From: an uncultured Chloroflexia bacterium
GTDB lineage: Bacteria > Chloroflexota > Anaerolineae > Anaerolineales > UBA4823
Direction: 5' to 3'
Assembly: GCA_963698765.1 (NCBI GenBank)
Contig: CAVOSB010000029.1
Location: 142,860 to 206,859 of the forward strand
DNA length: 64,000 bases
In this document: in pieces, positions 1-64,000 of the stretch
Position numbering within the stretch: the stretch's first letter is position 1
How the letters are laid out: each line of letters opens with the position of its first letter
Made by a program: the position numbers and the translations under genes
Notes under the pieces: generated by a model
Databases searched by the model: none
The model's input: only the letters and a program-made list of their open reading frames with translations
What the model was told of the DNA's origin: nothing

Positions 1-111
1 CCCTTTCGTCCCGCGTCCGGCTGTCTTTCCCTGGCCGGCGGAAATACCACGACCGACTCGTTTGACCGGTTTTTTGGCACCTTCATTCGGTTTCAAATCA
101 TGTAATTTCAT
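1..111 (-). CDS. rplO: 50S ribosomal protein L15 (5' part, runs off window)
   Basis: Manual translation [37 protein letters not shown]; follows rpmD. Confidence 0.95.
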
Positions 112-121
112 ACTGTTTAGC

Positions 122-322
122 CTATTCTTCGATCAGCACCAGATGATTGACTTTTAACAACATCCCACGCAGCGTTGGAGTATCGAGATGTTGAACCGTC
201 TGGTTCATCCGCCGCAATCCTAATGCCCGGATGGTCGCCTTGTGCTTTACAGAATATCCAATCGGGCTCTTGATGAGCGTGATTTGGATCTTCTTGGGTT
301 CGGTTTTCTTGGATTTAGCCAT
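122..322 (-). CDS. rpmD: 50S ribosomal protein L30
   Basis: ITLIKSPIG...[14 protein letters not shown]...RGML; C-terminal 66 aa of the 122..847 ORF with its own ATG at 322. Confidence 0.93.
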
Positions 323-847
323 CTTTCCTGCGCTCCCAGAAAGGTGCCAGCTCCTTCGGTGATTTTCCGCGCCAGGCCGCCTCTTCCTGGTAGATTTTAA
401 TTGGTCCAGCGCATGCATGGTGGCAAATACAACGTTTAAAATATTGCTGCTTCCCAGGGACTTGGTCAGGATATCTGAAATTCCCGCCGCTTCGAGCACA
501 GCACGCACGCCGCCGCCAGCAATCACGCCCGTTCCTGCCGATGCAGGTTTGAGCAGCACTCTTGCTCCAGAGACTTTTCCAATCACTTCATGAGGGATAG
601 TGGATTTATAAGTGGAGACTTTGTGAATTGCTTTTCGAGCGCGCTCCGAGGCTTTTCGCATCGCATCGGGAACGGCATTGGCTTTTCCAACACCTACTCC
701 CACGCTCCCCCGGTTATCACCTACCACGACAGTGACGCGGAATGAGAACCGGCGGCCGCCTTTCACAACTTTCGCGACGCGAGCAATATCAACAACCCTC
801 TCATCCAGCTCTTGTGTTGTATATTCAGAAAATTCATATTCCGACAT
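315..847 (-). CDS. rpsE: 30S ribosomal protein S5 (indel near 390)
   Basis: [22 protein letters not shown]; alternative frame gives [24 protein letters not shown] overlapping the rpmD start. Confidence 0.95.
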
Positions 848-900
848 AATCAGCTCCTCGCAGAGAATTCCAGCCTGTGCCTCCAGGCGGGTTCACCCTG

Positions 901-1267
901 CTAGAATTCCAGTCCACTTTCCCGTGCCGCGTCTGCCAGGGCTTTCACCCGTCCGATATACCGGTATCCGCCGCGGTCGAACACAACTTGCTTTATGCCT
1001 TTCGCTTTTGCGCGTTCGGCAAGAGCCTTACCTACTTCAGCAGCCTGTTCAGCCTTCTTCTTTCCGCTCATTTTCCCGCGCAAGTCATGATCCAGAGTCG
1101 AAGCCGAGGCCAGGGTGCATCCCTGAGAGTCATCGATGATCTGTGCATAAATTTCTGCCAGGCTGCGGAATACATTCAGGCGAGGTCGTTGAGATGTGCC
1201 GGTGACGTGTTTTCGCACCCGGACATGCCGGCGCTCACGTGCTGAAGAACGAGTTCTTGTTTGCCAT
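901..1267 (-). CDS. rplR: 50S ribosomal protein L18 (5' indel)
   Basis: [32 protein letters not shown]. Confidence 0.95.
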
Positions 1268-1269
1268 CA

Positions 1270-1812
1270 TTACACCTTGCCTGCTTTGCCAGCCTTTCGG
1301 CGGATTTGTTCAGTGAGATATTTAATGCCTTTGCCCTGGTATGGCTCAGGAGGCCTGACTTTGCGAATATCCGCTGCCACCTGGCCCACAATTTCTTTGT
1401 TGTAGCCCAATACCTTTATCTGGCGTGTTTTAGGTTCGACTTCAAAACTGATACCAGCCTTGGGTTGGATGACCACGGGGTGAGAATATCCCACGTAAAG
1501 CACCAGGTTCTTTTCATTCACTTCGGCGCGGTAGCCAACGCCGTTTATCTCCAGGATTTTCTCAAAACCTGAATGCACACCGACTACCATATTGTTGATC
1601 AACGCGCGCGTCATCCCATGCAAGGCGCGCTGCGTGCGCTCATCCGATTTACGTTTTACTTCGATGACGCCATCCTGGTAGGAGATCTCGATTTCAGGTG
1701 AAAAAGTTCGCTCCATTTCACCCTTCGGCCCTTTAATATGCACGTTCGAGCCATCGACCTCAACATCAACCCCATTCGGGATTACTACCGGCATCCGACC
1801 TATTCTTGACAC
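1270..1812 (-). CDS. rplF: 50S ribosomal protein L6
   Basis: MSRIGRMPV...GVGYRA...RPPEPYQGKGIKY. Confidence 0.97.
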   Translation of the reverse strand: MSRIGRMPVVIPNGVDVEVDGSNVHIKGPKGEMERTFSPEIEISYQDGVIEVKRKSDERTQRALHGMTRALINNMVVGVHSGFEKILEINGVGYRAEVNEKNLVLYVGYSHPVVIQPKAGISFEVEPKTRQIKVLGYNKEIVGQVAADIRKVRPPEPYQGKGIKYLTEQIRRKAGKAGKV

Positions 1813-1908
1813 GTTATCTTACCTCCTTGGAGTCCTGGACATACACTCGCAGATTGTGTCCGGGGATCAAATCCCCAAACAGCTCCGCCAACCATCCAGC
1901 TCCAGCCA

Positions 1909-2321
1909 TCACCAGAGCTTGCATAAGATTTCGCCGCCCACACCTAGCTGCCGGGCGCGCTGTCCAGTCATGACGCCCTTTGGTGTCGAGATAATCGCGA
2001 TCCCGATCCAGAGAGCACCCAGGGTATTTCTTTTTTACCCGTGTACACCCGCTTGCCAGGCCGGCTGATACGTTCCAATCCCGAAATGACAGGACGACGC
2101 TCTCGCCTCTCGCCAACGTACTTCAAGCGCAAGCGAAGCACTTTTGAACCCTCGATTTTGCCATCGGCGATCTCAAAATTCGTGATAAAGCCTTCTTCTT
2201 TCATAATTTTGGCTATCGCGACTTTAATTTTTGAGCTCGGAAAAGCAACGGTGTTATGCCCGGCCATCACCGCATTTCGCATGCGGGTCAACATATCGCT
2301 AATAGGATCAATCACACTCAT
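1909..2321 (-). CDS. rpsH: 30S ribosomal protein S8 (indel near 2008)
   Basis: [23 protein letters not shown]; alternative frame [31 protein letters not shown]. Confidence 0.95.
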
Positions 2322-2339
2322 TATTCCATCCTCCATTAC

Positions 2340-2522
2340 CTACCAGGAAGACTTCACCACACCAGGGATTTTCCCTTGCAGGGATAATTCCCGGAAGCAG
2401 ATCCGGCATAATGCGAACCTGCGTATGTAGCCGCGCGGTCGACCGCAGATTTTGCAGCGGTTGCGCACTCGAGTCTCATACTTGCGCCGCTCTTCTCTGA
2501 TCGGCATACATTTCTTGGCCAT
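2340..2522 (-). CDS. rpsN: 30S ribosomal protein S14, zinc-binding (type Z)
   Basis: [11 protein letters not shown]...LCRICFRE...PGVVKSSW. Confidence 0.96.
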
Positions 2523-2525
2523 TGA

Positions 2526-3075
2526 TTACCCTTCCTTCCTGAACGGCATACCAAGCATCTGCAATAACTGGCGTCCGTGATCATCATTTCTCGCAGTTGT
2601 CACGATGGCGATTTCCATTCCTCGAAGCTTGTCGATTTTGTCATACTCGATTTCAGGGAATACCAGCTGTTCTCTCAATCCCAATGTATAATTTCCTCGC
2701 CCATCAAAGGAATTCGGGGAAATCCCACGGAAATCACGCACGCGCGGTAGTGCTACATTCATCAACCGGTCCAGGAATGACCACATCCTCTCACCACGTA
2801 AGGTAACTTTGACACCGATCGATCTACCTTCACGCAGCTTGAAGTTTGCGATGCTCACGCGCGCTTTTGTGACTACCGGTTTTTGCCCTGTGATCTGGGT
2901 TACATCGGAAACTGCTGCGTCCAGGGCTTTCGGATTGTCGAGGGCTTCTCCCAGGCCGATATTGACCACTACCTTTTCGACTCGCGGAACCTGCATGACA
3001 TTCTCCAGGTTCAGCGATTTCATCAATGCCGGCACAACCTCTTTTTGATAGCGTTCTTTTAAGTATCTGGCTCAT
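2526..3075 (-). CDS. rplE: 50S ribosomal protein L5 (5' indel)
   Basis: [28 protein letters not shown]. Confidence 0.96.
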
Positions 3076-3098
3076 CTCTATACTCCTGATTTGCCCTG

Positions 3099-3431
3099 TT
3101 AATCGAACTCGGAATTGCATTGCTTGCAGGCACGTTTCACACCATCTTCAGATCGATGGAAGTTCACACGTGTGGTTTTGCTGCAAGTAGGGCAGACCAG
3201 CATGACATTCGAAATTGAGATCGGTGCTTCAAATTCAATGATCCCCGGACTGATCGACCGGCGTCCTTGAGTTTCGACCTGTTTCTGGTGCTTCTTGCGC
3301 AGGTTTACTCCCTGAACGACCAGGCGCTCATCATCCGGGATGACGCGAATCACCAACCCGCGTTTTCCTTTATCTACCAGGCGGCCGCTGATTATCTCGA
3401 CCGTATCACCTTTGCGAATTTTTACTCTCAC
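3099..3431 (-). CDS. rplX: 50S ribosomal protein L24
   Basis: KIRKGDTVEIISG..DKGKRG (KOW), EAPISISNV. Confidence 0.96.
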   Translation of the reverse strand: MRVKIRKGDTVEIISGRLVDKGKRGLVIRVIPDDERLVVQGVNLRKKHQKQVETQGRRSISPGIIEFEAPISISNVMLVCPTCSKTTRVNFHRSEDGVKRACKQCNSEFD

Positions 3432-3465
3432 TGCACTACTCCCGTTCTTCTCCTGGTTCCACTAT

Positions 3466-3837
3466 CTAAAGTACTTCTGGAGCCAGAGAAACGATTTTCA
3501 TAAAACCCTTCTCACGTAACTCGCGTGCTACCGGGCCAAATATACGCGTGCCTTTTCGATTCTTCCCATCGGTATCCAAAATCACCGCGGCATTATCGTC
3601 GAAACGAATGGTAGAACCATCTTCCCGCCGCCATTCTTTAGCGCAACGGACGATCACCGCCCGGACAACTTCACTCTTTTTTACAGCACCCTGAGGAGAA
3701 GCCAGCTTGACGGTGGCGACAACCACATCACCAATGCGACCATATCGCCGGGACGAGCCGCCCATAATATGGATCACCAGCAACTCACGAGCGCCAGTAT
3801 TATCCGCAACTTTTAAGCGCGATTCGTGCTGGATCAT
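3466..3837 (-). CDS. rplN: 50S ribosomal protein L14
   Basis: [33 protein letters not shown]. Confidence 0.98.
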
Positions 3838-3839
3838 TT

Positions 3840-4124
3840 CTATACCTCCAAACTAAGGCTTTCCTCAGCCTCTGCCGCAGCGATATCGTGGCGCAGGATT
3901 TGTTCCACCACCCATCTTTTATGGCGTGACAGTGGGCGGCTTTCCACAATCGAAACATGATCACCAACCTGGCAGCCCAGCTCATCGTGAGCCATTACTC
4001 TCCTGCGCGTATGGATAACTTTCTTATACAATCGATGCCTGTAGGTTCGGCTGATCTGCACCACAACCGTCTTATCCATTTTGTCGCTGGTCACTACGCC
4101 AGTCATACGGCGTCTTGTATTCAT
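3840..4124 (-). CDS. rpsQ: 30S ribosomal protein S17
   Basis: [25 protein letters not shown]. Confidence 0.97.
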
Positions 4125-4336
4125 CTTGCACCTTCCGATTCAATTTCGCGCTCACGAAGTAACGTTTCCAGGCGGGCGATTTGACGGCGAGTGATTCCAA
4201 GGCGAGAGTGATCGGTTAACTCACCCGTGGCTTGTTGAAATCGTAAATTCATCAATTCTTCCTGTGCGTCATTCAGCCGCCCGGTCAGTTCATTGGTCGA
4301 CAATTCACGCAATTTCTTATTTTTCTCGGACATCAT
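4121..4336 (-). CDS. rpmC: 50S ribosomal protein L29
   Basis: [14 protein letters not shown]...[13 protein letters not shown]. Confidence 0.96.
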
Positions 4337-4761
4337 TCAGCTCCTGCTTGGTCCTGGCGCTGGACGATTTTAGTCCTGATGGAGAGTTTATATTGGGCCA
4401 GATTGAGCGCTTCCTTAGCTATCTCATCGGGGATACCGCCGCCTATCTCGAACATGATCCTCCCTGGACGAACGACCGCAACCCAGTACTCAACGTTGCC
4501 TTTTCCTTTACCCATGCGGGTTTCGGCAGGCTTACGAGTGACCGGTTTATCGGGAAAAATTCGAATCCAGAATTTTCCGCGCCGTTTCATCGCCCGGACG
4601 ATCGCCCGGCGGGCGGCTTCAATCTGGCGGGCAGACACCCAACCAGGTTCCATCGCTTTTAAGCCGAAATCACCGAATACTACTTCCGCACCTCGGTAAG
4701 CTTTGCCTCTCATCCGGCCGCGCATTTGCTTGCGCCACTTTACACGCTTTGGCATCAACAT
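4333..4761 (-). CDS. rplP: 50S ribosomal protein L16
   Basis: [27 protein letters not shown]. Confidence 0.98.
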
Positions 4762-4855
4762 AATAATTACCTTTCTTTAGTGCTCCGCCATGCAAGATCG
4801 TTGGGACTGGATTGTCTCTTAACTGACCGCCCACCACCAATCTCTGGTCAACTAA

Positions 4856-5534
4856 TCACTCACTGACGTAAACACCCTCCGTCAGATTCAAGCCTTTCTT
4901 CGACCTCAGGAAGCACTTCACCGCGATAGATCCACACTTTGACTCCGATGCGCCCGTAAGTCGTCAGGGCTTCGGCTTTCGAATAATCAATATCAGCCCT
5001 GAGTGTCTGGCGTGGCACTTGGCCTTCGCGCATATTGATGGTGCGCGCCATTTCGGCGCCGCTTAACCGTCCGGAAACCTCGACCCGGATACCCAGGCCT
5101 CCCTCACGCATCGCTTGCTGGATCGATCGCTTCATCGCTCGCTGGTAGCTGATCCGCCGTTCAAGCTGGTCGGCAATATTCAGTGCAACCAGATATGCAT
5201 CCAGATCAGGTTCTTTGATCTCCTTGATTTCAAGATCGATCTTTTTCCCGACTTCGGCTTCCAATATCCCGCGGATTTTTTTGACGTTTTCGCCTTTTCG
5301 GCCGATTAGAATGCCGGGTTTGGCCGTGTTCACGATTACCTTGACCTTGCCGGGAAATCGTTCTACATCTACCCGCGAGACACCCGCCTTAGGCGCTTCG
5401 CCGCGCACCAGTTCGCGTAATCGAAAGTCCTGGTGCAGGTTGTGAACGTAATCCAAACCTTCGGCATACCACCGACCTTCCCAGGTCTTATTTATCCCCA
5501 GGCGAAAACCAATTGGATTTATTTTTCGACCCAT
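4856..5534 (-). CDS. rpsC: 30S ribosomal protein S3 (probable 3' indel)
   Basis: MGRKINPIGFRLG, SGRLSGAEMAR, TLRADIDY, GVKVWIY. Confidence 0.97.
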
Positions 5535-5548
5535 AATATCTCCTCGAC

Positions 5549-5893
5549 TCAGCCTTCTCGCTCGCGCAGGATCACTGTTATATGCGAAGAACGGCGCAGC
5601 CAGGGTTTAAACCGGCCGCGTGCGCCGAACCTGCGCCATTTCCGTGTAGGAGCTTCATCCGCAAAAACACGGTGGATATACATGTCATCGCGGCTGACGC
5701 CAAAATTCTCTTCTCCGTTGGCCATCGCCGAAGCAAGCACCTTGGCAATCGGCCTGGCTGCCCGGTTTTGAACGAAATTCAACACGTTCATCGCCTCGAC
5801 TGCGTCTTTGCCGCGCACGAGATCCGCAACAAGGCGTACCTTCTGGGCCGAAATGGAGATAAAACGGGCGTGGGCAAAAATATCCGTAGCCAT
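5549..5893 (-). CDS. rplV: 50S ribosomal protein L22
   Basis: SAQKVRLVADLVRG, RRSSHITVIL. Confidence 0.97.
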   Translation of the reverse strand: MATDIFAHARFISISAQKVRLVADLVRGKDAVEAMNVLNFVQNRAARPIAKVLASAMANGEENFGVSRDDMYIHRVFADEAPTRKWRRFGARGRFKPWLRRSSHITVILREREG

Positions 5894-5900
5894 GAGTTAA

Positions 5901-6173
5901 TTACCTCGCCCTTTTCTCAGCAACATGGCCACGAAATGTGCGGGTAGGGGCAAACTCACCTAATTTATGCCCGACCATATTCTCCGTGATGTAAATCGGT
6001 ACGTGGCGCCGGCCGTCGTGTACTGCAATCGTGTGGCCTACCATTTGGGGGAATATGGTGCTGTCACAACTCCAGGTGCGAATCACCTTTTTGTCGCCTT
6101 TGTCATTCATGGCAATGATTTTATTCATCAATTTTGGGTCGACAAACGGCCCTTTTTTCAGCGATCTTCCCAT
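5901..6173 (-). CDS. rpsS: 30S ribosomal protein S19
   Basis: [25 protein letters not shown]. Confidence 0.97.
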
Positions 6174-6265
6174 AAGTCTTACTCTCCATTCTCTCTCAGC
6201 TCCCTCTGCACTCCACCAGGCCATAATTCCCGGCTAGTCATAGGAAGCTGAACACTGAAAGTGGA

Positions 6266-7105
6266 CTAGCGGCGTTTCTTTCCTCGCCGGCGAACGATAT
6301 ATTGATCGGTTCTTTTATTCCGGCGGGTCTTGTATCCCAGGGTAGGCTTACCCCAGGGGCTCTTTGGGCTGGGCATACCTATCGGCTGGCGCCCCTCACC
6401 ACCCCCATGTGGGTGGTCTCGTGGCGACATCGCCGTACCACGCACTGTGGGTCGGATGCCGAGATGTCTCTTACGTCCAGCCTTGCCAAGCTTCACATTG
6501 CTGTGATCGAGATTGCCAACCTGTCCTATCGTGGCATAACACTCCTGGCGTACAAGCCGCACTTCACCCGAAGGTAAGCGAATTTGAGCAAATTCGCCTT
6601 CCTTAGCCAGCAGTTGCGCCGCACTGCCCGCTGAACGAACCAGTTGGCCGCCCCTCCCGGGTTTCAACTCAATGTTATGCATCATCGTCCCCACCGGGAT
6701 ATTAGCGATCGGCAAGCTGTTTCCAGCGCGGACTTCTGCTTCCGGTCCAGCAAGAAGGACATCCCCCACATGCACGTCGATCGGAGCGACGATATAGCGC
6801 TTTTCACCATCCGCGTAAAACAACAAAGCCAGCCGTGCGGTCCGGTTAGGATCGTATTCAATCGCTGCAACCCGGGCGGGTATTCCACGTTTATCTCGAT
6901 TGAAATCTACCAGGCGGATCTGCTGGCGGTTACCACCGCCTCGATGCCGAACAGTAACACGCCCGTAGACGTTTCGCCCCCCGCTTTTTCGAAGCGGGAT
7001 GATCAGCGACTTTTCAGGGTGATCTTTCGTGATTTCTTCGAATGTGTAACCCGTCATGTTTCTTTGACCAGGGGTTACAGGTTTATACTTTTTTACACCC
7101 ATCAC
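6266..7105 (-). CDS. rplB: 50S ribosomal protein L2
   Basis: [27 protein letters not shown]. Confidence 0.98.
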
Positions 7106-7404
7106 TTCACTCCTTCAAATACACCGATCGTATCACCTGGAGCCAGTGTCACAATCGCTTTCTTATAAGCCGTACGGCGCACAGTCTGCCGCCGGCTGCG
7201 TTGGTTCTTTTTCTGTTTCATCGGCATGCTGATGATATTTACCCGGATCACGTTCACATCGAATGCGTCTTCAACTGCTTCCTTGACGATGCTTTTCGTC
7301 GCCTCATTGGCAACTTCGAACGCGTATTGATGTAATTTTCCGTTGAGATAATTCGATTTTTCAGTAATGATCGGGCGGCGAAGTACTTCATGTATGTTAG
7401 TCAT
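7102..7404 (-). CDS. rplW: 50S ribosomal protein L23
   Basis: [16 protein letters not shown]. Confidence 0.96.
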
Positions 7405-7416
7405 TGCGCCCTCCAA

Positions 7417-8046
7417 TTATTTAAGCACCGACACCAGTAAATCCAACGCCGGTAGTGGCAGGATCAGCCGGTCAAATGTCATCAGGTCGCGTATGTTGAT
7501 ATAGCTGGCCAACAGGGCTTTCGCGTCCGGAAGATTGCGTGTGGAAAGGTATACTTTCTGCGTTTCATCATTCTTTTCATGATATAAGATCAACGCACTG
7601 GCATCCCCGACCAGCCTGTCCAATGCCTGTACCATAAGCTGGGTCTTGATTTCCGGCAGGGCCAGGACATCCAGGATCACGATTTCCTTTTCGGCTGCCT
7701 TAACCGAGAGTGCAGAACGAAGTGCGGCTCTGCGCATTTTTCGCGGCATATCCAACGAGTGATCGCGCGGCTTGGGAGTAAAGATTTTACCGCCACCCAC
7801 CCATTGAGCCGCACGGATCGACCCCTGCCGGGCGCGTCCAGTCCCCTTCTGACGCCAGGGTTTTCGTCCACCACCCGACACATCCTTCCGGCCTTTGGTG
7901 CTGTGCGTTCCCAGGCGTGCATTTGCCATCTGTCGGACGAACGCCTGGTGCATCAAATCAGTATTAACAGGGGCTTCAAAGATCTCGGCTGGCAATTCAA
8001 CCTTGCTGACCTTCTGGCCTTCCATGTTCAAGACATCTACTTCCAT
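7417..8046 (-). CDS. rplD: 50S ribosomal protein L4
   Basis: GGGRKPWRQKGTGRARQGSIR. Confidence 0.97.
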   Translation of the reverse strand: MEVDVLNMEGQKVSKVELPAEIFEAPVNTDLMHQAFVRQMANARLGTHSTKGRKDVSGGGRKPWRQKGTGRARQGSIRAAQWVGGGKIFTPKPRDHSLDMPRKMRRAALRSALSVKAAEKEIVILDVLALPEIKTQLMVQALDRLVGDASALILYHEKNDETQKVYLSTRNLPDAKALLASYINIRDLMTFDRLILPLPALDLLVSVLK

Positions 8047-8080
8047 TTTTCTAAACTCCTATATCGGATCGCCGCGCGGC

Positions 8081-8709
8081 TTACTGCTTTCGGGCACCCT
8101 TGATCTGGACGATTCCGCCGCGCGATCCAGGCACAGCGCCGCGTATACCCAGCAAGTTTCGTTCTGGATCGACCAGGACGATTTTGAAATTCGCAACTGT
8201 CACACGATCATTACCCATGTGACCCGGTCCACGTGCACCCTTATAGGTCCTGCCCGGGGTTGTACCCGAACCCGCGAACCAGGCGCACGTTGGCGATCCG
8301 ATTGGCCATGGGTTTTTGGGCCGCCGCGGAAGTGGTAGCGCTTTACAGCTCCTGCGAAACCCTTCCCCTTACTGGTCCCAATCACATCCACAGCATCTCC
8401 GACTGAAAAGACGGTCACGGTTACTGCGTCCCCTTCATTCAACTCGGTATTCTTCTCTCGAAATTCACGTAAAAAGCGCAAAGGAGGTAAATCATTGCGC
8501 TTAAGATGCCCGAGTTGGCCACCAGAAAGCCTTTTCTGCTTGACTTCACCAAAACCCAGCTGCACCGCCGAATAACCATCTCGATCAGGCAGCCGCACCT
8601 GCGTCACATAACATGGCCCAGCTTCAACGAGTGTAACTGGGATTACTGCCCCATTCTCATCGAAAATCTGGGTCATACCGACTTTCTTGCCAATCAGCCC
8701 TTTCAACAT
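8081..8709 (-). CDS. rplC: 50S ribosomal protein L3 (indel near 8270)
   Basis: [39 protein letters not shown]; C-terminus continues in another frame to ...GARKQ*. Confidence 0.95.
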
Positions 8710-8907
8710 CTCATTTGTCTCCTAACATTTCGATTTTCTGGGGACTGTCAGTCTGGGCCAGACTGCATCATCCCTGTCACAGCGCAGTCAAGCAATCGTC
8801 CGAGGAACTGTGGTTTTGAGCTCCACGGTGCCGATTGTTCTTACGCTGCCTAAATTCGTTCTTTTATTTCAAGAGAAGGTCAATGCCAGAAAAATTTCCA
8901 GATCAGC

Positions 8908-9217
8908 CTAAATCTTGATTTCAATATCCACTCCAGCAGGCAGATTGAGGCGCATCAACATGTCGATCGTTTTTAAAATCAGGATCCAAAACATCGATCA
9001 GACGATTATGTGTGCGGATTTCAAAATGCTCGTGTAAATCCTTGTCTATAAAAGTCGAGCGGCGTATTGTAAACCGTTCTATCCGTGTTGGCAAGGGTAC
9101 AGGACCAACAACCCGTGCACCGGTTCGTTCAGCGGTTTCGACAATGCGTTTCGCCGACTGGTCGAGGACCCGGTGATCATAGGCTTTCAAGCGGATGCGG
9201 ATTTTTTGCTTTGCCAT
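8908..9217 (-). CDS. rpsJ: 30S ribosomal protein S10 (indel near 8973)
   Basis: [19 protein letters not shown]; alternative frame ends [11 protein letters not shown]. Confidence 0.96.
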
Positions 9218-9226
9218 AAAATAATC

Positions 9227-10430
<1,204 letters not shown>

Positions 10431-10501
10431 AAGTGCTACTCCTTTTTATTGAAAACAAATCCATTTAATCGGCAAATGAAGTTCTTTTTGTCCTATGAAG
10501 G

Positions 10502-12577
10502 TCACACGCCTTCGATAATTGCCCTCGATACACTTTCGGATACACGTGCGTAGCGCTCAAACTCCATCGTAAAAATCCCGCGCCCTTGTGTTGCCGATCG
10601 CAAATCCGTGGCATACCCGAACATTTCAGCCAGGGGAACTTTGGCATGCACTGCCTGTGCGTTTCCCAGCCGGATTTCCATTCCCAGGATCTCTCCTCGG
10701 CGTGAGTTCAACTGCCCGATGATCTCACCCAGGAACTCTTCCGGTACCAGCACCTCAACTCGCATGATCGGCTCTTGCAGTATCGGTCCGGCTTTTTGAA
10801 CGCCTTCCTTAAAGGCCAGCGAGCCGGCCATTTTAAAGGCCATTTCATTCGAGTCAACTTCATGGAAGGAGCCATCGTAAAGGCGCACTCTAATATCGGT
10901 GGCCGGATAACCGGCCAGGATACCCCCCGCCGCAGCTTCACGCACACCCTTCTCTACAGCCGGAATGTATTCTCGTGGGATCACACCACCTACAATTCCA
11001 TTCTCAAAAATAATGCCGCTGGTGGGTTCACCAGGCATGATCTCCAGCACAACATGTCCGTATTGCCCGCGTCCACCGGTTTGCTTGATATAGCGGTATT
11101 CTGCTTTCTCAACGGGGATCGTGATTGATTCTCTATAGGCAACTTGTGGTCTGCCAACGCGCGCCTGAACACGAAATTCTCGCAACATGCGGTCAACCAG
11201 GACTTCTAGATGCAGCTCTCCCATACCCGATATCAGAATTTGCCCGGTCTCTTCCTCATTCCGGATGATAAAGGTTGGATCCTCTTCCGATAGTTTTCTC
11301 AAAGCTTCCGAAAGTTTATCCTGGTCAGCTGCCGTCTTGGGTTCGATCGCCACCGAAATCACAGGCTCAGGGAAAGTGATGCTCTCAAGGAGGATGGGGT
11401 TTCCCTGGTCGGAAAGAGTATCTCCGGTGAAGGTTTCCTTCATCCCTAGGATAGCGCCGATGTCTCCCGCCAGGATTTCACTCAAATCCTCTCGGCGGTC
11501 AGCATACATGCGCAATAGGCGTCCAATTCGTTCCTTGCGATCTTTGGTTGAATTCAAGACCATCGAACCCTGGGTCAGTTTACCGGAGTATACGCGTACG
11601 TATGCCAGGCGCCCGACATAGGGATCGGTGACAATCTTGAAGACTAAAGCGCTCATTGGCTCAGAATCTTCCGGCTTGCGTTCTATTTCTTCTTCGGTCC
11701 TGGGATGCGTACCAATCACCGGGGGGATATCGATTGGCGAAGGCAGGAAATCGATCACGCTATCAAGCAGAAGCTGCACACCTCTGTTACGCAGTGAGCT
11801 GCCGCAGAAGACGGGAGTCGCTTCTCCCGCCAGAACTGCTTTTCGCAAACCTGCTTTTAACTCCTGGACGGAGATTTCCTTCCCCTCCAGATATTTAATT
11901 GTAAGGTCATCATCGGTCTCGGCGATTAATTCAATCATCCGCAAGCGAGCACTATCGAATTGGGATTGCATATCCACTGGTATGGCTGCTTCCCGTGGCT
12001 CTTTACCGAGATCGTCCTCCCAGATTACTGCAGTCGAATTAATCAGGTCCAGGACCCCTCGGAATGCGGCTTCTTCTCCAATCGGTATCTGGACCGCTAT
12101 TGGTTTGGCGCCCAGTCGTTCTTGGATAGATGTAATCGTCCGTTCATAAGAGGCACCTATCCGGTCCATTTTATTTACAAAACAAATTCTGGGAACTTGA
12201 TAACGATCCGCCTGCCTCCAGACAGTCTCGCTTTGGGGCTCGACACCCTGAACAGCATCGAAGATGACAATCCCACCATCCAGTACCCGCAGTGACCGCT
12301 GCACTTCCGCTGTAAAATCGATATGCCCTGGCGTATCGATGATATTGATCTGGTAGCCTTTCCATTCTGCCGAGACAGCCGCAGAAACGATCGTTATTCC
12401 ACGCTCGCGTTCCTGATCCATCCAGTCCGTCACCGTGGTCCCATCATCGACGGAACCAATCCGGTGAGTTTTGCCGGTATAGAACAGGATGCGTTCGGTG
12501 GTCGTGGTTTTACCCGCGTCAATATGGGCAATAATGCCGATATTTCGATACCGATCTAGGGGATAAACACGGGCCAT
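10502..12577 (-). CDS. fusA: Elongation factor G
   Basis: [42 protein letters not shown]. Confidence 0.98.
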
Positions 12578-12674
12578 TTAATCAATCCATCCAGGAGCAA
12601 AATTACGCACGTTACTTTTTCTAAAATCCTTTTGACGTTAGAATCATGCAATTCATTAACCGATTATCGAATCA

Positions 12675-13143
12675 TTACACCCGATAATGCGAAAAAGCAC
12701 GATTAGCTTCCGCCATTTTATGCGTCTCTTCACGCTTGCGGATTGAAGTGCCAGTGTTATTCGCTGCATCCATGAGCTCGGCTGCCAGTCGATCTGAAAA
12801 GTTCCTGCCCGCGCGTGATCTGGCGGCAGTCAGGATCCATTTCGAAGCTAAGGCAAAACGGCGAAAAGGCGGCACTTCCATCGGGATCTGGTAAGTAGCC
12901 CCGCCCACCCGGCGAGGTTTCACTTCCATAACCGGTGCAACATTTTTGATCGCCTGTTCGAATACTTCCAGCCCATTTCGCTTGCTGCGCTGTTCGATGA
13001 GATCAAACGAATCATAAACTAGCCGGGTTGCCAGACTCATTTTTCCGTTGCGTAAAACGTAGTTAATAAAATTCTGGACCTGCACGCTGTTATAGCGTAC
13101 ATCCGGAGTAATTTCTTGCTTTTCGGGTTTTTCTTCGACGCAT
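12675..13143 (-). CDS. rpsG: 30S ribosomal protein S7 (5' indel)
   Basis: RRVGGATYQIP, HKMAEANRAFSHY. Confidence 0.97.
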
Positions 13144-13157
13144 TGCCGCCTCTCTAT

Positions 13158-13580
13158 CTACTTCGCTTTCGGACGTTTGGAACCGTATTTTGACCGGCTT
13201 TGTTTCCGGCTATTAACACCCCCGGTATCTAAAGTGCCGCGCACGATATGGTAGCGCACACCAGGGAGGTCTTTCACACGGCCGCCGCGCACCAGGACAA
13301 CGGAGTGCTCCTGGAGAGTGTGGCCTTCTCCCGGAATATAAGCAGTCACCTCTATCCCATTGGTCAGCCGCACACGGGCAATCTTACGCAGCGCCGAGTT
13401 CGGTTTTTTCGGCGTCATTGTGCGTACGATTGTACAAACGCCGCGTTTTTGTGGTGCACCTTTCTCCTGGCGTACCCGCCGCTGATTTATCATATTGAGG
13501 GTATAAAGCAGTGCAGGTGCTTTGCTCTTTACCTTTTTTGTCTTCCGGCCTTTGCGGACGAGTTGATTAATAGTTGGCAC
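13158..13580 (-). CDS. rpsL: 30S ribosomal protein S12
   Basis: [28 protein letters not shown]. Confidence 0.98.
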
Positions 13581-13644
13581 AACAGCCTCCGAAAAAATAT
13601 TCGAATATTGAACGCGGCACTACTTTTCCGCACATTTTCATAAA

Positions 13645-13676
13645 GCGAGGCCATCGGTCGTACTTGATGGCCTCGC
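13645..13676 (-). terminator. Terminator-like hairpin in the rpsL leader
   Basis: Perfect 11-bp stem GCGAGGCCATC/GATGGCCTCGC, 10-nt loop, followed by TTTAT on the minus strand. Confidence 0.5.
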
Positions 13677-13746
13677 CGAACGACTAAAATCACTTTTCCA
13701 GGGCGGGGGTATTGCCGCCCATCTATAATTTAGAGAACGAACTGCG

Positions 13747-13775
13747 ATTGTACCATGCGTAATTTCATCAGTCAA
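13747..13775 (-). promoter_or_regulatory. Sigma70-type promoter of the rpsL operon
   Basis: TTGACT-N17-TACAAT with TG extension. Confidence 0.7.
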
Positions 13776-13797
13776 GGAAAGGTTTATAACTTGGCAC

Positions 13798-16700
13798 TCA
13801 CAGATCTTCACCGATTGAAATCAGACCGGTGCTCATCCGCGGTGGGCGCGCCCGTTCCTCATCTTTTCCAAATTTGATTATTTCACCCGTATCCGTGACC
13901 GCCTCCACAGCCAATCCCAGGCTTTGCAGCTCTTTCACCAGGACACGGAAAGAGGCCGGGATGCTGGGTTCTTCGATTTGCTCTCCCTTGACGATGGCTT
14001 CATATGTCTTAACCCGCCCCTGCACATCGTCCGATTTCACAGTCAGCATCTCTTGTAAAGTATAGGCTGCGCCGTACGCTTCCAAAGCCCACACTTCCAT
14101 TTCACCAAACCGTTGACCGCCAAATTGGGCTTTTCCGCCCAGAGGCTGTTGAGAAACCAGGCTGTAGGGTCCGGTAGACCGGGCGTGTACTTTGTCCTCA
14201 ACCAGGTGATGCAGTTTCAGCATGGTCATCACACCGACTGTAACCGGTTGGTCATACGGCTCACCGGTCTTTCCATCACGCAGGACCTGTTTACCAAGAG
14301 TAGGTAGTGGCCTTCCCGATGACGTCATCACTTCTAGCGCTTTAGAAGAGATTTGCTCTTCGGGGATACCGGCAGTCTCCTCACCTAAATCTTCCAGCCA
14401 CATGCGCAAGCAAACATTCATCGCATTCCGGTCATTTTCTTCTCGCAAGGCGGGAGGTATGAACTTGTCCTCGAACGCCAGGAATTTGTCTGGATCATGA
14501 CCCCGGTCGCGCAGCCATTCGACCAGGTTCGAGCGCTTAGCGTAATTCAAATCTGCTTTCAGATTATATACATCGTAACCGCGCTCACCCAACCAGGCTT
14601 CCAGGTAAAGGTGCCGCACTTCTGAATCATCCTCGATGAACTCCAGGTCATACTCTTGAGCGCGAAGCCACTCCCATGCAGCTTCGGTCGTTTTACTCCA
14701 GGCAAAATCCAGCATCCAGGCACGCGCCAGTTCGGCTTCAATTTCGCTTTCTCGGGCACCGTCAAAGACCGGAGACTTGGCACGAAAACCCAGCCGGCTG
14801 GAAGCCCATCCGAGATGAGTCTCAAGGACCTGGCCGATGTTCATACGGCCCGGAACGCCCAATGGATTGAGGATGATATCCACCGGTGAGCCGTCTTCCA
14901 AGAATGGCATATCCTCAGCTGGTACCACGCGCGAAACAACACCTTTGTTTCCATGTCTACCAGCCATCTTATCGCCCGCGGTGATCTTCCGGCGTTGCGC
15001 CACAGACACGCGCACCATCATATCAACACCCGCTGCCAGGTCTGCATGGTCTTCGCGGGTGAACACCTTCACTTCAACTACTTTCCCTCTCTCACCATGC
15101 GGCATGCGCAGGGATGTATCTTTGACATCCCGCGATTTTTCGCCAAAAATGGCGCGCAGCAGTCGTTCTTCTGGAGTAAGCTCTTTTTCTCCCTTAGGTG
15201 AGATCTTTCCTACCAGGATATCGTTAGGCCCGACCTCAGCCCCTATGCGGATGATACCGTGATCATCCAAATCTTTGATCGCTTCATCGCCGACATTTGG
15301 AATATCACGCGTGATTTCCTCCGGTCCCAGCCGGGTGTCACGCGATTCGATCTCGTACTTTTCGATATGGATGGAGGTGAACAGGTCTTCTTGTACAAGT
15401 CGTTCGGAGATCAAGATAGCATCCTCGAAATTGCCGCCTTCCCAGGAAAGGAATGCCACAACCACATTCTGTCCCAGAGCCAGCTCTCCTCCTTCCGTGG
15501 AAGAAGAATCGGCAACCACGGTCCCTTTCTTCACCAGCTGGCCTTTCACCACAGCAGGTCTTTGATCGATACAAGTGCTTTGATTCGAACGATGATACTT
15601 GCGCAGCGGATAGACCTTCTCGGTTCCGTTTTTGAGGCGGATTACTACTTTCTTCCCGGTGACCGAAACTACTTCACCTTCTTCTTCTGCCACAACCACC
15701 TGCCCCAGTCGATTGCGGCATGGTATTCCATTCCCGTAGATACCTGGGGGATGTCAGGACTCAGCAAAGGTACCGCCTGGGCTTGCATATTAGAGCCCAT
15801 TAACGCCCGGTTGGCATCATCATGCTCCAGGAAAGGAATCAACGCTGCACTGATACCAACCACTTGATGAGGCGCGACATCCATATAATCGATATTCGTT
15901 TGCGCCGAGAAAATGAACGTGGAATGGTAGCGTGAGGAGACTCGAGGGTGGATAAACTCATTATCATCATTCAACGGAGTGTTCGCCTGGGCAATCACAA
16001 ACCTGTCTTCCGTATCTGCCGACAGGTATTCCATTTCACTGGAAACGAATGGGATGAGAGGGACTTCGTTGATCTTTGCCTTCTGGATCGCCTTGATCGT
16101 TTTGGGAGTGAATCTCTCCCCGCTCTGAATAATCACCGTCCCTTTTACAGGATGGGTGATAGTATCGCGCGGCAGCCTGCCTTCCAGGCGATTGTCATCA
16201 GCATTCAGGACTTTTACAACTCTTCGGTAAGGTGTTTCGATAAATCCATATTCGTTACCCGCGCGAAGGATGCCAGCCGTCCGATCAAGCCGATATTCGG
16301 GCCTTCTGGCGTTTCGATCGGGCATATCCGGCCGTAGTGCGAATGGTGAACGTCACGCACATCGAAACCAGCACGTTCTCGCCGCAGACCGCCCGGACCC
16401 AGCGCTGAAAGTGTGCGTTTATGCCTCAGCTCAGCCAGTGGATTGGTCTGGTCCATGAATTGCGATAGCTGGCTCGAGCCAAAGAACTCGCGTAATGCAG
16501 CCACGACCGGGCGAATATTGATTAATGTAATCGGTGAGATTTGATCTTGATCGCGAATCGACATGCGTTCTTTGATCACGCGTTCCATCCGGCGCAGTCC
16601 GATGCGCAGTTTATTCTGTATCAGCTCGCCGACTGTCTTTGCTCGTCGATTCCCCAAGTGATCGATATCATCCGGAGCCTGCACGGAATTATTTATCATA

Positions 16701-17706
16701 ATCATGCGGCGAATCAGGCGTACGATATCCCACTTGGAAACTGTCCTGTGTGTCTTCGGGATATAACTGTGCAGGTCCAATTTCTGGTTTAGCTTGTAGC
16801 GGCCTACTTTTTCCAGGTCGTAGTGACGTTGGTCAAACAACTGTTCTTCTAAAAAATTGCGGGCGTTTTCTAGGGTAGCCGGATCACCAGGTCGCATTCT
16901 TTTGAAGAACTCAAGCAGTGCCGCCTGGGCTATGGTCTGCCCGTGCGAAAGATCCCACTCCGGTTCCTGGTAAAGGGTTGAAGGGATATACATTCTGTCC
17001 GGATTGTTATCGACATCCCCAAATATCTTCAGCAACTCTTCATCGGTGCCTTCGGTTATCGAAGGTGGGGCACCAACCAATCCATCATTCACAGCGCCCA
17101 GCGCCCGCAAGAAAATGGTCACCGGAACCGTTCGTTTACGGTTGAAGCGCAGGGTCAGATAATCGCTCTTGCGGGTTTCGAATTCCATCCAGGCTCCCCG
17201 GTCTGGGATCAACTTGGCCATCGCCAGCGGTCGTCCGGTAGATCGGTCGTATGGAGCTTCAAAATAAACACCGGGCGAGCGGATCAACTGCGAAACCACC
17301 ACCCTTTCTGTACCATTGATGATGAACGTGCCCTTCTCAGTCATTTCTGGGAAATCTCCCAGGAAAATATCTTGTTCGATCGGTTCCGGTACTTCGGATC
17401 CTGCCAGCAATACTCTCACGTAGAGTGGGCAGGCATAAGTCAAATCCCTTTCCACACATTCTTCGATGGAGTGCTTGGGATCCCCAAACCAGAACTTAAG
17501 ATCCTTGGATTTCAGGCGCATTACTCGGGAAATACAGCTTCATCCCCTTGTTGTATGACTTCGATCGGCGAAAGTTCCTGGAATAAATCAGTCAGGCCCT
17601 CTTCTTTCAACCGTTTGAATGAGTCCAGCTGCACCTCGATCAGATTAGGAAGCTGCAGATCTACTTCTATACGCGCGTAGGTTTTACTCGGCAAAAGTCT
17701 TGCCAT
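13798..17706 (-). CDS. rpoB: DNA-directed RNA polymerase subunit beta (three indels, near 17530, 16255, 15705)
   Basis: [43 protein letters not shown] across four consecutive ORFs. Confidence 0.97.
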
Positions 17707-17882
17707 GTGATCACTCCTGAAGTCATGTACAAAGCAATCAATTGGTTATGCAACTGACTTGAATATCTGGTGCGAATAACCCTCTAGGAGAGGTCTTTCC
17801 CTGGTCGAAAACGAGCTTTCAACGCTCGAGCCCGCTTGTTTGGATATAGAACAATTGCACTTATCTCCTTAAGCAAAAGTTC

Positions 17883-17911
17883 ATTATACCGAAATCGATA
17901 ATTTAGGTCAA
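17883..17911 (-). promoter_or_regulatory. Sigma70-type promoter of rpoB
   Basis: TTGACC-N17-TATAAT about 175 nt upstream of the rpoB ATG. Confidence 0.75.
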
Positions 17912-17975
17912 GCAACCAATTGAATTTAGTAAATGAAAACCTGCTAATGTTGTTTCTACTGATACAATCAACATC

Positions 17976-18896
17976 ATGGTAGACCACGATCAAAGTTCTA
18001 CCGGACATCGCTCCGGGTTTGTCGGTGTCCTGGGAAAACCGAATGTCGGAAAATCCACGCTGATTAATACTCTGGTCGGTCATAAGATCGCTGCTGTTTC
18101 CCCGCGCCCGCAAACTACTCGCAAACGACAGATGGGTATCCTGACACTGCCAGAGCCCCCTGCCCAAATCATTTTCATCGATACGCCGGGTTTCCACCAC
18201 CCTCGCTTCAAGCTGGGAGAGCTGATGAACCAGGAGACAGTAGATATCCTGGATGAGAGTGACGCGATCTTGCTGGTCGTCGATGCCAGTAAGCTCCCTG
18301 ATGAAGAAGATCAACTCCTCTTCAATCTATTGAGCCGTTCAAGTCTGCAGCTGCCGGTGCTGCTGGTTCTTAACAAGACTGATCTTGTTCAGAAAGAAGT
18401 GATGGAGAATACCACTACCGAATTCCAGAGTCATCTCTCAAGAGCACTGCCTGTTGCGGTCAGTGCAACCCGAGGGGATGGAATTGGGGAATTAACCCAG
18501 CTCTTGTTGGCAAGATTACCGGAGGGAGAGCCGTATTTTCCTGGTGACCAGCTCACAGACCTTTTCGAAAGGGAGCTTGCTGCTGACCTGATCCGAGAAG
18601 CAGCTTTGAAAATCTTGCGTGATGAAATTCCTCACGGCATCGCAGTTCGCATCGACCAGTATACCGAGCGGGCTTCCAGTGGCGCGTTAATCGAAGCTAC
18701 ACTATTCGTCGAAAGAGAATCACACAAGCCAATTGTCATCGGGCAGGGTGGAAAAATGCTCAAGGCGATTGGTACATCCGCACGAAAAGAAATCGAAAAT
18801 ATGAGTAATCGGAAAGTTTACCTGGCTTTGAATGTGAAAGTGCGCTCAAATTGGCGCAACGACCCTGACGTCCTGCGACGTTTCGGCTACCGATAG
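17976..18896 (+). CDS. era: GTPase Era
   Basis: GKPNVGKST, PQTTR, DTPG, NKTD, KH domain (IVIGQGGKMLKAIG). Confidence 0.96.
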   Translation: MVDHDQSSTGHRSGFVGVLGKPNVGKSTLINTLVGHKIAAVSPRPQTTRKRQMGILTLPEPPAQIIFIDTPGFHHPRFKLGELMNQETVDILDESDAILLVVDASKLPDEEDQLLFNLLSRSSLQLPVLLVLNKTDLVQKEVMENTTTEFQSHLSRALPVAVSATRGDGIGELTQLLLARLPEGEPYFPGDQLTDLFERELAADLIREAALKILRDEIPHGIAVRIDQYTERASSGALIEATLFVERESHKPIVIGQGGKMLKAIGTSARKEIENMSNRKVYLALNVKVRSNWRNDPDVLRRFGYR

Positions 18897-18920
18897 CTGT
18901 ATCGCAAACCTTTCCCCTTA

Positions 18921-20048
18921 TTACTGGCCTGCATCCGGTGGCGGCGAATTTTGCAGCTCGGGTGTCGTGGTTTCGTATTCCTCGGCCTGGGATGGATATT
19001 GACTGGTACCGAAGCGTGTCAGGATCACTGCACCCAAACCTAGCAACCCTACCAGGAACGGTAGCACCCAGCCGACACATGGTACCACTGCGTCAACCGA
19101 ATTCGTGACGATCGTGAGCAGGAACGCTCCCACAGCTGCGGATACTGGCAGCGCCCATTCTTGCCTGAATGCCGAAGCTAGCCGCCTGCCAACTTCCACC
19201 CCCGCCGCGATAATGCCAAAGCACCAGCCGATCAGCAGGATCAGCGTTGCGAGCAGGCTGATCGGGATGCCGATGATTGTGATCCCGATGATAAACAGGA
19301 TTATCGGTGCCACCATGATGGTCAGGCATCCTAACCCTCCTGCAATCATGGGTTGGCCGGAAATCACCTGGCTGACTTTGCGGGTAGAAACCGGTAGAAA
19401 TAAGGTAACCAGAACAGCTAGTGCTGCCCATAGAAACGAGCGCATTAGAATCCAGAACAACTTCCAGATTGGATTTATGCCCAGGTTCATTTCTGGTATA
19501 GCAAGATTATCGGGCAAACCTGGAAGCATCGGTGCCGGTAAACTGAAGCTCTCCTCGCCCTCTATCAAGGATCCGGGCATACGTTCCAGGCTCCCACCGA
19601 GCATGTTCACACTTCCCTTCACGCTCGCGTTCTCACCCAGGTACACCTGCCCTCCCAGGGCCAGGATATCTCCTTCCACCAGGCCATCCGCGCGCAGCGA
19701 ACCACCCAATGCCAGGATATCACCCTGCACTCTGGACCCCGTCTCGAGGGTTGCATTCCCACCCGCGATCACCAGGTCCCCGTTCAGTGTTTCATCCTCA
19801 CCGAGAGTATAGGCACCTCCCAATACCATCCGGCCTTGCCCATCTTGTTGAAAAAAGGTGGCATTGATTTTTTGCGGAAGAACAGAGGATATATCCGTAT
19901 ACTCTGGATTTTGAACCGTCCAGTTCTCCCCCTGTATCCACATGCCTCCGGGTAATTCGATTGCGCTCGCCGTGCTGAAGAAGGAGCCAATCAGGCAAAT
20001 GAAGACAATTATTGAGCGTTTCATAAATAATGCGTTGATTGATTTCAT
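18921..20048 (-). CDS. Membrane protein with bactofilin-like beta-helix repeats and several C-terminal TM helices
   Basis: Repeats GDLVIAGG/GDILALGG/GDILALGG/GSVNMLGG; signal-like N-terminus; hydrophobic C-terminal half; start overlaps the upstream stop. Confidence 0.65.
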   Translation of the reverse strand: MKSINALFMKRSIIVFICLIGSFFSTASAIELPGGMWIQGENWTVQNPEYTDISSVLPQKINATFFQQDGQGRMVLGGAYTLGEDETLNGDLVIAGGNATLETGSRVQGDILALGGSLRADGLVEGDILALGGQVYLGENASVKGSVNMLGGSLERMPGSLIEGEESFSLPAPMLPGLPDNLAIPEMNLGINPIWKLFWILMRSFLWAALAVLVTLFLPVSTRKVSQVISGQPMIAGGLGCLTIMVAPIILFIIGITIIGIPISLLATLILLIGWCFGIIAAGVEVGRRLASAFRQEWALPVSAAVGAFLLTIVTNSVDAVVPCVGWVLPFLVGLLGLGAVILTRFGTSQYPSQAEEYETTTPELQNSPPPDAGQ

Positions 20049-20600
20049 ACCAGGATTCTCCGGGGTTTTATGAGTAGACGAATTGAGACCAGCCACAACA
20101 CAGCCAGCTCGCTGGCAAGCCCGACCAGTAATATCCAGGCTCCCAGCGGTATCACACCGGAAACTGTATTAATGATAAGTCCAACGCTCGTTCGAATGCC
20201 CCCAGCGATGGATAGGAATGAAAAAATACGCGATATCCAGAACCAGGCCACCAGGTCTGGCGTTTTCGCCCAGGGCCAGGCCAGCAGAAACAGGGAACCT
20301 GATAAAACGACGACCGCCCCAAGGCAAAAAGCCAGCACCAGCAGCGCCTGCCTTCCCTGCATCTGCTGGTGGTCTGCTTCCAGGCGCCTCTGCCAGCGGC
20401 TGGTGAATCCTGTTTCTGGCAGGACAATTGGTGAGCGCTCGAAAACCTGGTCAACTTCTCGCCAGGCATTTACAAGCTGCTGGCAAGACTGGCAGCCTTC
20501 CAGGTGCAGATTCAGCTCTGCAAGCTGCTCAGGATCAAGTCTCATAGACTGAGGATCCTGGGAGACAAAAAACAAATCTTCATATTTCCTGTGATTTATG
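20045..20600 (-). CDS. Zinc-finger (ZAS) anti-sigma factor
   Basis: HLEGCQSC (HxxxCxxC) plus TM helices, directly after an ECF sigma; exact start uncertain. Confidence 0.8.
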
Positions 20601-21210
20601 GCGCCATCCTCTCGGGTAATATGGCATCCGGAGACATTGACAAATTCCGTCCACCCGATTTCTTTGACTGTCTTGCCAGCCACGCCTCAGCCATCGTCCT
20701 CCTGGCTCGGTGCAGCCTGCTCTTTACTGCGCTCTCGGTTAATGACAGCGCCCGAGAGATCTCTTCGTATGAAAAGTCGTACCAGTAATACATGACCACC
20801 GCTGCTCGGTCAGTGGGTTCGAGGCTCTGCAAAAGCAGGCGAATACGCTGTTGGTCTTCTTTCATACTCAGGCTCTTCTCGATTCCGGGAGCTAAATCTG
20901 GCAAGTCAGGCACCGGTAAATCCTCGATTGAGACCACCTGAAAACGCCTGCGCCTCACCTGGTCGATACAGTAATGTGCTGCGATGGAGAGTATCCAGGT
21001 TGAAAATGGTCGGTTCAGATCATATCGTCGTATCGACATGTAAGCCCTTAAGAAAGTCTCTTGTGCAGCATCTTCCGCATCCTCAGCATTACCGGAAATC
21101 CGGTAACACAGATTAAAACCGCGCGTTGGTAAGCATCTACAAGCCTCGAGAAAGCTTCTGGATCACCCTGCTGCGCTTAAAATCAGCGTTTCGCGTTCGT
21201 TGTCTTGCAC
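20596..21210 (-). CDS. ECF sigma-70 factor (SigW-like; several 5' indels)
   Basis: GDPEAFSRLV, DAEDAAQETFLRAY, FSTWILSIAAHYCID, SYEEIS...AVKSRLHRAR. Confidence 0.88.
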
Positions 21211-21273
21211 CGGTTTGCTCCTGAGCACTCACAATCCAGTGATGTGGATCTTGTATCGACCTGCTACTACCTA

Positions 21274-21299
21274 TACGTCAAGGACTGCCATTGGTTGCA
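21274..21299 (-). promoter_or_regulatory. Putative ECF autoregulatory promoter
   Basis: TGCAAC-N16-CGTA upstream of the sigma gene; one mismatch to the Bacillus SigW consensus TGAAAC-N16-CGTA. Confidence 0.6.
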
Positions 21300-21325
21300 G
21301 GTCCGGGCACATAAAGGCCTCACTC

Positions 21326-22189
21326 TCAAATCCATGGACGGAATCCTTCACCAAGCGCTTCATGTGCCTGACCAATTACCATAAACGCTTTCGGATCAGC
21401 CTCATGCACGAGCGCCTTGAGCTGTATGACTTCTGACCGGTTGATTACACAGAAAAGGACCTCTCGCTCTCCCCCCGAATATGCACCCTTGCCTTCCAAA
21501 ACCGTCACCCCGCGCTCCATTTCTTTCAATATGTTGTCGACTACAGGCTGAGGATTGGTCGAGATGATGATTGCAGTACGGACAGCATTTGGACCTTCCA
21601 GAATCGCTTCTGCAACTATGCCGCTGATATACAAAACAACCAGTGCATACAGGGCGTTTTCCCAACCAAAGGTGACACCGGCACCGAGTATCACGATTGC
21701 ATCCGTCAGAAAATAACTCTGAGATACTGGAATGCCGCGCTTATGAACCAGTATGCGCGCCAGGATATCGCTGCCTCCGCTGGTCGCACGGCCGCAATAA
21801 ACCAGGCCATAACCTACTCCACTCAAAATACCCCCGTACAAGGTATTCAAAATCATGTCGTCTGTCAGCCCACCTGCAGGCGGGAAAAGTGCCAGCAGCT
21901 CGGTAAAAAGAGAAATCACTGTGACGGCAAACGCTGTCCGGAATGCAAAACCCTTTCCTCCCAGATAACGCCAACCCAGCAGGAACAATGGGATGTTACC
22001 CAGAAAAATCATCAACCCGATTGGCCAGCCAGTGTAGTGGTTGATCAATTGGGATATTCCGCTCACTCCCCCACCTACCAGATCGCCAGGAACCAGGAAA
22101 AACCGGATTGCCAGAGCCTGGGCAATACTACCCAGAATGACAAGCAGGTAGTCTCTAATTCCGGGCCATGAAAACCGCAGCTTGTTCAC
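21326..22189 (-). CDS. YitT family membrane protein
   Basis: GGVSGISQL, NIPLF, SGGSDILA, RGVTVLEGKGAY, DPKAF, GEGF. Confidence 0.9.
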   Translation of the reverse strand: MNKLRFSWPGIRDYLLVILGSIAQALAIRFFLVPGDLVGGGVSGISQLINHYTGWPIGLMIFLGNIPLFLLGWRYLGGKGFAFRTAFAVTVISLFTELLALFPPAGGLTDDMILNTLYGGILSGVGYGLVYCGRATSGGSDILARILVHKRGIPVSQSYFLTDAIVILGAGVTFGWENALYALVVLYISGIVAEAILEGPNAVRTAIIISTNPQPVVDNILKEMERGVTVLEGKGAYSGGEREVLFCVINRSEVIQLKALVHEADPKAFMVIGQAHEALGEGFRPWI

Positions 22190-22213
22190 GTCATTTCACT
22201 TCCTGAAATCTCC

Positions 22214-23115
22214 TCAAGGATCCAACAATTTCACATTCGCCAGTGATTCAATTACCCCAATAACAGCCGAGTTGTCCAGCTCACGCATTCCCATCTCGAG
22301 CATAGCATTGAAAATTTGCGAGTCGAACTCCAGCAGACAGCAGCGGAAGCCCGTATTGGCGAGAAGTATCCATCACGATCGACAAATCCTTGGCCTGCAT
22401 GTAGGCCTTGAAGCCCGGCTGGCGGTTTCCCTGGAACAGTCGCGGAGGTTTCACATCCAGTGTCCAGCATTGCGCTGCGCCTGCGCGTATCGCCTCAATG
22501 ACTTTTTGTGGGTCGGCGCCGGTCTTCTTCGCGAAAATCAGCAATTCGCCCATAGCCACCATTTGCGCAGCCACCATAATCTGGTTGGCGGCTTTTGCGA
22601 TTTGGCCAGCTCCGCTCTCACCGACATGGGTGATGTTTTTCCCCATGGCTTGCAGCGCCGGGCGGGCTTTTTCGAGGGCTTCAATTGAGCCGCCTACCAT
22701 GATAGTTAATGTCCCATCGCGTGCCCCAATATCACCCCCTGAAACGGGTGCATCCAGGCACCGCACCCCAATTACGGCCAGGGAGGCAGAAATCGCGCGA
22801 GCTGCTGCTGGTTTGATGGTCGAATGATCCACGAATACCAGGCCGTCATGTGCACCTTCGATGATACCCTTATCTCCCAGGGCCACCAATTCGACATCTG
22901 GAGTGTCAGGAAGGCAGGTAAAAACCAGATCCGCCTGGCTGGCTGCCTCCGCTGGAGAATTGGCAGCACTGGCTCCTTCCTTTACCAGCTCTTCGACTGC
23001 CCCTCGGCTGCGGTTATGCACGATGAGAGGGAAATCCGGCTTTTTGTAAGTTGCGCGCCATGGACTTACCCATCAGGCCCAGGCCGATAAAACCGAGTTT
23101 CAGTTGTTCTGTCAT
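22214..23115 (-). CDS. NAD(P)-dependent beta-hydroxyacid dehydrogenase (tartronate semialdehyde reductase-like; indels at both ends)
   Basis: GFIGLGLMGKSMARNL, DAPVSGG, GAGQIAKAANQ. Confidence 0.88.
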
Positions 23116-24122
23116 CGGTAGCGCTCCATTATATTCGGCACCAGGTACTCGGCGAATGAACGCTGCAGGTCGTATTCTGGCTGCCACCCCCAATCCCGTC
23201 GAGCGTCATTATCATTCAAACCACTGGGCCAGCTGTCGACAATTCCTTGGCGGTGATGGTCTGGTTGAAAACTGATCTTCGCCTCAGGAAAGTATCTCAA
23301 TACCTGTTCGCGAAATTCAGCTGCCGACAGGCTGAAGCTGGTGACGTTGTAAACCCTGCGGCTCAAATTAGCGGCCGGGGCTTCTGCCAGCTTCAGCAGA
23401 GCTTTGATGGCATCCGGCATCGACATGAAAGGGATGCAGGAATCTGAGCGCACAAAACAGGCATAACTCTCCCCTTTCGCAGCGGCGTGCAGCATCTCCG
23501 GTCCGTAGTCACTGGTGCCGCCGCTTGGGAGCGTAAATGCACTCACCAGTCCAGGAAAACGCAGCGCCCGGAAATCCAGCATCACCGGGCGTTCTGTCGC
23601 CAGCTGCCGGTAATACTGGCTGTAATATATGCCAAGCATCTCGCAGTATAGCTTATTACATCCGTACATGGTGGTTGGATAATTCCACTCCCACTCGCGC
23701 ACCCGGGGATATTCGGCTTTGATCCCCAGGTCCGGCATCCCGTACGCCGCGATAGAGCTGGGAAAGATGAATAACACCGGCTCACCACGCCATTGAGATT
23801 GCTCGGATGCCAATTTTAACAATCCCATGGTTCCTTCAACGTTTACCTTGTGTGCCAGCTCAGGAGTAAATTCCGCACGCGTGGACAGCAAAGCTGCGAG
23901 GTGAAAAATCGTGCTGATTTCATATTCGCTCACCAGGCGGGCCAGGAGCGCCTCATCCATCAAATCCCCCTGGTTGTGGATCACCAGGGGTGTTAATTCG
24001 GCGGATAGCGGCTTCAAATCCAGCGTCACAATCTGAGTAGCCCCTTTTTCTGCCAGGGCTTTTACCAGGGCATCGCCAATTTCTCCTGCCGCTCCAGTGA
24101 TCAAAATCCCTTTTTTGCGCAT
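23112..24122 (-). CDS. NAD-dependent epimerase/SDR, L-threonine 3-dehydrogenase-like
   Basis: ITGAAGEIG, HLAALLS, YGCNK (YxxxK), PSGGTSDY, IVDSWP. Confidence 0.8.
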   Translation of the reverse strand: MRKKGILITGAAGEIGDALVKALAEKGATQIVTLDLKPLSAELTPLVIHNQGDLMDEALLARLVSEYEISTIFHLAALLSTRAEFTPELAHKVNVEGTMGLLKLASEQSQWRGEPVLFIFPSSIAAYGMPDLGIKAEYPRVREWEWNYPTTMYGCNKLYCEMLGIYYSQYYRQLATERPVMLDFRALRFPGLVSAFTLPSGGTSDYGPEMLHAAAKGESYACFVRSDSCIPFMSMPDAIKALLKLAEAPAANLSRRVYNVTSFSLSAAEFREQVLRYFPEAKISFQPDHHRQGIVDSWPSGLNDNDARRDWGWQPEYDLQRSFAEYLVPNIMERYR

Positions 24123-24211
24123 GTTGACTCCTTTATTGATAATTACTTTCCCTCCATCATATTTTACATCACACGAGGATCAGTGCTTCAATTCCATAGT
24201 ATAGTTAGGAA

Positions 24212-25066
24212 GTGACAGTCACACACCACCCGGTTCAATTTGAGTCTCCCAGAGGTCATCATCACCCAACAAGACCCGTATTTTTCTTTCGAACAGCTGG
24301 CCGGCTGATATTTATCCTTCTTATAACAGTGCTTATATCAGCCTGCAGTCCGACCGGTCCTGCAGGAAGCAGATTCACAACCCCGATCCCCACACAGCTC
24401 TCTGCAACAGACACACCGACATTTGTCTGGTTTCCTCCCACTGCAACTGCAACACGCTCGACCACAATTTCGAGAGGCAGCACACCCACCCCACAGCCGC
24501 CGCTGGAGCATGGGGAACCGGTTTTCTCGGACGATTTCAGCAGCCTCGATAACTGGGAAACCGGCGAGTCTCCTGAAGGGAGCATCTCACCCGGAATCAA
24601 CGAGCTGAGCATGGCTGTCATCCAGCCGCGTGGCTTCCTTTTCAGCATTCTGAAGGACTTTTCGGAAAATGATTATTATTTAGAAATTACCGCCAATCCG
24701 ACAATCTGCCGGGGCAATGATGAATATGGAGTGCTGGTGAGGGTCTCTTCAACTCAGGATTTATTCCGCTTCGCCCTTACCTGCGATGGACATGCCCGGC
24801 TTGACCGGGTGTTGAAGGGACAGGCTTCGGCCTCAATTCCTCCCATTCTAAGTGCTGCCGTACCTCCTGGCGCTCCCAGCCGCTCCCGGTTGGGTGTATG
24901 GGTGAAGGGAAACGAGCTTCGATTTTATGTCAACGGGCAGCACCTTTTCGACATAAATGATGCTTCCCTGCTGAATGGCGGGCTGGGAGTTTTCACACGG
25001 GCAGGAGGCGAGGACCGCGTGACTGTAAATTTCTCCGATTTGATCATTTATAGCTTACTTGATTGA
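24212..25066 (+). CDS. Lipoprotein with P/T-rich linker and ConA/LamG-like (DUF1080-like) domain
   Basis: Lipobox ISAC, PT repeats, FSDDFS...FYVNG...GGLGVF. Confidence 0.7.
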   Translation: MTVTHHPVQFESPRGHHHPTRPVFFFRTAGRLIFILLITVLISACSPTGPAGSRFTTPIPTQLSATDTPTFVWFPPTATATRSTTISRGSTPTPQPPLEHGEPVFSDDFSSLDNWETGESPEGSISPGINELSMAVIQPRGFLFSILKDFSENDYYLEITANPTICRGNDEYGVLVRVSSTQDLFRFALTCDGHARLDRVLKGQASASIPPILSAAVPPGAPSRSRLGVWVKGNELRFYVNGQHLFDINDASLLNGGLGVFTRAGGEDRVTVNFSDLIIYSLLD

Positions 25067-25072
25067 CAAGAG

Positions 25073-25906
25073 ATGTCCAAACGCACTTTCGTAAACCGCC
25101 TGAACGAATTGGATCCAAAAACCTGGTTGAAATTCCAGAAGTCATGGTTCATCCACACCCCGCCGCCCAGGCATGATGAGCTTCTGCGCCACCCGGCAAA
25201 ATTCCCGGAGACGCTGGCGCAGGAATTTATCGAATTCTTCACCAAACGTGAACAGGTTGTCCTGGATCCAATGGCTGGAACTGCCAGCGCCCTGGTTGGT
25301 GCCCTGCGGTCAGGTCGCCACAGCTTCGGGATCGAGCTAAATCCCGATTACGCCGAATTAGGCCGGAAAGTGATCGAGCAGGAACGGACATCCCTTGGTA
25401 AAAGTTGTACGGGACTGAAATCGGAGATAATCCTGGGAAATGCCGGACAATATCCGGCGCTTTCGGCGCTCCACCAAATCCCAGTCATAGATTATGTGAT
25501 CACTTCACCTCCATATTGGAATATGCTGCGCAGCTATGGAGCACAGACCCAGAAAAACCGGCGCAGTTCCGCCTCCCTGGACGTCTTCTACTCCGAGGAT
25601 CCTGCAGACCTCGGAAATATCGACGAATACGATCTTTTCCTGTTCCAGCTTGTGGAGATCTATGCAGGCCTGAAACCTTTCCTGAGACAGGGGGCATACC
25701 TGACGATCATAGTTAAGAATATTAAAAAAGGCGGCAAGATTTATCCCCTGGCCTGGGATCTCAGCCGGAGTCTCGGCAAGATATTCACTTTGAAGGATGA
25801 ACGAATCTGGTGCCAGGACGACATCCGGCTTGCGCCGTATGGCCTGGGAAACGCCTGGGTCAGCAACACATTTCACCACTACTGCCTTCAATTTAGGAAC
25901 GATTAA
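25073..25906 (+). CDS. Orphan amino (N4-C/N6-A) methyltransferase, probably acting on DNA
   Basis: HPAKFP, VLDPMAGT (SAM motif I), GIEL, TSPPY (motif IV). Confidence 0.82.
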   Translation: MSKRTFVNRLNELDPKTWLKFQKSWFIHTPPPRHDELLRHPAKFPETLAQEFIEFFTKREQVVLDPMAGTASALVGALRSGRHSFGIELNPDYAELGRKVIEQERTSLGKSCTGLKSEIILGNAGQYPALSALHQIPVIDYVITSPPYWNMLRSYGAQTQKNRRSSASLDVFYSEDPADLGNIDEYDLFLFQLVEIYAGLKPFLRQGAYLTIIVKNIKKGGKIYPLAWDLSRSLGKIFTLKDERIWCQDDIRLAPYGLGNAWVSNTFHHYCLQFRND

Positions 25907-26042
25907 CAGTAATCTTAAAATTTTCCCACCTCGGAATGTTTCCGTGTACAATTTCCTTACAGCAGTGAGTCCTACCAGATCTGCCCCGGGCGGTGTGCGT
26001 CCGGAACCTAAGACAGAACACTCACTGTAAAGGAAGGTTATC

Positions 26043-26465
26043 ATGTACCACACTATCATCATCGTAGGAAACCTGGGTCGCGATCCTGAGATGAGATATC
26101 TCCCCAGCGGCCAGGCAGTTTGTGATTTGAGCGTCGCCACCAATCGTCAATACAACAATTCCAGCGGTCAGCAGGTCAAGGAAACCATCTGGTTCAGGGT
26201 TTCTGTCTGGGGAAAACAAGCTGAAACTACCAACCAATATCTTAAGAAAGGCAGCAAAGTCCTGGTGGAAGGTCGGTTGAATCCCGATCAAACTACTGGA
26301 GGTCCGAGAATCTGGACACGCCAGGATGGTACACCGGCTGCATCTTATGAAATTTCCGCCAACACGGTTCGTTTCCTGTCGAGCCGAGGAGAAGATCAAG
26401 GCGCATACCAATCGGATGAAGCCCTGGCTCCGCAAACCGGGGACTCCGAAGAAATCCCCTTCTAA
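26043..26465 (+). CDS. ssb: Single-stranded DNA-binding protein
   Basis: IVGNLGRDPEMRY, KGSKVLVEGRL, acidic tail EEIPF. Confidence 0.95.
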   Translation: MYHTIIIVGNLGRDPEMRYLPSGQAVCDLSVATNRQYNNSSGQQVKETIWFRVSVWGKQAETTNQYLKKGSKVLVEGRLNPDQTTGGPRIWTRQDGTPAASYEISANTVRFLSSRGEDQGAYQSDEALAPQTGDSEEIPF

Positions 26466-26482
26466 GAAATTCTATCTCAACG

Positions 26483-26517
26483 ACAAGGCAGCTGACTCAT
26501 TTCATCAGCTGCCTTGT
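26483..26517 (+). terminator. Hairpin after ssb
   Basis: 13-bp stem ACAAGGCAGCTGA/TCAGCTGCCTTGT with a weak U-tract. Confidence 0.55.
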
Positions 26518-26548
26518 TACGCATTTCATCTCCCTGGAGCAAAATTCT

Positions 26549-26908
26549 ATGACCGACTTACCACCAAAAGGTCCGGACCGCGTGGCTCCACCCATGGAGC
26601 TCCCTCCCGATCTGGAAATTGAATATGTGAATATGGTGCGTATTTCCCATTCTATCTCGGAGCTTGTTTTTGATTTCGCCCGGCTCCTGCCCGGAGAAGG
26701 AAAAGCCCATATCAGCTCTCGCATCATCATGTCGCCGCTTTCCGCTAAACTCTTTTTCCGCGCCCTGACGGACAATCTCAGCAAATATGAATCGGTTTTT
26801 GGCGCCGTAAATCTTCCCGGTGACCCCACACTGGCCGATAACCTTTTCCGCCCTTACAATTCACCAGACAAACCACCTGCAACACCTGAAGCACCTGAAG
26901 CAGAATGA
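26549..26908 (+). CDS. DUF3467-like protein
   Basis: YVNMVRISHS..ELVFDF...RIIMSP..AK.F..AL..N...YE..FG. Confidence 0.8.
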   Translation: MTDLPPKGPDRVAPPMELPPDLEIEYVNMVRISHSISELVFDFARLLPGEGKAHISSRIIMSPLSAKLFFRALTDNLSKYESVFGAVNLPGDPTLADNLFRPYNSPDKPPATPEAPEAE

Positions 26909-26917
26909 GAATCCAGT

Positions 26918-27556
26918 ATGGATAAAATTGAAGGCATTGCAGAGCGCATCCGTGCTTCTTTCGAAAAACGCACCCAGGCCCGAGACCGGGCATTAGCCCA
27001 GACCCGCACGTTAATCAGGCACTGTTCACATGCCATCCGGGCAATCCACCGCGACGAACAGGATACCGCCAGCGAAAACATCCAACAGGCCAAGGAGCTG
27101 GTCGGTTTGCTTCAATCGGAGCTCGGCCAATATGGTGATTTGTACCACGCTGGTTATACACAGGATGCCCTTAAGGAATTTGCAGAAGCCAGCATCCTGT
27201 ACTCGTTGGTCCTGTTCGACCAGTTGCCAGATCCGGAAAGCCTGAACGTCGGAGAAGCCACCTACCTGCAAGGGCTGGCAGAAGTCGCCGGCGAGCTCAG
27301 GCGCCGCTGCCTGGACAATCTACGGCACGGCGACACTCACCAGGCGGAAAAACTCCTGGATTACATGGATGAAATTTATGCCATCCTGATCACGATGGAT
27401 TACCCGGATGCGATCACGGGTGGGCTTCGCCGGTTGACGGACATCGTCAGGGGAGTTACCGAACGCACGCGCGGCGACCTGACCATCAGCCTGCGCCAGT
27501 ACCAGCTGGAGCAGCGCCTGGCAGAGCTTGAGAAGCACCTGGTGAATTCCGCCTAG
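26918..27556 (+). CDS. Translin/TRAX-family protein (archaeal C3PO-like)
   Basis: All-helical 212 aa; AIRAIHR, QDALKEFAEA, YLQGLAEVAGELRR, LRRLTDIVR. Confidence 0.82.
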   Translation: MDKIEGIAERIRASFEKRTQARDRALAQTRTLIRHCSHAIRAIHRDEQDTASENIQQAKELVGLLQSELGQYGDLYHAGYTQDALKEFAEASILYSLVLFDQLPDPESLNVGEATYLQGLAEVAGELRRRCLDNLRHGDTHQAEKLLDYMDEIYAILITMDYPDAITGGLRRLTDIVRGVTERTRGDLTISLRQYQLEQRLAELEKHLVNSA

Positions 27557-27558
27557 AA

Positions 27559-27795
27559 ATGCGCACCATCCGGGCTTCAGAAATCGGTACTTACCTGTTC
27601 TGCCAGCGCGCCTGGTGGTATCTCAAACAGGGCTCTCAATCGACAAACCTTCCAGAAATGGCCGAGGGCACCGAATTCCATTACCGGCACGGGCGAATGG
27701 TGTTTTCTCTGGGATGCCTGCGAGTGCTGGCATATTCTTTGTTGCTCATCTCCCTGGCACTCGGGGCGATCTACCTGACTCGCCGGTTTCTATAA
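27559..27795 (+). CDS. N-terminal fragment of a Cas4-like nuclease with a C-terminal TM helix
   Basis: IRASEIGTYLFCQRAWWY and MAEGTEFH match the Cas4 N-terminal motif; hydrophobic tail. Confidence 0.7.
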   Translation: MRTIRASEIGTYLFCQRAWWYLKQGSQSTNLPEMAEGTEFHYRHGRMVFSLGCLRVLAYSLLLISLALGAIYLTRRFL

Positions 27796-27841
27796 TCCCA
27801 TCCCGAGCACATGCCACAGACTCACCTGCGAGGTTCCCTGG

Positions 27842-28355
27842 TTGTTAACCCTTTCGATCGCTTTTTTCCTCATCGCAGTGGTCGTGCTGTGGATCGTGGG
27901 AAAACGTCAAAAATCGCTCGGCTTACCCGCTGGGAAGATCATCACTGCCGACACCCGCCAGTGGGTGCCGGTGCAAAAGGCTCTTTATGATCCAAACTCA
28001 GGACTCACCGGACGGCCAGATTATCTGGTCGAGCATTCCGGTAAAGTGATACCCGTAGAGGTCAAATCACAACGGGTGGAGGCTGGACCTTACGACGCTC
28101 ACATCTACCAGCTGGCTGCATACTGCCTGCTGGTAGAACGACTCTATAAGCAGCGCCCAGAATTTGGAATTCTGCATTACCAGAACCGGACGTATGAAAT
28201 CGAATTTACTTCGCAGCTGGAATCAGAATTGTTGGTTTTACTGGAAGAGATGCGGCTGATGGGAAGAAAAAAGTCGCTTGACCGGTCGCATCGAGTCCGT
28301 CAAACGCTGCCAGGGATGCGGCTTCCGCTCAACCTGTGACCAGAGACTTCTGTAA
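27842..28355 (+). CDS. Cas4-like PD-(D/E)XK nuclease with an N-terminal TM helix (3' indel near 28292)
   Basis: LTGRPDYLV, PVEVKS, QLAAY; alternative frame ends KRCQGCGFRSTCDQRLL*. Confidence 0.82.
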
Positions 28356-28370
28356 TATAATACTCGCGAC

Positions 28371-29243
28371 ATGCCAGCGGAAAAGAAATATTTCGAAAGA
28401 GTCGCCGTGATCGCTCATCCGCAGCTGGATGAAGCGGCACAAGAAGCAGCCCAGGTGGCTGCATATCTTAATTTACATGGCATTTTCTCCTCGCAGGGAT
28501 ATTTACAGGACGAAATCCTGTACACCGGGATCAAAAACAAAGAGTATGACCTGATCATCGCACTGGGTGGTGATGGGACCATGTTGAGGGCGGGCCATCT
28601 TGGAGGGCAGGCAGGCGTTCCGATCCTGGGCATAAACCTGGGTCGCTTTGGCTTTTTGACCGAGGTCAACCAGGATCAATGGCGCAAAGTGCTGCCGGAG
28701 ATCATCGCAGGCCGCTTCTGGATCGAACGGCGGATGATGCTGAGTGCTGAACACTGGCGCGCTGAGACCTTGCTTGGGAAGTGGGAAGTATTGAATGAAA
28801 TCGTAGTATCGCGCGGGCAGTTTGTGCGTCCGGTTCACCTGGCAGCCGAGGTGGATGGACGTTATCTGACCACCTATGTTGCCGATGGCTTGATAGCTGC
28901 AACTGCGACAGGGTCAACGGCCTACGCCCTGGCAGCAGGAGGGCCGATCTTGCATCCGGAGCTAAGGAACATTTTACTGGTGGCAGTCGCTCCTCATTTA
29001 TCGGTCGATCGAGCAATTGTGCTCGCCGAAGGATCGAAAGTAAGCATCCGCATTCTGACCGATCACCATGCAGTTCTATCACCTGACGGGCAATTACCGG
29101 TCAACCTGCTGGATGGTGACCGGGTTGACGCCTTCGCAGGTGAACATTCCGTACAATTCATACGCAATCAAGACCCCGGCTATTTCTACCGCAACCTCAC
29201 ACCACACATGAGCAAAAACCCCTCCACTGGAAACCATCGATGA
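28371..29243 (+). CDS. nadK: NAD kinase
   Basis: LGGDGTML, GINLGRFGFL, LNE, ADGLIAATATGSTAYALAAGGP. Confidence 0.95.
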   Translation: MPAEKKYFERVAVIAHPQLDEAAQEAAQVAAYLNLHGIFSSQGYLQDEILYTGIKNKEYDLIIALGGDGTMLRAGHLGGQAGVPILGINLGRFGFLTEVNQDQWRKVLPEIIAGRFWIERRMMLSAEHWRAETLLGKWEVLNEIVVSRGQFVRPVHLAAEVDGRYLTTYVADGLIAATATGSTAYALAAGGPILHPELRNILLVAVAPHLSVDRAIVLAEGSKVSIRILTDHHAVLSPDGQLPVNLLDGDRVDAFAGEHSVQFIRNQDPGYFYRNLTPHMSKNPSTGNHR

Positions 29244-29755
29244 CAGAAGAGATCACCACGCTTTTTTGTTATAACCATCCCACTGTTGCCACAGGCCTGC
29301 GCTGCAATAACTGCGAAAGACCGATCTGTCCGAAATGTGCAATTTTGACACCGACCGGCTACCGTTGTAAAGAGTGTATACGTTCGCACCAGAAAATCTT
29401 CGAGACCGCCGAATGGTATGATTTCCCGCTGGCATTTATCGTGGCTGCGGTTCTCTCATACCTGGGAAGCCTGATCGCGTCTCGCATTGGATTTTTTATC
29501 ATCTTCATCGCTCCAATTGCCGGGATGATTGTCGCTGAAGCCGTCCGTTTTGTAGTTCGAAAGAGACGCTCCCGTAAACTCACGATTTTATCCGGAATAG
29601 CAGCCGCGCTGGGAAGCACATTCACAATCCTCATGGTTCTCGTTTTCTATGGCGGTTTCGGATTGTTGTCTTTACGTCTTCTTTGGCAGGGGATTTATGC
29701 CTTTACGGTGACTTCTACGGTGCTCTATCGGCTGGGAGGTATCCGAATCAAGTAA
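29240..29755 (+). CDS. B-box-like zinc finger membrane protein
   Basis: CYNHP...RCNNCERPICPKC...GYRCKEC followed by about 4 TM segments. Confidence 0.75.
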   Translation: MTEEITTLFCYNHPTVATGLRCNNCERPICPKCAILTPTGYRCKECIRSHQKIFETAEWYDFPLAFIVAAVLSYLGSLIASRIGFFIIFIAPIAGMIVAEAVRFVVRKRRSRKLTILSGIAAALGSTFTILMVLVFYGGFGLLSLRLLWQGIYAFTVTSTVLYRLGGIRIK

Positions 29756-31485
29756 TGCTGGTACAGCTGCACATCGAAGATTTCGCCATTATCGACCGCC
29801 TGGACGTAGAGCTTAAATCCAGCCTGGTGACGTTCACCGGTGAGACAGGAGCGGGAAAGTCGATCATCATCGACGCAGTCGAAACGATCCTGGGGGGCAG
29901 GGCGGATGCGACCCAGGTACGCACCGACGCTCAGCGTGCCAATGTCGAAGCGCTTTTTCAAATCCCTGAATCCTTACAGCCGCACTTGCATGCCATTTTG
30001 CGGCGGGAAGAGCTGCTGGACCAACCGGATATGCTCAGTATGGGCCGAGAAATCCGCTCCAATGGACGCAGCATCGCCAGAGTAAACGGGCGGGTGGTAA
30101 ATGTAAGCCTGCTGCGGGAAATTGGGGAGCTCCTGGTTGACGTCCACGGTCAATCGGATCATCTATCTTTGCTCAAAGTCAATCAACATCTTGGACTGCT
30201 GGACCGCTTCGCCTCGACCGATCCTCAGAATCCGCTCAAGGATCTGCTGCCCAAATACCAGCTTGCGTATCACCGCCTGCAAACCGTCGACCATGAGATT
30301 CAGCGTATACACCAGGCAGAGCAGGACGCTGCCCGCCGGACCGACATGCTTCGCTATCAGATCAACGAGATCCTCTCTGCGCATCTCACCACTGGTGAGG
30401 AAGAAGAGCTGCTCGGTGAAAGGAACCGGCTCAGCAATTCCGAAGTCATCTCCTCCCTTGTGCAGTCCTCGCTGGTTGCGTTGGATGAAGGCACACCTGA
30501 ATCCCCTTCCGCCTCCGACTTGATCGGGCAGGCAGTGACAGGCCTTACCAGCCTGGCACGCTACGATCCGTCGCAAGAAGCAATGCGGGACCAATTTGGG
30601 ACGTTGTTTGAGAGCCTCAGCGATCTGATCCATACCTTGCGTTTATATCTTGAGGGCATTGAGTTTAATCCGAGGCGTCTTGACCAGGTCGAAGAACGGC
30701 TGGCATTGATCCATTCTTTGAAAAGAAAATACGGCGAGACAGACGAAGCAATCCTGGATTACGCGCAGGAGGCTCAAAATCAGCTGGAAGAGATCTCCAC
30801 TTCTGCCGATCGACTCCTGGAGCTGGAGAAGGAGAGAGAATCCCTGGTGGAGACATTGGGTGAAACCGGCTGGGCGCTTTCCCAGGCACGACATTCAGCT
30901 GCCAGGGAATTGGAACGCCTGGTCGAAACTGAGCTCCAGGAGTTGCAGATGTCGGGCGCCCGCTTTCAGGTGAGTTTTTTGCAAGTACCCGATCCCCAGG
31001 GTGTACCAATTCCTGGAGGTACTCTCATGGCGTATTATCCCCAGGGTCTTGAGAAGACCGAATTCTTGATAGCTCCTAATCCGGGTGAAGGGTTCAAACC
31101 CCTGGTAAAGATCGCCTCGGGAGGCGAAACTTCCCGGCTGATGCTGGCTCTCAAGAACGTGCTGATCCAGGCTGACCACATACCTACCCTCATCTTCGAC
31201 GAGATCGATCAGGGTATAGGCGGCAGGGTTGGCAGCGTCGTAGGTCTGAAACTCAAACACCTGGGTCAGAAGCACCAGGTGCTGTGCATCACTCATCTAC
31301 CGCAGCTCGCTGCTTTCGGTACACAGCATTTGCATGTAGAAAAACAGCTCGCAGACGGGCGCACAAGCACCAGGATCAAGGACTTGAAGGGTGAAGAACG
31401 TCTTATTGAGCTTGCCCAGATGTTGGGAAACCTGAGTCAAAGCACCCTGCAATCTGCTCGAGAATTGCTGTCTCAGGCTGAGTAA
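29755..31485 (+). CDS. recN: DNA repair protein RecN
   Basis: TGETGAGKS, VDVHGQ, IASGGETSR, IFDEID, CITHLPQ. Confidence 0.96.
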   Translation: MLVQLHIEDFAIIDRLDVELKSSLVTFTGETGAGKSIIIDAVETILGGRADATQVRTDAQRANVEALFQIPESLQPHLHAILRREELLDQPDMLSMGREIRSNGRSIARVNGRVVNVSLLREIGELLVDVHGQSDHLSLLKVNQHLGLLDRFASTDPQNPLKDLLPKYQLAYHRLQTVDHEIQRIHQAEQDAARRTDMLRYQINEILSAHLTTGEEEELLGERNRLSNSEVISSLVQSSLVALDEGTPESPSASDLIGQAVTGLTSLARYDPSQEAMRDQFGTLFESLSDLIHTLRLYLEGIEFNPRRLDQVEERLALIHSLKRKYGETDEAILDYAQEAQNQLEEISTSADRLLELEKERESLVETLGETGWALSQARHSAARELERLVETELQELQMSGARFQVSFLQVPDPQGVPIPGGTLMAYYPQGLEKTEFLIAPNPGEGFKPLVKIASGGETSRLMLALKNVLIQADHIPTLIFDEIDQGIGGRVGSVVGLKLKHLGQKHQVLCITHLPQLAAFGTQHLHVEKQLADGRTSTRIKDLKGEERLIELAQMLGNLSQSTLQSARELLSQAE

Positions 31486-31525
31486 GCACCCCGATCTCTT
31501 TCAAGAATCCGGTCATGCGCAAACC

Positions 31526-34467
31526 ATGACAACCACTACTCAGATCACCCAGATGCGGCAGCGGCGAAGGGCAGCTCTTCGCCGGAATCCAACCAGGAAA
31601 ATTGGCCAGGGCTGCGGTTTTGCGCTCGGGATTTTGATTGCTCTTGGTGCGTTTTTTGCTTCGCTTGCCTATTCCAGCCTGGTTCAAGATATCCCCTCAA
31701 TCGACGCGCTTCCTACCCTCTTGCAGCCACCGGATGGAAACCTGCTCGAGCCTACCCGGTTTTACGACCGCACTGGCGAACACATGATCGCCGTGCTGCA
31801 AAATTCACTATCCACTGGGTCGGATTATCTCTTCCTGGCGAGCGATTCACCAAAGCAGCTCATACCGACCACCGTGATCTCCGCCACGCTCGCCTCCACC
31901 GATCCTGCCTTCTGGCAGCATGTTGGATTCACTTTCTCAGGTTTGTTTCTAGAAAACCAGCCAACACTCGCCCAGAGTCTGGCATTAGAATTCCTGCTGC
32001 CGGGAGAACTGGACGGGTGGCGGGCGTCGCTGCGAAATAGAGTGCTGGCGTTCCAGCTTACCAGCCGTTACGGTCGGAACCAGGTGCTTGAATGGTACCT
32101 GAACAGCGCCGATTACGGCCACATGGCTTACGGGGTGGATGCAGCTGCCAGGTTTTATCTCGGCAAATCCGCAACGGGCCTCAGCCTGGCAGAAGCGGCA
32201 CTTTTAGCCGGAATTCCCGCTAATCCGGCGATAAATCCACTCGACGATCCACTCGCGGCACTCGAACGTCAAAAATCTGTCATCCTGAAGATGCTTGAAT
32301 ACCGGCTAATCAGTCCCCAGGACGGCATCATCGCGACGCGTGAGCAGCCTGCCATGCGCGCCGCGCTCTCTAATCAGGAACAATTCAATCTTAAAAATCC
32401 TCAAAATAATATCACCCCGGTTTTTATGCACCTTGCGCTGTCTCAGCTTCAGACCCAATTCAGACGCTCGCAGATCGAGCGCGGTGGCCTACGCGTGATC
32501 ACGACCCTGGATTTCGACCTTTACCAAAAAATCGACTGCACAGCGCGGTACCAGATAGCACGCCTGGAAAAACAGGCTGGGACTGTTTCAATCAATGCGG
32601 AAAATTGCCCGGCGCTCGGCCTGTTGCCAGAATTACCGCCTTCAGTAAATTCTGGAGTTCTGAATCCACAGATAGAGCTGCAGATACTCGATCCACGCTC
32701 CGGGCAAATTATGCTCATGTCCAGATACCCGGTCTCGGATACTGATTTTTCTTCATTAAAACCTCACCCTGTTGGTACTCTATCAACTCCATTTATCTAC
32801 CTTGCGTCCTTCACGCAGGGCTTCAGTCCTTCCACATTGGCCTGGGATATACCTCCAGGTGATTCATATTCGGATGTAGAAAATTTCAACGGGCAATATC
32901 ACGGACCAGTCCGCCTGCGAACAGCACTTGTCAATGACTACCTGGTACCCACAGCGGGGCTTCTCGACCAGGTCGGTGCAGCAGATATCCTGCGCATTTC
33001 CCGGCAGATCGGCCTGCTGCCTGAGGGTTTTACGCCTTCTCCAGGTTCATCACCTCTGGATTTGTTCGGTGAAATCAGCCTGATACAGGCCGCACATGCA
33101 TTCGGTGTGTTCGCCAATCAAGGGGTACGTGCCGGTCGCGATCTGTCTGGTCCGCCAATGGCATTTATCGGCGAAACAACCAATGGAGAGTTGAGCTCAA
33201 CGGCCATCCTGAAGTCGAAGATTACCACGGTAATGTCATCCTCGATTGGAGTGAAGCTGAAACCCAGCCGATCTTGATTCCCCAGCTTTCTTATTTGATC
33301 ACGGATGTGCTGGCCGATGAACCAGCCCGCTGGCCGAGCCTCGGCAGTCCCAATTACCTGGAGATCGACCGGCCGGCAGCCGTGAAAATTGGGCGGACGT
33401 TGGACGGTGGAAGCAGCTGGGTGCTGGGCTACACCCCCCAACTGGTCGTCGGTTTATGGGCAGGCTCACAGGGCAGTGGCTCTGCCGAACAGGCTTCTCC
33501 CCAACTCGATGAAGGTTATGAAGAAGCGGCAATCGGGTTATGGTCGGCGGTTGTGAAGTCCGCCCATCAGAACCTGCCTTCTGAAAACTGGTCGGTTCCA
33601 TCCGGCTTGAGCTTTATCGAAGTCTGCGATCCTTCTGGCATGCTCCCAACCTCTGAATGCCCCGCAGTGGTCAAAGAAGTCTTTCTGGAAGGAACTGAAC
33701 CACTCCAGGAGGACACTCTCTTCAGAACACTTCAGGTAAACCAGGCCACGGGATTACTGGCCTCCCTCTTCACACCGCCGGATTTGTTGGAACGGCGTGT
33801 TTTCATGGTTCTTCCCCCAGAAGCGCAGCTATGGGCGCAGACATCCGGATTGCAGCTTCCACCTGACAGCTACGATCCCATCCCAAACAGCCAGCAAAAA
33901 TGGGAGAATGCAGCCATTCATTCGCCCGGCATGTTCGAGGTCGTACGCGGCGTCGTTTCGATTACCGGTACCGCGGCTGGCCCGGATTTTTCCGGATACC
34001 GTTTGCAGATTGGAAGCGGGCTGAGTCCGCAGTCCTGGTATCAGACTGGTGAAGATTTTGCCTCCCAGGTCGTAAATGGGGATTTAGGGTTTTGGGATAC
34101 GACGGGACTTGACGGCCTGTATGCTATTCAGCTGCTGGTCATTCTTCAGGATAAAAGCGTACAGCGTTTTGGCGTCCTGGTGACTGTGGATAACCAGCCG
34201 CCGGCGGTTGAAGTCGCGCATCCATTCGATGGTGCGCACTTCTCAACCAATAACAAACCTGAGCTGCTGGTGGAAATTCAAGCACAGGACAATCTCGAAT
34301 TAGATACAGTATCGATCTTTTTAGATGGCCAGCTGTTGGCCACTCTTCAACAGCCTCCGTTTGCAGTCTTATGGAAAACAACGCCAGGGGAACACACCAT
34401 CCGAGTCGTCGCATTCGACCAGGCCGGGAACCAGAGTGAGCAGACAATCCATTTCACTGTGGATTAA
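31526..34467 (+). CDS. Class A PBP-like protein (transglycosylase + transpeptidase folds + C-terminal Ig-like domains) with degenerate active sites; indel near 33215
   Basis: FYDRTG, LEWYLN, YGVDAAARFYLGK, LSLAEAALLAGIP, VITTLD, YHGPVRLRTAL, GYTPQLVVGLW. Confidence 0.8.
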
Positions 34468-36193
34468 AAGCTAACGGCGAGCCATCAGGAACCAGCGCTG
34501 TGAAATACTCGAATTCAACACTCAAACCAGCGGCCTTACCCCAGATTGAGACTCCCACTTCACCCCCGCCTGGAAAAGTCGAATCGCTGGTTGAGCCGAC
34601 TTTGACTCCGTTGATGTAAAAAGTCAGCAGGTCGCCCACGCAAACTGCCGCGAGCTCATTCGGCTTATTCATCAGTTCAGCAGCCGTGGAAGCGCCTGAT
34701 GTAAGAACCGTGTAAGAGTATTTGACCCCATCTACCTTGTATAGATAAATATTCCAATACCCTCCGCTGGTCATGCTGAATTCATAGAATCCAGCATCCG
34801 TTGCCCGGCAAACCAGGCTGATGTTGTTGGAGTTTGGCCCCTCGATCTTCTGAGCCAGGGTCTCGATTCTCACATCCGGGTTGTTCAAATCGAGCTCATA
34901 GAAAGTATAGAGTGTCACTTCTTTTGGCTCGATGAATAAACGCAGCTTACCTCCATCGGTTGTCGCTTGGTAATTTTCACTGTCTGGCACAGTCATCGCG
35001 TACCAGTTATCCGGCGCGTTAAAATCGGTTGAAAAGAATATTTCACCAGGCTGGTTGGCATTTGGATTACCCAGGTCTCCCGCTGCTGGAGTAGCGAGAT
35101 CCTGCGTCGCGCTGGTTCTCGCCAGGGCCGAGCCGTTGAACTGCCCGCTGTACACATCTAGGTTATCCGAACGGATCACCGTTACATCAATTGGCTGGCC
35201 GGGCTGGCTGGAGCGCACGATGGCGCAGTACCCACCCAGGGTGCCGTCGTTTAATGTCTCCCCCCCAAGATGGGTAATGATGTCACCCGGACGGAGACCG
35301 GTCAGGTCTGCTGGAGAACCCGCTTTGATTGATCGCACCCACACCCCAACCACTTCACTGCCCTGCAGTTGCCCCTGAACACCGATCCCATTTATTCCCA
35401 GGGAGTTGACGTCGGTACCGCCCCGCAGCTGTTCGATGATCGGTCGCGCTTCATCCCGGGAGACAGCATAATTCTGATCCAGGTTCGAATTGAACCCGAA
35501 ATTTACACCCACTACCCGCGCCTCGCCTGTCACCAATGGCCCGCCGGAATTTCCGGGATTGATTCGGGCCGTGTGCTCGATGATATTATCAACCGAAGCC
35601 ACGGGCCAGTTCACACTGCCCTGCGGCTTGGATACAATGCCTTTGGTCAGGGAGTAACCGATGCCCGCACCGCTGATCGGAAATCCAGCCGTATAAACAT
35701 CCAGGCCGGCTTTTATTTCCTCTTCATACCAATCCAGGAATTTAAATCCATCTCCATCAATGTCGATCACTGCCAGGTCAGAACACTCGGACGTACCCAG
35801 CACAACCGCGCTGCGTGCTTCGGTCTCACCGGAAATCCATACCCGCAGTAGGCTTGCGCCGGCTACTACATGGTTATTGGTGACCGCGACGCCTGTAGGG
35901 TCGATGATAAAGCCAGTTCCCGATCCTTCTACGTCCACCTTTAACCCTTCGGAAGGTTCTCGGTACGTGCCTTCAGTTTCGATGTGGACCACGGCTCTTT
36001 CCAGATCATCGAGGCTCCCAACCGCACCCTCAACAGCAGTGGCAGAGGCATCCACGGTCGTCGTGACCAGCAGTTCGGGAGTCTTTTCGACCAGCAGATT
36101 CACTGCATTACACGCCAGGACGGCTGGTACTAATAGCCAAACCAGAATGACGGGTATTCGCTTACGAATATGAATCGACAGCTCAGTTTCCAT
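34454..36193 (-). CDS. HtrA-like S1C serine protease lipoprotein with PDZ and a C-terminal ConA-like domain
   Basis: Lipobox LAC, GTGFII, TNNHVV, DLAV, INPGNSGGPL, GSPADLTGLRPGDII. Confidence 0.9.
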   Translation of the reverse strand: METELSIHIRKRIPVILVWLLVPAVLACNAVNLLVEKTPELLVTTTVDASATAVEGAVGSLDDLERAVVHIETEGTYREPSEGLKVDVEGSGTGFIIDPTGVAVTNNHVVAGASLLRVWISGETEARSAVVLGTSECSDLAVIDIDGDGFKFLDWYEEEIKAGLDVYTAGFPISGAGIGYSLTKGIVSKPQGSVNWPVASVDNIIEHTARINPGNSGGPLVTGEARVVGVNFGFNSNLDQNYAVSRDEARPIIEQLRGGTDVNSLGINGIGVQGQLQGSEVVGVWVRSIKAGSPADLTGLRPGDIITHLGGETLNDGTLGGYCAIVRSSQPGQPIDVTVIRSDNLDVYSGQFNGSALARTSATQDLATPAAGDLGNPNANQPGEIFFSTDFNAPDNWYAMTVPDSENYQATTDGGKLRLFIEPKEVTLYTFYELDLNNPDVRIETLAQKIEGPNSNNISLVCRATDAGFYEFSMTSGGYWNIYLYKVDGVKYSYTVLTSGASTAAELMNKPNELAAVCVGDLLTFYINGVKVGSTSDSTFPGGGEVGVSIWGKAAGLSVEFEYFTALVPDGSPLAFNPQ

Positions 36194-36326
36194 TTCTGAT
36201 GCTAACCAGGTAATTGATTCAAAGTATACATTATTAGTCCTGATACTGTATTTTTAAAAAAGAACAGGCCGCATACATGCGGAAGGTCCCGCTTTACTGC
36301 AGCCTGTCTGTTGGATTTTTTGTTCT

Positions 36327-37179
36327 TTACGGTACGCTTAAGATATACTGCAGGAAATCCACCACAACAGGGATGACAGAAGTGGTCGAGACGGACAGGC
36401 CAACCTGGCCTTCAGGCAAATAGCGGTATTCACCCGTGCGCAGTGGGATGCTTACCGCTTCAGTTCCATTTATGAAAATGCTTAGCTGGTCGGATTGGCA
36501 GATCACCGTATAATTATTGACCTTCTTCCCGGTGAGTATAGATCTGCTGGCACCTTTATGCATGGTGGATAACTGGTTACCCCCATTTTCCCCGGTTGAG
36601 TAATATACAAAATACTCTCCGGTATTCAAAATATTCGTCTCATACCAGCCGTTTTCACTGTAGCGGCAGATTATTCCAACAAAATTTGTATTCGAAGCGC
36701 GGTTTTCCACCTGCAAGTCAATCTGGATATCTGAAAAGTTGCCGCCTTCGAACATGTAATACAACCAGGTGTCCTGGGCATTGATTTCTGAGCGCCAGCG
36801 GTTGTCGAAAACCTCGAAGTTTACATCTGCTTCATCGCCTTTCAACAGGAAATGGCTCCAGTTGTCCAGGTTCTCCATTGTTTCGGAATAATAAATATCT
36901 CCCGAGCTGGAAGCATCTGGATTCAGTACGCTCTCCCTGCGGAGACTGTGCTTCAGTCGCCTGGGTAATTGGAGCTCCGATTGCAGTCGGCGCAATTGTG
37001 GGAGGAGGAGGCAGGGTAGGTGGTGGTGGGATCGGGGTGTCCGTCGGAGGGGCTTGTGTGGGAGAAGGTGTAGGAGTAGGATCCGAAAGTGAGAAGGAAA
37101 AATTGCATGCCAGGCTCATACCGATCAGGATCATGAGTAGTATCGGCAAGATTTTCGTTGGCTTGTTCATTTCAGTCAC
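36327..37179 (-). CDS. Lipoprotein with P/T-rich linker and ConA-like domain (indel near 36935)
   Basis: SLAC lipobox, PTPTPSPT linker; C-terminal ORF GIICRY...IFING...GQVGL. Confidence 0.72.
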
Positions 37180-37200
37180 CCTTTCTTAGGTTGAGTATTA

Positions 37201-37710
37201 TTAACCAGGTTGCTTAGAACGAAATAATATCTTTTGTGTGGTATTAAATGCCAGCGGAGGCAGCGCCTGGCGTGAGAAGAACCCGATCTGATCGACATCA
37301 TCGCCGGCCACCGCTTCCCCTGCCACGATTTCAGCCTGGTAGACAATCAGGATGTGAGCACCCCTCGCATGCTCCTGTCCAAATAATACATCAACCAGGC
37401 GGGTAATTTGAACCCGATAGCCCGTTTCTTCCAGGCATTCACGCACCACGGCATCAGCCGGGTTCTCACCCGCATCGATGAAGCCCGCAGGAAGCGTCCA
37501 TAACCCGCGCATCGGATCGTTAGCCCTGCGCACCAGCAAGATTCTTCCGTCAGTTTCGATCAACGCCGCTGCGGCTACCTTGGGATCTGCGAAAAAAACC
37601 CAGTCACAGGCAGGGCAAACCGGACGCAGGTTTCCGAACCTCTCGGCTTGAATCACCTCCGTCCCGCATCGGGGGCAGAAGTTAATTTCTCCCAACAGCA
37701 GGGCACACAT
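37201..37710 (-). CDS. NUDIX hydrolase with N-terminal zinc ribbon
   Basis: FCPRCG...CPAC; GFIDAGENPADAVVRECLEETG. Confidence 0.9.
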   Translation of the reverse strand: MCALLLGEINFCPRCGTEVIQAERFGNLRPVCPACDWVFFADPKVAAAALIETDGRILLVRRANDPMRGLWTLPAGFIDAGENPADAVVRECLEETGYRVQITRLVDVLFGQEHARGAHILIVYQAEIVAGEAVAGDDVDQIGFFSRQALPPLAFNTTQKILFRSKQPG

Positions 37711-37737
37711 CTTATAAAATTTTTCTGATTTTACCAG

Positions 37738-38508
37738 TTAGCGTGTGGATTGGCGTAAATAAACCGCAAGTACGCCGGTGGTTATCGCCAGGATTGCCAG
37801 TATGATCTGCAATCCTCCAATCAAAGTGATCGTTGATGCTTTCGTCTGCGCACCGTCAATTTCATCAGATTCCGCCTCCAGGGGTTGTCCCGCCTCGGGA
37901 GCTTTGCGCAGAGACTCTACTGGTGGTTGGGGAGTCGGAGTCGGGTTGGGAACCGCTGCTTTCAGCTCGCTCTCCGTACCGGCCGGCAGAGGCTCTACTT
38001 GCAGCACATCTGCCGCCATATCGCTTACCTCTGATGTGATCTGTTCTTCTACCTGCAGCGCTTCAGGGACTGATAGGCTTTCTTCGGATTCTGAACCGCC
38101 ACCTCCACCACCACCGCCTCCCATACCGAAAGCGGGCTGTTGGGCAAATGTTTGGGAGACTTGCACCGGCTGCATCCGGTTCGCTAACAGATTCCCCACT
38201 GATATCACTACCAGGAAAATGGTTGCCAGAACCGAAGCCAGTCTCATGACTCGGAAAACTGGCGCAGCCTGGCTTCTGCCTTTATCCATTCCCGCCATTA
38301 CGGGTGTGAGGGTGAAATTACGCGGAGCGCGCTGGATGGGTTGGCTTCTTAATACGGCTTGGACCTGCTGTAATGATTCTAAAGAAAGACGCAGATTTTC
38401 ATCTTCTCGAACCCGGTCCTCAAGCAGCTTCTTCTCTTTATCCTTAAGTTCACCATCCAGGTAAGCTGATAAGAATTCCCAATCGCGGGGGGTAATTGGA
38501 GTCGTCAT
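37738..38508 (-). CDS. Anti-sigma factor-like membrane protein
   Basis: LSAYLDGEL N-terminus, APRNFTLT, TM helix, acidic region, C-terminal TM; follows an ECF sigma. Confidence 0.75.
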   Translation of the reverse strand: MTTPITPRDWEFLSAYLDGELKDKEKKLLEDRVREDENLRLSLESLQQVQAVLRSQPIQRAPRNFTLTPVMAGMDKGRSQAAPVFRVMRLASVLATIFLVVISVGNLLANRMQPVQVSQTFAQQPAFGMGGGGGGGGGSESEESLSVPEALQVEEQITSEVSDMAADVLQVEPLPAGTESELKAAVPNPTPTPQPPVESLRKAPEAGQPLEAESDEIDGAQTKASTITLIGGLQIILAILAITTGVLAVYLRQSTR

Positions 38509-39114
38509 ACTTTACTCTCCCCCATCAGACGTATTGAGGCTGGTAAAAGTTCCCTGTGCTGCTGCAGGCAATCCCGCATGCGGACCCTGGCGCGCGCCAA
38601 TCGGCTTTTTACCGTGCCGACTGGTGTTCGAATCACGCTGGCTGCTTCCGCGTAATCCATTTCCTGGATATCGACCAGGATAACTACTTCCCGGAATTCG
38701 ATCGGCAGGTTGCCTAAACACAGTTGGATAGCGTTCGACAGCTCATTTCGTTCGATCGCCTCTTCTGGCCTCTCTCCCGGATCAGAGAGCCAGCTGGGAG
38801 ATTCGACTTCCTCGTCGTTATCATCCAGGGGCTCGAGCGGCGAAGTCGGTCGGCGTTTACGCCGGCGGAGTTCGTCGTAGCAGATATTCGTAATTATCCG
38901 TAATAACCAGGCTTTAAAAGAACCTCCCCTGTATGTTGACAGGTGCCTGAATGCCGAAATGAACGCGTCCTGGGTCGCGTCTTTCTGCCGAGTTTTTATC
39001 TCCCATAATCCGGTATGCCTGGTTGTACAGAATATCCTGGTATGCCAGCACCAGGCGGTTAAAGGCTTCAAGATCGCCTCGACTGGCATCCAGTATCAAG
39101 GCATTCTCATCCAT
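38505..39114 (-). CDS. ECF sigma-70 factor (indel near 38985)
   Basis: GDLEAFNRLV, DATQDAF, FKAWLLRIITNICYD, GTVKSRLARAR. Confidence 0.9.
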
Positions 39115-39547
39115 TTTCTCTTCGCCTTATCTGCCCGATTAAAAAATAAATACTCCGCCAGAAAAGTAAACCCAGAGCGCTGAAGCCCCCCAGGACGACC
39201 ACAAATATTGGCAGAATCGGGGCATTCAACCATGCTCCACGCAGCCATGCGGCCATCGGACCTGCAATCACCATCGCCCAGAACGGCCGCCATAAATTCC
39301 GGTAATTTTTTACGCCTTGAAGATCGAAGGCACCCAGGTGAGGCGCAACCAGGAGCCAGGCAATTACCAGCGGAATAAAAGTCGATAACATTCGCATCCC
39401 GGCAGTGCCGAATGTCCCGTGGGTCGCGAAACCGAAGACCGTAACCAGGCCCAATGTGACCACATCACCCACCAGGAGGATAACAGTTTGGCCCAGATCT
39501 CTCTTCGAGACGTTATCCTGATAGGACGTAGTGATCGCAGGATCCAT
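39107..39547 (-). CDS. DUF3054-like membrane protein
   Basis: GDVV...FGFATHG, PLVIAW, WLRG, 4 TM segments. Confidence 0.7.
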   Translation of the reverse strand: MDPAITTSYQDNVSKRDLGQTVILLVGDVVTLGLVTVFGFATHGTFGTAGMRMLSTFIPLVIAWLLVAPHLGAFDLQGVKNYRNLWRPFWAMVIAGPMAAWLRGAWLNAPILPIFVVVLGGFSALGLLFWRSIYFLIGQIRRRENG

Positions 39548-39742
39548 TTTCCCTCATTGCGGCTAGGATGGTATTATCAAATCCAGGGCCAGGATGGTCT
39601 TGCAGTTTTTGGGAGGATTTTTTCATATGCAAGTGACAATCGATTTTCCGTCTATCCTAACTCAAACCTGCCAATGGGGCAAGTGCAGCGGCTCGTCCCA
39701 CATCGCTGGACTTCTTTATCGAGATCTCCCGGGAACTGGGGT

Positions 39743-40618
39743 TCACATCCGGCTATACAGGTATCTTGACAACCTGCGGTTCCAGCGAGCAGCTTGCTTC
39801 AATTCTGGCAGGACTGCTGTCAGGGCTTTTTCTCCCAGTTGGACGACTTCATCTACATCCACCCGGTCAAAAAGCCCGATATCCGATACTTCTGGCCGTA
39901 GAATGACATCGGGTTTATCGATTTGTAATCGCAGTTCGGTTGTGTAGCTGCCGCTAACTTCCATTGAATGGATGAAAATATTCAATGCCTGTGCCAGGCG
40001 CAGTCCTGAGAATTTATTCACCAGGGGAATGTTCTGAAAGATGCGCGGCGGCCCGAGTGTCTCTCTGGGCTCCGAAGGCACTGTATTTAGAACCACAGCC
40101 ACTACGGGTAAATTTGGCGCCAATGCCCTGGCGGGTGCCACGGGTACCGGATTCAGCACCCCGCCATCCACCAGGAATAAACCATCCTTCTCCACTGGGG
40201 GTAAGATACCAGGCAAGGCAATTGTCGCCATCACGGCCTCTGCTACACAACCGTCTTTGAGGACGACCTCTTTCCCACTGCGCAGGTCTACAGACACCAG
40301 CGCAGCCGGTATCTTCAGATCCGAGAATTTGCGTTCTCCGATCATTTCAGAAACCACTTTTCTCACTCCAGCCGCACCGAGCAGCGATGGTTGGTCACCA
40401 GGGACATGGCGGTACATTTGAGAAAAATCGAGCTTCTTAAAGCGCTCCAGGATCTCGTCGGGGCTGTATCCCGCCGCAAATAACGCCGCCACAATCCCCC
40501 CGGCGCTCGTTCCAGCGACCGCCGCAACCCGGATACCTTCTCGTTCCAGGCAGCGCAGTACCCCAATATGAGCTATTCCTTTAGCCCCACCTCCACCGAG
40601 CGCCAGGCTGATTTCCAT
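39743..40618 (-). CDS. Patatin-like phospholipase
   Basis: GGGGAKG, GTSAG, DGG. Confidence 0.92.
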   Translation of the reverse strand: MEISLALGGGGAKGIAHIGVLRCLEREGIRVAAVAGTSAGGIVAALFAAGYSPDEILERFKKLDFSQMYRHVPGDQPSLLGAAGVRKVVSEMIGERKFSDLKIPAALVSVDLRSGKEVVLKDGCVAEAVMATIALPGILPPVEKDGLFLVDGGVLNPVPVAPARALAPNLPVVAVVLNTVPSEPRETLGPPRIFQNIPLVNKFSGLRLAQALNIFIHSMEVSGSYTTELRLQIDKPDVILRPEVSDIGLFDRVDVDEVVQLGEKALTAVLPELKQAARWNRRLSRYLYSRM

Positions 40619-40659
40619 GTTTATATCGTTTATATCCTGTTACCCGAGACGTTAAGAAA

Positions 40660-41167
40660 TCAGGATGAGCCTTCAACTTCCCTTGATAGCTGCTCAGCGA
40701 TCTCAGCTTTTAGTGCGCCTTTGAATAAATCCGCCCCGAATTCTTCCATCTCTGCAGCTACGCGCTCGACCCATTCGTGCTGGATCAGAGCCAGGATCGC
40801 TGATGAATTCGGCATCAGGGTCTGTTTTAATTCGTGCAGAGTTCTCATCAGGAAAACCCATATCGATCCTGTCAGCAGCCACTCCTCCAGTCGCCGCCCC
40901 GGCCGCTGCTCCCACGATCACCCCCGCAGGACCGCCCAGCAGGCCGATCAGTCCACCGACGATCGCACCGAATATTGCTCCTTGTCCGGCATGAATATCC
41001 TGTGTCTCATGAATTGAGACTATCCCGTGATCATCCTTTTTCAACACGGCGGCATTCAGCAAGCGGATCACGCCTTCTTTTTCCAGCTCCTTCAGAGATT
41101 TTAATGCCAGGTCTGCTTTCTGTGAATTTTTGAAAGCAGCCACGATTAGTTCCACTGGTGCACTCAT
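40660..41167 (-). CDS. DUF1269-like glycine-zipper membrane protein (indel near 40845)
   Basis: AAVLKKDDHG, GAIFGAIVGGLIGLLGGPAG, PNSSAILAL. Confidence 0.78.
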
Positions 41168-41354
41168 TTCGATCTCCCGAATTATTTTATGACATTTGCA
41201 GCCAGGCTCTGTCTGGAAACCAGAGGCTGTGATTAGTATACGAATTCTACCCCAGGAAGTTTTGAAAGATCATCATTGTCTGCCTTCGATCCTGATTCAA
41301 ATTTCTTGGCGCGGTATACTATCCATCATATCACCCGGGTTTTAGGCTTCAGAG

Positions 41355-42626
41355 ATGAGCACTCCCCAGGAGAACACCACCAAAAAAACGCGCTGGTTGT
41401 CGCGCAACGTTTGGGCAGTCAGCCTGACCAGCTTATTCATGGATATCTCCAGTGAAATGGTGTTCAACCTCCTTCCACTTTACCTTTCAAATGTCCTGGG
41501 TGTAAGAACAAATGTCATCGGTTTCATCGAAGGCCTTGCCGAAGCCACAGCCAGCTTATTGAAACTTATTTCCGGCTGGGTCTCGGATAAGATCGGGCAG
41601 CGCAAGTGGCTGGCAGTCGCCGGCTACGGGCTTTCCGCCCTGGTCAAACCCCTCTTCTATTTTGCCGACAGCTGGATGGTCGTCGCTGGAGCCCGTTGGG
41701 CAGACCGTGTCGGTAAAGGAATTCGAACGGCACCCAGGGATGCTTTGGTAGCCGATTTATCAGATGCACACAACCGCGGGTTGGCTTTTGGTTTCCATCG
41801 GGCAGCCGACACGGCGGGTGCCGTGCTGGGCCTGTTGATCGCCTGGTGGGTGGTCAGGGAATTTCAGGCAGATTCTGGAACTTTACAGCTGGACACATTT
41901 CAGGCTATAGTGCTCGTCAGCCTGGTCCCGGCAGTTTTGGCAGTAATCACCCTGGCCGTGGGAGCCAGGGATGTGCCAGTTTCTGGCAGTAAAAAATTTC
42001 CGCGCCTGGCTTTGAAATCACTGGGAAAACCCTTTTTCGCGTTCATGGTCATCGTAGGTATCTTCGAGTTAGGTAACTCTTCAGATGCCTTTCTGGTTCT
42101 GCGCGCCCAGGAACGCGGTCTGAGTATCAGCGGGATTATGTCCATGTTGGTTGCTTTCAATCTGGTGTATGCGCTGGTCTCCACCCCGGCTGGACGACTG
42201 TCGGACCGTATTGGGCGCCGGCGGTTGATTGCCGGTGGCTGGCTGATATTCGCAGGGGTGTACCTTGGATTTGGATTGGCCCGCACCGCCTGGCAAATCT
42301 GGACATTGTACGTCATCTATGGGTTGTATTACGCCCTGTCTTACGGCACTTCAAAGGCTTTGATTGCCGACCTGGTGCCAGAAGAGCTGCGTGGTACCGC
42401 TTTCGGTTCGTACAACGCGATCATTGGAATTATGGATTTCCCGGCTTCATTGATCGCTGGAATACTGTGGCAAGGCGCTGGAGCGTGGGCTGGCTTTGGC
42501 GCAATGGCGCCGTTTCTATTTTCATCAATACTGGCAGCTCTCGCTGTAGCACTGCTCACTTTTTGGCTGCCCACAGTAAGAATGCGGGTTGGGACGAATC
42601 CCGTTTCGGCCCAATCTGGAAACTAA
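41355..42626 (+). CDS. MFS transporter
   Basis: GWVSDKIGQRK, GRLSDRIGRR, about 12 TM segments. Confidence 0.92.
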   Translation: MSTPQENTTKKTRWLSRNVWAVSLTSLFMDISSEMVFNLLPLYLSNVLGVRTNVIGFIEGLAEATASLLKLISGWVSDKIGQRKWLAVAGYGLSALVKPLFYFADSWMVVAGARWADRVGKGIRTAPRDALVADLSDAHNRGLAFGFHRAADTAGAVLGLLIAWWVVREFQADSGTLQLDTFQAIVLVSLVPAVLAVITLAVGARDVPVSGSKKFPRLALKSLGKPFFAFMVIVGIFELGNSSDAFLVLRAQERGLSISGIMSMLVAFNLVYALVSTPAGRLSDRIGRRRLIAGGWLIFAGVYLGFGLARTAWQIWTLYVIYGLYYALSYGTSKALIADLVPEELRGTAFGSYNAIIGIMDFPASLIAGILWQGAGAWAGFGAMAPFLFSSILAALAVALLTFWLPTVRMRVGTNPVSAQSGN

Positions 42627-42724
42627 GGCGGCTATGCGCTGTTGAATTGCTCTGGAATTTTCTTTCCTTCATTTCATTTCTGTCTAAAACTCCATTCCTG
42701 GTTTTATGTTATAGTCGAAAGCCC

Positions 42725-44055
42725 ATGTCAATGAATATACGGGTTTTTATCCTCTTTCTTCTCATTACGCTGCTATCCAGTGCCTGTGCTCAAAACCTGG
42801 GTGGTACAGGAACTGCTGTCAGCACGATTTCAAACCCCGCGCTCGCCGAGTCTCCTACTTCAGCGATCACTGACTCTCCTTCCCCTACCATCACGCCCTC
42901 TCCATCAGCCACACTCACCGCTTCTCCCTCACCTACCAGCACACCTGCCCTGGTATCTACGTTTACACCCCCTCCCACTCTGACTCTTCCTCCTCCCCTG
43001 GCAGCCAGGAAAATCTACCCTTCCTGCCATCCGGTCGAAGTGCCTTTCGATCCCTTCTCCTTTCCGGAACCGCCTGCCTCCCCAATCCCGTTCCCCTCCC
43101 TGCGCTCTCTGGCATCTGCACGCGGGCTGTGGTTAGGCACAGCCGTCGATGGGGGTCACTTATTTGACGCTCCTTATGCCGAGTTGATACGCAGCCAATT
43201 CAACCTGCTTACCCCGGAAAACGCCATGAAATGGCAGCGATTGCAGCCGCAAAGGGGTGTCTACGATTTCCGTGAAGCGGATGCTCTGGTTGCATTTGCC
43301 GAGCAGAATGGGATGGCAGTTTACGGACATCCTTTAGTCTGGCATCTGCAGCTGCCTGACTGGGTACTGCAGGGTAAATATTCCCGCGAAAATCTGGATT
43401 TAGATTTTATGTTCGCATGTAAAAACTGTTGTCAATCATTACCGCGGCAGGATCCTGGTCTGGAACGTGGTGAATGAGGCCATGGCGAACGAAGGTTACT
43501 TATATGACAATATCTGGCTGACTTCGGATCGGTCCAGAATATATCGATATGGCCTTTCAATGGGCGCACGAAGCCGATCCACAGGCAATCCTGGCATATA
43601 ATGACCATTCTGCCGAGGGGCTTAATCCAAAATCAAACGCCATCTACTCCATGGTTAAAACCATGGTCGAAAACGGCGTCCCAATCCACGCAGTTGGCCT
43701 GCAGATGCATATCAGTCTGATCAACCCACCCTCCCACCAGGACCTCACAGCGAACATGCACAGATTGGCTAATTTGGGTTTGCAGGCTCATATCACCGAG
43801 ATGGACGTTCGCATCCAATACGGCAAAGGTACTCGGGATGAAAAGCTGGCGTTGCAGGCAGAGATTTACCGAGACATTTTATCCGTCTGCCTGGAACAAC
43901 CAAACTGCCGTTTCTTTTCCACCTGGGGTGCATCCGACCAGCATTCGTGGATTCCCGGTATCACCGGGCGTCCGGACGCGCCCTTGCTTTTTGATGAGCA
44001 GGGACAGGCCAAACCAGCCTACAAGGCTCTCATCGAACTCCTGAGCCAGCCGTGA
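42725..44055 (+). CDS. GH10 endo-1,4-beta-xylanase lipoprotein (indels at 43390-43530)
   Basis: Lipobox SSAC, S/P/T linker, TPENAMKW, GHPLVW, WNVVNE (alternative frame), YND, GLQMH, ITEMD. Confidence 0.88.
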
Positions 44056-44133
44056 AATCCTACGGCTTATAAAGTAAAACTATCTAATTTATCGCAATAT
44101 ATTATGCGGTTGTAATCTCTTAAGTAATTACCG

Positions 44134-44163
44134 TTGACACATCCGCCCTGTTTTGTTAAAAAT
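44134..44163 (+). promoter_or_regulatory. Sigma70-type promoter upstream of the Hdr cluster
   Basis: TTGACA-N17-TAAAAA(T) with TG extension. Confidence 0.55.
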
Positions 44164-44215
44164 AGATCATTCTTATTGGTAATTCATTTTAAGCGCAGAA
44201 ATTTCCGGTCTGCTG

Positions 44216-44362
44216 GCTGCTGCCAGCCTCTCACGACAACTGAAAGGGCCACCCAGGGAGCTTCCTAGTCGCTCGCCTCTCGAGGTCACGCGAGGCAGCG
44301 GCAGTGATTTGCTCGTTTATTACTTATACTGCGTGTGTCCTGTCGATTTAAAGGGCAGCAGC
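44216..44362 (+). ncRNA. Candidate structured leader or small RNA (family unassigned)
   Basis: Nested stems GCTGCTGCC/GGCAGCAGC, CGACA/TGTCG, GTCGCT-GCCTC/GAGGC-AGCGGC between promoter and terminator. Confidence 0.4.
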
Positions 44363-44377
44363 TTTATCAATATCGAA

Positions 44378-44412
44378 AAGCGCCCTCCTGCGATTGACAG
44401 GAGGGCGTTTCA
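44378..44412 (+). terminator. Intrinsic terminator-like hairpin upstream of hdrA
   Basis: 10-bp stem CGCCCTCCTG/CAGGAGGGCG flanked by AAAAG and TTTC. Confidence 0.6.
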
Positions 44413-44463
44413 GGTTTATACGCCCGCCAATCTAAAAGAGGCTAAAGGTTGTCCAGTTGATTT

Positions 44464-47400
44464 ATGTTACCGATATCCAATACTGCTAACAAGACTGCCA
44501 ATAATTCTATTCAGTCACACCCTGCCGCCGCCATGGTGATCGGCGGGGGTATCGGGGGTATGCGTGCCGCTTTGGACCTCGCCGACGCGGGATTAAAAGT
44601 CTACCTGATCGAACACACTCCCTGCCTGGGTGGGCGAGTCGCCCAGCTGGGCTTTATGTTTCCCCAACACGACTGCGTGCTGTGCCGTGGAACGTCAGAT
44701 CATGGCTACGGTTGTACCCGGCCTTCGATCTCCCCCGTTTACATCCAGCATAATCAGCATCCCAATATTGAGATTTTGACTCAAACTCACCTGATTGGCG
44801 TGGAAGGACAGGCTGGAGATTTTTCGGTATCACTCCGGCAGGAACCGCGTTATGTGGATGCCTACCAATGCATCAACTGCGGCTACTGCAGCCAGGTTTG
44901 CCCGGTCGAGCTGCCCGATAAATACCAGCAAGGCATTACCTCTCGCAAAGCAGCTTACAAAGTCTCCGCTCGGGCTGTACCCGATGCTTACGTGATCGAC
45001 CGCGGCCCGTACTGTGAGAATTGCGGCAAGTGTGTCGAGGTATGCCCGACGCACGCCATCGATTTAAGCGCTCAACCGCGGCTTTTGACAGTGGAAGTTG
45101 GGGCCATCATCCTGGCTCTGGGATTTCAGATTTATGATCCGAGCCAGCTCGGTGAGCTTGGTTTTGGACGCTACCCCAATGTGGTCAGCGCCATGCAGTA
45201 TGAGCGCCTGGCAAGCCGCTCTGGTCCAACAGAAGGTATTGTGCTCAGGCCATCCGACAGGCAGAAACCGCGCTCGATCGCCTGGCTGCAGTGTATCGGT
45301 TCGCGTGATCAGGAAAACGCCTACTGCTCCTCGATCTGCTGTATGTATGGGACGAAAGAAGCTATCCTTGCGAAACAACGCCTGGGTAAAGATGTGGAAT
45401 GCCGCGTTTTTATGATGGATGAGAGGGCGTTCAATAAAGAATACAGCACCTATTTTGCCCGGGCACGCGAGAAGCATAATATCCGCTATAACCGCTGCCG
45501 GGTCTCATCCATCCGAGAAGACTCTGCACAGCCGCAACCTGATCCTGCACTATCAGGATGAGGCTGGCAATCCGGTTGAAGAAAGCTTCGATATGGTGGT
45601 CCTGGCTATCGGGGTGCGGCCTCCTGAAACTGCCGGCGAGCTCGCTAAAATGCTGGGGATACAGCTCAACGAATATGGCTTTTGCAACACCGAAAAATTC
45701 TCGCCGCTTCAGACTACCCGCCCGGGAGTATTTGTTTGCGGTGCTTTCTCCTCGCCAAAAGAAATAGTCGAAACGATCATCGACGCCAGCGGCGCTGCCG
45801 CCGAGGTCATGCGCCTCCTGAATGATCGCCTGAATACCTATCCATATACTCGGGAGTATCCGTTCCAGACCAAAGGTGCTTTGCCCGCCGAGCGAAATGT
45901 GTCGGATGAATCAGCGTGGGTGGGTGTTTTTGTTTGCACCTGCAGCGGGACACTCACGAACGACAATGCCCATCAGCCAGGCATCCTGGATGTCCATGAA
46001 ATACTCCACCTGGCGGCTGAGACCCCCGGAGTGACGCACACCCGCATCCTCGAGACAGCCTGCTTCCAGGAAGATCTCGCTACAATCCAGCGTGACATCC
46101 GCGAACAGGATCTGAACCGGGTTGTCATCGCAGCCTGCAGCAACCGCACGCATGATTCGCTCTTTCAACGCACCATCCGGCAGGCTGGGCTGAATCCTTA
46201 CCTGGTTGAGCTGGTAAACCTGCGTGAGCAGTGCAGTCGTGTTCACTACTGGCAGCGCGAGCTCGCCAATCGCAAAGCCCAGGAGTTAGTGCGCGTTGCC
46301 ATCGGGCGAGCTGGAGCTTCTCAGCCAGTCTATAAGAAGAAATTCCGCTGCTACCCGGCCGCCCTGGTGATAGGCGGAGGGGTATCGGGCATGACTGCCG
46401 CCCTGGCCATCGCCGATTCCGGCTATGAAGTTCACCTGGTTGAACGCACCGAGATGCTGGGCGGCAACCTCTCGAAACTGCATTATGTGGCAGAAGGTTA
46501 CAACCCGCAAATCTTGCTCCGTGATCTTGTAAACCGGGTGCGTGCTCACCAGCGGGTCATTGTACATACGCGCTCGGATGTCCTGCGTCATACAGGGCAT
46601 GTCGGTCGTTTTCGCACAGAGCTTATCACTCGCAATATGGATGGCTCTACTTCACGAACGCAGTTCGAACATGGCGTGACGATTGTAGCCACTGGAGGTC
46701 GGGAAGCACACGAGCACCCCTGGCTTTCTCTACCCCAGGTGATCACGCAGCACGAGCTGGAAGAGACGTATCATTCACCAGCCTGAACAGATCATCGGGC
46801 TGAAAAATGTCGTCATGATCCAGTGTGTGCGTCCTGAAGGTGTGCCGGATTACTGCTCGCGGGTGTGTTGCACGAACACCATGAAAAACGCCATCCGCAT
46901 CAAGCTCTTCAATCCGAAGTGCACTGTCACCGTGCTGTACCGCAATATCGTGACCTACGGTTTCCGCGAAGAGTATTACACCGAAGCCAGGCGCCGCGGC
47001 ATCATCTTTGCCCGATACACCGATGAAAACCCACCCACGCTTTCACTCAAGCCCGACAGCAAAGGTGTGGATGTCCTGGTCAGGGATCTCAGCCTGAACC
47101 GCGACATCAGCCTGCAGGCGGACCTGGTCACTTTAAGCATGAGCATCCTCCCAGCTGAAGGCAGTCAGGAGACCGCAGACATGCTGCGTCTGCCGCTCTC
47201 CAGCGAAGGTTTCTTCGCTGAGGCACAGCTGAAATTACGCCCGATGGACTTCATGCGTGAAGGCATCTTCCTGGCAGGCATGGCGCACTACCCCAAGTTC
47301 CTGGAGGAGAGTATCAGCCAGGCGTTAGCAGCAGCCTCCAGAGCGCTGACACTGTTGTCCTCACAGGAAGCTCTTTACCTGGGAGGGGTTGTCGCCCAGG

Positions 47401-47684
47401 TCGACCCGGATAAGTGTGTGGGTTGCCTGACCTGCACCCGTACCTGCCCATTTGAGATACCACGAGTGGTCGAAGAAAAAGGCCGGTCCGGTGTCGGCGA
47501 TCTGGGTGGAGCTGCTTTCATCGACCCGGCTCAATGCCAGGGCTGCGGGACGTGCACCGGTGAATGTCCGGCGAACGCCATCCAGCTGATCAATTACACT
47601 GACGAGCAAATTATGTTACGCAGTATTGGTGGGCTTGGTCAATGGTTGCCCGCCGTTTCACAGATTTCCGGCAGACAACTTTAA
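44464..47684 (+). CDS. hdrA: Heterodisulfide reductase subunit A-like flavo-FeS protein, copy 1 (indels near 45530, 46770)
   Basis: VIGGGIGG, CINCGYCSQVCP, QCIGSR..YCSSICC, second VIGGGVSG, LRPMDF, CVGCLTCTRTCP, CQGCGTCTGECP. Confidence 0.9.
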
Positions 47685-47705
47685 AGGATGAGGCACAGAT
47701 AAGTA

Positions 47706-48212
47706 ATGACCAACCAACCATGCACGGAAAAATTCGAGCCTGAAATCACGGCCTTTTATTGTGTCTATTGCGGCTATATGGCAGCCGATTCTGCTGGGAT
47801 GACTCATATCCAGTATCCCGCCAACGTGAAGTTCGTCCGCCTGCCCTGCACCGGGAAAACGGACATTCGTTATATCCTGGAAGCTTTTGAACAGGGGGCG
47901 GACGGCGTTTACCAGATCGCCTGCCCGATCGGCAACTGCCACCATGTGCGCGGCAATGAGCGCGGTCTGGCTCGTGTGCAGCGTGCCAAGAAAATCCTGG
48001 ATGAAATCGGCCTGGGCGGGGAGCGCCTGGAAATGTACTTTTTATCGGGCGGTCAGGGACAAACTTTTTCAATGGCTGCACATACCATGACCGAGCGCAT
48101 CCGGAAAATCGGCCCTAATCCGTTAAAGAATAAGCAAACAGCCTTTCCAGGCCGCTCCGCAAAAAATGAGCCTGAGGATGAAGACAACGGTTTCCGTGGG
48201 CGTCGCAAATAA
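47706..48212 (+). CDS. mvhD: MvhD/FlpD [2Fe-2S] subunit, Cys-type
   Basis: FYCVYCGYMAAD, RLPCTGK, GADGV..IACPIGNCHH, IGPNP. Confidence 0.9.
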   Translation: MTNQPCTEKFEPEITAFYCVYCGYMAADSAGMTHIQYPANVKFVRLPCTGKTDIRYILEAFEQGADGVYQIACPIGNCHHVRGNERGLARVQRAKKILDEIGLGGERLEMYFLSGGQGQTFSMAAHTMTERIRKIGPNPLKNKQTAFPGRSAKNEPEDEDNGFRGRRK

Positions 48213-48236
48213 TTAATCATGCACAGTTGATCATTA

Positions 48237-51200
48237 ATGAATTCCATGGAGAAAATGAGATCGATGAGTGAAGCCAGCCCAAAGAAGAACTCCAAACAAC
48301 CTGTTGGCGCAGTAATGGTCGTCGGCGGTGGTATTGCTGGAATGCAGGCCTCTCTCGACCTGGCGGACCAGGGATTTAAAGTCTTTCTGGTTGAAACTCA
48401 GTCAGCCATCGGCGGAAAAATGGCACAGCTGGACAAGACCTTTCCAACCAACGACTGCGCCATGTGTACAATCTCGCCAAAGCTGGTAGAGACAGGCCGG
48501 CACACCAATATCGAAGTGCTGACCAATGCGGAAATCACACAGCTGAAAGGCACTGCCGGAAATTTCAGCGTCCAGGTACGTCATAAACCGCGCTACATCG
48601 ATACTACGAAGTGTGTGGCTTGTGGTGATTGTACTCAGGTCTGCCCGGTTATTGTCCCGGATCGCTATAACGAAGGGCTGATCAAGCGCCGGGCAGTCTT
48701 CAAGCTCTATCCGCAGGCTGTGCCGAATGCCTTTGCAATCGATAAGCGCGGCATCGCCGCCTGCCGCGACGCCTGCCCGGCTGGTCAGCGCGCCCAGGGA
48801 TATATCGCCCTGATTCGGGAAGGTCGCTGGCATGACGCCTTGCGCGTCATCAAAATGGACAACCCCTTTCCTGGTATCTGCGGGCGCATCTGCAACCACC
48901 GCTGTGAGACGGCCTGCAACCGCGGCCTGGTCGATGAGCCGATCAACATCCGCGCCTTGAAACGCTTCGTCACCGATAAAGTCTACGCAGAACAGCGCCA
49001 GGAGGTTGAGCCTGTCGAGCCAAAGTACGCCAAAAAGGTCGCAGTCATCGGCGCGGGACCTTGCGGGCTTACTGCGGCCCAGGACCTGGTCCGGACCGGC
49101 TACCGGGTGACGGTTTTTGAAGCCATGCCCGTAGCCGGAGGCATGCTGCGCCTGGGTGTGCCGGAATACCGCCTCCCAACTGAGATCATCCAGCGAGAAG
49201 TGCAGGATATCATCGATCAGGGTGTGGATTTACGCCTCAACCATCGCGTTGACAACCTGGATGACCTGTTCAACCAGGGCTACGATGCCGTCTTGATCTC
49301 CGTCGGTGCCCACGAAGGTGTGCGGCTGCGTATCCCGGGTGCGGACCTGGAGGGTGTCCTTGTTAACACTCATTTTCTAAGGGATGTGCGCTTGGGCAAA
49401 TATAACAGCGGGAATGCCAGCGATGCTCCACCGCTTGGAAAGCGCATCCTGGTCCTCGGTGGAGGAAATGTGGCCATCGACTGTGCCCGCAGCGCAGTCC
49501 GGCTGGGCTGCGAAGTGCACATGGCCTGCCTGGAAAGCAAAGAATCAATGCCGTCTCACGCCTGGGAGGTCGAAGCTGCTGAGGCGGAAGGCGTGATTAT
49601 CCATGCCGACCGCACCTTCGAGCAGATCATAGCCGATTCCAGCGGGCATGTTGCGGGCGTGGAATGCATGCGCGTTGCTTCTTTCAATTTTGACGAAACC
49701 GGTAGGCTGAATGTCGAAAAGGTACCGGCTTCACGACACGTGATTTCCTGCGATACGGTTATCTTCTCCGTTGGGCAGCGCGCTGGCTTGGCGTTCATCC
49801 CTGACGATGCCGGGGTCGGTGTCACCCAGCGCCAGACGATCGCTATCAATCCCAACACTCTTGCAGCCACCCGCCCGGGTGTTTTCGCTGCAGGTGACAG
49901 CGTTTCGGGAACTTCCTTCGTAATTGAAGCTGTGGAAAGCGGTCACCGTGCAGCCCAATCCATAGTCCGTTATTTATGCGATGAACCGCTGGAACCGCCT
50001 GCCCGTCCGGAGCTGCCGGTGGTGCACCTGAGCCGCCAGGAAATCGACGAACAGATTGCTGCCGGTGAGATCGTTCTCCAACCTCGTGTGTCTATGCCTG
50101 AGCTGGCCGTTGGGCAGCGCATCAACAATTTTTCCGAAGTGGAGGGGGGATACGACGATGAAAGCGCCCAGGCTGAAGCTGCTCGCTGCCTGGCGTGCGG
50201 CGTGTGCTCGGAGTGTATGAGCTGCACGTTCGCCTGCGGCAGGGATGCCATCAACCACGACGATGTCGAAAGTGTCTCCAGTTATTCCGTGGGTGCATTG
50301 ATCCTGGCGCCCGGATATCAGATCTACAACGCCCACCTGTCGCAGGAATATGGACTGGGCAGGTACCCGAATGTGGTCACTGCACTTCAATACGAACGTA
50401 TGTTGTCTGCCAGCGGCCCGACCAAAGGGCACGTACGTCGTCCATCGGACGATGCGAAACCCAGGCGCATTGCCTTCCTGCAGTGCGTCGGCAGCCGCGA
50501 CCAGAATCACGACTACTGCTCCTCGGTATGCTGCATGTATGCCGCTAAAGAAGCCATCATGACCATCGAGCACGCACGCGCCGAGGCGCGCGATCACAAC
50601 GGCGATGGCAATGTGTTTTGCCAGGTATTTTTCATGGATACACGCGCCTTCAGCAAGGGCTACGAGGAGTACTACCGCCGTGCAGAGCGCAAGTACGACG
50701 TGAAATATACTCGCTGCCGGCTGAGTGATGTGCGCGAAGATCCAGATACACACAACTTGCACGTGCGCTACGCTGCTCCATATGAAGGTGAGGATGCGGT
50801 TGTCCAGGCTGAATTCGACCTGGTAGTGCTTTCGGTCGGCATGGAAATTTCCGAGCCCGTCAAAGAGCTTGGCCGGCGTCTGGGAATCCAGCTCGATCCC
50901 TACGGCTTTTGCCATACCACTCTGTTCAATCCCATGGAAACCAGCAAGGCAGGTATCTATGTGGCCGGTCCTTTCCGGGAACCCAAAGACATCCCCGAAA
51001 CGGTGATTGAAGGCAGCGCCGCTGCTTCCTGTGCGGCCCAGCTGCTGGCGCCTTCCCGCTTCAGCTTGGCTTCCAAAGAAGAATATCCCCCCGAGCGTGA
51101 CATCTCCACCGAAGCTCCGCGCGTGGGTGTATTCGTCTGCCACTGCGGCAGCAACATCGGCGGGTACCTTGATGTCCCGTCAGTTGCAGGCTATGCGCGC

Positions 51201-52872
51201 AGCTTGCCGGGTGTCGCCCACGCTGAAGATAACCTGTACACTTGTTCGCAGGACACCATTGCTCATATCATCGAACAGGTCAAAATACTGGACCTGAACC
51301 GCGTCGTCGTGGCTTCATGCACCCCTCTGACACATGAGCCGCTCTTCCAGGACGCCATTCGGCACGCTGGATTGAATCCGCACATGTTTGAGATGGCGAA
51401 CATCCGCAACCAGTGTTCCTGGGTGCATTCTGACAGCTGGGAATCTGCCACCTCCAAAGCCAAGCTGCTGACCAGGATGGCGGTCGCCCGCGCCAGTCAA
51501 TTGGAGCCGCTCAAAGTCTCCGAAGTCCCGGTTAATAACGCGGCCTTGATCATCGGAGGAGGAGCTGCAGGGATGACTGCTGCCCTGGTCCTGGCTAACC
51601 AGGGTTTCCCGGTTCACTTGGTTGAGCGTGAAGCAAAACTGGGCGGGAATCTACGTCGCCTGCACTACTTTGTTCCCGAGGTTGGGGCAAAGCAAGCTGG
51701 CTGGACACCCGCTGAGTACCTGGCCGAGACGGTATACCAGGTCAAACAGCATCCCAGGATCACGGTCTATTCGAGCTCCGAGGTAGTTAAAACTGGTGGT
51801 TTCAAGGGGAATTTCACCACAACTGTGAAATCCGAAGGCCAATCATTCCAGGTGCAGCACGGTGCGATCATCGTCGCGACCGGAGGAGTAGAATACAAAG
51901 GACATGAGTATGGATACGGAAATGATCCCCGCATCCTGACCCAGCTCGATTTCGAAGAAATGCTCGCGAAATCCTGAATCAGAGATCAAGAAACAGAAAT
52001 CTCTGGTCATGATCCAGTGTGTTGGTCCTGCCGAGAGGTTTTGCAGTCGGATCTGCTGCACCACCGCGCTTAAGAATGCTCTAAAATTCAAGGAGCTGAA
52101 TCCGGAAGGGCAGGTGACAATCCTGTACCGTGACATCCGCACCTACGGATTTAAAGAGCGGCTGTATACCGAAGCCCGCCGGCAGGGAGTGCGTTTCGTT
52201 CATTTTCAATTTGACCGAAAACCGGATGTCAGGGTCCTTGATCCCTCCTCCCCAATACGGGTCACAATCCGGGATGCCATCCTGGAGAGAGAGATTCTCT
52301 TGAATGCGGATCTCCTGGTGCTCAGCACACCGATCGTGCCGCCCCCGGGTATGCGAGAGCTTGCCAGCCGCTTGAAACTCTCCACGGATATGGACGGCTT
52401 TTTCCTGGAAGCGCACGTCAAGCTTCGACCGGTGGACTTTGCCGCGGACGGTGTGTTTATGGCTGGCCTGGCGCACTATCCCAAGTTCCTGGATGAAACC
52501 ATCGCTCAGGCTCAAGCAGCCGCCTCGCGTGCTGCCAGCATCCTGACACAAAAGACCATGCTGACTAACGCCCGGGTCGCGGTCGTCGACCCGGTTAAGT
52601 GCGTGGGTTGCCTGACCTGTGTACGGATTTGCCCCTATGAAGTGCCGCAAGTAAGCGCCAGGGCGATAGGGGTCGGAGATATCAGCGGGGCTGCTTTTAT
52701 TGAGCCGGCTACCTGCCATGGCTGCGGTAGCTGCGTTTCTGAGTGCCCCGCGCGTGCCATCCAGCTGATGCACTATACCGATGCACAAATGCTGACCAAG
52801 ATCGATGCCATGTTCGAGTTCTCCCCAATATATTCGAACTTCATCCCTGTTGAGAAACTTGAGGTTCTATGA
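48237..52872 (+). CDS. hdrA: HdrA with inserted GltD/NfnB-like pyridine-nucleotide domain (HdrL-type), copy 2 (indel near 51970)
   Basis: LDKTFPTNDCAMC, CRDACPAG, NPFPGICGRIC, IGAGPCG, GGGNVAIDCAR, EAARCLAC, QCVGSR, CHCGSNIG, NIRNQCSWVH. Confidence 0.92.
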
Positions 52873-53363
52873 TGCTCGAAGAAAATTTCGATCCCGATAT
52901 CGTCGCCTTTTGCTGTCATTACTGTGCTTACGCTGCAGCCGACCTGGCTGGCTCCATGCGGCTGGAATATCCTACGTCAATTAAAGTCATCGAGCTGCCC
53001 TGCACTGGCAAGCTGGATGTGCTCTACGTTCTGAGGGCTTTTGAGGATGGCGCCGATGGCGTGATGGTCGCAGGCTGACTGGAAGGCGACTGCCATTACC
53101 TGGAAGGTAATCTCAACGCCCGCAGAAGAGTGGAATACGTTCGTAAGTTGTTGGAACAAATCGGCCTGGAAGGCCGCCGCGTTCAGATGATCAATGTATC
53201 TGCAGCCATGGGTGGACAGTTCGCCTGGTCGGCGGCAGAGCTGACCGAAGAAATCAGGCGTATGGGTCCAAACCCTTTACGCAACTCAAACGGTAAACCG
53301 AAAGGAGAAGATCAGCCTCAAGAAACACTCACTGAACCTCGCGAGAATGGGGTCCTACCATAG
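52869..53363 (+). CDS. mvhD: MvhD/FlpD selenoprotein (in-frame UGA at 53076-53078 read as Sec)
   Basis: ORFs 52869..53078 and 53130..53363 are in frame; GADGVMVAG-U-LEGDCHY places UGA at the conserved Cys; SECIS-like hairpin follows. Confidence 0.9.
53085..53120 (+). promoter_or_regulatory. Bacterial SECIS-like element
   Basis: GGCG...ATTACC-TGGAA-GGTAAT...CGCC; upper stem starts 17 nt after the UGA. Confidence 0.75.
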
Positions 53364-53413
53364 AATCCTTTTGACCTCGAGGGAATGATCGGATTTGCAT
53401 AGAGGAGAAACGC

Positions 53414-53815
53414 ATGAGTGAGCAACAACCTTACATCCTGGTGGTCGATGATGATCCTGATATCCTGGATGGCATCCTCATGATCCTTGAATCCCAGCCA
53501 TACCGCCTGGGCTTCGCCCGCGACGGGAAGCAGTGCATGGAAAGCGTTGCGAAAGAAGTCCCCAACTTGCTTATCCTGGACCTGTTGATGCCTCGCATGG
53601 ATGGGTGGGGGGTAATCCGAGAAATGCGCAGCGATCCGCGCTATTCTCAAGTGCCGATCATGGTTTTGACCACCGTGATCGAAGATGCCAGCCGCCGGCG
53701 TTACGAATTGGAGACCGGCATGGCCATGGAAGTGCAGGACTACCTGCAGAAACCTGCTAAGCCGCTTGACCTGTTAAAGCGGGTAGAAAAGTTGCTGACT
53801 AAAGTCCATGTCTGA
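53414..53815 (+). CDS. Single-domain response regulator (receiver only)
   Basis: ILVVDDD, LILDLLMPRMDG, VLT, YLQKP. Confidence 0.92.
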   Translation: MSEQQPYILVVDDDPDILDGILMILESQPYRLGFARDGKQCMESVAKEVPNLLILDLLMPRMDGWGVIREMRSDPRYSQVPIMVLTTVIEDASRRRYELETGMAMEVQDYLQKPAKPLDLLKRVEKLLTKVHV

Positions 53816-55001
53816 TGTCACCATCCAGCCACTGACTATCTTTGCAGAACGCTTGAGGCGCGCCGAAGTGTTCAGCGACCTGGGTGATGCCGACCTGGTT
53901 GCGATCGCCGAATTCTGCCGCGAAGAAAATCACCGCGAGGACGATGTCATCCTGGTGGAAGACGAACCTGCACACACACTCTATATCGTGGAACGCGGTA
54001 AGCTGGCACTGGAAAAGAAGATTCAACTCGGCAGGCATTCAACAACGCGCAACGCGACCATCGGCTACGTTGGACCAGGAAAGATCGCCGGTTTTTCAAC
54101 CCTGGCCTGGCCGCAGACATACTCCACCTCTGTAATTTGCGTCGAACCTTCACGACTGATTGCCATCGATGGCCTGGCTCTGCGAGCATATCTGGACGCA
54201 CACCCCAGGGCGGGATTGCTGGTGATGAACCACCTGGCAACGCTCATTTCCGACCGCTACCGGCAGTCTATCAACACCCTCACCTACTTCCTGTCCATCG
54301 TCTCCCACGAGCTGCGCTCGCCTCTGGCAGCCATCGAAAACTACCTGCAAACACTGGATGGCGGTTATGCCGGTGACCTGACTGAAAAGCAAAAACGCAT
54401 GATCCAGCGCAGCATCCTGCGTGTCGCCGACCTGCGTATCTTGATCGGCGATGTGGTCGACCTGGCTCGCATGCGCCCCGAGCAGATCCAATCAGATTTC
54501 GAATGGTTCGATCCAGGAGAGGTCAGCGCAGAGTCTCTCGAAGACACGCGCTTGTCAGCAGCTGAGAAAGAAATTCACATCAAAATCGAGCTGCCTGCCC
54601 GCTTTGAGCCGATCGTCGGGGCGCGCCGCCGCATGCGGCAGGTGATCACCAACCTGATCAATAACGCCATGAAATTCGCACCCACCGGCAGCCAGGTTGT
54701 TTTTGGAATGAGGTACGACCCCGAAGCGCTCATCATCGAAGTCATCGACGAAGGACCGGGAATCCCAATTGACGACCTGCCCCATATTTTCACGGATTTC
54801 TTCCGCGCCAGTAATGTGGCCGACACGGTCGGACTGGGTTTAGGCTTATCGATCGCAAAGAAGATCGTCGATGCCCACGAAGGCGACATCCTGGTGAAAA
54901 ACCTGACAGACGAAAACAACAACGTGACCGGAACGGCCTTTACAGTCATCATCCCGCACGACCTTAAAACACCTGAAATGCGCAGGCGTGAATGGACATA
55001 A
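53808..55001 (+). CDS. Cytoplasmic histidine kinase with N-terminal cNMP-binding domain
   Basis: VFSDL...LYIVERGKL...GPGKIAG (cNMP fold); SHELRSPL, NLINNAMKF, DEGPGI, GLGLGLSI. Confidence 0.9.
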   Translation: MSDVTIQPLTIFAERLRRAEVFSDLGDADLVAIAEFCREENHREDDVILVEDEPAHTLYIVERGKLALEKKIQLGRHSTTRNATIGYVGPGKIAGFSTLAWPQTYSTSVICVEPSRLIAIDGLALRAYLDAHPRAGLLVMNHLATLISDRYRQSINTLTYFLSIVSHELRSPLAAIENYLQTLDGGYAGDLTEKQKRMIQRSILRVADLRILIGDVVDLARMRPEQIQSDFEWFDPGEVSAESLEDTRLSAAEKEIHIKIELPARFEPIVGARRRMRQVITNLINNAMKFAPTGSQVVFGMRYDPEALIIEVIDEGPGIPIDDLPHIFTDFFRASNVADTVGLGLGLSIAKKIVDAHEGDILVKNLTDENNNVTGTAFTVIIPHDLKTPEMRRREWT

Positions 55002-55070
55002 ATGGCTGCTGTCAAATTTCGAAGAGAAAATACTCTCGGCGATAAATGAGATGAAACCAGAAAGGAACAT

Positions 55071-58000
55071 GTGAATCCCATGCAACCGAATCCGGTTGGC
55101 GCAGTAATGGTAGTAGGTGGCGGCATTGCAGGAATGCAGGCTGCGCTTGATCTGGCCGATCAGGGATTTAAAGTCTACCTCGTCGAAGAAAAATCGGCCA
55201 TCGGCGGTCATATGGCGAAGCTCGACAAGACCTTTCCTACCAATGACTGCGCCATGTGCAATATCAGCCCGAAGCTAGTCGACACCGGTCGCCACGTCAA
55301 TATCGAACTGCTAACCGACACCGATGTTGTTGAAGTGGCGGGCCAGGCGGGCAATTTCGAGGTCAAGCTGCGCCGCAGGCCGCGCTATATCGACATCTCA
55401 CGCTGTATCGGATGTGGAGATTGCGCCCAGGTCTGCCCGGTGTCGACTCCGGACCCATATGAAGAAGGCATGAAAACTCGCAAGGCTGCTTATAAATTAT
55501 ATGCCCAGGCCGTACCGGCAGCCTATGCCATCGACAAGCTCGGAATTGCGCCCTGCCGGAATGCCTGCCCGGCCGGCCAGCGCGCGCAGGGATATATTGC
55601 CTTGATCGCTCAGGGGCGGTACCGGGAGGCTTTCAGAGTAATAAAAGAGGACAACCCCTTCCCCAGCGTTTGCGGGCGCACCTGCCACCACCCGTGTGAA
55701 GGCGCCTGTACCCGTGCCCTGGTCGACCAATCCGTGGGGATCATGTCTCTCAAACGGTTTGTGGTGGACCATGCGCTGGCCTATGGCCGCGACCGGGTCC
55801 AACCGGTCCCTCGCACTCGTCCCGAATGGGTGGCAGTGATCGGATCCGGCCCTGCAGGGCTTACAGCTGCGCACGACCTGGCAAAGCAGGGTTATGGTGT
55901 AACCGTTTACGAAGCCCTGCCTGTTGCTGGAGGCATGATGCGCGTGGGCATCCCCGCCCACCGCCTTCCAAAAGGAGTCTTGCAGCAGGACATCGACGAT
56001 ATCCTGGCCCTGGGCATCATGCTGAAGACCAGTTCACCCATCAAGGATCCAGTTAAGCTTCTGGAGCAGGGCTACAATGCTGTCTGCCTGGCCACGGGGA
56101 TTTCCTCCCGCCAGCTGTCAATGGAGCTGGAAGGAGAGCAATCTGAGGGCGTCATCTCCGCTGCCACCTTCCTTCGCAAGGTAAATCTGGGAGAGCCAAT
56201 CCGCATCGGTGCCCACGTTGCGGTCCTCGGAGGCGGGATCACCGCCCTGGATTCCGCTGCCGTCGCCAGGCGCCTGGGAGCCGAAAAAGTATACCTGGTG
56301 CTGGACAGGCCGCGCGGCGAGTTGCCTGCCTATCACTGGGAAATCGCAGCGGTGGAAGCCGAAGGCATTCAGCTGCTCGAGCGCATGGTCGCCACCCGGG
56401 TGCTTTCAAGTGATGGAAAAGTTGTCGGTGTGGAGCTGGCTGAAGCCGCACAGGGTATGGTAAAGGACGAACACGGCCGGCGGCGTCCTAAGATCAAGCC
56501 TGGCACCGAGTTCACAATCGAAGTCGATACAATCATTGGCACAGTCGGCCAGTTTTCTGACCTCAATTACCTGGACCCGCATTTCGACGAGCTGAACATC
56601 GACGCCCAAACACTGGCCAGCGATATCCCGGGATTATTCGTCGTCGGCGGGAGGAAAACAGGTGCCAGCTATATCATCGAGGCAGTCGCGCTGGGACACC
56701 GTGTTGCTGCAAACATCCATCGCTTCCTGCAAGGCGAATCTCTGTCAGGTCAGGCGATTGACGCACCTCCAGCGCTGAAATTTTCACGCCAGGAAATCGA
56801 GCAGCGCGTTCTTCAGGGTCAAATCACCCTCCAGCCCCGGGTCGAGCCATCCATGCTGCACATGGAAGAGCGCGTGACCAGCTTCCGTGAGGTGGTGCTC
56901 GGTTTGACTGAACGCCAGGCTCGCCAGGAAGCACAGCGCTGCCTGCAGTGTGGGGTGTGCTCAGAGTGCCTGGCATGCGTCTATGCCTGCGGTGTAGACG
57001 CTATTGACCACAATATGGTTGAACGTGAACAACTTATCCAGGTAGGCGCGGTCATCCTGGCTCCCGGCTATCAGGCCTATAGCGCTGCCCTGGACGAAGA
57101 ATACGGCCTCGGTCGCTTCCCGAATGTGCTCACAGCCCTGCAGTTCGAGCGCCTGCTCTCGGCAGCCGGACCGACCATGGGCCACGTACTGCGCCCTTCT
57201 GATGGCAAAAAGCCTGCGCGCATCGCATTCCTGCAGTGCATCGGATCGCGCGACCAGAAGCATGATTACTGCTCAGCCGTATGCTGCATGTATGCTACCA
57301 AGGAAGCCTTGATCGCCAAGGAGCACCAGCCGGGCCTGGATGTACACGTCTTCTTAATGGACATGCGGGCTTTTTCCAAAGGTTACCTGGGCTATTTCGA
57401 GCGTGCTCGCCAGCAGTATGGCATTCAATACACCCACTGTCGCATCAGCAAGCTGATCGAGGATCCTGATACCCACGAAGTCATCCTCGATTTCCAGGAT
57501 GAAGATGGCAAGCACCAGCAATCGCGTTTCGACATGGCTGTGCTCTCGGTCGGAATGGAGATTTCTGAATTGGTCAGGCAGCTTGGACACAGGTTGGGTG
57601 TTGAATTGGATGATTACGGCTTCTGCCACACAGCCCTTTTCAACCCCTTGGAAACCAGCCGACCGGGTATCTATGCCGTAGGACCATTCCGTTCCCCCAA
57701 GGATATCCCAGAATCCGTGATCGAAGCCAGCGGCGCAGCCGCTGCTGCCGCCCGGAGGCTTAGCCCGTCCCGCTTCAGCCTGTCCGTCACGCGCACCTTC
57801 CCCACTGAACGAGAAGTGAGGGGTGAACCGGCACGCATCGGCGTGTTCGTCTGCCATTGCGGATCAAACATAGCCGGGTTCCTGGATGTGGCAGAAGTAA
57901 GCAGGCATGCCAGCCAGCTTCCGAATGTTGTCCACGCCGAGACCAACCTGTACACCTGTTCTCAGGACAGCATCCGCCATATCACCGAAGTCATCCAGGA

Positions 58001-59573
58001 ACAGAACCTCAACCGGGTGGTGGTCGCCAGCTGCAGCCCGCTGACCCACCAGTCACTCTTCCAGGACAGCCTGCGGTCGGCAGGAACTTAATCCCTACTT
58101 ATTCGAGATGGCGAATATCCGCAACCAGTGCTCCTGGGTCCACTCTCATGAGTGGGAAGTCGCCACGCAGAAAGCCCGCCAGCTGGTGAGCATGGCTGTC
58201 GCCAGAGCCAGCTTGCTCGAAGCCCAACACACGGTCGATATACCGGTGCAGCATGCCGTGCTGGTTGTCGGTGGGGGAGCAGCCGGTCTGTCAGCAGCCG
58301 TTAACCTGGCCAGCCAGGGCTTTCCTGTTCACCTGGTTGAGAAGCAGGCTGAGTTAGGTGGGAATTTACGCCAGGTTTGGCTCCCTTCTGATGGAGCCGA
58401 TCCACAAGCATTTTTGGCGCAGTTGGTTAATGAAGCTACTTCCGATGAGCGGATTTCGATTTATCTGGACAGCCAGGTGGTCGATGTGCGCGGCTTTAAA
58501 GGCAATTTCACCAGCCTGGTTCAGGATAATTCGGGTCAGCGCATCGAAATCCAGCACGGCGCCACTATCCTCGCAACGGGCGGCGAAGAATATCGCGGCC
58601 CGGATTACGGCTACGGCACTGACCCGCGACTTTAACCATGCAGCAGTTAGAAAACAAATTAGTTCATTCGAAAAATGAAATCAAGGATATCAATTCGATA
58701 GCCATGCTGCTGTGTGTCGGGCCAGCCGAGCGCTTCTGCAGCCGCATCTGCTGTACCACAGCGCTGAAGAACGCCATCGAGATCAAGCGCCAGTTCCCCA
58801 ATACCACAGTCACTATCATGTTTAGAGATATCCGTGCCTATGGATTTAAGGAGCGGCTGTATACCCAGGCTCGCCAGCTTGGTGTGCTTTTTGTGCGCTA
58901 CGATCCAGATCGGCTGCCGGAAGTGGATGCTCGCGCTGGAGAGCCGCTGAAAATCATTGTCTGGGACAGGACACTGGGAAGAAATATTGAGATCCAGCCG
59001 GGTCTTCTGGTGTTGAGCATGCCGGTTGTGCCCGGTCGGGATGTTCGCCGTTTATCCGCCATGTTCAAGGTGCCGGTCGACGGCGATGGGTTCTTCATGG
59101 AGGCGCATGTCAAACTCCGACCGGTGGATTTCAGTACAGACGGGGTTTTCATGGCGGGCATGGCTCACTACCCCAAGCTGTTGGACGAATTGATCATCCA
59201 GGCCCAGGCTGCTGCCGGGCGTGCCGCTCGTGTGCTTAGCCAGGATACCCTGGTCGGAGGAGGCAGGGTGGCTGTCGTGGAACCCGAAAAGTGTACAGGC
59301 TGCCTGACCTGCGTGCGTATTTGCCCGTTCAGCGTGCCTCAAATCCAGGTCAACCTGGCGGGGGTGGGGAAGATCATTGGTGCCGCCTATATTGAAGCAG
59401 CAATCTGTCAGGGATGCGGCTCCTGCGTGGCTGAGTGCCCGGCACGCGCCATCCAATTGATGCATTACACCGATGCCCAGATGGCGGTTAAAGTGAGCGC
59501 CCTGTTACCAATACAGACAGAGATGTCAGCCAGCCAGGAAAATGAGCGTGTCCACAATGCGGCTGGAGGATGA
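55071..59573 (+). CDS. hdrA: HdrL-type HdrA, copy 3 (indels near 58085, 58633)
   Basis: Same architecture as copy 2: NDCAMC, CRNACPAG, NPFPSVCGRTC, IGSGPAG, QCIGSR, CHCGSNI, CSRICC, LRPVDF, ferredoxin tail. Confidence 0.92.
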
Positions 59574-59577
59574 AAGA

Positions 59578-60015
59578 ATGGAACAACCGGAGCTCGAAGA
59601 GCTGCACACTTCTTATCAGGTAGTCGCATACTGCTGCGAGCACTGCGCCTATGCAGCGGCTGACCTGGCAGGTGGGCTGCGTATTCAATACCCACCAGCC
59701 ATAAAAATCGTCCAGCTCCCTTGCACAGGAAAGCTCGATGTGCTGATGGTGCTGGAGGCCATTGAGCAGGGTATCGACGGCGTGATGGTGGCAGGCTGAC
59801 TGGAAGGCGACTGCCATTACCTGGAAGGTAATGCAAACGCCCGGCGCAGGGTAGAAAGGGTTAAACAACTGCTTGGCCAGATTGGATTGGAGCCAGAGAG
59901 GGTGCGCATGTTCAACATGTCCTCCGCCATGGCAGGACAATTTGCGGAGGCTGCCAGGGAAATGAACGAACAAATTGAGAAAATTGGCAAAAATCCATTG
60001 AGGAATTATCCGTAG
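59578..60015 (+). CDS. mvhD: MvhD/FlpD selenoprotein (in-frame UGA at 59797-59799 read as Sec)
   Basis: YCCEHCAYAAAD, PCTGK, DGVMVAG-U-LEGDCHYLEGN; frame stays open to IGKNPLRNYP*. Confidence 0.9.
59806..59841 (+). promoter_or_regulatory. Bacterial SECIS-like element
   Basis: GGCG...CATTACC-TGGAA-GGTAATG...CGCC at the same offset as in the other Sec mvhD. Confidence 0.75.
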
Positions 60016-60044
60016 TGAATATCTAAAGACCGGAGGTTAACAAA

Positions 60045-60728
60045 ATGATCATCGCAGAACAAAAATCCTTAGAAGAGCTGAAGACCCTGGTTTCAGACGC
60101 CCAAAGAGTGTTGGTGGTTGGCTGCGGCACCTGTGTGACGGTGTGCTTCGCCGGCGGGGCGCGCGAGGCGGCTATCGTCTCATCTTCCCTGCGCATGGCT
60201 TCCAAGCTGGATGGAGATAAGAAGGCCATCACCGATTTCACTGTCCAGCGGCAGTGTGAGTGGGAGTATCTCGACCAGATAGCAGAACAGGTCGCGGAGG
60301 CCGATGTGGTTTTATCACTCGGATGCGGTATCGGAGTCCAGGCCATCGCAGAACATTTCCCCCAGACCTGGGTCGTCCCTGGATTAAATACCACCTTCCT
60401 GGGAATTCCCCTGGAGCAGGGTGTGTGGGCAGAGCGCTGTGCAGCCTGCGGGGACTGCGTCCTCGGACTGACCGGCGGCATCTGCCCCATCGCTCGCTGT
60501 TCAAAATCGCTGCTGAACGGCCCCTGCGGTGGTTCAGAGGACGGTCATTGTGAAATCAGTCCGGATACCGACTGCGCCTGGCAGCTGATCTATGATCGCC
60601 TGAACAGCATGGGAAAACTACACCTGCTGCAAGAAATTCAACCGCCGAAAAATTGGCGCACTTCACGTGATGGCGGGCCGCGCCGTATCGTGCGCGAGGA
60701 TTTACGGCTGGCCGCGGAGGAGGAATAA
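60045..60728 (+). CDS. metV: Methylene-THF reductase small subunit MetV
   Basis: GCGTCVTVC, RQCE, CGIGVQ, CAACGDC, GICPIARCSKSLLNGPCGG, CAW. Confidence 0.92.
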   Translation: MIIAEQKSLEELKTLVSDAQRVLVVGCGTCVTVCFAGGAREAAIVSSSLRMASKLDGDKKAITDFTVQRQCEWEYLDQIAEQVAEADVVLSLGCGIGVQAIAEHFPQTWVVPGLNTTFLGIPLEQGVWAERCAACGDCVLGLTGGICPIARCSKSLLNGPCGGSEDGHCEISPDTDCAWQLIYDRLNSMGKLHLLQEIQPPKNWRTSRDGGPRRIVREDLRLAAEEE

Positions 60729-60731
60729 ACC

Positions 60732-61764
60732 ATGACTGCACCTGTAATTGACAAGCAAACCCAGAATACAAACGGTTATCATTCCGGCTCGACGCTGGAA
60801 AAAATGCTCCGGCAGGGTCACTTTGCAGTGACCGCCGAGCTTGGCCCCCCTCAAAGCGCAGATGGGGAGGTTGTCCGCAAGAAAGCCGCCCTGCTGCGCG
60901 GTTACTGTGATGCAGTTAACATCACTGATAACCAGACTGCCATCGTCCGCATGTCCAGCATAGGGGCCGGTGCGCTCGCCATCCAGGAAGGATTGGAGCC
61001 GGTCATCCAGATGGTGTGCCGGGACCGCAACCGGCTTGCCATGCAAAGCGACCTGCTGGGGGCGTATGCTCTCGGCGCGCGCAACCTGCTGTGCCTCACC
61101 GGAGATCACCAGACTTTTGGCAACCATCCCGAATCAAAGAATGTCTTCGACCTCGATTCGATCTAAATGGTTCGCATGGTGACTGCGATGCGTGATGAGC
61201 ACACGTTTCAGTGTGGAGAAGCGATGAAAGGCCAGGAGCCGCGCTTTTTCGTCGGTGCAGCCGAGTCGCCGTTTGCCGGTCCGGTTGAATTCCGCCCGTA
61301 CCGCCTGGCTAAGAAAGTTAAGGCCGGCGCAAATTTCATTCAAACACAGCTGGTGTTCGATGTTGCCGCATTCTCCGTCTTCATGGAAAAAGTGCGCGAG
61401 CTTGGCCTGCATGAACAGGTGTATATACTGGCAGGAGTTGGCCCATTGAAAAAGCCCGGGGATGGCCAAATACATGAAAGAGCAGGTTCCCGGGATCCTG
61501 GTTCCGGATCAGCTGTTAAAACGCATGGAAGATGTGGGTCTGCCATGGGCTGGCAAAAAAGGCGAAGAGCTGACCAAGGAAGACAAGAAGGCGCGTTCAG
61601 AAGCCTATAAGCAGGAAGGTATCCAGATTTGTATCGAGTTAATCCAGCAGCTGCGACAGATCAAAGGGGTTGCCGGCGTTCACATCATGGCGATCGAATG
61701 GGAAGAGGCTGTAAAGACGATCGTCGAGGGTGCCGGTCTCTACCCGCGCCCGCAGGTAGATTAG
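60732..61764 (+). CDS. metF: Methylenetetrahydrofolate reductase MetF (in-frame TAA at 61164 and indel near 61455)
   Basis: VTAELGPP, NITDN, CRDRNRLAMQS, CLTGDH, KKVKAGANFIQTQ, GVHIM. Confidence 0.88.
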
Positions 61765-61792
61765 TCGATATCGCACCCTCCAGGAGGCTTAG

Positions 61793-63213
61793 ATGACAGA
61801 AGAAAAGATTGTAGAAAGCCAGCCCATCACTATCAATCCCGCCCTGGCGCAGCGCATCCAGGACGAGCTCGGGCAGAATGTCTACCTGTGTTACCAGTGC
61901 ATTAAATGCTCCTCAGGCTGCCCGATGGTTGAGTTTTTCGACTGGCAGCCCAACCAGATCATGCGAGCACTTCAGCTTGGACAGGAAGATATTGCTCTTA
62001 AATCTCAGACGCCCTGGCTGTGCGCTTCCTGCCAGACCTGCACGACACGCTGCCCGCAGGGACTGGATATTAACGGCATCATGGATTTTCTGACGCGGGA
62101 AGCTCTCGATCGTGGTTTCACCGCTCCTGTCTCCGAAGTGAAAATCTTCAACGAAGCCTTTATGCGCGAGATTCGCCTTTGGGGACGTGCTTATGAGCTC
62201 GGCCTGATGGCTGAAATGAAACTTCGTACGCACAACATTATGGGTGATATGGATTTGGGCATGAAGATGCTGGCGAAGAACAAATTTCCCTTCTTACCAT
62301 CACTAGGTCACCCACCGCGCAAAGTTAAGGCCATCCCGGGTGCAGATGATGCAATTGCTTACTATCCGGGATGCTCATTGGACTAACCTCACCGGAATTC
62401 AATACCTCTGTCAAAGCGGTATGCGAAGCCTTAGGTCTTAAGCTGATTGAACCCACCGGTTGGATGTGCTGCGGCAGCAGCTCCGCCCATCGCTCCGATC
62501 CAGAAGCTGCACTTCGTTTGCCTATGGAAAACCTTGCCTTGATTGAGCAGAATGGTTTTCATGAAGTAACCATGCCTTGCGCAGCATGCTTTAACCGCCA
62601 TAAAGCCGCCCAATTCGAAATCCGCCACCACGATCAGCGCCGCCGGGAAGTCGAGAAAACTATCGGCTATGCCTACCAGGACAGTGTTCAGGTAAATACG
62701 CTGGTTCAGTCTATGCTCCAGCATCTGGGAGCAGAAAAAATCGCCTCCAGAGTCAAGAAACCCCTGGCAGGATTGCGCGTGGTCAGCTATTACGGATGCC
62801 TGCTTACGCGCCCACCGCAGATCACCGAAGCTGAGCATCCGGAGAATCCCACCGATATGGACGAGCTGCTCACGGCTCTCGGAGCGGAAGTGCGGGATTG
62901 GTCTTATAAAACGGTCTGCTGCGGAGCAGCCAATTCGCTGACCCGCCCGGATATCGTGCTGAAGCTGAGCGGAGCCCTGGTACAACATGCACGTGAATCT
63001 GGGGCTGATGTGATCGCGGTCGCCTGCCCTCTCTGCCATGTCAACCTGGATGCCCGGCAATTCCAGATGGGCCTCGAACAAGCCATGCCGGTCATGTTCT
63101 TCACTCAATTAATGGCAATCGCACTGGGACTGCCGGATAAAGCCGCCAGCCTGAACAAGAATCTGGTCGATCCGCGACCGCTGCTGCGGTCGAAGGAGCT
63201 GCTGGCAGCCTGA
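61793..63213 (+). CDS. Probable HdrC-HdrB fusion (indel near 62382)
   Basis: CYQCIKCSSGCP, CASCQTCTTRCP (HdrC); YYPGCSL, WMCCG, PCAAC, YYGCLL, CCG, ACPLC (HdrB CCG domains). Confidence 0.82.
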
Positions 63214-63295
63214 TTTTTCACAGCCGGGGAGATGATGCCCGCAGTCCTGGGCATCCTGTTCCCTCTGGTTAATTCGTAGATTGGGAGGTGGCTCG

Positions 63296-63889
63296 ATGAA
63301 CACTGCGAATCGCTCTACCGCAGTCCATGATCCAGTCGAACAGCTTAATGATGTCCTTCAACGGACCTGGTATTTGCTGTGCTGCACCTACGATGCGACT
63401 GCTGCCCTTCCCGATTTCAAGACTCTCTTCTGCGGCGCAAGTATCCCGGTAACCTTCCAGATCTCACAGTCGGTGCTGGTGAACATGCTCCTGGAAGTGA
63501 TGGAAAATATCGGGCGTTTCTCTCCCTGGTACACCCGGCCAGCGCGTGCATTCGGACTCCTGGAAATGCGTGGCACCGCTGTTACCCAGAAACCTGAAAA
63601 CTCCAATCGCAGGTTTGCGAAAAGTGCATCTCATACCTGGATATTGGCTCCAGAAGCCGTCATGAAATGGCAGCCAGCCCTGGCTGAACTGTCCCAGGTA
63701 ATCGAGGCAGAATATCCATTTATACAAGCCATGCTCCTGGTTGAAGACCTGATGGATAGGGTAGAACCCGGTGATGAGTGGGTATCTGCCCATTGCCGCT
63801 GCAATCCACCGCGTGAAATCCAGGTCACAAAGGAAATACTTGATAAAGGGGATATCCGCTGTGACACCTGCTTACTTCCTTTTAGATAA
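63296..63889 (+). CDS. Hypothetical protein with a C-terminal Cys/His zinc-ribbon-like motif
   Basis: GGAGG RBS before the ATG; HCRCNPPREI...IRCDTC. Confidence 0.55.
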   Translation: MNTANRSTAVHDPVEQLNDVLQRTWYLLCCTYDATAALPDFKTLFCGASIPVTFQISQSVLVNMLLEVMENIGRFSPWYTRPARAFGLLEMRGTAVTQKPENSNRRFAKSASHTWILAPEAVMKWQPALAELSQVIEAEYPFIQAMLLVEDLMDRVEPGDEWVSAHCRCNPPREIQVTKEILDKGDIRCDTCLLPFR

Positions 63890-64000
63890 GCGGCTTATCT
63901 GGCTCAAAAACCAATTTCAGATTGATCCAGGTTGTCTGGTCGCTTTTTTCCCTCCACAATCCGGTTAAAATTGATATTCATCTTTCTTCAGAAGTTAAGT

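Follow-up and report, generated by a model that had tools for sequence, protein, structure and literature searches.

To our knowledge, Cas4-family nucleases have been treated as soluble single-chain enzymes. Hudaiberdiev et al. (2017) reported a monophyletic group of solo-Cas4 proteins in many Chloroflexi (PMC5704561); the words "transmembrane" and "split" occur nowhere in the text of that article, whose supplements with trees may show such proteins. According to a paper on M. mazei Solo-Cas4, in which the word "membrane" is absent, His62, Asp99, and Glu113 coordinate the catalytic Mn2+ of the solved Sso0001 together with a backbone carbonyl, and cysteine mutants of the M. mazei protein lose the cluster and keep nuclease activity (PMC12501428). 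The same paper describes "iron-staple" domains of the AddB/Dna2 type, whose C-terminal end is tied to an N-terminal segment by a 4Fe-4S cluster (PMC12501428). Full-text searches of the literature turned up no Cas4 described as split or as bound to a membrane, and a two-gene, membrane-anchored Cas4 layout, present in many bacteria and archaea, is apparently undescribed.

The window (the whole stretch of 64,000 nucleotides analyzed, from an uncultured Chloroflexia bacterium) carries two neighboring open reading frames (ORFs), which we call the N-half and the C-half. We consider it quite likely that they encode a two-subunit, membrane-anchored nuclease of the Cas4 family (RecB-like PD-(D/E)xK, iron-sulfur), a solo-Cas4 whose halves assemble into one Cas4 fold, and that the insertions seen in the window copy are assembly errors. 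The parts of the locus are as follows.

27559..27795, + strand: N-half gene, an ORF of 78 aa with the first Cas4 Cys, GxxxH, and a C-terminal membrane helix
27601-27603, + strand: N-half Cys15 (YLFCQRAWW), in the predicted cytoplasmic part
27667-27681, + strand: N-half G37xxxH41 (G37-TEF-H41), in the predicted cytoplasmic part
27715-27777, + strand: predicted membrane helix 1, about residues 53-73 of the N-half, with a short outer tail after the helix
27796..27841, + strand: spacer between the halves, holding ATG 27811 and a private extra base at 27825-27828
27842..28339, + strand: C-half gene as read in the window, 165 aa, TTG start
27842-27898, + strand: membrane helix 2 by hydropathy, C-half residues 1-19
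28019-28021, + strand: C-half D60 (in GRPDYLV), catalytic residue by motif
28058-28066, + strand: C-half E73-x-K75 (in PVEVKS), catalytic residues by motif
28109-28123, + strand: C-half Q90xxxY94 (QLAAY), catalytic residues by motif
28292, + strand: private extra base (+1 shift), which cuts the Cys triad off the C-half frame
28293..28355, + strand, +1 frame: true C-half C-terminal coding stretch, encoding KRCQGCGFRSTCDQRLL*
28308-28310, 28317-28319, and 28335-28337, + strand, +1 frame: Cys triad codons of CxxCxxxxxC
28353-28355, + strand, +1 frame: stop of the true C-half frame

As the first-pass annotation had claimed, the first cluster cysteine and the GxxxH motif lie on a 78-aa protein that ends in a hydrophobic helix (ORF 27559..27795; Kyte-Doolittle 19-residue mean of 2.10 at residue 53), and the PD-ExK-QxxxY core lies on a second protein that begins with one (ORF 27842..28339; 2.95 at residue 1 on the same scale). 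The N-half ORF translates as MRTIRASEIGTYLFCQRAWWY...GTEFHYRHGR, with the hydrophobic stretch next. ORF analysis also upheld the claim that the second frame is open from 27779, directly past TGA 27776-27778. GAGG stands 9 nt upstream of TTG 27842, and ATG 27811, the start in near-identical strains, is out of frame in the window through the extra base at 27825-27828. At the other end, the last 15 C-half residues as read (from 28292) are out of frame; the stretch ending in the Cys triad and stop is encoded one frame over from the C-half ORF, and there is therefore one extra base near 28292.

The NCBIfam cas4 model TIGR00372 matched the N-half over model positions 2-50 (E 2.9e-5, 24 bits) and the window C-half over model positions 61-153 (E 2e-14, 53.9 bits); its cut-off is 65 bits, a value exceeded by the intact P0001 (70.2 bits), which is 99% identical. 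Pfam PF12705 and PF01930 matched the C-half and no Pfam family matched the N-half, which was matched by the PADLOC Cas4 model (E 7.8e-6); within PADLOC, only Cas4/DruK-type nuclease models matched and no defense-system partner was found. A profile of both halves (A5) aligned colinearly with chain I of the solved Cas4 8d3l over two stretches of that chain, residues 11-59 and residues 102-202 (E 1.4e-12), and also matched 4r5q, 4ic1, and 7mi4 (the last with E 5.8e-6). On 8d3l_I the N-half profile alone was weak (E 0.19), the N-half having an i-E of 0.011 inside the joint profile. At the level of sequence comparison, the colinear matching of both ORFs by TIGR00372, together with the Pfam and profile matches, is beyond chance.

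The residues expected of a Cas4 nuclease are distributed over both proteins. S7, C15, R17, G25, G37, and H41 are invariant across 21 N-halves, as are D47, D70, E83, K85, H97, Q100, Y104, R158, H160, C166, C169, and C175 (P0001 numbering) across 21 C-halves. Adding 15 single-chain forms introduces no variation at the C, the H, the D, ExK, QxxxY, or the Cys triad, and the D, E-x-K, and Q-h-x-x-Y motifs are invariant in 22 split plus fused sequences. The 1+3 cysteine feature of Cas4 is complete only across both gene products, with C15 in the N-half and C166/C169/C175 in intact C-halves, and in place of the Cas4 trait of one soluble polypeptide of ~160-220 aa there are two ORFs with one hydrophobic helix each. 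Since His62 is a metal ligand in Sso0001, the N-half would, judging from the alignment, contribute a ligand to the cluster as well as one to the active site. In source annotations the C-half goes by the name "CRISPR-associated protein Cas4," and most N-halves are listed as "hypothetical protein"; we regard both names as misleading.

Hydropathy supports helix 1 at residues 50-62 in 19/20 N-halves (it is weak in L022) and helix 2 at residues 1-4 in 20/20 C-halves. Over 21 pairs, the mean number of K+R was 2.43 before helix 1 and 0.52 in the tail of 0-8 residues that follows it, and 0.0 before helix 2 and 3.33 past it. These counts are consistent with a topology that obeys the positive-inside rule, in which both soluble parts would face the cytoplasm and the break between the genes would fall in an outer loop. 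A minority of relatives are single chains with two, four, or more helices between the halves, which likewise places the break in the outer loop of a membrane hairpin.

The two frame-disrupting bases of the window copy are private to it. Base 28292 is missing from the contigs of runs X1, X3, and X7 (3/3 covering runs, near-identical strains), and P0001 is intact, so the earlier proposal that correcting one indel restores CxxCxxxxxC was borne out. A base is also missing at 27825 in X1 (CAC-TGGGAGG) and at 27828 in X3 (CACCT-CGAGG), where the window reads CACCTGCGAGG; the X7 contigs break there. P0001, the nearest protein (180 aa), starts MPQTHWEVPWLL, corresponding to ATG 27811, and ends ...LDRSHESVKRCQGCGFRSTCDQRLL. 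The comparison contigs come from three runs on other samples, the maximum share of sampled words in any run being 0.81; 0 reads were placed from raw-read run X23, and RNA run X20 contained 0.08 of the sampled words. At least three further +1 shifts were found in the window. Errors are not pervasive there, ORFs of at least 80 aa spanning a normal 86% of its length. The further shifts lie in two genes.

42467-44055, + strand: glycoside hydrolase family 10 (GH10) gene broken by +1 shifts near 43410 and 43510, the frame passing from 2 to 0 and then to 1
44464-46786, + strand: HdrA-like FAD/4Fe-4S oxidoreductase, read as overlapping ORFs of 365 and 455 aa because of a +1 shift near 45520

In the GH10 gene, positions 1-102 and 154-310 of PF00331 are matched on separate ORFs (Pfam). 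All five frame breaks are of the extra-base kind, which points to an insertion artifact, and given the +1 shifts in two other genes of the window and the absence of the private bases from contigs of other runs, it is quite likely that both private insertions (~27825-27828 and 28292) are assembly errors; that the one at 27825-27828 arose as a merge of two strain variants is speculation. The shift at the 3' end (28292) removes the Cys triad, and the shift at the 5' end (27825-27828) may be harmless, because most relatives start the C-half at the position of TTG 27842 (an ATG 26 codons before GLPxG in 14/20). Other assemblies likewise have C-halves whose frame is broken or whose Cys triad is gone, at L093 (3180-3878) and L097 (3334-3787) and in P0252; broken copies therefore recur, by error or by decay.

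The layout of two membrane-anchored halves, which the first-pass annotation had put forward together with the question of whether homologues are two genes, recurs among relatives: they are mostly separate ORFs, in 20/21 relatives' loci and in 74/80 loci of named genomes, with selection on both halves. The N-half is present in 34/41 genomes of the window's family or order, and the pair, which is not universal, was not detected in the other 7/41, four of which are 95-99% complete. At 21 loci examined closely (L002-L012 and L015-L024), the halves are separate adjacent ORFs in 20, each of these with an intact CxxCxxxxxC in the C-half; at L024, no C-half was found within ~1.5 kb of the N-half. In the 20 split loci, the gaps between the halves run from -13 to +46 nt (-70 to +78 nt counting all split loci), the halves share a frame in 7 and are in other frames in 13, the N-half stop is TAA in 8, TGA in 11, and TAG in 1, and an ATG stands 25-30 codons ahead of GLPxG in all 20. 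A search for relatives of N-half length (42-137 aa) gave 494 proteins at E <= 0.001 out of 496 candidates; exactly 78 aa was the length of 110 of the 120 N-half relatives listed, and the best 120 C-half relatives measured 105-184 aa.

Among sampled Chloroflexota genomes, the N-half profile matched 46/201 (this tally and that of 67/201 include the unpublished genome G077, with weak matches only, on which no other result depends), and a C-half with a membrane helix was present in 41/41 genomes having an N-half at E < 1e-9. The halves were on one contig in 40 of these 41 and on different contigs in G159 (C17 vs C61). Unrelated genes separate the halves at two loci, a 210-aa gene at L028 (837-1469) and a 313-aa ORF, L,D-transpeptidase-like by eye, at L039 (1036-1977); C-halves with no detectable nearby N-half were found at L089 and L116, in G042, and in several genomes of family f40. 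Over 15 pairs of related loci, Nei-Gojobori dN/dS ranged from 0.08 to 0.42 in the N-half and from 0.09 to 0.26 in the C-half, and the 78-aa ORF is therefore a constrained protein-coding gene. The two-ORF layout in both sets of loci argues that the split is conserved and is not damage; comparison of these relatives supports a conserved layout under selection.

A profile of both halves (A4) searched against 1.84 billion representatives gave 3543 matches at E <= 0.001, 332 of them at E <= 1e-30. The best 150 were mostly C-halves of 163-191 aa, together with ~17 single chains of 243-301 aa with two helices between the halves and ~18 proteins of 320-574 aa with four to ~10 helices there. Repeated hairpins, with 4 to ~10 helices between the Cas4 parts, were observed in P0321 and P0331 (557-574 aa) and in P0323 and P0328 (322-357 aa). 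The cluster of the single-chain P0284 contains Methermicoccus shengliensis WP_052353351.1 (P0392), a 266-aa protein annotated "Cas4." A scan of one genome per species, built from 5 fused sequences, gave 531 relatives with H[IV][LM]QLA[AS]YC, the best 80 of which came from Methanothrix/Methanotrichaceae, Thermoplasmatota, Methanofollis, a Dehalococcoidales MAG, a Syntrophobacterales MAG, and Anaerolineae. By eye, 74 of these best 80 loci were split; of the four fused loci, three have helices (L041, L042, and L043) and one has none (L050), and in the last 2 (L089 and L116) a different gene stands immediately upstream. L050 (2992-3615), a Thermoplasmata locus that falls inside the membrane-type clade, codes for a single chain of 207 aa that lacks membrane helices and has apparently lost the insert. 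The alternative raised in the first-pass annotation, a single protein with an internal membrane hairpin, thus exists in nature, in other lineages such as Methermicoccus, Methanofollis, and the Dehalococcoidales MAG; none was seen in the window's own family or order. Open frames that might be taken for fusions in G033 (281 aa), G195, and G094 were rejected as upstream extensions only.

In 27 loci of the Methanothrix type, the C-half begins with an ATG placed 16 nt ahead of where the N-half stop ends, and in the family of Methanothrix genome G239 only 19/51 genomes showed a C-half that includes the membrane helix, 18/19 of which have an adjoining N-half in another frame. On a FastTree phylogeny of the C-domain (135 rows), clades follow taxa and split and fused forms are interspersed, with at least 8 changes by parsimony, at least 2 of which are forced by well-supported branches; fused representatives of the A4 search were added to this tree and split ones left out, so its proportions of split and fused forms are not a sample. 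Because split and single-chain forms swap within one clade, it is very likely that the halves work as one enzyme. A search with the N-half only among proteins of 138-2000 aa found no fused forms; this blank reflects limited sensitivity, since the later A4 profile search found them.

The pair lies in a run of eight co-directional genes (26043-31485), the other members of which are as follows.

26043-26465, + strand: SSB (Pfam)
26549-26908, + strand: DUF3467 (Pfam)
26918-27556, + strand: translin-like gene (Pfam), ending 2 nt before the N-half ATG
28371-29243, + strand: NAD kinase (Pfam)
29240-29755, + strand: small B-box-like membrane protein, 171 aa, with a Cys-rich N-terminus and a match under the Pfam cut-off
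29683-31485, + strand: RecN (Pfam), whose listed TTG start overlaps the B-box-like gene by 73 nt

Because of this 73-nt overlap, the RecN start is likely downstream of the listed TTG. The order SSB-DUF3467-translin-N-C-NadK-Bbox-RecN is the same in 6/8 fetched genomes (G011, G017, G020, G006, G021, and G037); G082 keeps N-C-NadK-Bbox-RecN and G075 the N-C pair only, so that the downstream NadK-Bbox-RecN order is kept in 7/8. The translin-like gene is upstream of the pair in 21/21 loci L002-L024. Within this cluster, SSB keeps company with DUF3467 and with a translin-like protein of bacterial origin. Archaeal loci adjoin Trm5, or aRF1-like and ABCE1 genes, which are unrelated housekeeping genes; with the archaeal loci elsewhere and the cluster within one bacterial order, the link to repair is a lead in that order only. 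At L065 (1003-5265), from a Syntrophobacterales MAG, the pair is flanked by a HerA-like (DUF87) ATPase and a Cdc6/Orc-like AAA protein, unlike the other contexts. Cas1 (PF01867) was not found in the window's genome (74.7% complete), cas families were absent among 55 neighboring ORFs of 13 loci, and the window itself contained no match to Rfam families, CRISPR repeat families included, and no tRNA in a tRNA scan. The setting is that of solo-Cas4 genes, the context being non-CRISPR and non-mobile, the synteny conserved, and the clades following taxa.

Several other readings of the locus were weighed against the two-subunit nuclease. It is possible, if unlikely, that the window C-half is a genuine pseudogene, with two real insertions, the Cys triad lost, the upstream ATG shifted, and the system decaying in this strain: both insertions and the sole substitution relative to all three strains (27995, N for D) fall in the C-half gene, the flanks (27300-27803 and 28186-28600) have no listed difference, no run exceeds 0.81 of sampled words, and broken C-halves occur in two other MAGs (L093 and L097). 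However, the frame is intact in 3/3 covering runs of near-identical strains, the three or more additional +1 shifts in the unrelated GH10 and HdrA-like genes indicate a systematic insertion artifact, and the N-half and the remaining C-half are otherwise intact. We find it improbable that the C-half is a self-sufficient, membrane-anchored PD-(D/E)xK nuclease and the 78-aa ORF a remnant or a gene with an unrelated role. Such a reading could draw on the presence of D, ExK, and QxxxY all on the C-half, on genomes with a C-half in which an N-half was not detected, and on the activity that cluster-free M. mazei Solo-Cas4 mutants retain (PMC12501428), but it sits poorly with purifying selection as strong on the N-half as on the C-half, with a Cys15 and His41 that are invariant across phyla, with an N-half length of 78 aa in 110 of 120 relatives listed, and with the co-occurrence of the halves in 41/41 genomes; in the solved Sso0001, moreover, it is the upstream His62 that binds the catalytic metal (PMC12501428).

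That readthrough of the stop codon or programmed frameshifting joins both ORFs in one polypeptide, a single chain with an internal hairpin, appears very improbable. All three stops are used, frames and gaps vary (-70 to +78 nt), and the ATG 25-30 codons before GLPxG is conserved in 20/20 loci, even though 7/20 relatives' loci have the halves in one frame with a single stop between them; nor does the natural occurrence of single-chain forms, or an archaeal C frame that is always -1, account for the whole genes between the halves at L028 and L039 and the separate contigs of G159, and a conserved slippery site was not found by eye. An ordinary adaptation Cas4, trimming prespacers for Cas1-Cas2, is the reading we give least credence, as a bare outside chance. 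We know of no membrane anchoring among adaptation Cas4 proteins. The source annotation of the C-half as "CRISPR-associated protein Cas4" and the score of intact P0001 above the TIGR00372 cut-off (70.2 vs 65 bits) would fit this function, but the genome, at 74.7% completeness, yielded no Cas1, the 55 ORFs around 13 loci yielded no cas family, and the context is one of conserved housekeeping and repair genes.

We therefore return to the two-subunit nuclease as the preferred reading. Subunit N (78 aa) would give the first cluster Cys and the His of GxxxH and cross the membrane once outward, and subunit C (170-180 aa in intact relatives) would cross it once inward and give D, ExK, QxxxY, and CxxCxxxxxC, the gene break corresponding to the short outer loop of the two-helix hairpin found in single-chain relatives. 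At the cytoplasmic side, the soluble parts of N and C would come together as a single Cas4 fold that has a composite active site and a cluster site of 1+3 cysteines; assembly at the inner membrane face would proceed via helix pairing, the 1+3 cysteine cluster site, and the composite metal site, and the resulting two-subunit nuclease would act on DNA near the membrane. The comparisons demonstrate the gene layout and its conservation, selection on both halves, conserved residues, and a topology that fits the positive-inside rule; physical assembly, a shared Fe-S cluster in trans, nuclease activity, and the cellular role are what we infer from them. Because M. mazei Cys mutants are active, the shared cluster need not be essential for catalysis and may, by analogy, be structural, not catalytic. 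Judging by the gene cluster that the window's family shares (SSB-DUF3467-translin-N-C-NadK-Bbox-RecN), the enzyme probably processes DNA near the membrane in connection with repair or recombination. A further idea, which we hold to be rather unlikely, is that the split itself is functional, the N-half ligands making the nuclease conditional on membrane co-assembly, stoichiometry, and iron-sulfur/redox supply, and hence switchable at the inner membrane face; if so, DNA ends would be processed at the membrane, e.g., incoming or broken DNA passed to SSB and RecN, and the repeated switching of layout, split or fused, together with the growth to 4-10 helices in relatives, would represent tuning of a membrane module.

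A large, vertically inherited branch of Cas4 (Chloroflexota, the family of a Methanothrix genome, and Thermoplasmatota) is membrane-embedded and mostly made as two gene products. If the halves assemble, they would form a natural split iron-sulfur nuclease with a cluster and an active site that span two proteins, the poorly understood solo-Cas4 would gain a place of action at the inner membrane face, and Anaerolineales would offer a testable link to SSB and RecN.

Compared with known systems, the window pair shares D, ExK, QxxxY, and the 1+3 cysteines with solo-Cas4 (PMC5704561; M. mazei, PMC12501428; Sso0001, PDB 4IC1), and like them it lies outside cas loci and its inheritance looks vertical; it differs in that the domain of the window type is interrupted by membrane helices and mostly encoded by two genes. 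The best solved sequence matches are the type I-C Cas4 (PDB 8D3L chain I; E 1.4e-12) and the Cas4-Cas1 fusion (7MI4; E 5.8e-6), which, unlike the window pair, are soluble single chains or Cas1-fused and work with Cas1-Cas2. Methermicoccus shengliensis WP_052353351.1 shares its clade, its invariant residues, and the site of its membrane insert with the window pair, but is a single gene, whereas the window lineage is broken in the loop between the two helices. Finally, the pair resembles the AddB/Dna2 "iron-staple" domains as a RecB-like nuclease with a cluster joining N-terminal and C-terminal parts; those are domains of large soluble helicase-nucleases, whereas the staple here would join two membrane proteins.

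What the first reader, a model, noticed from the sequence alone, without database searches (positions are those of the whole stretch)
44464..63213. Triplicated HdrA-MvhD modules feeding one MetVF-HdrCB
The hdrCBA-mvhD-metVF cluster of Moorella thermoacetica is a proposed electron-bifurcating methylene-THF reductase with a single HdrA-MvhD. Here three different HdrA-MvhD pairs (one lacking and two carrying a GltD-like NAD(P)H domain) precede metV, metF and hdrCB in one 19-kb strand-coherent cluster. Inference: interchangeable electron-input modules or a larger multi-flavin complex.
Basis: partly seen in the sequence, partly recalled or inferred. Interest (0 to 1): 0.75.

Follow-up and report, generated by a model that had tools for sequence, protein, structure and literature searches.

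The report
Three-module Hdr-type methylene-folate reductase operon
An uncultured Anaerolineae bacterium has a real, conserved operon that encodes one folate-reducing enzyme core with three different electron-handling modules, a multi-module version of an acetogen enzyme whose mechanism is still unsolved.

Summary
Window 44464-63213 (+) is one tightly packed cluster of 11 genes: three pairs of a fused double HdrA and MvhD, then metV, metF and a fused hdrCB. The first HdrA lacks the NfnB/GltD-like NAD(P)H module and the other two carry it. A response regulator and a histidine kinase lie before the third pair.

All seven frame breaks (hdrA1-3, metF, hdrCB) are 1-base assembly errors. Short-read contigs differ from the window at exactly those places, and relatives have single open frames. 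The TAA in metF is probably an error too, but this is not proven. The TGAs in mvhD2 and mvhD3 are selenocysteine codons.

The three-module form recurs in three other genomes. A two-module form (plain plus GltD-type) is the norm in 13 of 28 related loci.

This is a type IV (Moorella/Sporomusa-type) methylene-THF reductase. Its parts are all known, and the basic cluster was reported in marine Anaerolineae in 2017. The multi-module layout is not discussed in the text I could search.

Whether the modules work in parallel or as one complex remains open. Earlier notes of this scan describe other HdrA/MvhD-MetFV variants on other DNA.

The parts
44464..47684 (+). hdrA1: fused double HdrA without a GltD module (module 1). 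It reads as three ORF pieces because of two 1-base assembly errors near 45525 and 46765.
   Evidence: Pfam. It is 68-81% identical to the 1075-aa intact G010 orthologue. Unit 1 corresponds to HdrA residues 144-510 and includes the inserted ferredoxin domain and the C194/C197 motif. Unit 2 has the N-terminal domain and the C-terminal ferredoxin domain. Indels in X1 contigs lie at 45525 and 46765.
47706..48212 (+). mvhD1 (Cys form)
   Evidence: PF02662, E 7e-40. Cys73 aligns with the Sec position of MvhD2 and MvhD3.
48237..52872 (+). hdrA2: fused double HdrA with an NfnB/GltD-like insertion (module 2). One assembly error lies near 51969.
   Evidence: It is 72-79% identical to the G010 1536-aa orthologue. 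The X1 contig has an indel at 51969.
52869..53363 (+). mvhD2, a selenoprotein (TGA at 53076-53078) with a hairpin downstream.
53414..53815 (+). Response regulator with a receiver domain only.
   Evidence: PF00072, E 1e-21. It is 77% identical to the G010 orthologue at the same place in the cluster.
53808..55001 (+). Soluble histidine kinase with a cNMP-binding-like sensor domain.
   Evidence: PF00027, PF00512 and PF02518.
55071..59573 (+). hdrA3: second GltD-carrying double HdrA (module 3). Two assembly errors lie near 58085 and 58628.
   Evidence: It is 61-75% identical to G010 M3. X1 and X6 contigs have indels at these places.
59557..60015 (+). mvhD3, a selenoprotein (TGA at 59797-59799). 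The start is uncertain (ATG at 59542, 59557 or 59578).
60045..60728 (+). metV
   Evidence: PF12225, E 1.6e-38. It is 84% identical to G010 MetV.
60732..61764 (+). metF. It has an in-frame TAA at 61164-61166 (probably an error, unresolved) and a 1-base assembly error near 61448.
61793..63213 (+). Fused hdrCB. One assembly error lies near 62384.
   Evidence: Both CxxCxxCxxxC motifs and both CCG motifs are complete in G010. In the window's two pieces the HdrC motifs, the second CCG motif and all cysteines of the first CCG motif are present, although that first motif is split by the frame error.
63281..63889 (+). Conserved ORF of unknown function directly after hdrCB. It may belong to the operon.
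   Evidence: Homologues (33-42% identity) lie directly after hdrCB in 6 other genomes' loci. There is no Pfam or NCBIfam hit and no lead from the Atlas.

Best explanation
This is the operon of a type IV (Hdr-type) methylene-tetrahydrofolate reductase of an uncultured Anaerolineae bacterium that has the Wood-Ljungdahl pathway.

The catalytic core is MetV-MetF. It is encoded once, together with one fused HdrCB that keeps both non-cubane-cluster CCG motifs.

Three paralogous electron-transfer modules are encoded in front of the core. Each is a fused double HdrA (a pseudo-dimer carrying two HdrA-type flavins) plus its own MvhD [2Fe-2S] adaptor. Module 1 keeps an intact inserted ferredoxin domain, which is the ferredoxin site of methanogen HdrA. 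In modules 2 and 3 that domain is split by a complete NfnB/GltD-like NAD(P)H-FAD-2[4Fe-4S] unit, and their MvhD uses selenocysteine.

Shown here: the gene content, its conservation, the Sec codons, and that the apparent gene breaks are assembly errors.

Inferred: the genes are co-transcribed and the proteins associate as in Moorella and Sporomusa.

Inferred, at about 40% on its own: the modules are co-expressed, self-contained units that dock in parallel onto the shared MetVF-HdrCB core. Methylene-/methyl-THF would then be coupled to NAD(P)H through modules 2 and 3, and to ferredoxin or another low-potential carrier through module 1, by flavin-based bifurcation or confurcation. Module 3 is a later duplicate that arrived together with the two-component pair.
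For: Identity of the parts:
- Pfam and PDB matches.
- All HdrC and HdrB cluster cysteines are present.
- The K409-type lysine is present in both HdrA units, and the E356-type glutamate in unit 1 (alignments). This signature is quoted from PMC9430772.

The genes are intact:
- All 7 mapped frameshifts coincide with 1-base indels in short-read contigs. One further indel lies upstream, at 44434.
- Relatives have open frames of 1531-1564 aa.
- G010 has all 11 genes intact.

Selenocysteine:
- The TGA aligns with Cys73 of MvhD1.
- The TGA is kept in G010 and in 25 of 27 distinct MvhD2/3-type sequences, most with the same predicted downstream hairpin.
- Collinear selB pieces lie on contig C37.

One operon:
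- All gaps are 69 nt or less, and three gene pairs overlap.
- No terminator-like site on the + strand falls in a gap.

Modularity, from the 28 loci with an orthologous metV:
- 4 have plain + GltD + RR/HK + GltD (window, G010, G014, L080).
- 13 have plain + GltD.
- 2 have GltD + RR/HK + GltD.
- 1 (L058) has a single GltD module with 2.7 kb of upstream sequence in view, and 1 (L055) has a different third module.
- 7 are cut by contig ends.

Other points:
- Single GltD-type module + metVF clusters occur in other phyla.
- The third-position modules form one clade, and L066 shows an independent duplication (FastTree).
- The cofactor cysteines are invariant across M2- and M3-type proteins.
- Wood-Ljungdahl context: acsB, acsCD, fhs and a second metVF next to the acs genes.
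- Literature: in the passages read, Moorella HdrA is a 1487-aa GltD-carrying double HdrA and Sporomusa HdrA has 942 aa without GltD. Pull-downs link MetVF with Hdr and MvhD (PMC9430772).
Against: - There is no transcript or protein evidence. No RNA run holds the stretch.
- Binding of any module to MetVF-HdrCB is not shown. In S. ovata the Hdr/MvhD proteins did not co-purify tightly with MetVF (PMC9430772).
- GltD-type HdrA-MvhD pairs also occur without metVF. They lie next to their own hdrCB (G002:C12, G001:C10, L086, L093, L096, L100) or next to a [NiFe] hydrogenase (L078). Adjacency alone does not prove that they serve MetVF.
- The strict plain-then-GltD gene order and the single hdrCB fit an obligate multi-subunit complex just as well as parallel docking.
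- The TAA at 61164 is unresolved for this organism. The X1 contig spans the site, but its 4 differing letters were not listed.
- The tree was made with FastTree only, and several rows have an unusual amino-acid composition.
Confidence: 0.6

Rival explanations
1. One asymmetric super-complex. The plain module, the GltD module(s), MetVF and HdrCB assemble together, and each part supplies a different arm. NAD(P)H would enter at the NfnB-like flavin, methylene-THF would be reduced at MetF, ferredoxin would be reduced at the intact inserted ferredoxin domain of module 1, and HdrCB would wire the arms together or reduce a thiol.
For: The plain-then-GltD order is kept in the 17 loci that show both modules in full (13 two-module loci plus 4 three-module loci). 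The genes are tightly packed or overlap. There is only one hdrCB and one metVF for 2-3 HdrA genes. The domain content is complementary: the ferredoxin domain is intact only in module 1.
Against: Each double HdrA is already a complete pseudo-dimer with its own MvhD and its own C-terminal ferredoxin domain. Single-module clusters exist in other phyla and, per the literature, in Moorella and Sporomusa. L065 has two GltD modules and no plain module within 6.3 kb upstream. The number of modules varies between close relatives.
Confidence: 0.25
2. Some modules do not serve MetVF at all. They would be independent HdrA(GltD)-MvhD(-HdrCB) oxidoreductases, for example NAD(P)H:ferredoxin or thiol-linked enzymes, that merely share an operon and regulation with metVF.
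For: Homologous GltD-type HdrA-MvhD pairs stand with hdrCB but without metVF in G002:C12, G001:C10, L086, L093, L096 and L100. One stands behind [NiFe] hydrogenase genes in L078.
Against: Within the clade that holds the window's genes, every complete locus keeps the modules directly upstream of metV. These proteins form their own clade, apart from most of the metVF-less paralogues, although L070 and L093 branch beside it. The S. ovata pull-downs link HdrA, HdrB and MvhD with MetF.
Confidence: 0.1
3. The cluster is an artefact or is decaying: a chimeric assembly of paralogues, or a set of pseudogenes with metF inactivated.
For: The window shows 7 frameshifts and one in-frame TAA. The same window also has rpoB in three pieces.
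Against: The same three-module order occurs in G010, G014 and L080, and also in G007 across two contigs. Short-read contigs bridge the M1/M2 and HK/M3 junctions and carry the corrected length at all 7 frameshift sites. The paralogues are only 39-56% identical, so they would not be collapsed or joined in error. At the TAA codon, 15 of 15 metagenome homologues have CAA or CAG, including one that is 96.3% identical over 834 nt.
Confidence: 0.05

Closest known systems
Type IV (Hdr-type) methylene-THF reductase MetFV-HdrCBA-MvhD of Moorella thermoacetica (Mock et al. 2014, as described in passages of PMC9430772 and PMC13391211)
   Same: It has metV, metF, hdrC, hdrB and mvhD, plus a roughly 1500-aa HdrA built from two TrxR-like units. 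The first unit is interrupted by a GltD-type FAD/NAD(P)H/[4Fe-4S] domain and the second lacks the inserted ferredoxin domain. It also sits in a Wood-Ljungdahl background.
   Different: The window has three HdrA-MvhD pairs instead of one, including a GltD-less one. hdrC and hdrB are fused and lie after metF. Two of the MvhD proteins are selenoproteins. A response regulator and a histidine kinase lie inside the cluster. A second metVF lies elsewhere in the genome.
HdrCBA-MvhD-MetVF of Sporomusa ovata (PMC9430772)
   Same: Its double HdrA has no GltD domain, as in module 1. Interaction of Hdr and MvhD with MetVF was shown by pull-down.
   Different: S. ovata HdrA has 942 aa and only a bare extra TrxR-like unit. 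Module 1 has about 1075 aa and keeps a complete inserted ferredoxin domain in its first unit.
hdrABC-mvhD-metVF cluster of marine Anaerolineae single cells and MAGs (DscP3, An-B22, SM23_63; Sewell et al. 2017, PMC5736913, passages read)
   Same: It comes from the same bacterial class. It has a fused hdrCB, two-component genes beside metF and a second, different metVF pair, and is Moorella-like.
   Different: The text read treats it as one hdrA-mvhD set and states that no Nfn was found. It does not mention several HdrA-MvhD modules, the NfnB-like insertion or Sec in MvhD. I could not see its Figure 2 or its supplements, which may show more.
HdrL-MvhD of Desulfobacterium autotrophicum (PMC2702500), and the NfnB-inserted and fused double HdrAs of ANME archaea (PMC9012536)
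   Same: These are large HdrAs with an NAD(P)H-binding insertion, each followed by mvhD. Sec forms of MvhD occur. The fused double HdrAs have complementary N-terminal-domain and Cys197 content.
   Different: In the passages read they are not reported next to metVF in multiple copies. The order of the complementary units in this window (Cys197 unit first, N-domain unit second) is the reverse of the wording in PMC9012536.
HdrABC-MvhAGD of Methanothermococcus thermolithotrophicus (PDB 5ODC; the organism name is recalled, not taken from the call)
   Same: It shares the HdrA fold, MvhD, and the HdrB and HdrC cluster motifs. E-values range from 1e-36 to 1e-186.
   Different: The window has no hydrogenase genes here and no CoM/CoB context. 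Its HdrA domains are spread over two fused units.

Membership tests
Type IV (Hdr-type) MTHFR gene cluster (MetFV-HdrCBA-MvhD) | metV (PF12225) directly followed by metF (PF02219) | tested here: met
   The gap between them is 3 nt. They are 84% and 78-80% identical to the intact G010 genes.
Type IV (Hdr-type) MTHFR gene cluster (MetFV-HdrCBA-MvhD) | hdrC- and hdrB-like genes in the same cluster, with two CxxCxxCxxxC motifs and two CCG motifs | tested here: met
   All 18 motif cysteines are present in G010, and they are also present in the window's two pieces.
Type IV (Hdr-type) MTHFR gene cluster (MetFV-HdrCBA-MvhD) | An HdrA made of two TrxR-like units, the second lacking the inserted ferredoxin domain, with a GltD insertion in the Moorella form (definition from PMC9430772) | tested here: met
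   Alignments to 5ODC_A and 5jca_L. The feature is met three times over. Module 1 lacks GltD.
Type IV (Hdr-type) MTHFR gene cluster (MetFV-HdrCBA-MvhD) | mvhD next to hdrA | tested here: met
   Three FlpD hits lie in the cluster, each directly after an hdrA.
Type IV (Hdr-type) MTHFR gene cluster (MetFV-HdrCBA-MvhD) | An intact metF reading frame | tested here: inconclusive
   The frameshift is an assembly error. The TAA at 61164 is not resolved for this organism. At that codon, 15 of 15 homologues have Gln codons, including one that is 96.3% identical.
Type IV (Hdr-type) MTHFR gene cluster (MetFV-HdrCBA-MvhD) | Physical association of the six proteins and NADH-linked methylene-THF reduction | not testable with these tools
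   This needs protein work.
Selenoprotein form of MvhD | An in-frame TGA aligned with a cluster-ligand Cys of a Cys paralogue and conserved in orthologues | tested here: met
   The TGA aligns with Cys73 of MvhD1. G010 has TGA at both places. Of 27 distinct sequences of this type, 25 have TGA.
Selenoprotein form of MvhD | A SECIS-like hairpin shortly after the TGA | tested here: met
   A 7-bp AUUACCU/AGGUAAU stem starts 19 nt after the UGA in both genes. The z-scores are only -1.4 and -1.9, against 0.12 at the Cys paralogue. The hairpin recurs in most of the 25 sequences, with changes in the lower stem.
Selenoprotein form of MvhD | Sec-decoding machinery (selB) in the genome | tested here: met
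   Four collinear pieces on C37:312484-314411 cover selB model positions 2-48, 50-148, 200-353 and 430-580. Each piece alone is below the full-length cut-off, because the gene is split by frame errors.
Canonical bifurcating HdrA of methanogens (PDB 5ODC chain A) | The N-terminal cluster domain, the TrxR-FAD domain, the inserted ferredoxin domain and the C-terminal ferredoxin domain together in one HdrA unit that homodimerises | tested here: not met
   The domains are divided between two fused units. Unit 1 has the TrxR domain, the inserted ferredoxin domain and C194/C197. Unit 2 has the N-domain, the TrxR domain and the C-terminal ferredoxin domain. It works like an HdrA pseudo-dimer and is not a canonical HdrA.
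Canonical bifurcating HdrA of methanogens (PDB 5ODC chain A) | The E356/K409 signature of bifurcating HdrA (as quoted in PMC9430772) | tested here: met
   Unit 1 of M1 and M2 has both residues (YER..., CCMYA.K). Unit 2 has the Lys. The Glu of unit 2 was not covered by an alignment.
NfnAB transhydrogenase | A complete NfnB/GltD-type subunit (2[4Fe-4S], FAD, NADPH site) | tested here: met
   The insertion aligns with 5jca_L residues 50-473 of 474 (E 1.5e-76; 6.8e-81).
NfnAB transhydrogenase | A partner PyrK-like small subunit with [2Fe-2S] and a second FAD | tested here: not met
   No such domain occurs in any of the cluster's ORFs. This is an Nfn-like domain, not an Nfn.

The most novel reading that the evidence does not exclude
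The plain module and the GltD modules assemble with MetVF-HdrCB into one asymmetric machine. NAD(P)H oxidised at the NfnB-like flavin would be bifurcated to methylene-THF and, through the intact ferredoxin domain of module 1, to ferredoxin. The Anaerolineae operon would then spell out, as a separate gene, the 'missing second acceptor arm' that has kept type IV MTHFR unexplained since 2014. The receiver/kinase pair would switch in a third, selenium-dependent module.
Probability: 0.15. Interest if true: 0.8.

Novelty: new variant of a known kind. Interest (0 to 1): 0.45.

Why it matters
Type IV methylene-THF reductase is the least understood step in the energy budget of acetogens. A 2026 paper still calls its second electron carrier unknown (PMC13391211, passage read).

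This lineage encodes the enzyme core once but gives it two or three different HdrA-MvhD modules with complementary domain content. That offers a natural dissection of which module handles which redox partner. Each module could be expressed with MetVF-HdrCB and assayed with NADH, NADPH and ferredoxin.

The finding also matters for annotation. Public gene calls will truncate the Sec-containing MvhD genes and, in error-prone long-read MAGs like this one, will report broken hdrA and metF genes where none exist.

It also bears on how abundant sediment Anaerolineae are modelled as acetogens or acetate oxidisers.

Tried and rejected
- RNA evidence: no RNA holder was listed for the stretch, so expression was not tested.
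- Raw Illumina runs X21 and X23: 0 reads were laid, with about 12% of each run read. This is no test either way.
- Exact 28-base search of metagenome contigs beside the TAA: 0 matches. A degenerate codon pattern then gave 15 loci.
- Promoter and terminator scan: the counts were at chance level (9 found against 11.0 +/- 3.4 expected; 23 against 18.1 +/- 4.5). I used it only to note that no + strand terminator-like site lies in an intergenic gap. One search failed on the size limit and was re-sent.
- Atlas search for the downstream ORF: the best score was 0.85 with unrelated eukaryotic clusters, which is no lead.
- Chimeric assembly and pseudogene readings: rejected (see rival 4).
- Joints in table 5 (50539>57300 and 51352>58110, skipping about 6.76 kb) have sides of only 27 and 20 bases. 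I did not count them as evidence for two-module strains.
- Not run: complex prediction and structure prediction. HdrA-MvhD and HdrA-HdrC would pass by likeness to solved Hdr structures. The double HdrAs exceed the size limit. A pass would not separate the parallel-docking model from the super-complex model.
- Not run: the search for homologous proteins and the search of protein representatives. Relatives with genomic context were already in hand.
- Not seen: Figure 2 and the supplements of PMC5736913, and the Appel et al. 2021 review on HdrA modules (known to me only from reference lists). Either may already depict multi-module clusters.
- Searches behind the statement that the multi-module layout is not discussed in print.

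Full report
**What is in the window**

ORF listing and Pfam scans show a run of redox genes on the + strand between 44464 and 63213. Read at face value it is 17 ORF pieces.

I compared it with the same cluster in a cleaner relative of the same family. That relative is G010, on contig C10, loci L009/L010. The comparison shows 11 genes:

- hdrA1 (1075 aa in G010) and mvhD1
- hdrA2 (1536 aa) and mvhD2
- a receiver-only response regulator and a cNMP-domain histidine kinase
- hdrA3 (1504 aa) and mvhD3
- metV, metF (344 aa) and a fused hdrCB (474 aa)

Window proteins are 61-84% identical to their G010 counterparts. The three modules are only 39-56% identical to one another. They are therefore old paralogues, not repeats that an assembler could confuse.

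**The broken genes are assembly errors**

The window is full of frame errors in essential genes:

- rpoB is in three ORFs.
- An S5-L30 fusion ORF appears.
- A penicillin-binding protein and a GH10 esterase are each split.

Aligning the G010 proteins to the window places seven frameshifts near 45525, 46765, 51969, 58086, 58630, 61450 and 62384, plus a CAA>TAA change at 61164. I then laid public runs on 44400-63300.

Short-read contigs of run X1 differ from the window by a single inserted or deleted base at 45525, 46765, 51969, 58085, 58628, 61448 and 62384. They also differ at 44434, upstream of the first gene. The contigs fall in the 99+, 95-99 and 90-95% likeness classes, and the long listed pieces carry 0-18 differing letters each. 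Run X6, from another study, shows three of the same indels.

All 7 frameshifts therefore coincide with an independent indel difference. X1 contigs also bridge the M1/M2 junction (47465-49210) and the kinase/hdrA3 junction (54068-55700).

The raw Illumina runs X21 and X23 laid no reads, so they test nothing.

The TAA in metF was not settled, because the table of substitutions was truncated. At that codon, 15 of 15 metagenome homologues carry CAA or CAG. One of them is 96.3% identical to the window over 834 nt and reads ATT CAA where the window reads ATC TAA, a TC/CT swap. I consider the TAA probably an error but do not claim it.

**Selenocysteine**

mvhD2 and mvhD3 each contain an in-frame TGA (VAG-TGA-LEGDCHY). 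The evidence that it encodes selenocysteine is as follows.

- The TGA aligns with Cys73 of MvhD1.
- It is present at both places in G010.
- It is present in 25 of 27 distinct sequences of this type among the loci fetched.
- A stem AUUACCU/AGGUAAU starts 19 nt downstream in both genes. Its z-scores are modest (-1.4 and -1.9), against 0.12 for the Cys paralogue.
- The stem recurs in most of the 25 sequences.
- Collinear selB pieces lie on contig C37.

**Anatomy of the HdrAs**

I used alignments to PDB 5ODC chain A.

- Unit 1 corresponds to HdrA residues 144 to about 510. It has the FAD domain, the C194/C197 motif and the inserted ferredoxin domain. It has no N-terminal cluster domain.
- Unit 2 starts with the N-terminal cluster domain (HdrA residues 2-135). 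It lacks the C194/C197 motif (consensus) and the inserted ferredoxin domain. It ends with the C-terminal ferredoxin domain.

This is the complementary pseudo-dimer described for fused HdrAs in PMC9012536.

In hdrA2 and hdrA3 a complete NfnB/GltD-like unit sits between the two cluster motifs of the inserted ferredoxin domain. It matches 5jca_L residues 50-473 with E 1e-76 to 1e-81. PMC9430772 describes the 1487-aa HdrA of Moorella thermoacetica in the same terms, whereas Sporomusa ovata HdrA (942 aa) has no GltD.

Cofactor cysteines are invariant across ten M2/M3-type proteins. HdrCB keeps both HdrC cluster motifs and both CCG motifs.

**Genomic and taxonomic context**

- The closest named relatives of hdrA2 are Anaerolineae and Anaerolineales MAGs, up to 82% identical. 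This agrees with earlier notes on this genome.
- The genome encodes acsB, acsC/D and fhs.
- It has a second metV-metF next to the acs genes.
- It has a homocysteine-methyltransferase-MTHFR fusion.
- It has one further mvhD on contig C5.

This matches what Sewell et al. 2017 (PMC5736913) report for marine Anaerolineae: an hdrABC-mvhD-metVF cluster with fused hdrCB, two-component genes, and a second metVF. The text I read does not mention several HdrA-MvhD pairs, and it states that no Nfn was found. I could not see its Figure 2.

**Distribution**

GltD-type double HdrAs are widespread.

Among 28 loci with an orthologous metV (at least 60% identity, window included), the arrangements were:

| Arrangement | Loci |
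|---|---|
| plain + GltD + RR/HK + GltD | 4 (window, G010, G014, L080) |
| plain + GltD | 13 |
| at least two modules, first cut by a contig end | 4 |
| GltD + RR/HK + GltD | 2 (L065, with no plain module in 6.3 kb upstream; L066, cut) |
| a different extra module | 1 (L055) |
| a single module with 2.7 kb of upstream sequence in view | 1 (L058) |
| one module, then a contig end | 3 |

- G007 shows the three-module order across two contigs.
- In other phyla a single GltD-type module precedes metVF (for example L063, L087, L114). Elsewhere the module stands with its own hdrCB and no metVF.
- In one Acidobacteriota locus that I looked at, the module follows [NiFe] hydrogenase genes.
- A FastTree of 55 GltD-type proteins puts the third-position modules of G010, G005, L065 and G014 in one clade (support 94-100). 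It also shows the two modules of L066 as each other's nearest relatives, which points to an independent duplication.

**How it probably works**

The safest statement is that this is a type IV methylene-THF reductase operon with extra HdrA-MvhD modules.

The gaps between genes are at most 69 nt, three gene pairs overlap, and no + strand terminator-like site falls in a gap. Co-transcription is therefore likely but not shown.

Each double HdrA has one MvhD gene, one C-terminal ferredoxin domain (the HdrC contact in 5ODC, from recall) and one Cys197/N-domain pair. It looks self-contained.

Three observations lead me to favour co-expressed modules that share the MetVF-HdrCB core:

- The number of modules varies among relatives.
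- Duplication has recurred.
- Single-module clusters exist elsewhere.

In this model modules 2 and 3 link to NAD(P)H. Module 1, with its intact ferredoxin domain, links to ferredoxin or another low-potential carrier. I put this at about 40%.

The fixed plain-then-GltD order and the single hdrCB fit a single super-complex nearly as well (about 25%).

The second electron carrier of type IV MTHFR is still unknown (PMC13391211), so either outcome would be informative.

**Verdict**

All parts belong to known families, and the basic cluster in Anaerolineae is in print. The conserved two- and three-module layout, the NfnB-like insertion in this lineage and the Sec-MvhD genes are not discussed in the texts found. 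I rate it a new variant of a known kind, of moderate interest.

Noticed in passing
window 122-847, 13798-17521, 31526-34467, 42467-44055: Essential and ordinary genes are split or fused by frame errors. rpoB is in three ORFs, an S5-L30 fusion ORF appears, and a penicillin-binding protein and a GH10/feruloyl-esterase-like gene are each in two pieces. The whole assembly seems to carry about one indel every 2-3 kb.
   Followed up: partly
window 63281-63889: A 202-aa ORF with four C-terminal cysteines lies 67 nt after hdrCB. It has homologues (33-42% identity) at the same position in 6 other genomes' loci (G002, L051, L052, L053, L060, L067). It has no Pfam or NCBIfam family and gave no Atlas lead. 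It may be an unrecognised member of the operon.
   Followed up: partly
G000:C26:64425-65480 and C26:68970-73269; G000:C27:52237-53106: A second, divergent metV-metF pair lies beside the acsCD/acsB genes. A third MTHFR domain is fused to a homocysteine S-methyltransferase (620-aa ORF). The genome therefore has three different methylene-THF reductases.
   Followed up: partly
G000:C37:312484-314411: selB is present but cut into four collinear pieces, presumably by the same kind of assembly error.
   Followed up: no
L066 (about 295-10950) and L065: In L066 the two GltD-type HdrAs on either side of the response-regulator genes are each other's closest relatives, which points to an independent duplication. 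L065 has two GltD modules and no plain module within 6.3 kb upstream.
   Followed up: partly
L055 (first 8 kb): A further, more distant HdrA-like gene and an mvhD lie upstream of the usual plain + GltD pair. This is a different kind of third module.
   Followed up: no
L078 5629-14464: In an Acidobacteriota MAG the GltD-type double HdrA and its mvhD follow the genes for the [NiFe] hydrogenase small and large subunits and a maturation protease. The same module therefore seems to be plugged into a hydrogenase there.
   Followed up: partly
window 50539>57300 and 51352>58110 (table 5): Contigs of run X1 jump about 6.76 kb between equivalent places of hdrA2 and hdrA3. Their short sides are only 27 and 20 bases. 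They could come from strains with a hybrid two-module cluster, or they could be paralogue mis-joins.
   Followed up: no
window 44381-44407: A strong 11-bp GC-rich hairpin lies in the 400-nt gap before hdrA1. The best promoter-like site of the region is at 44134-44163 (+).
   Followed up: no
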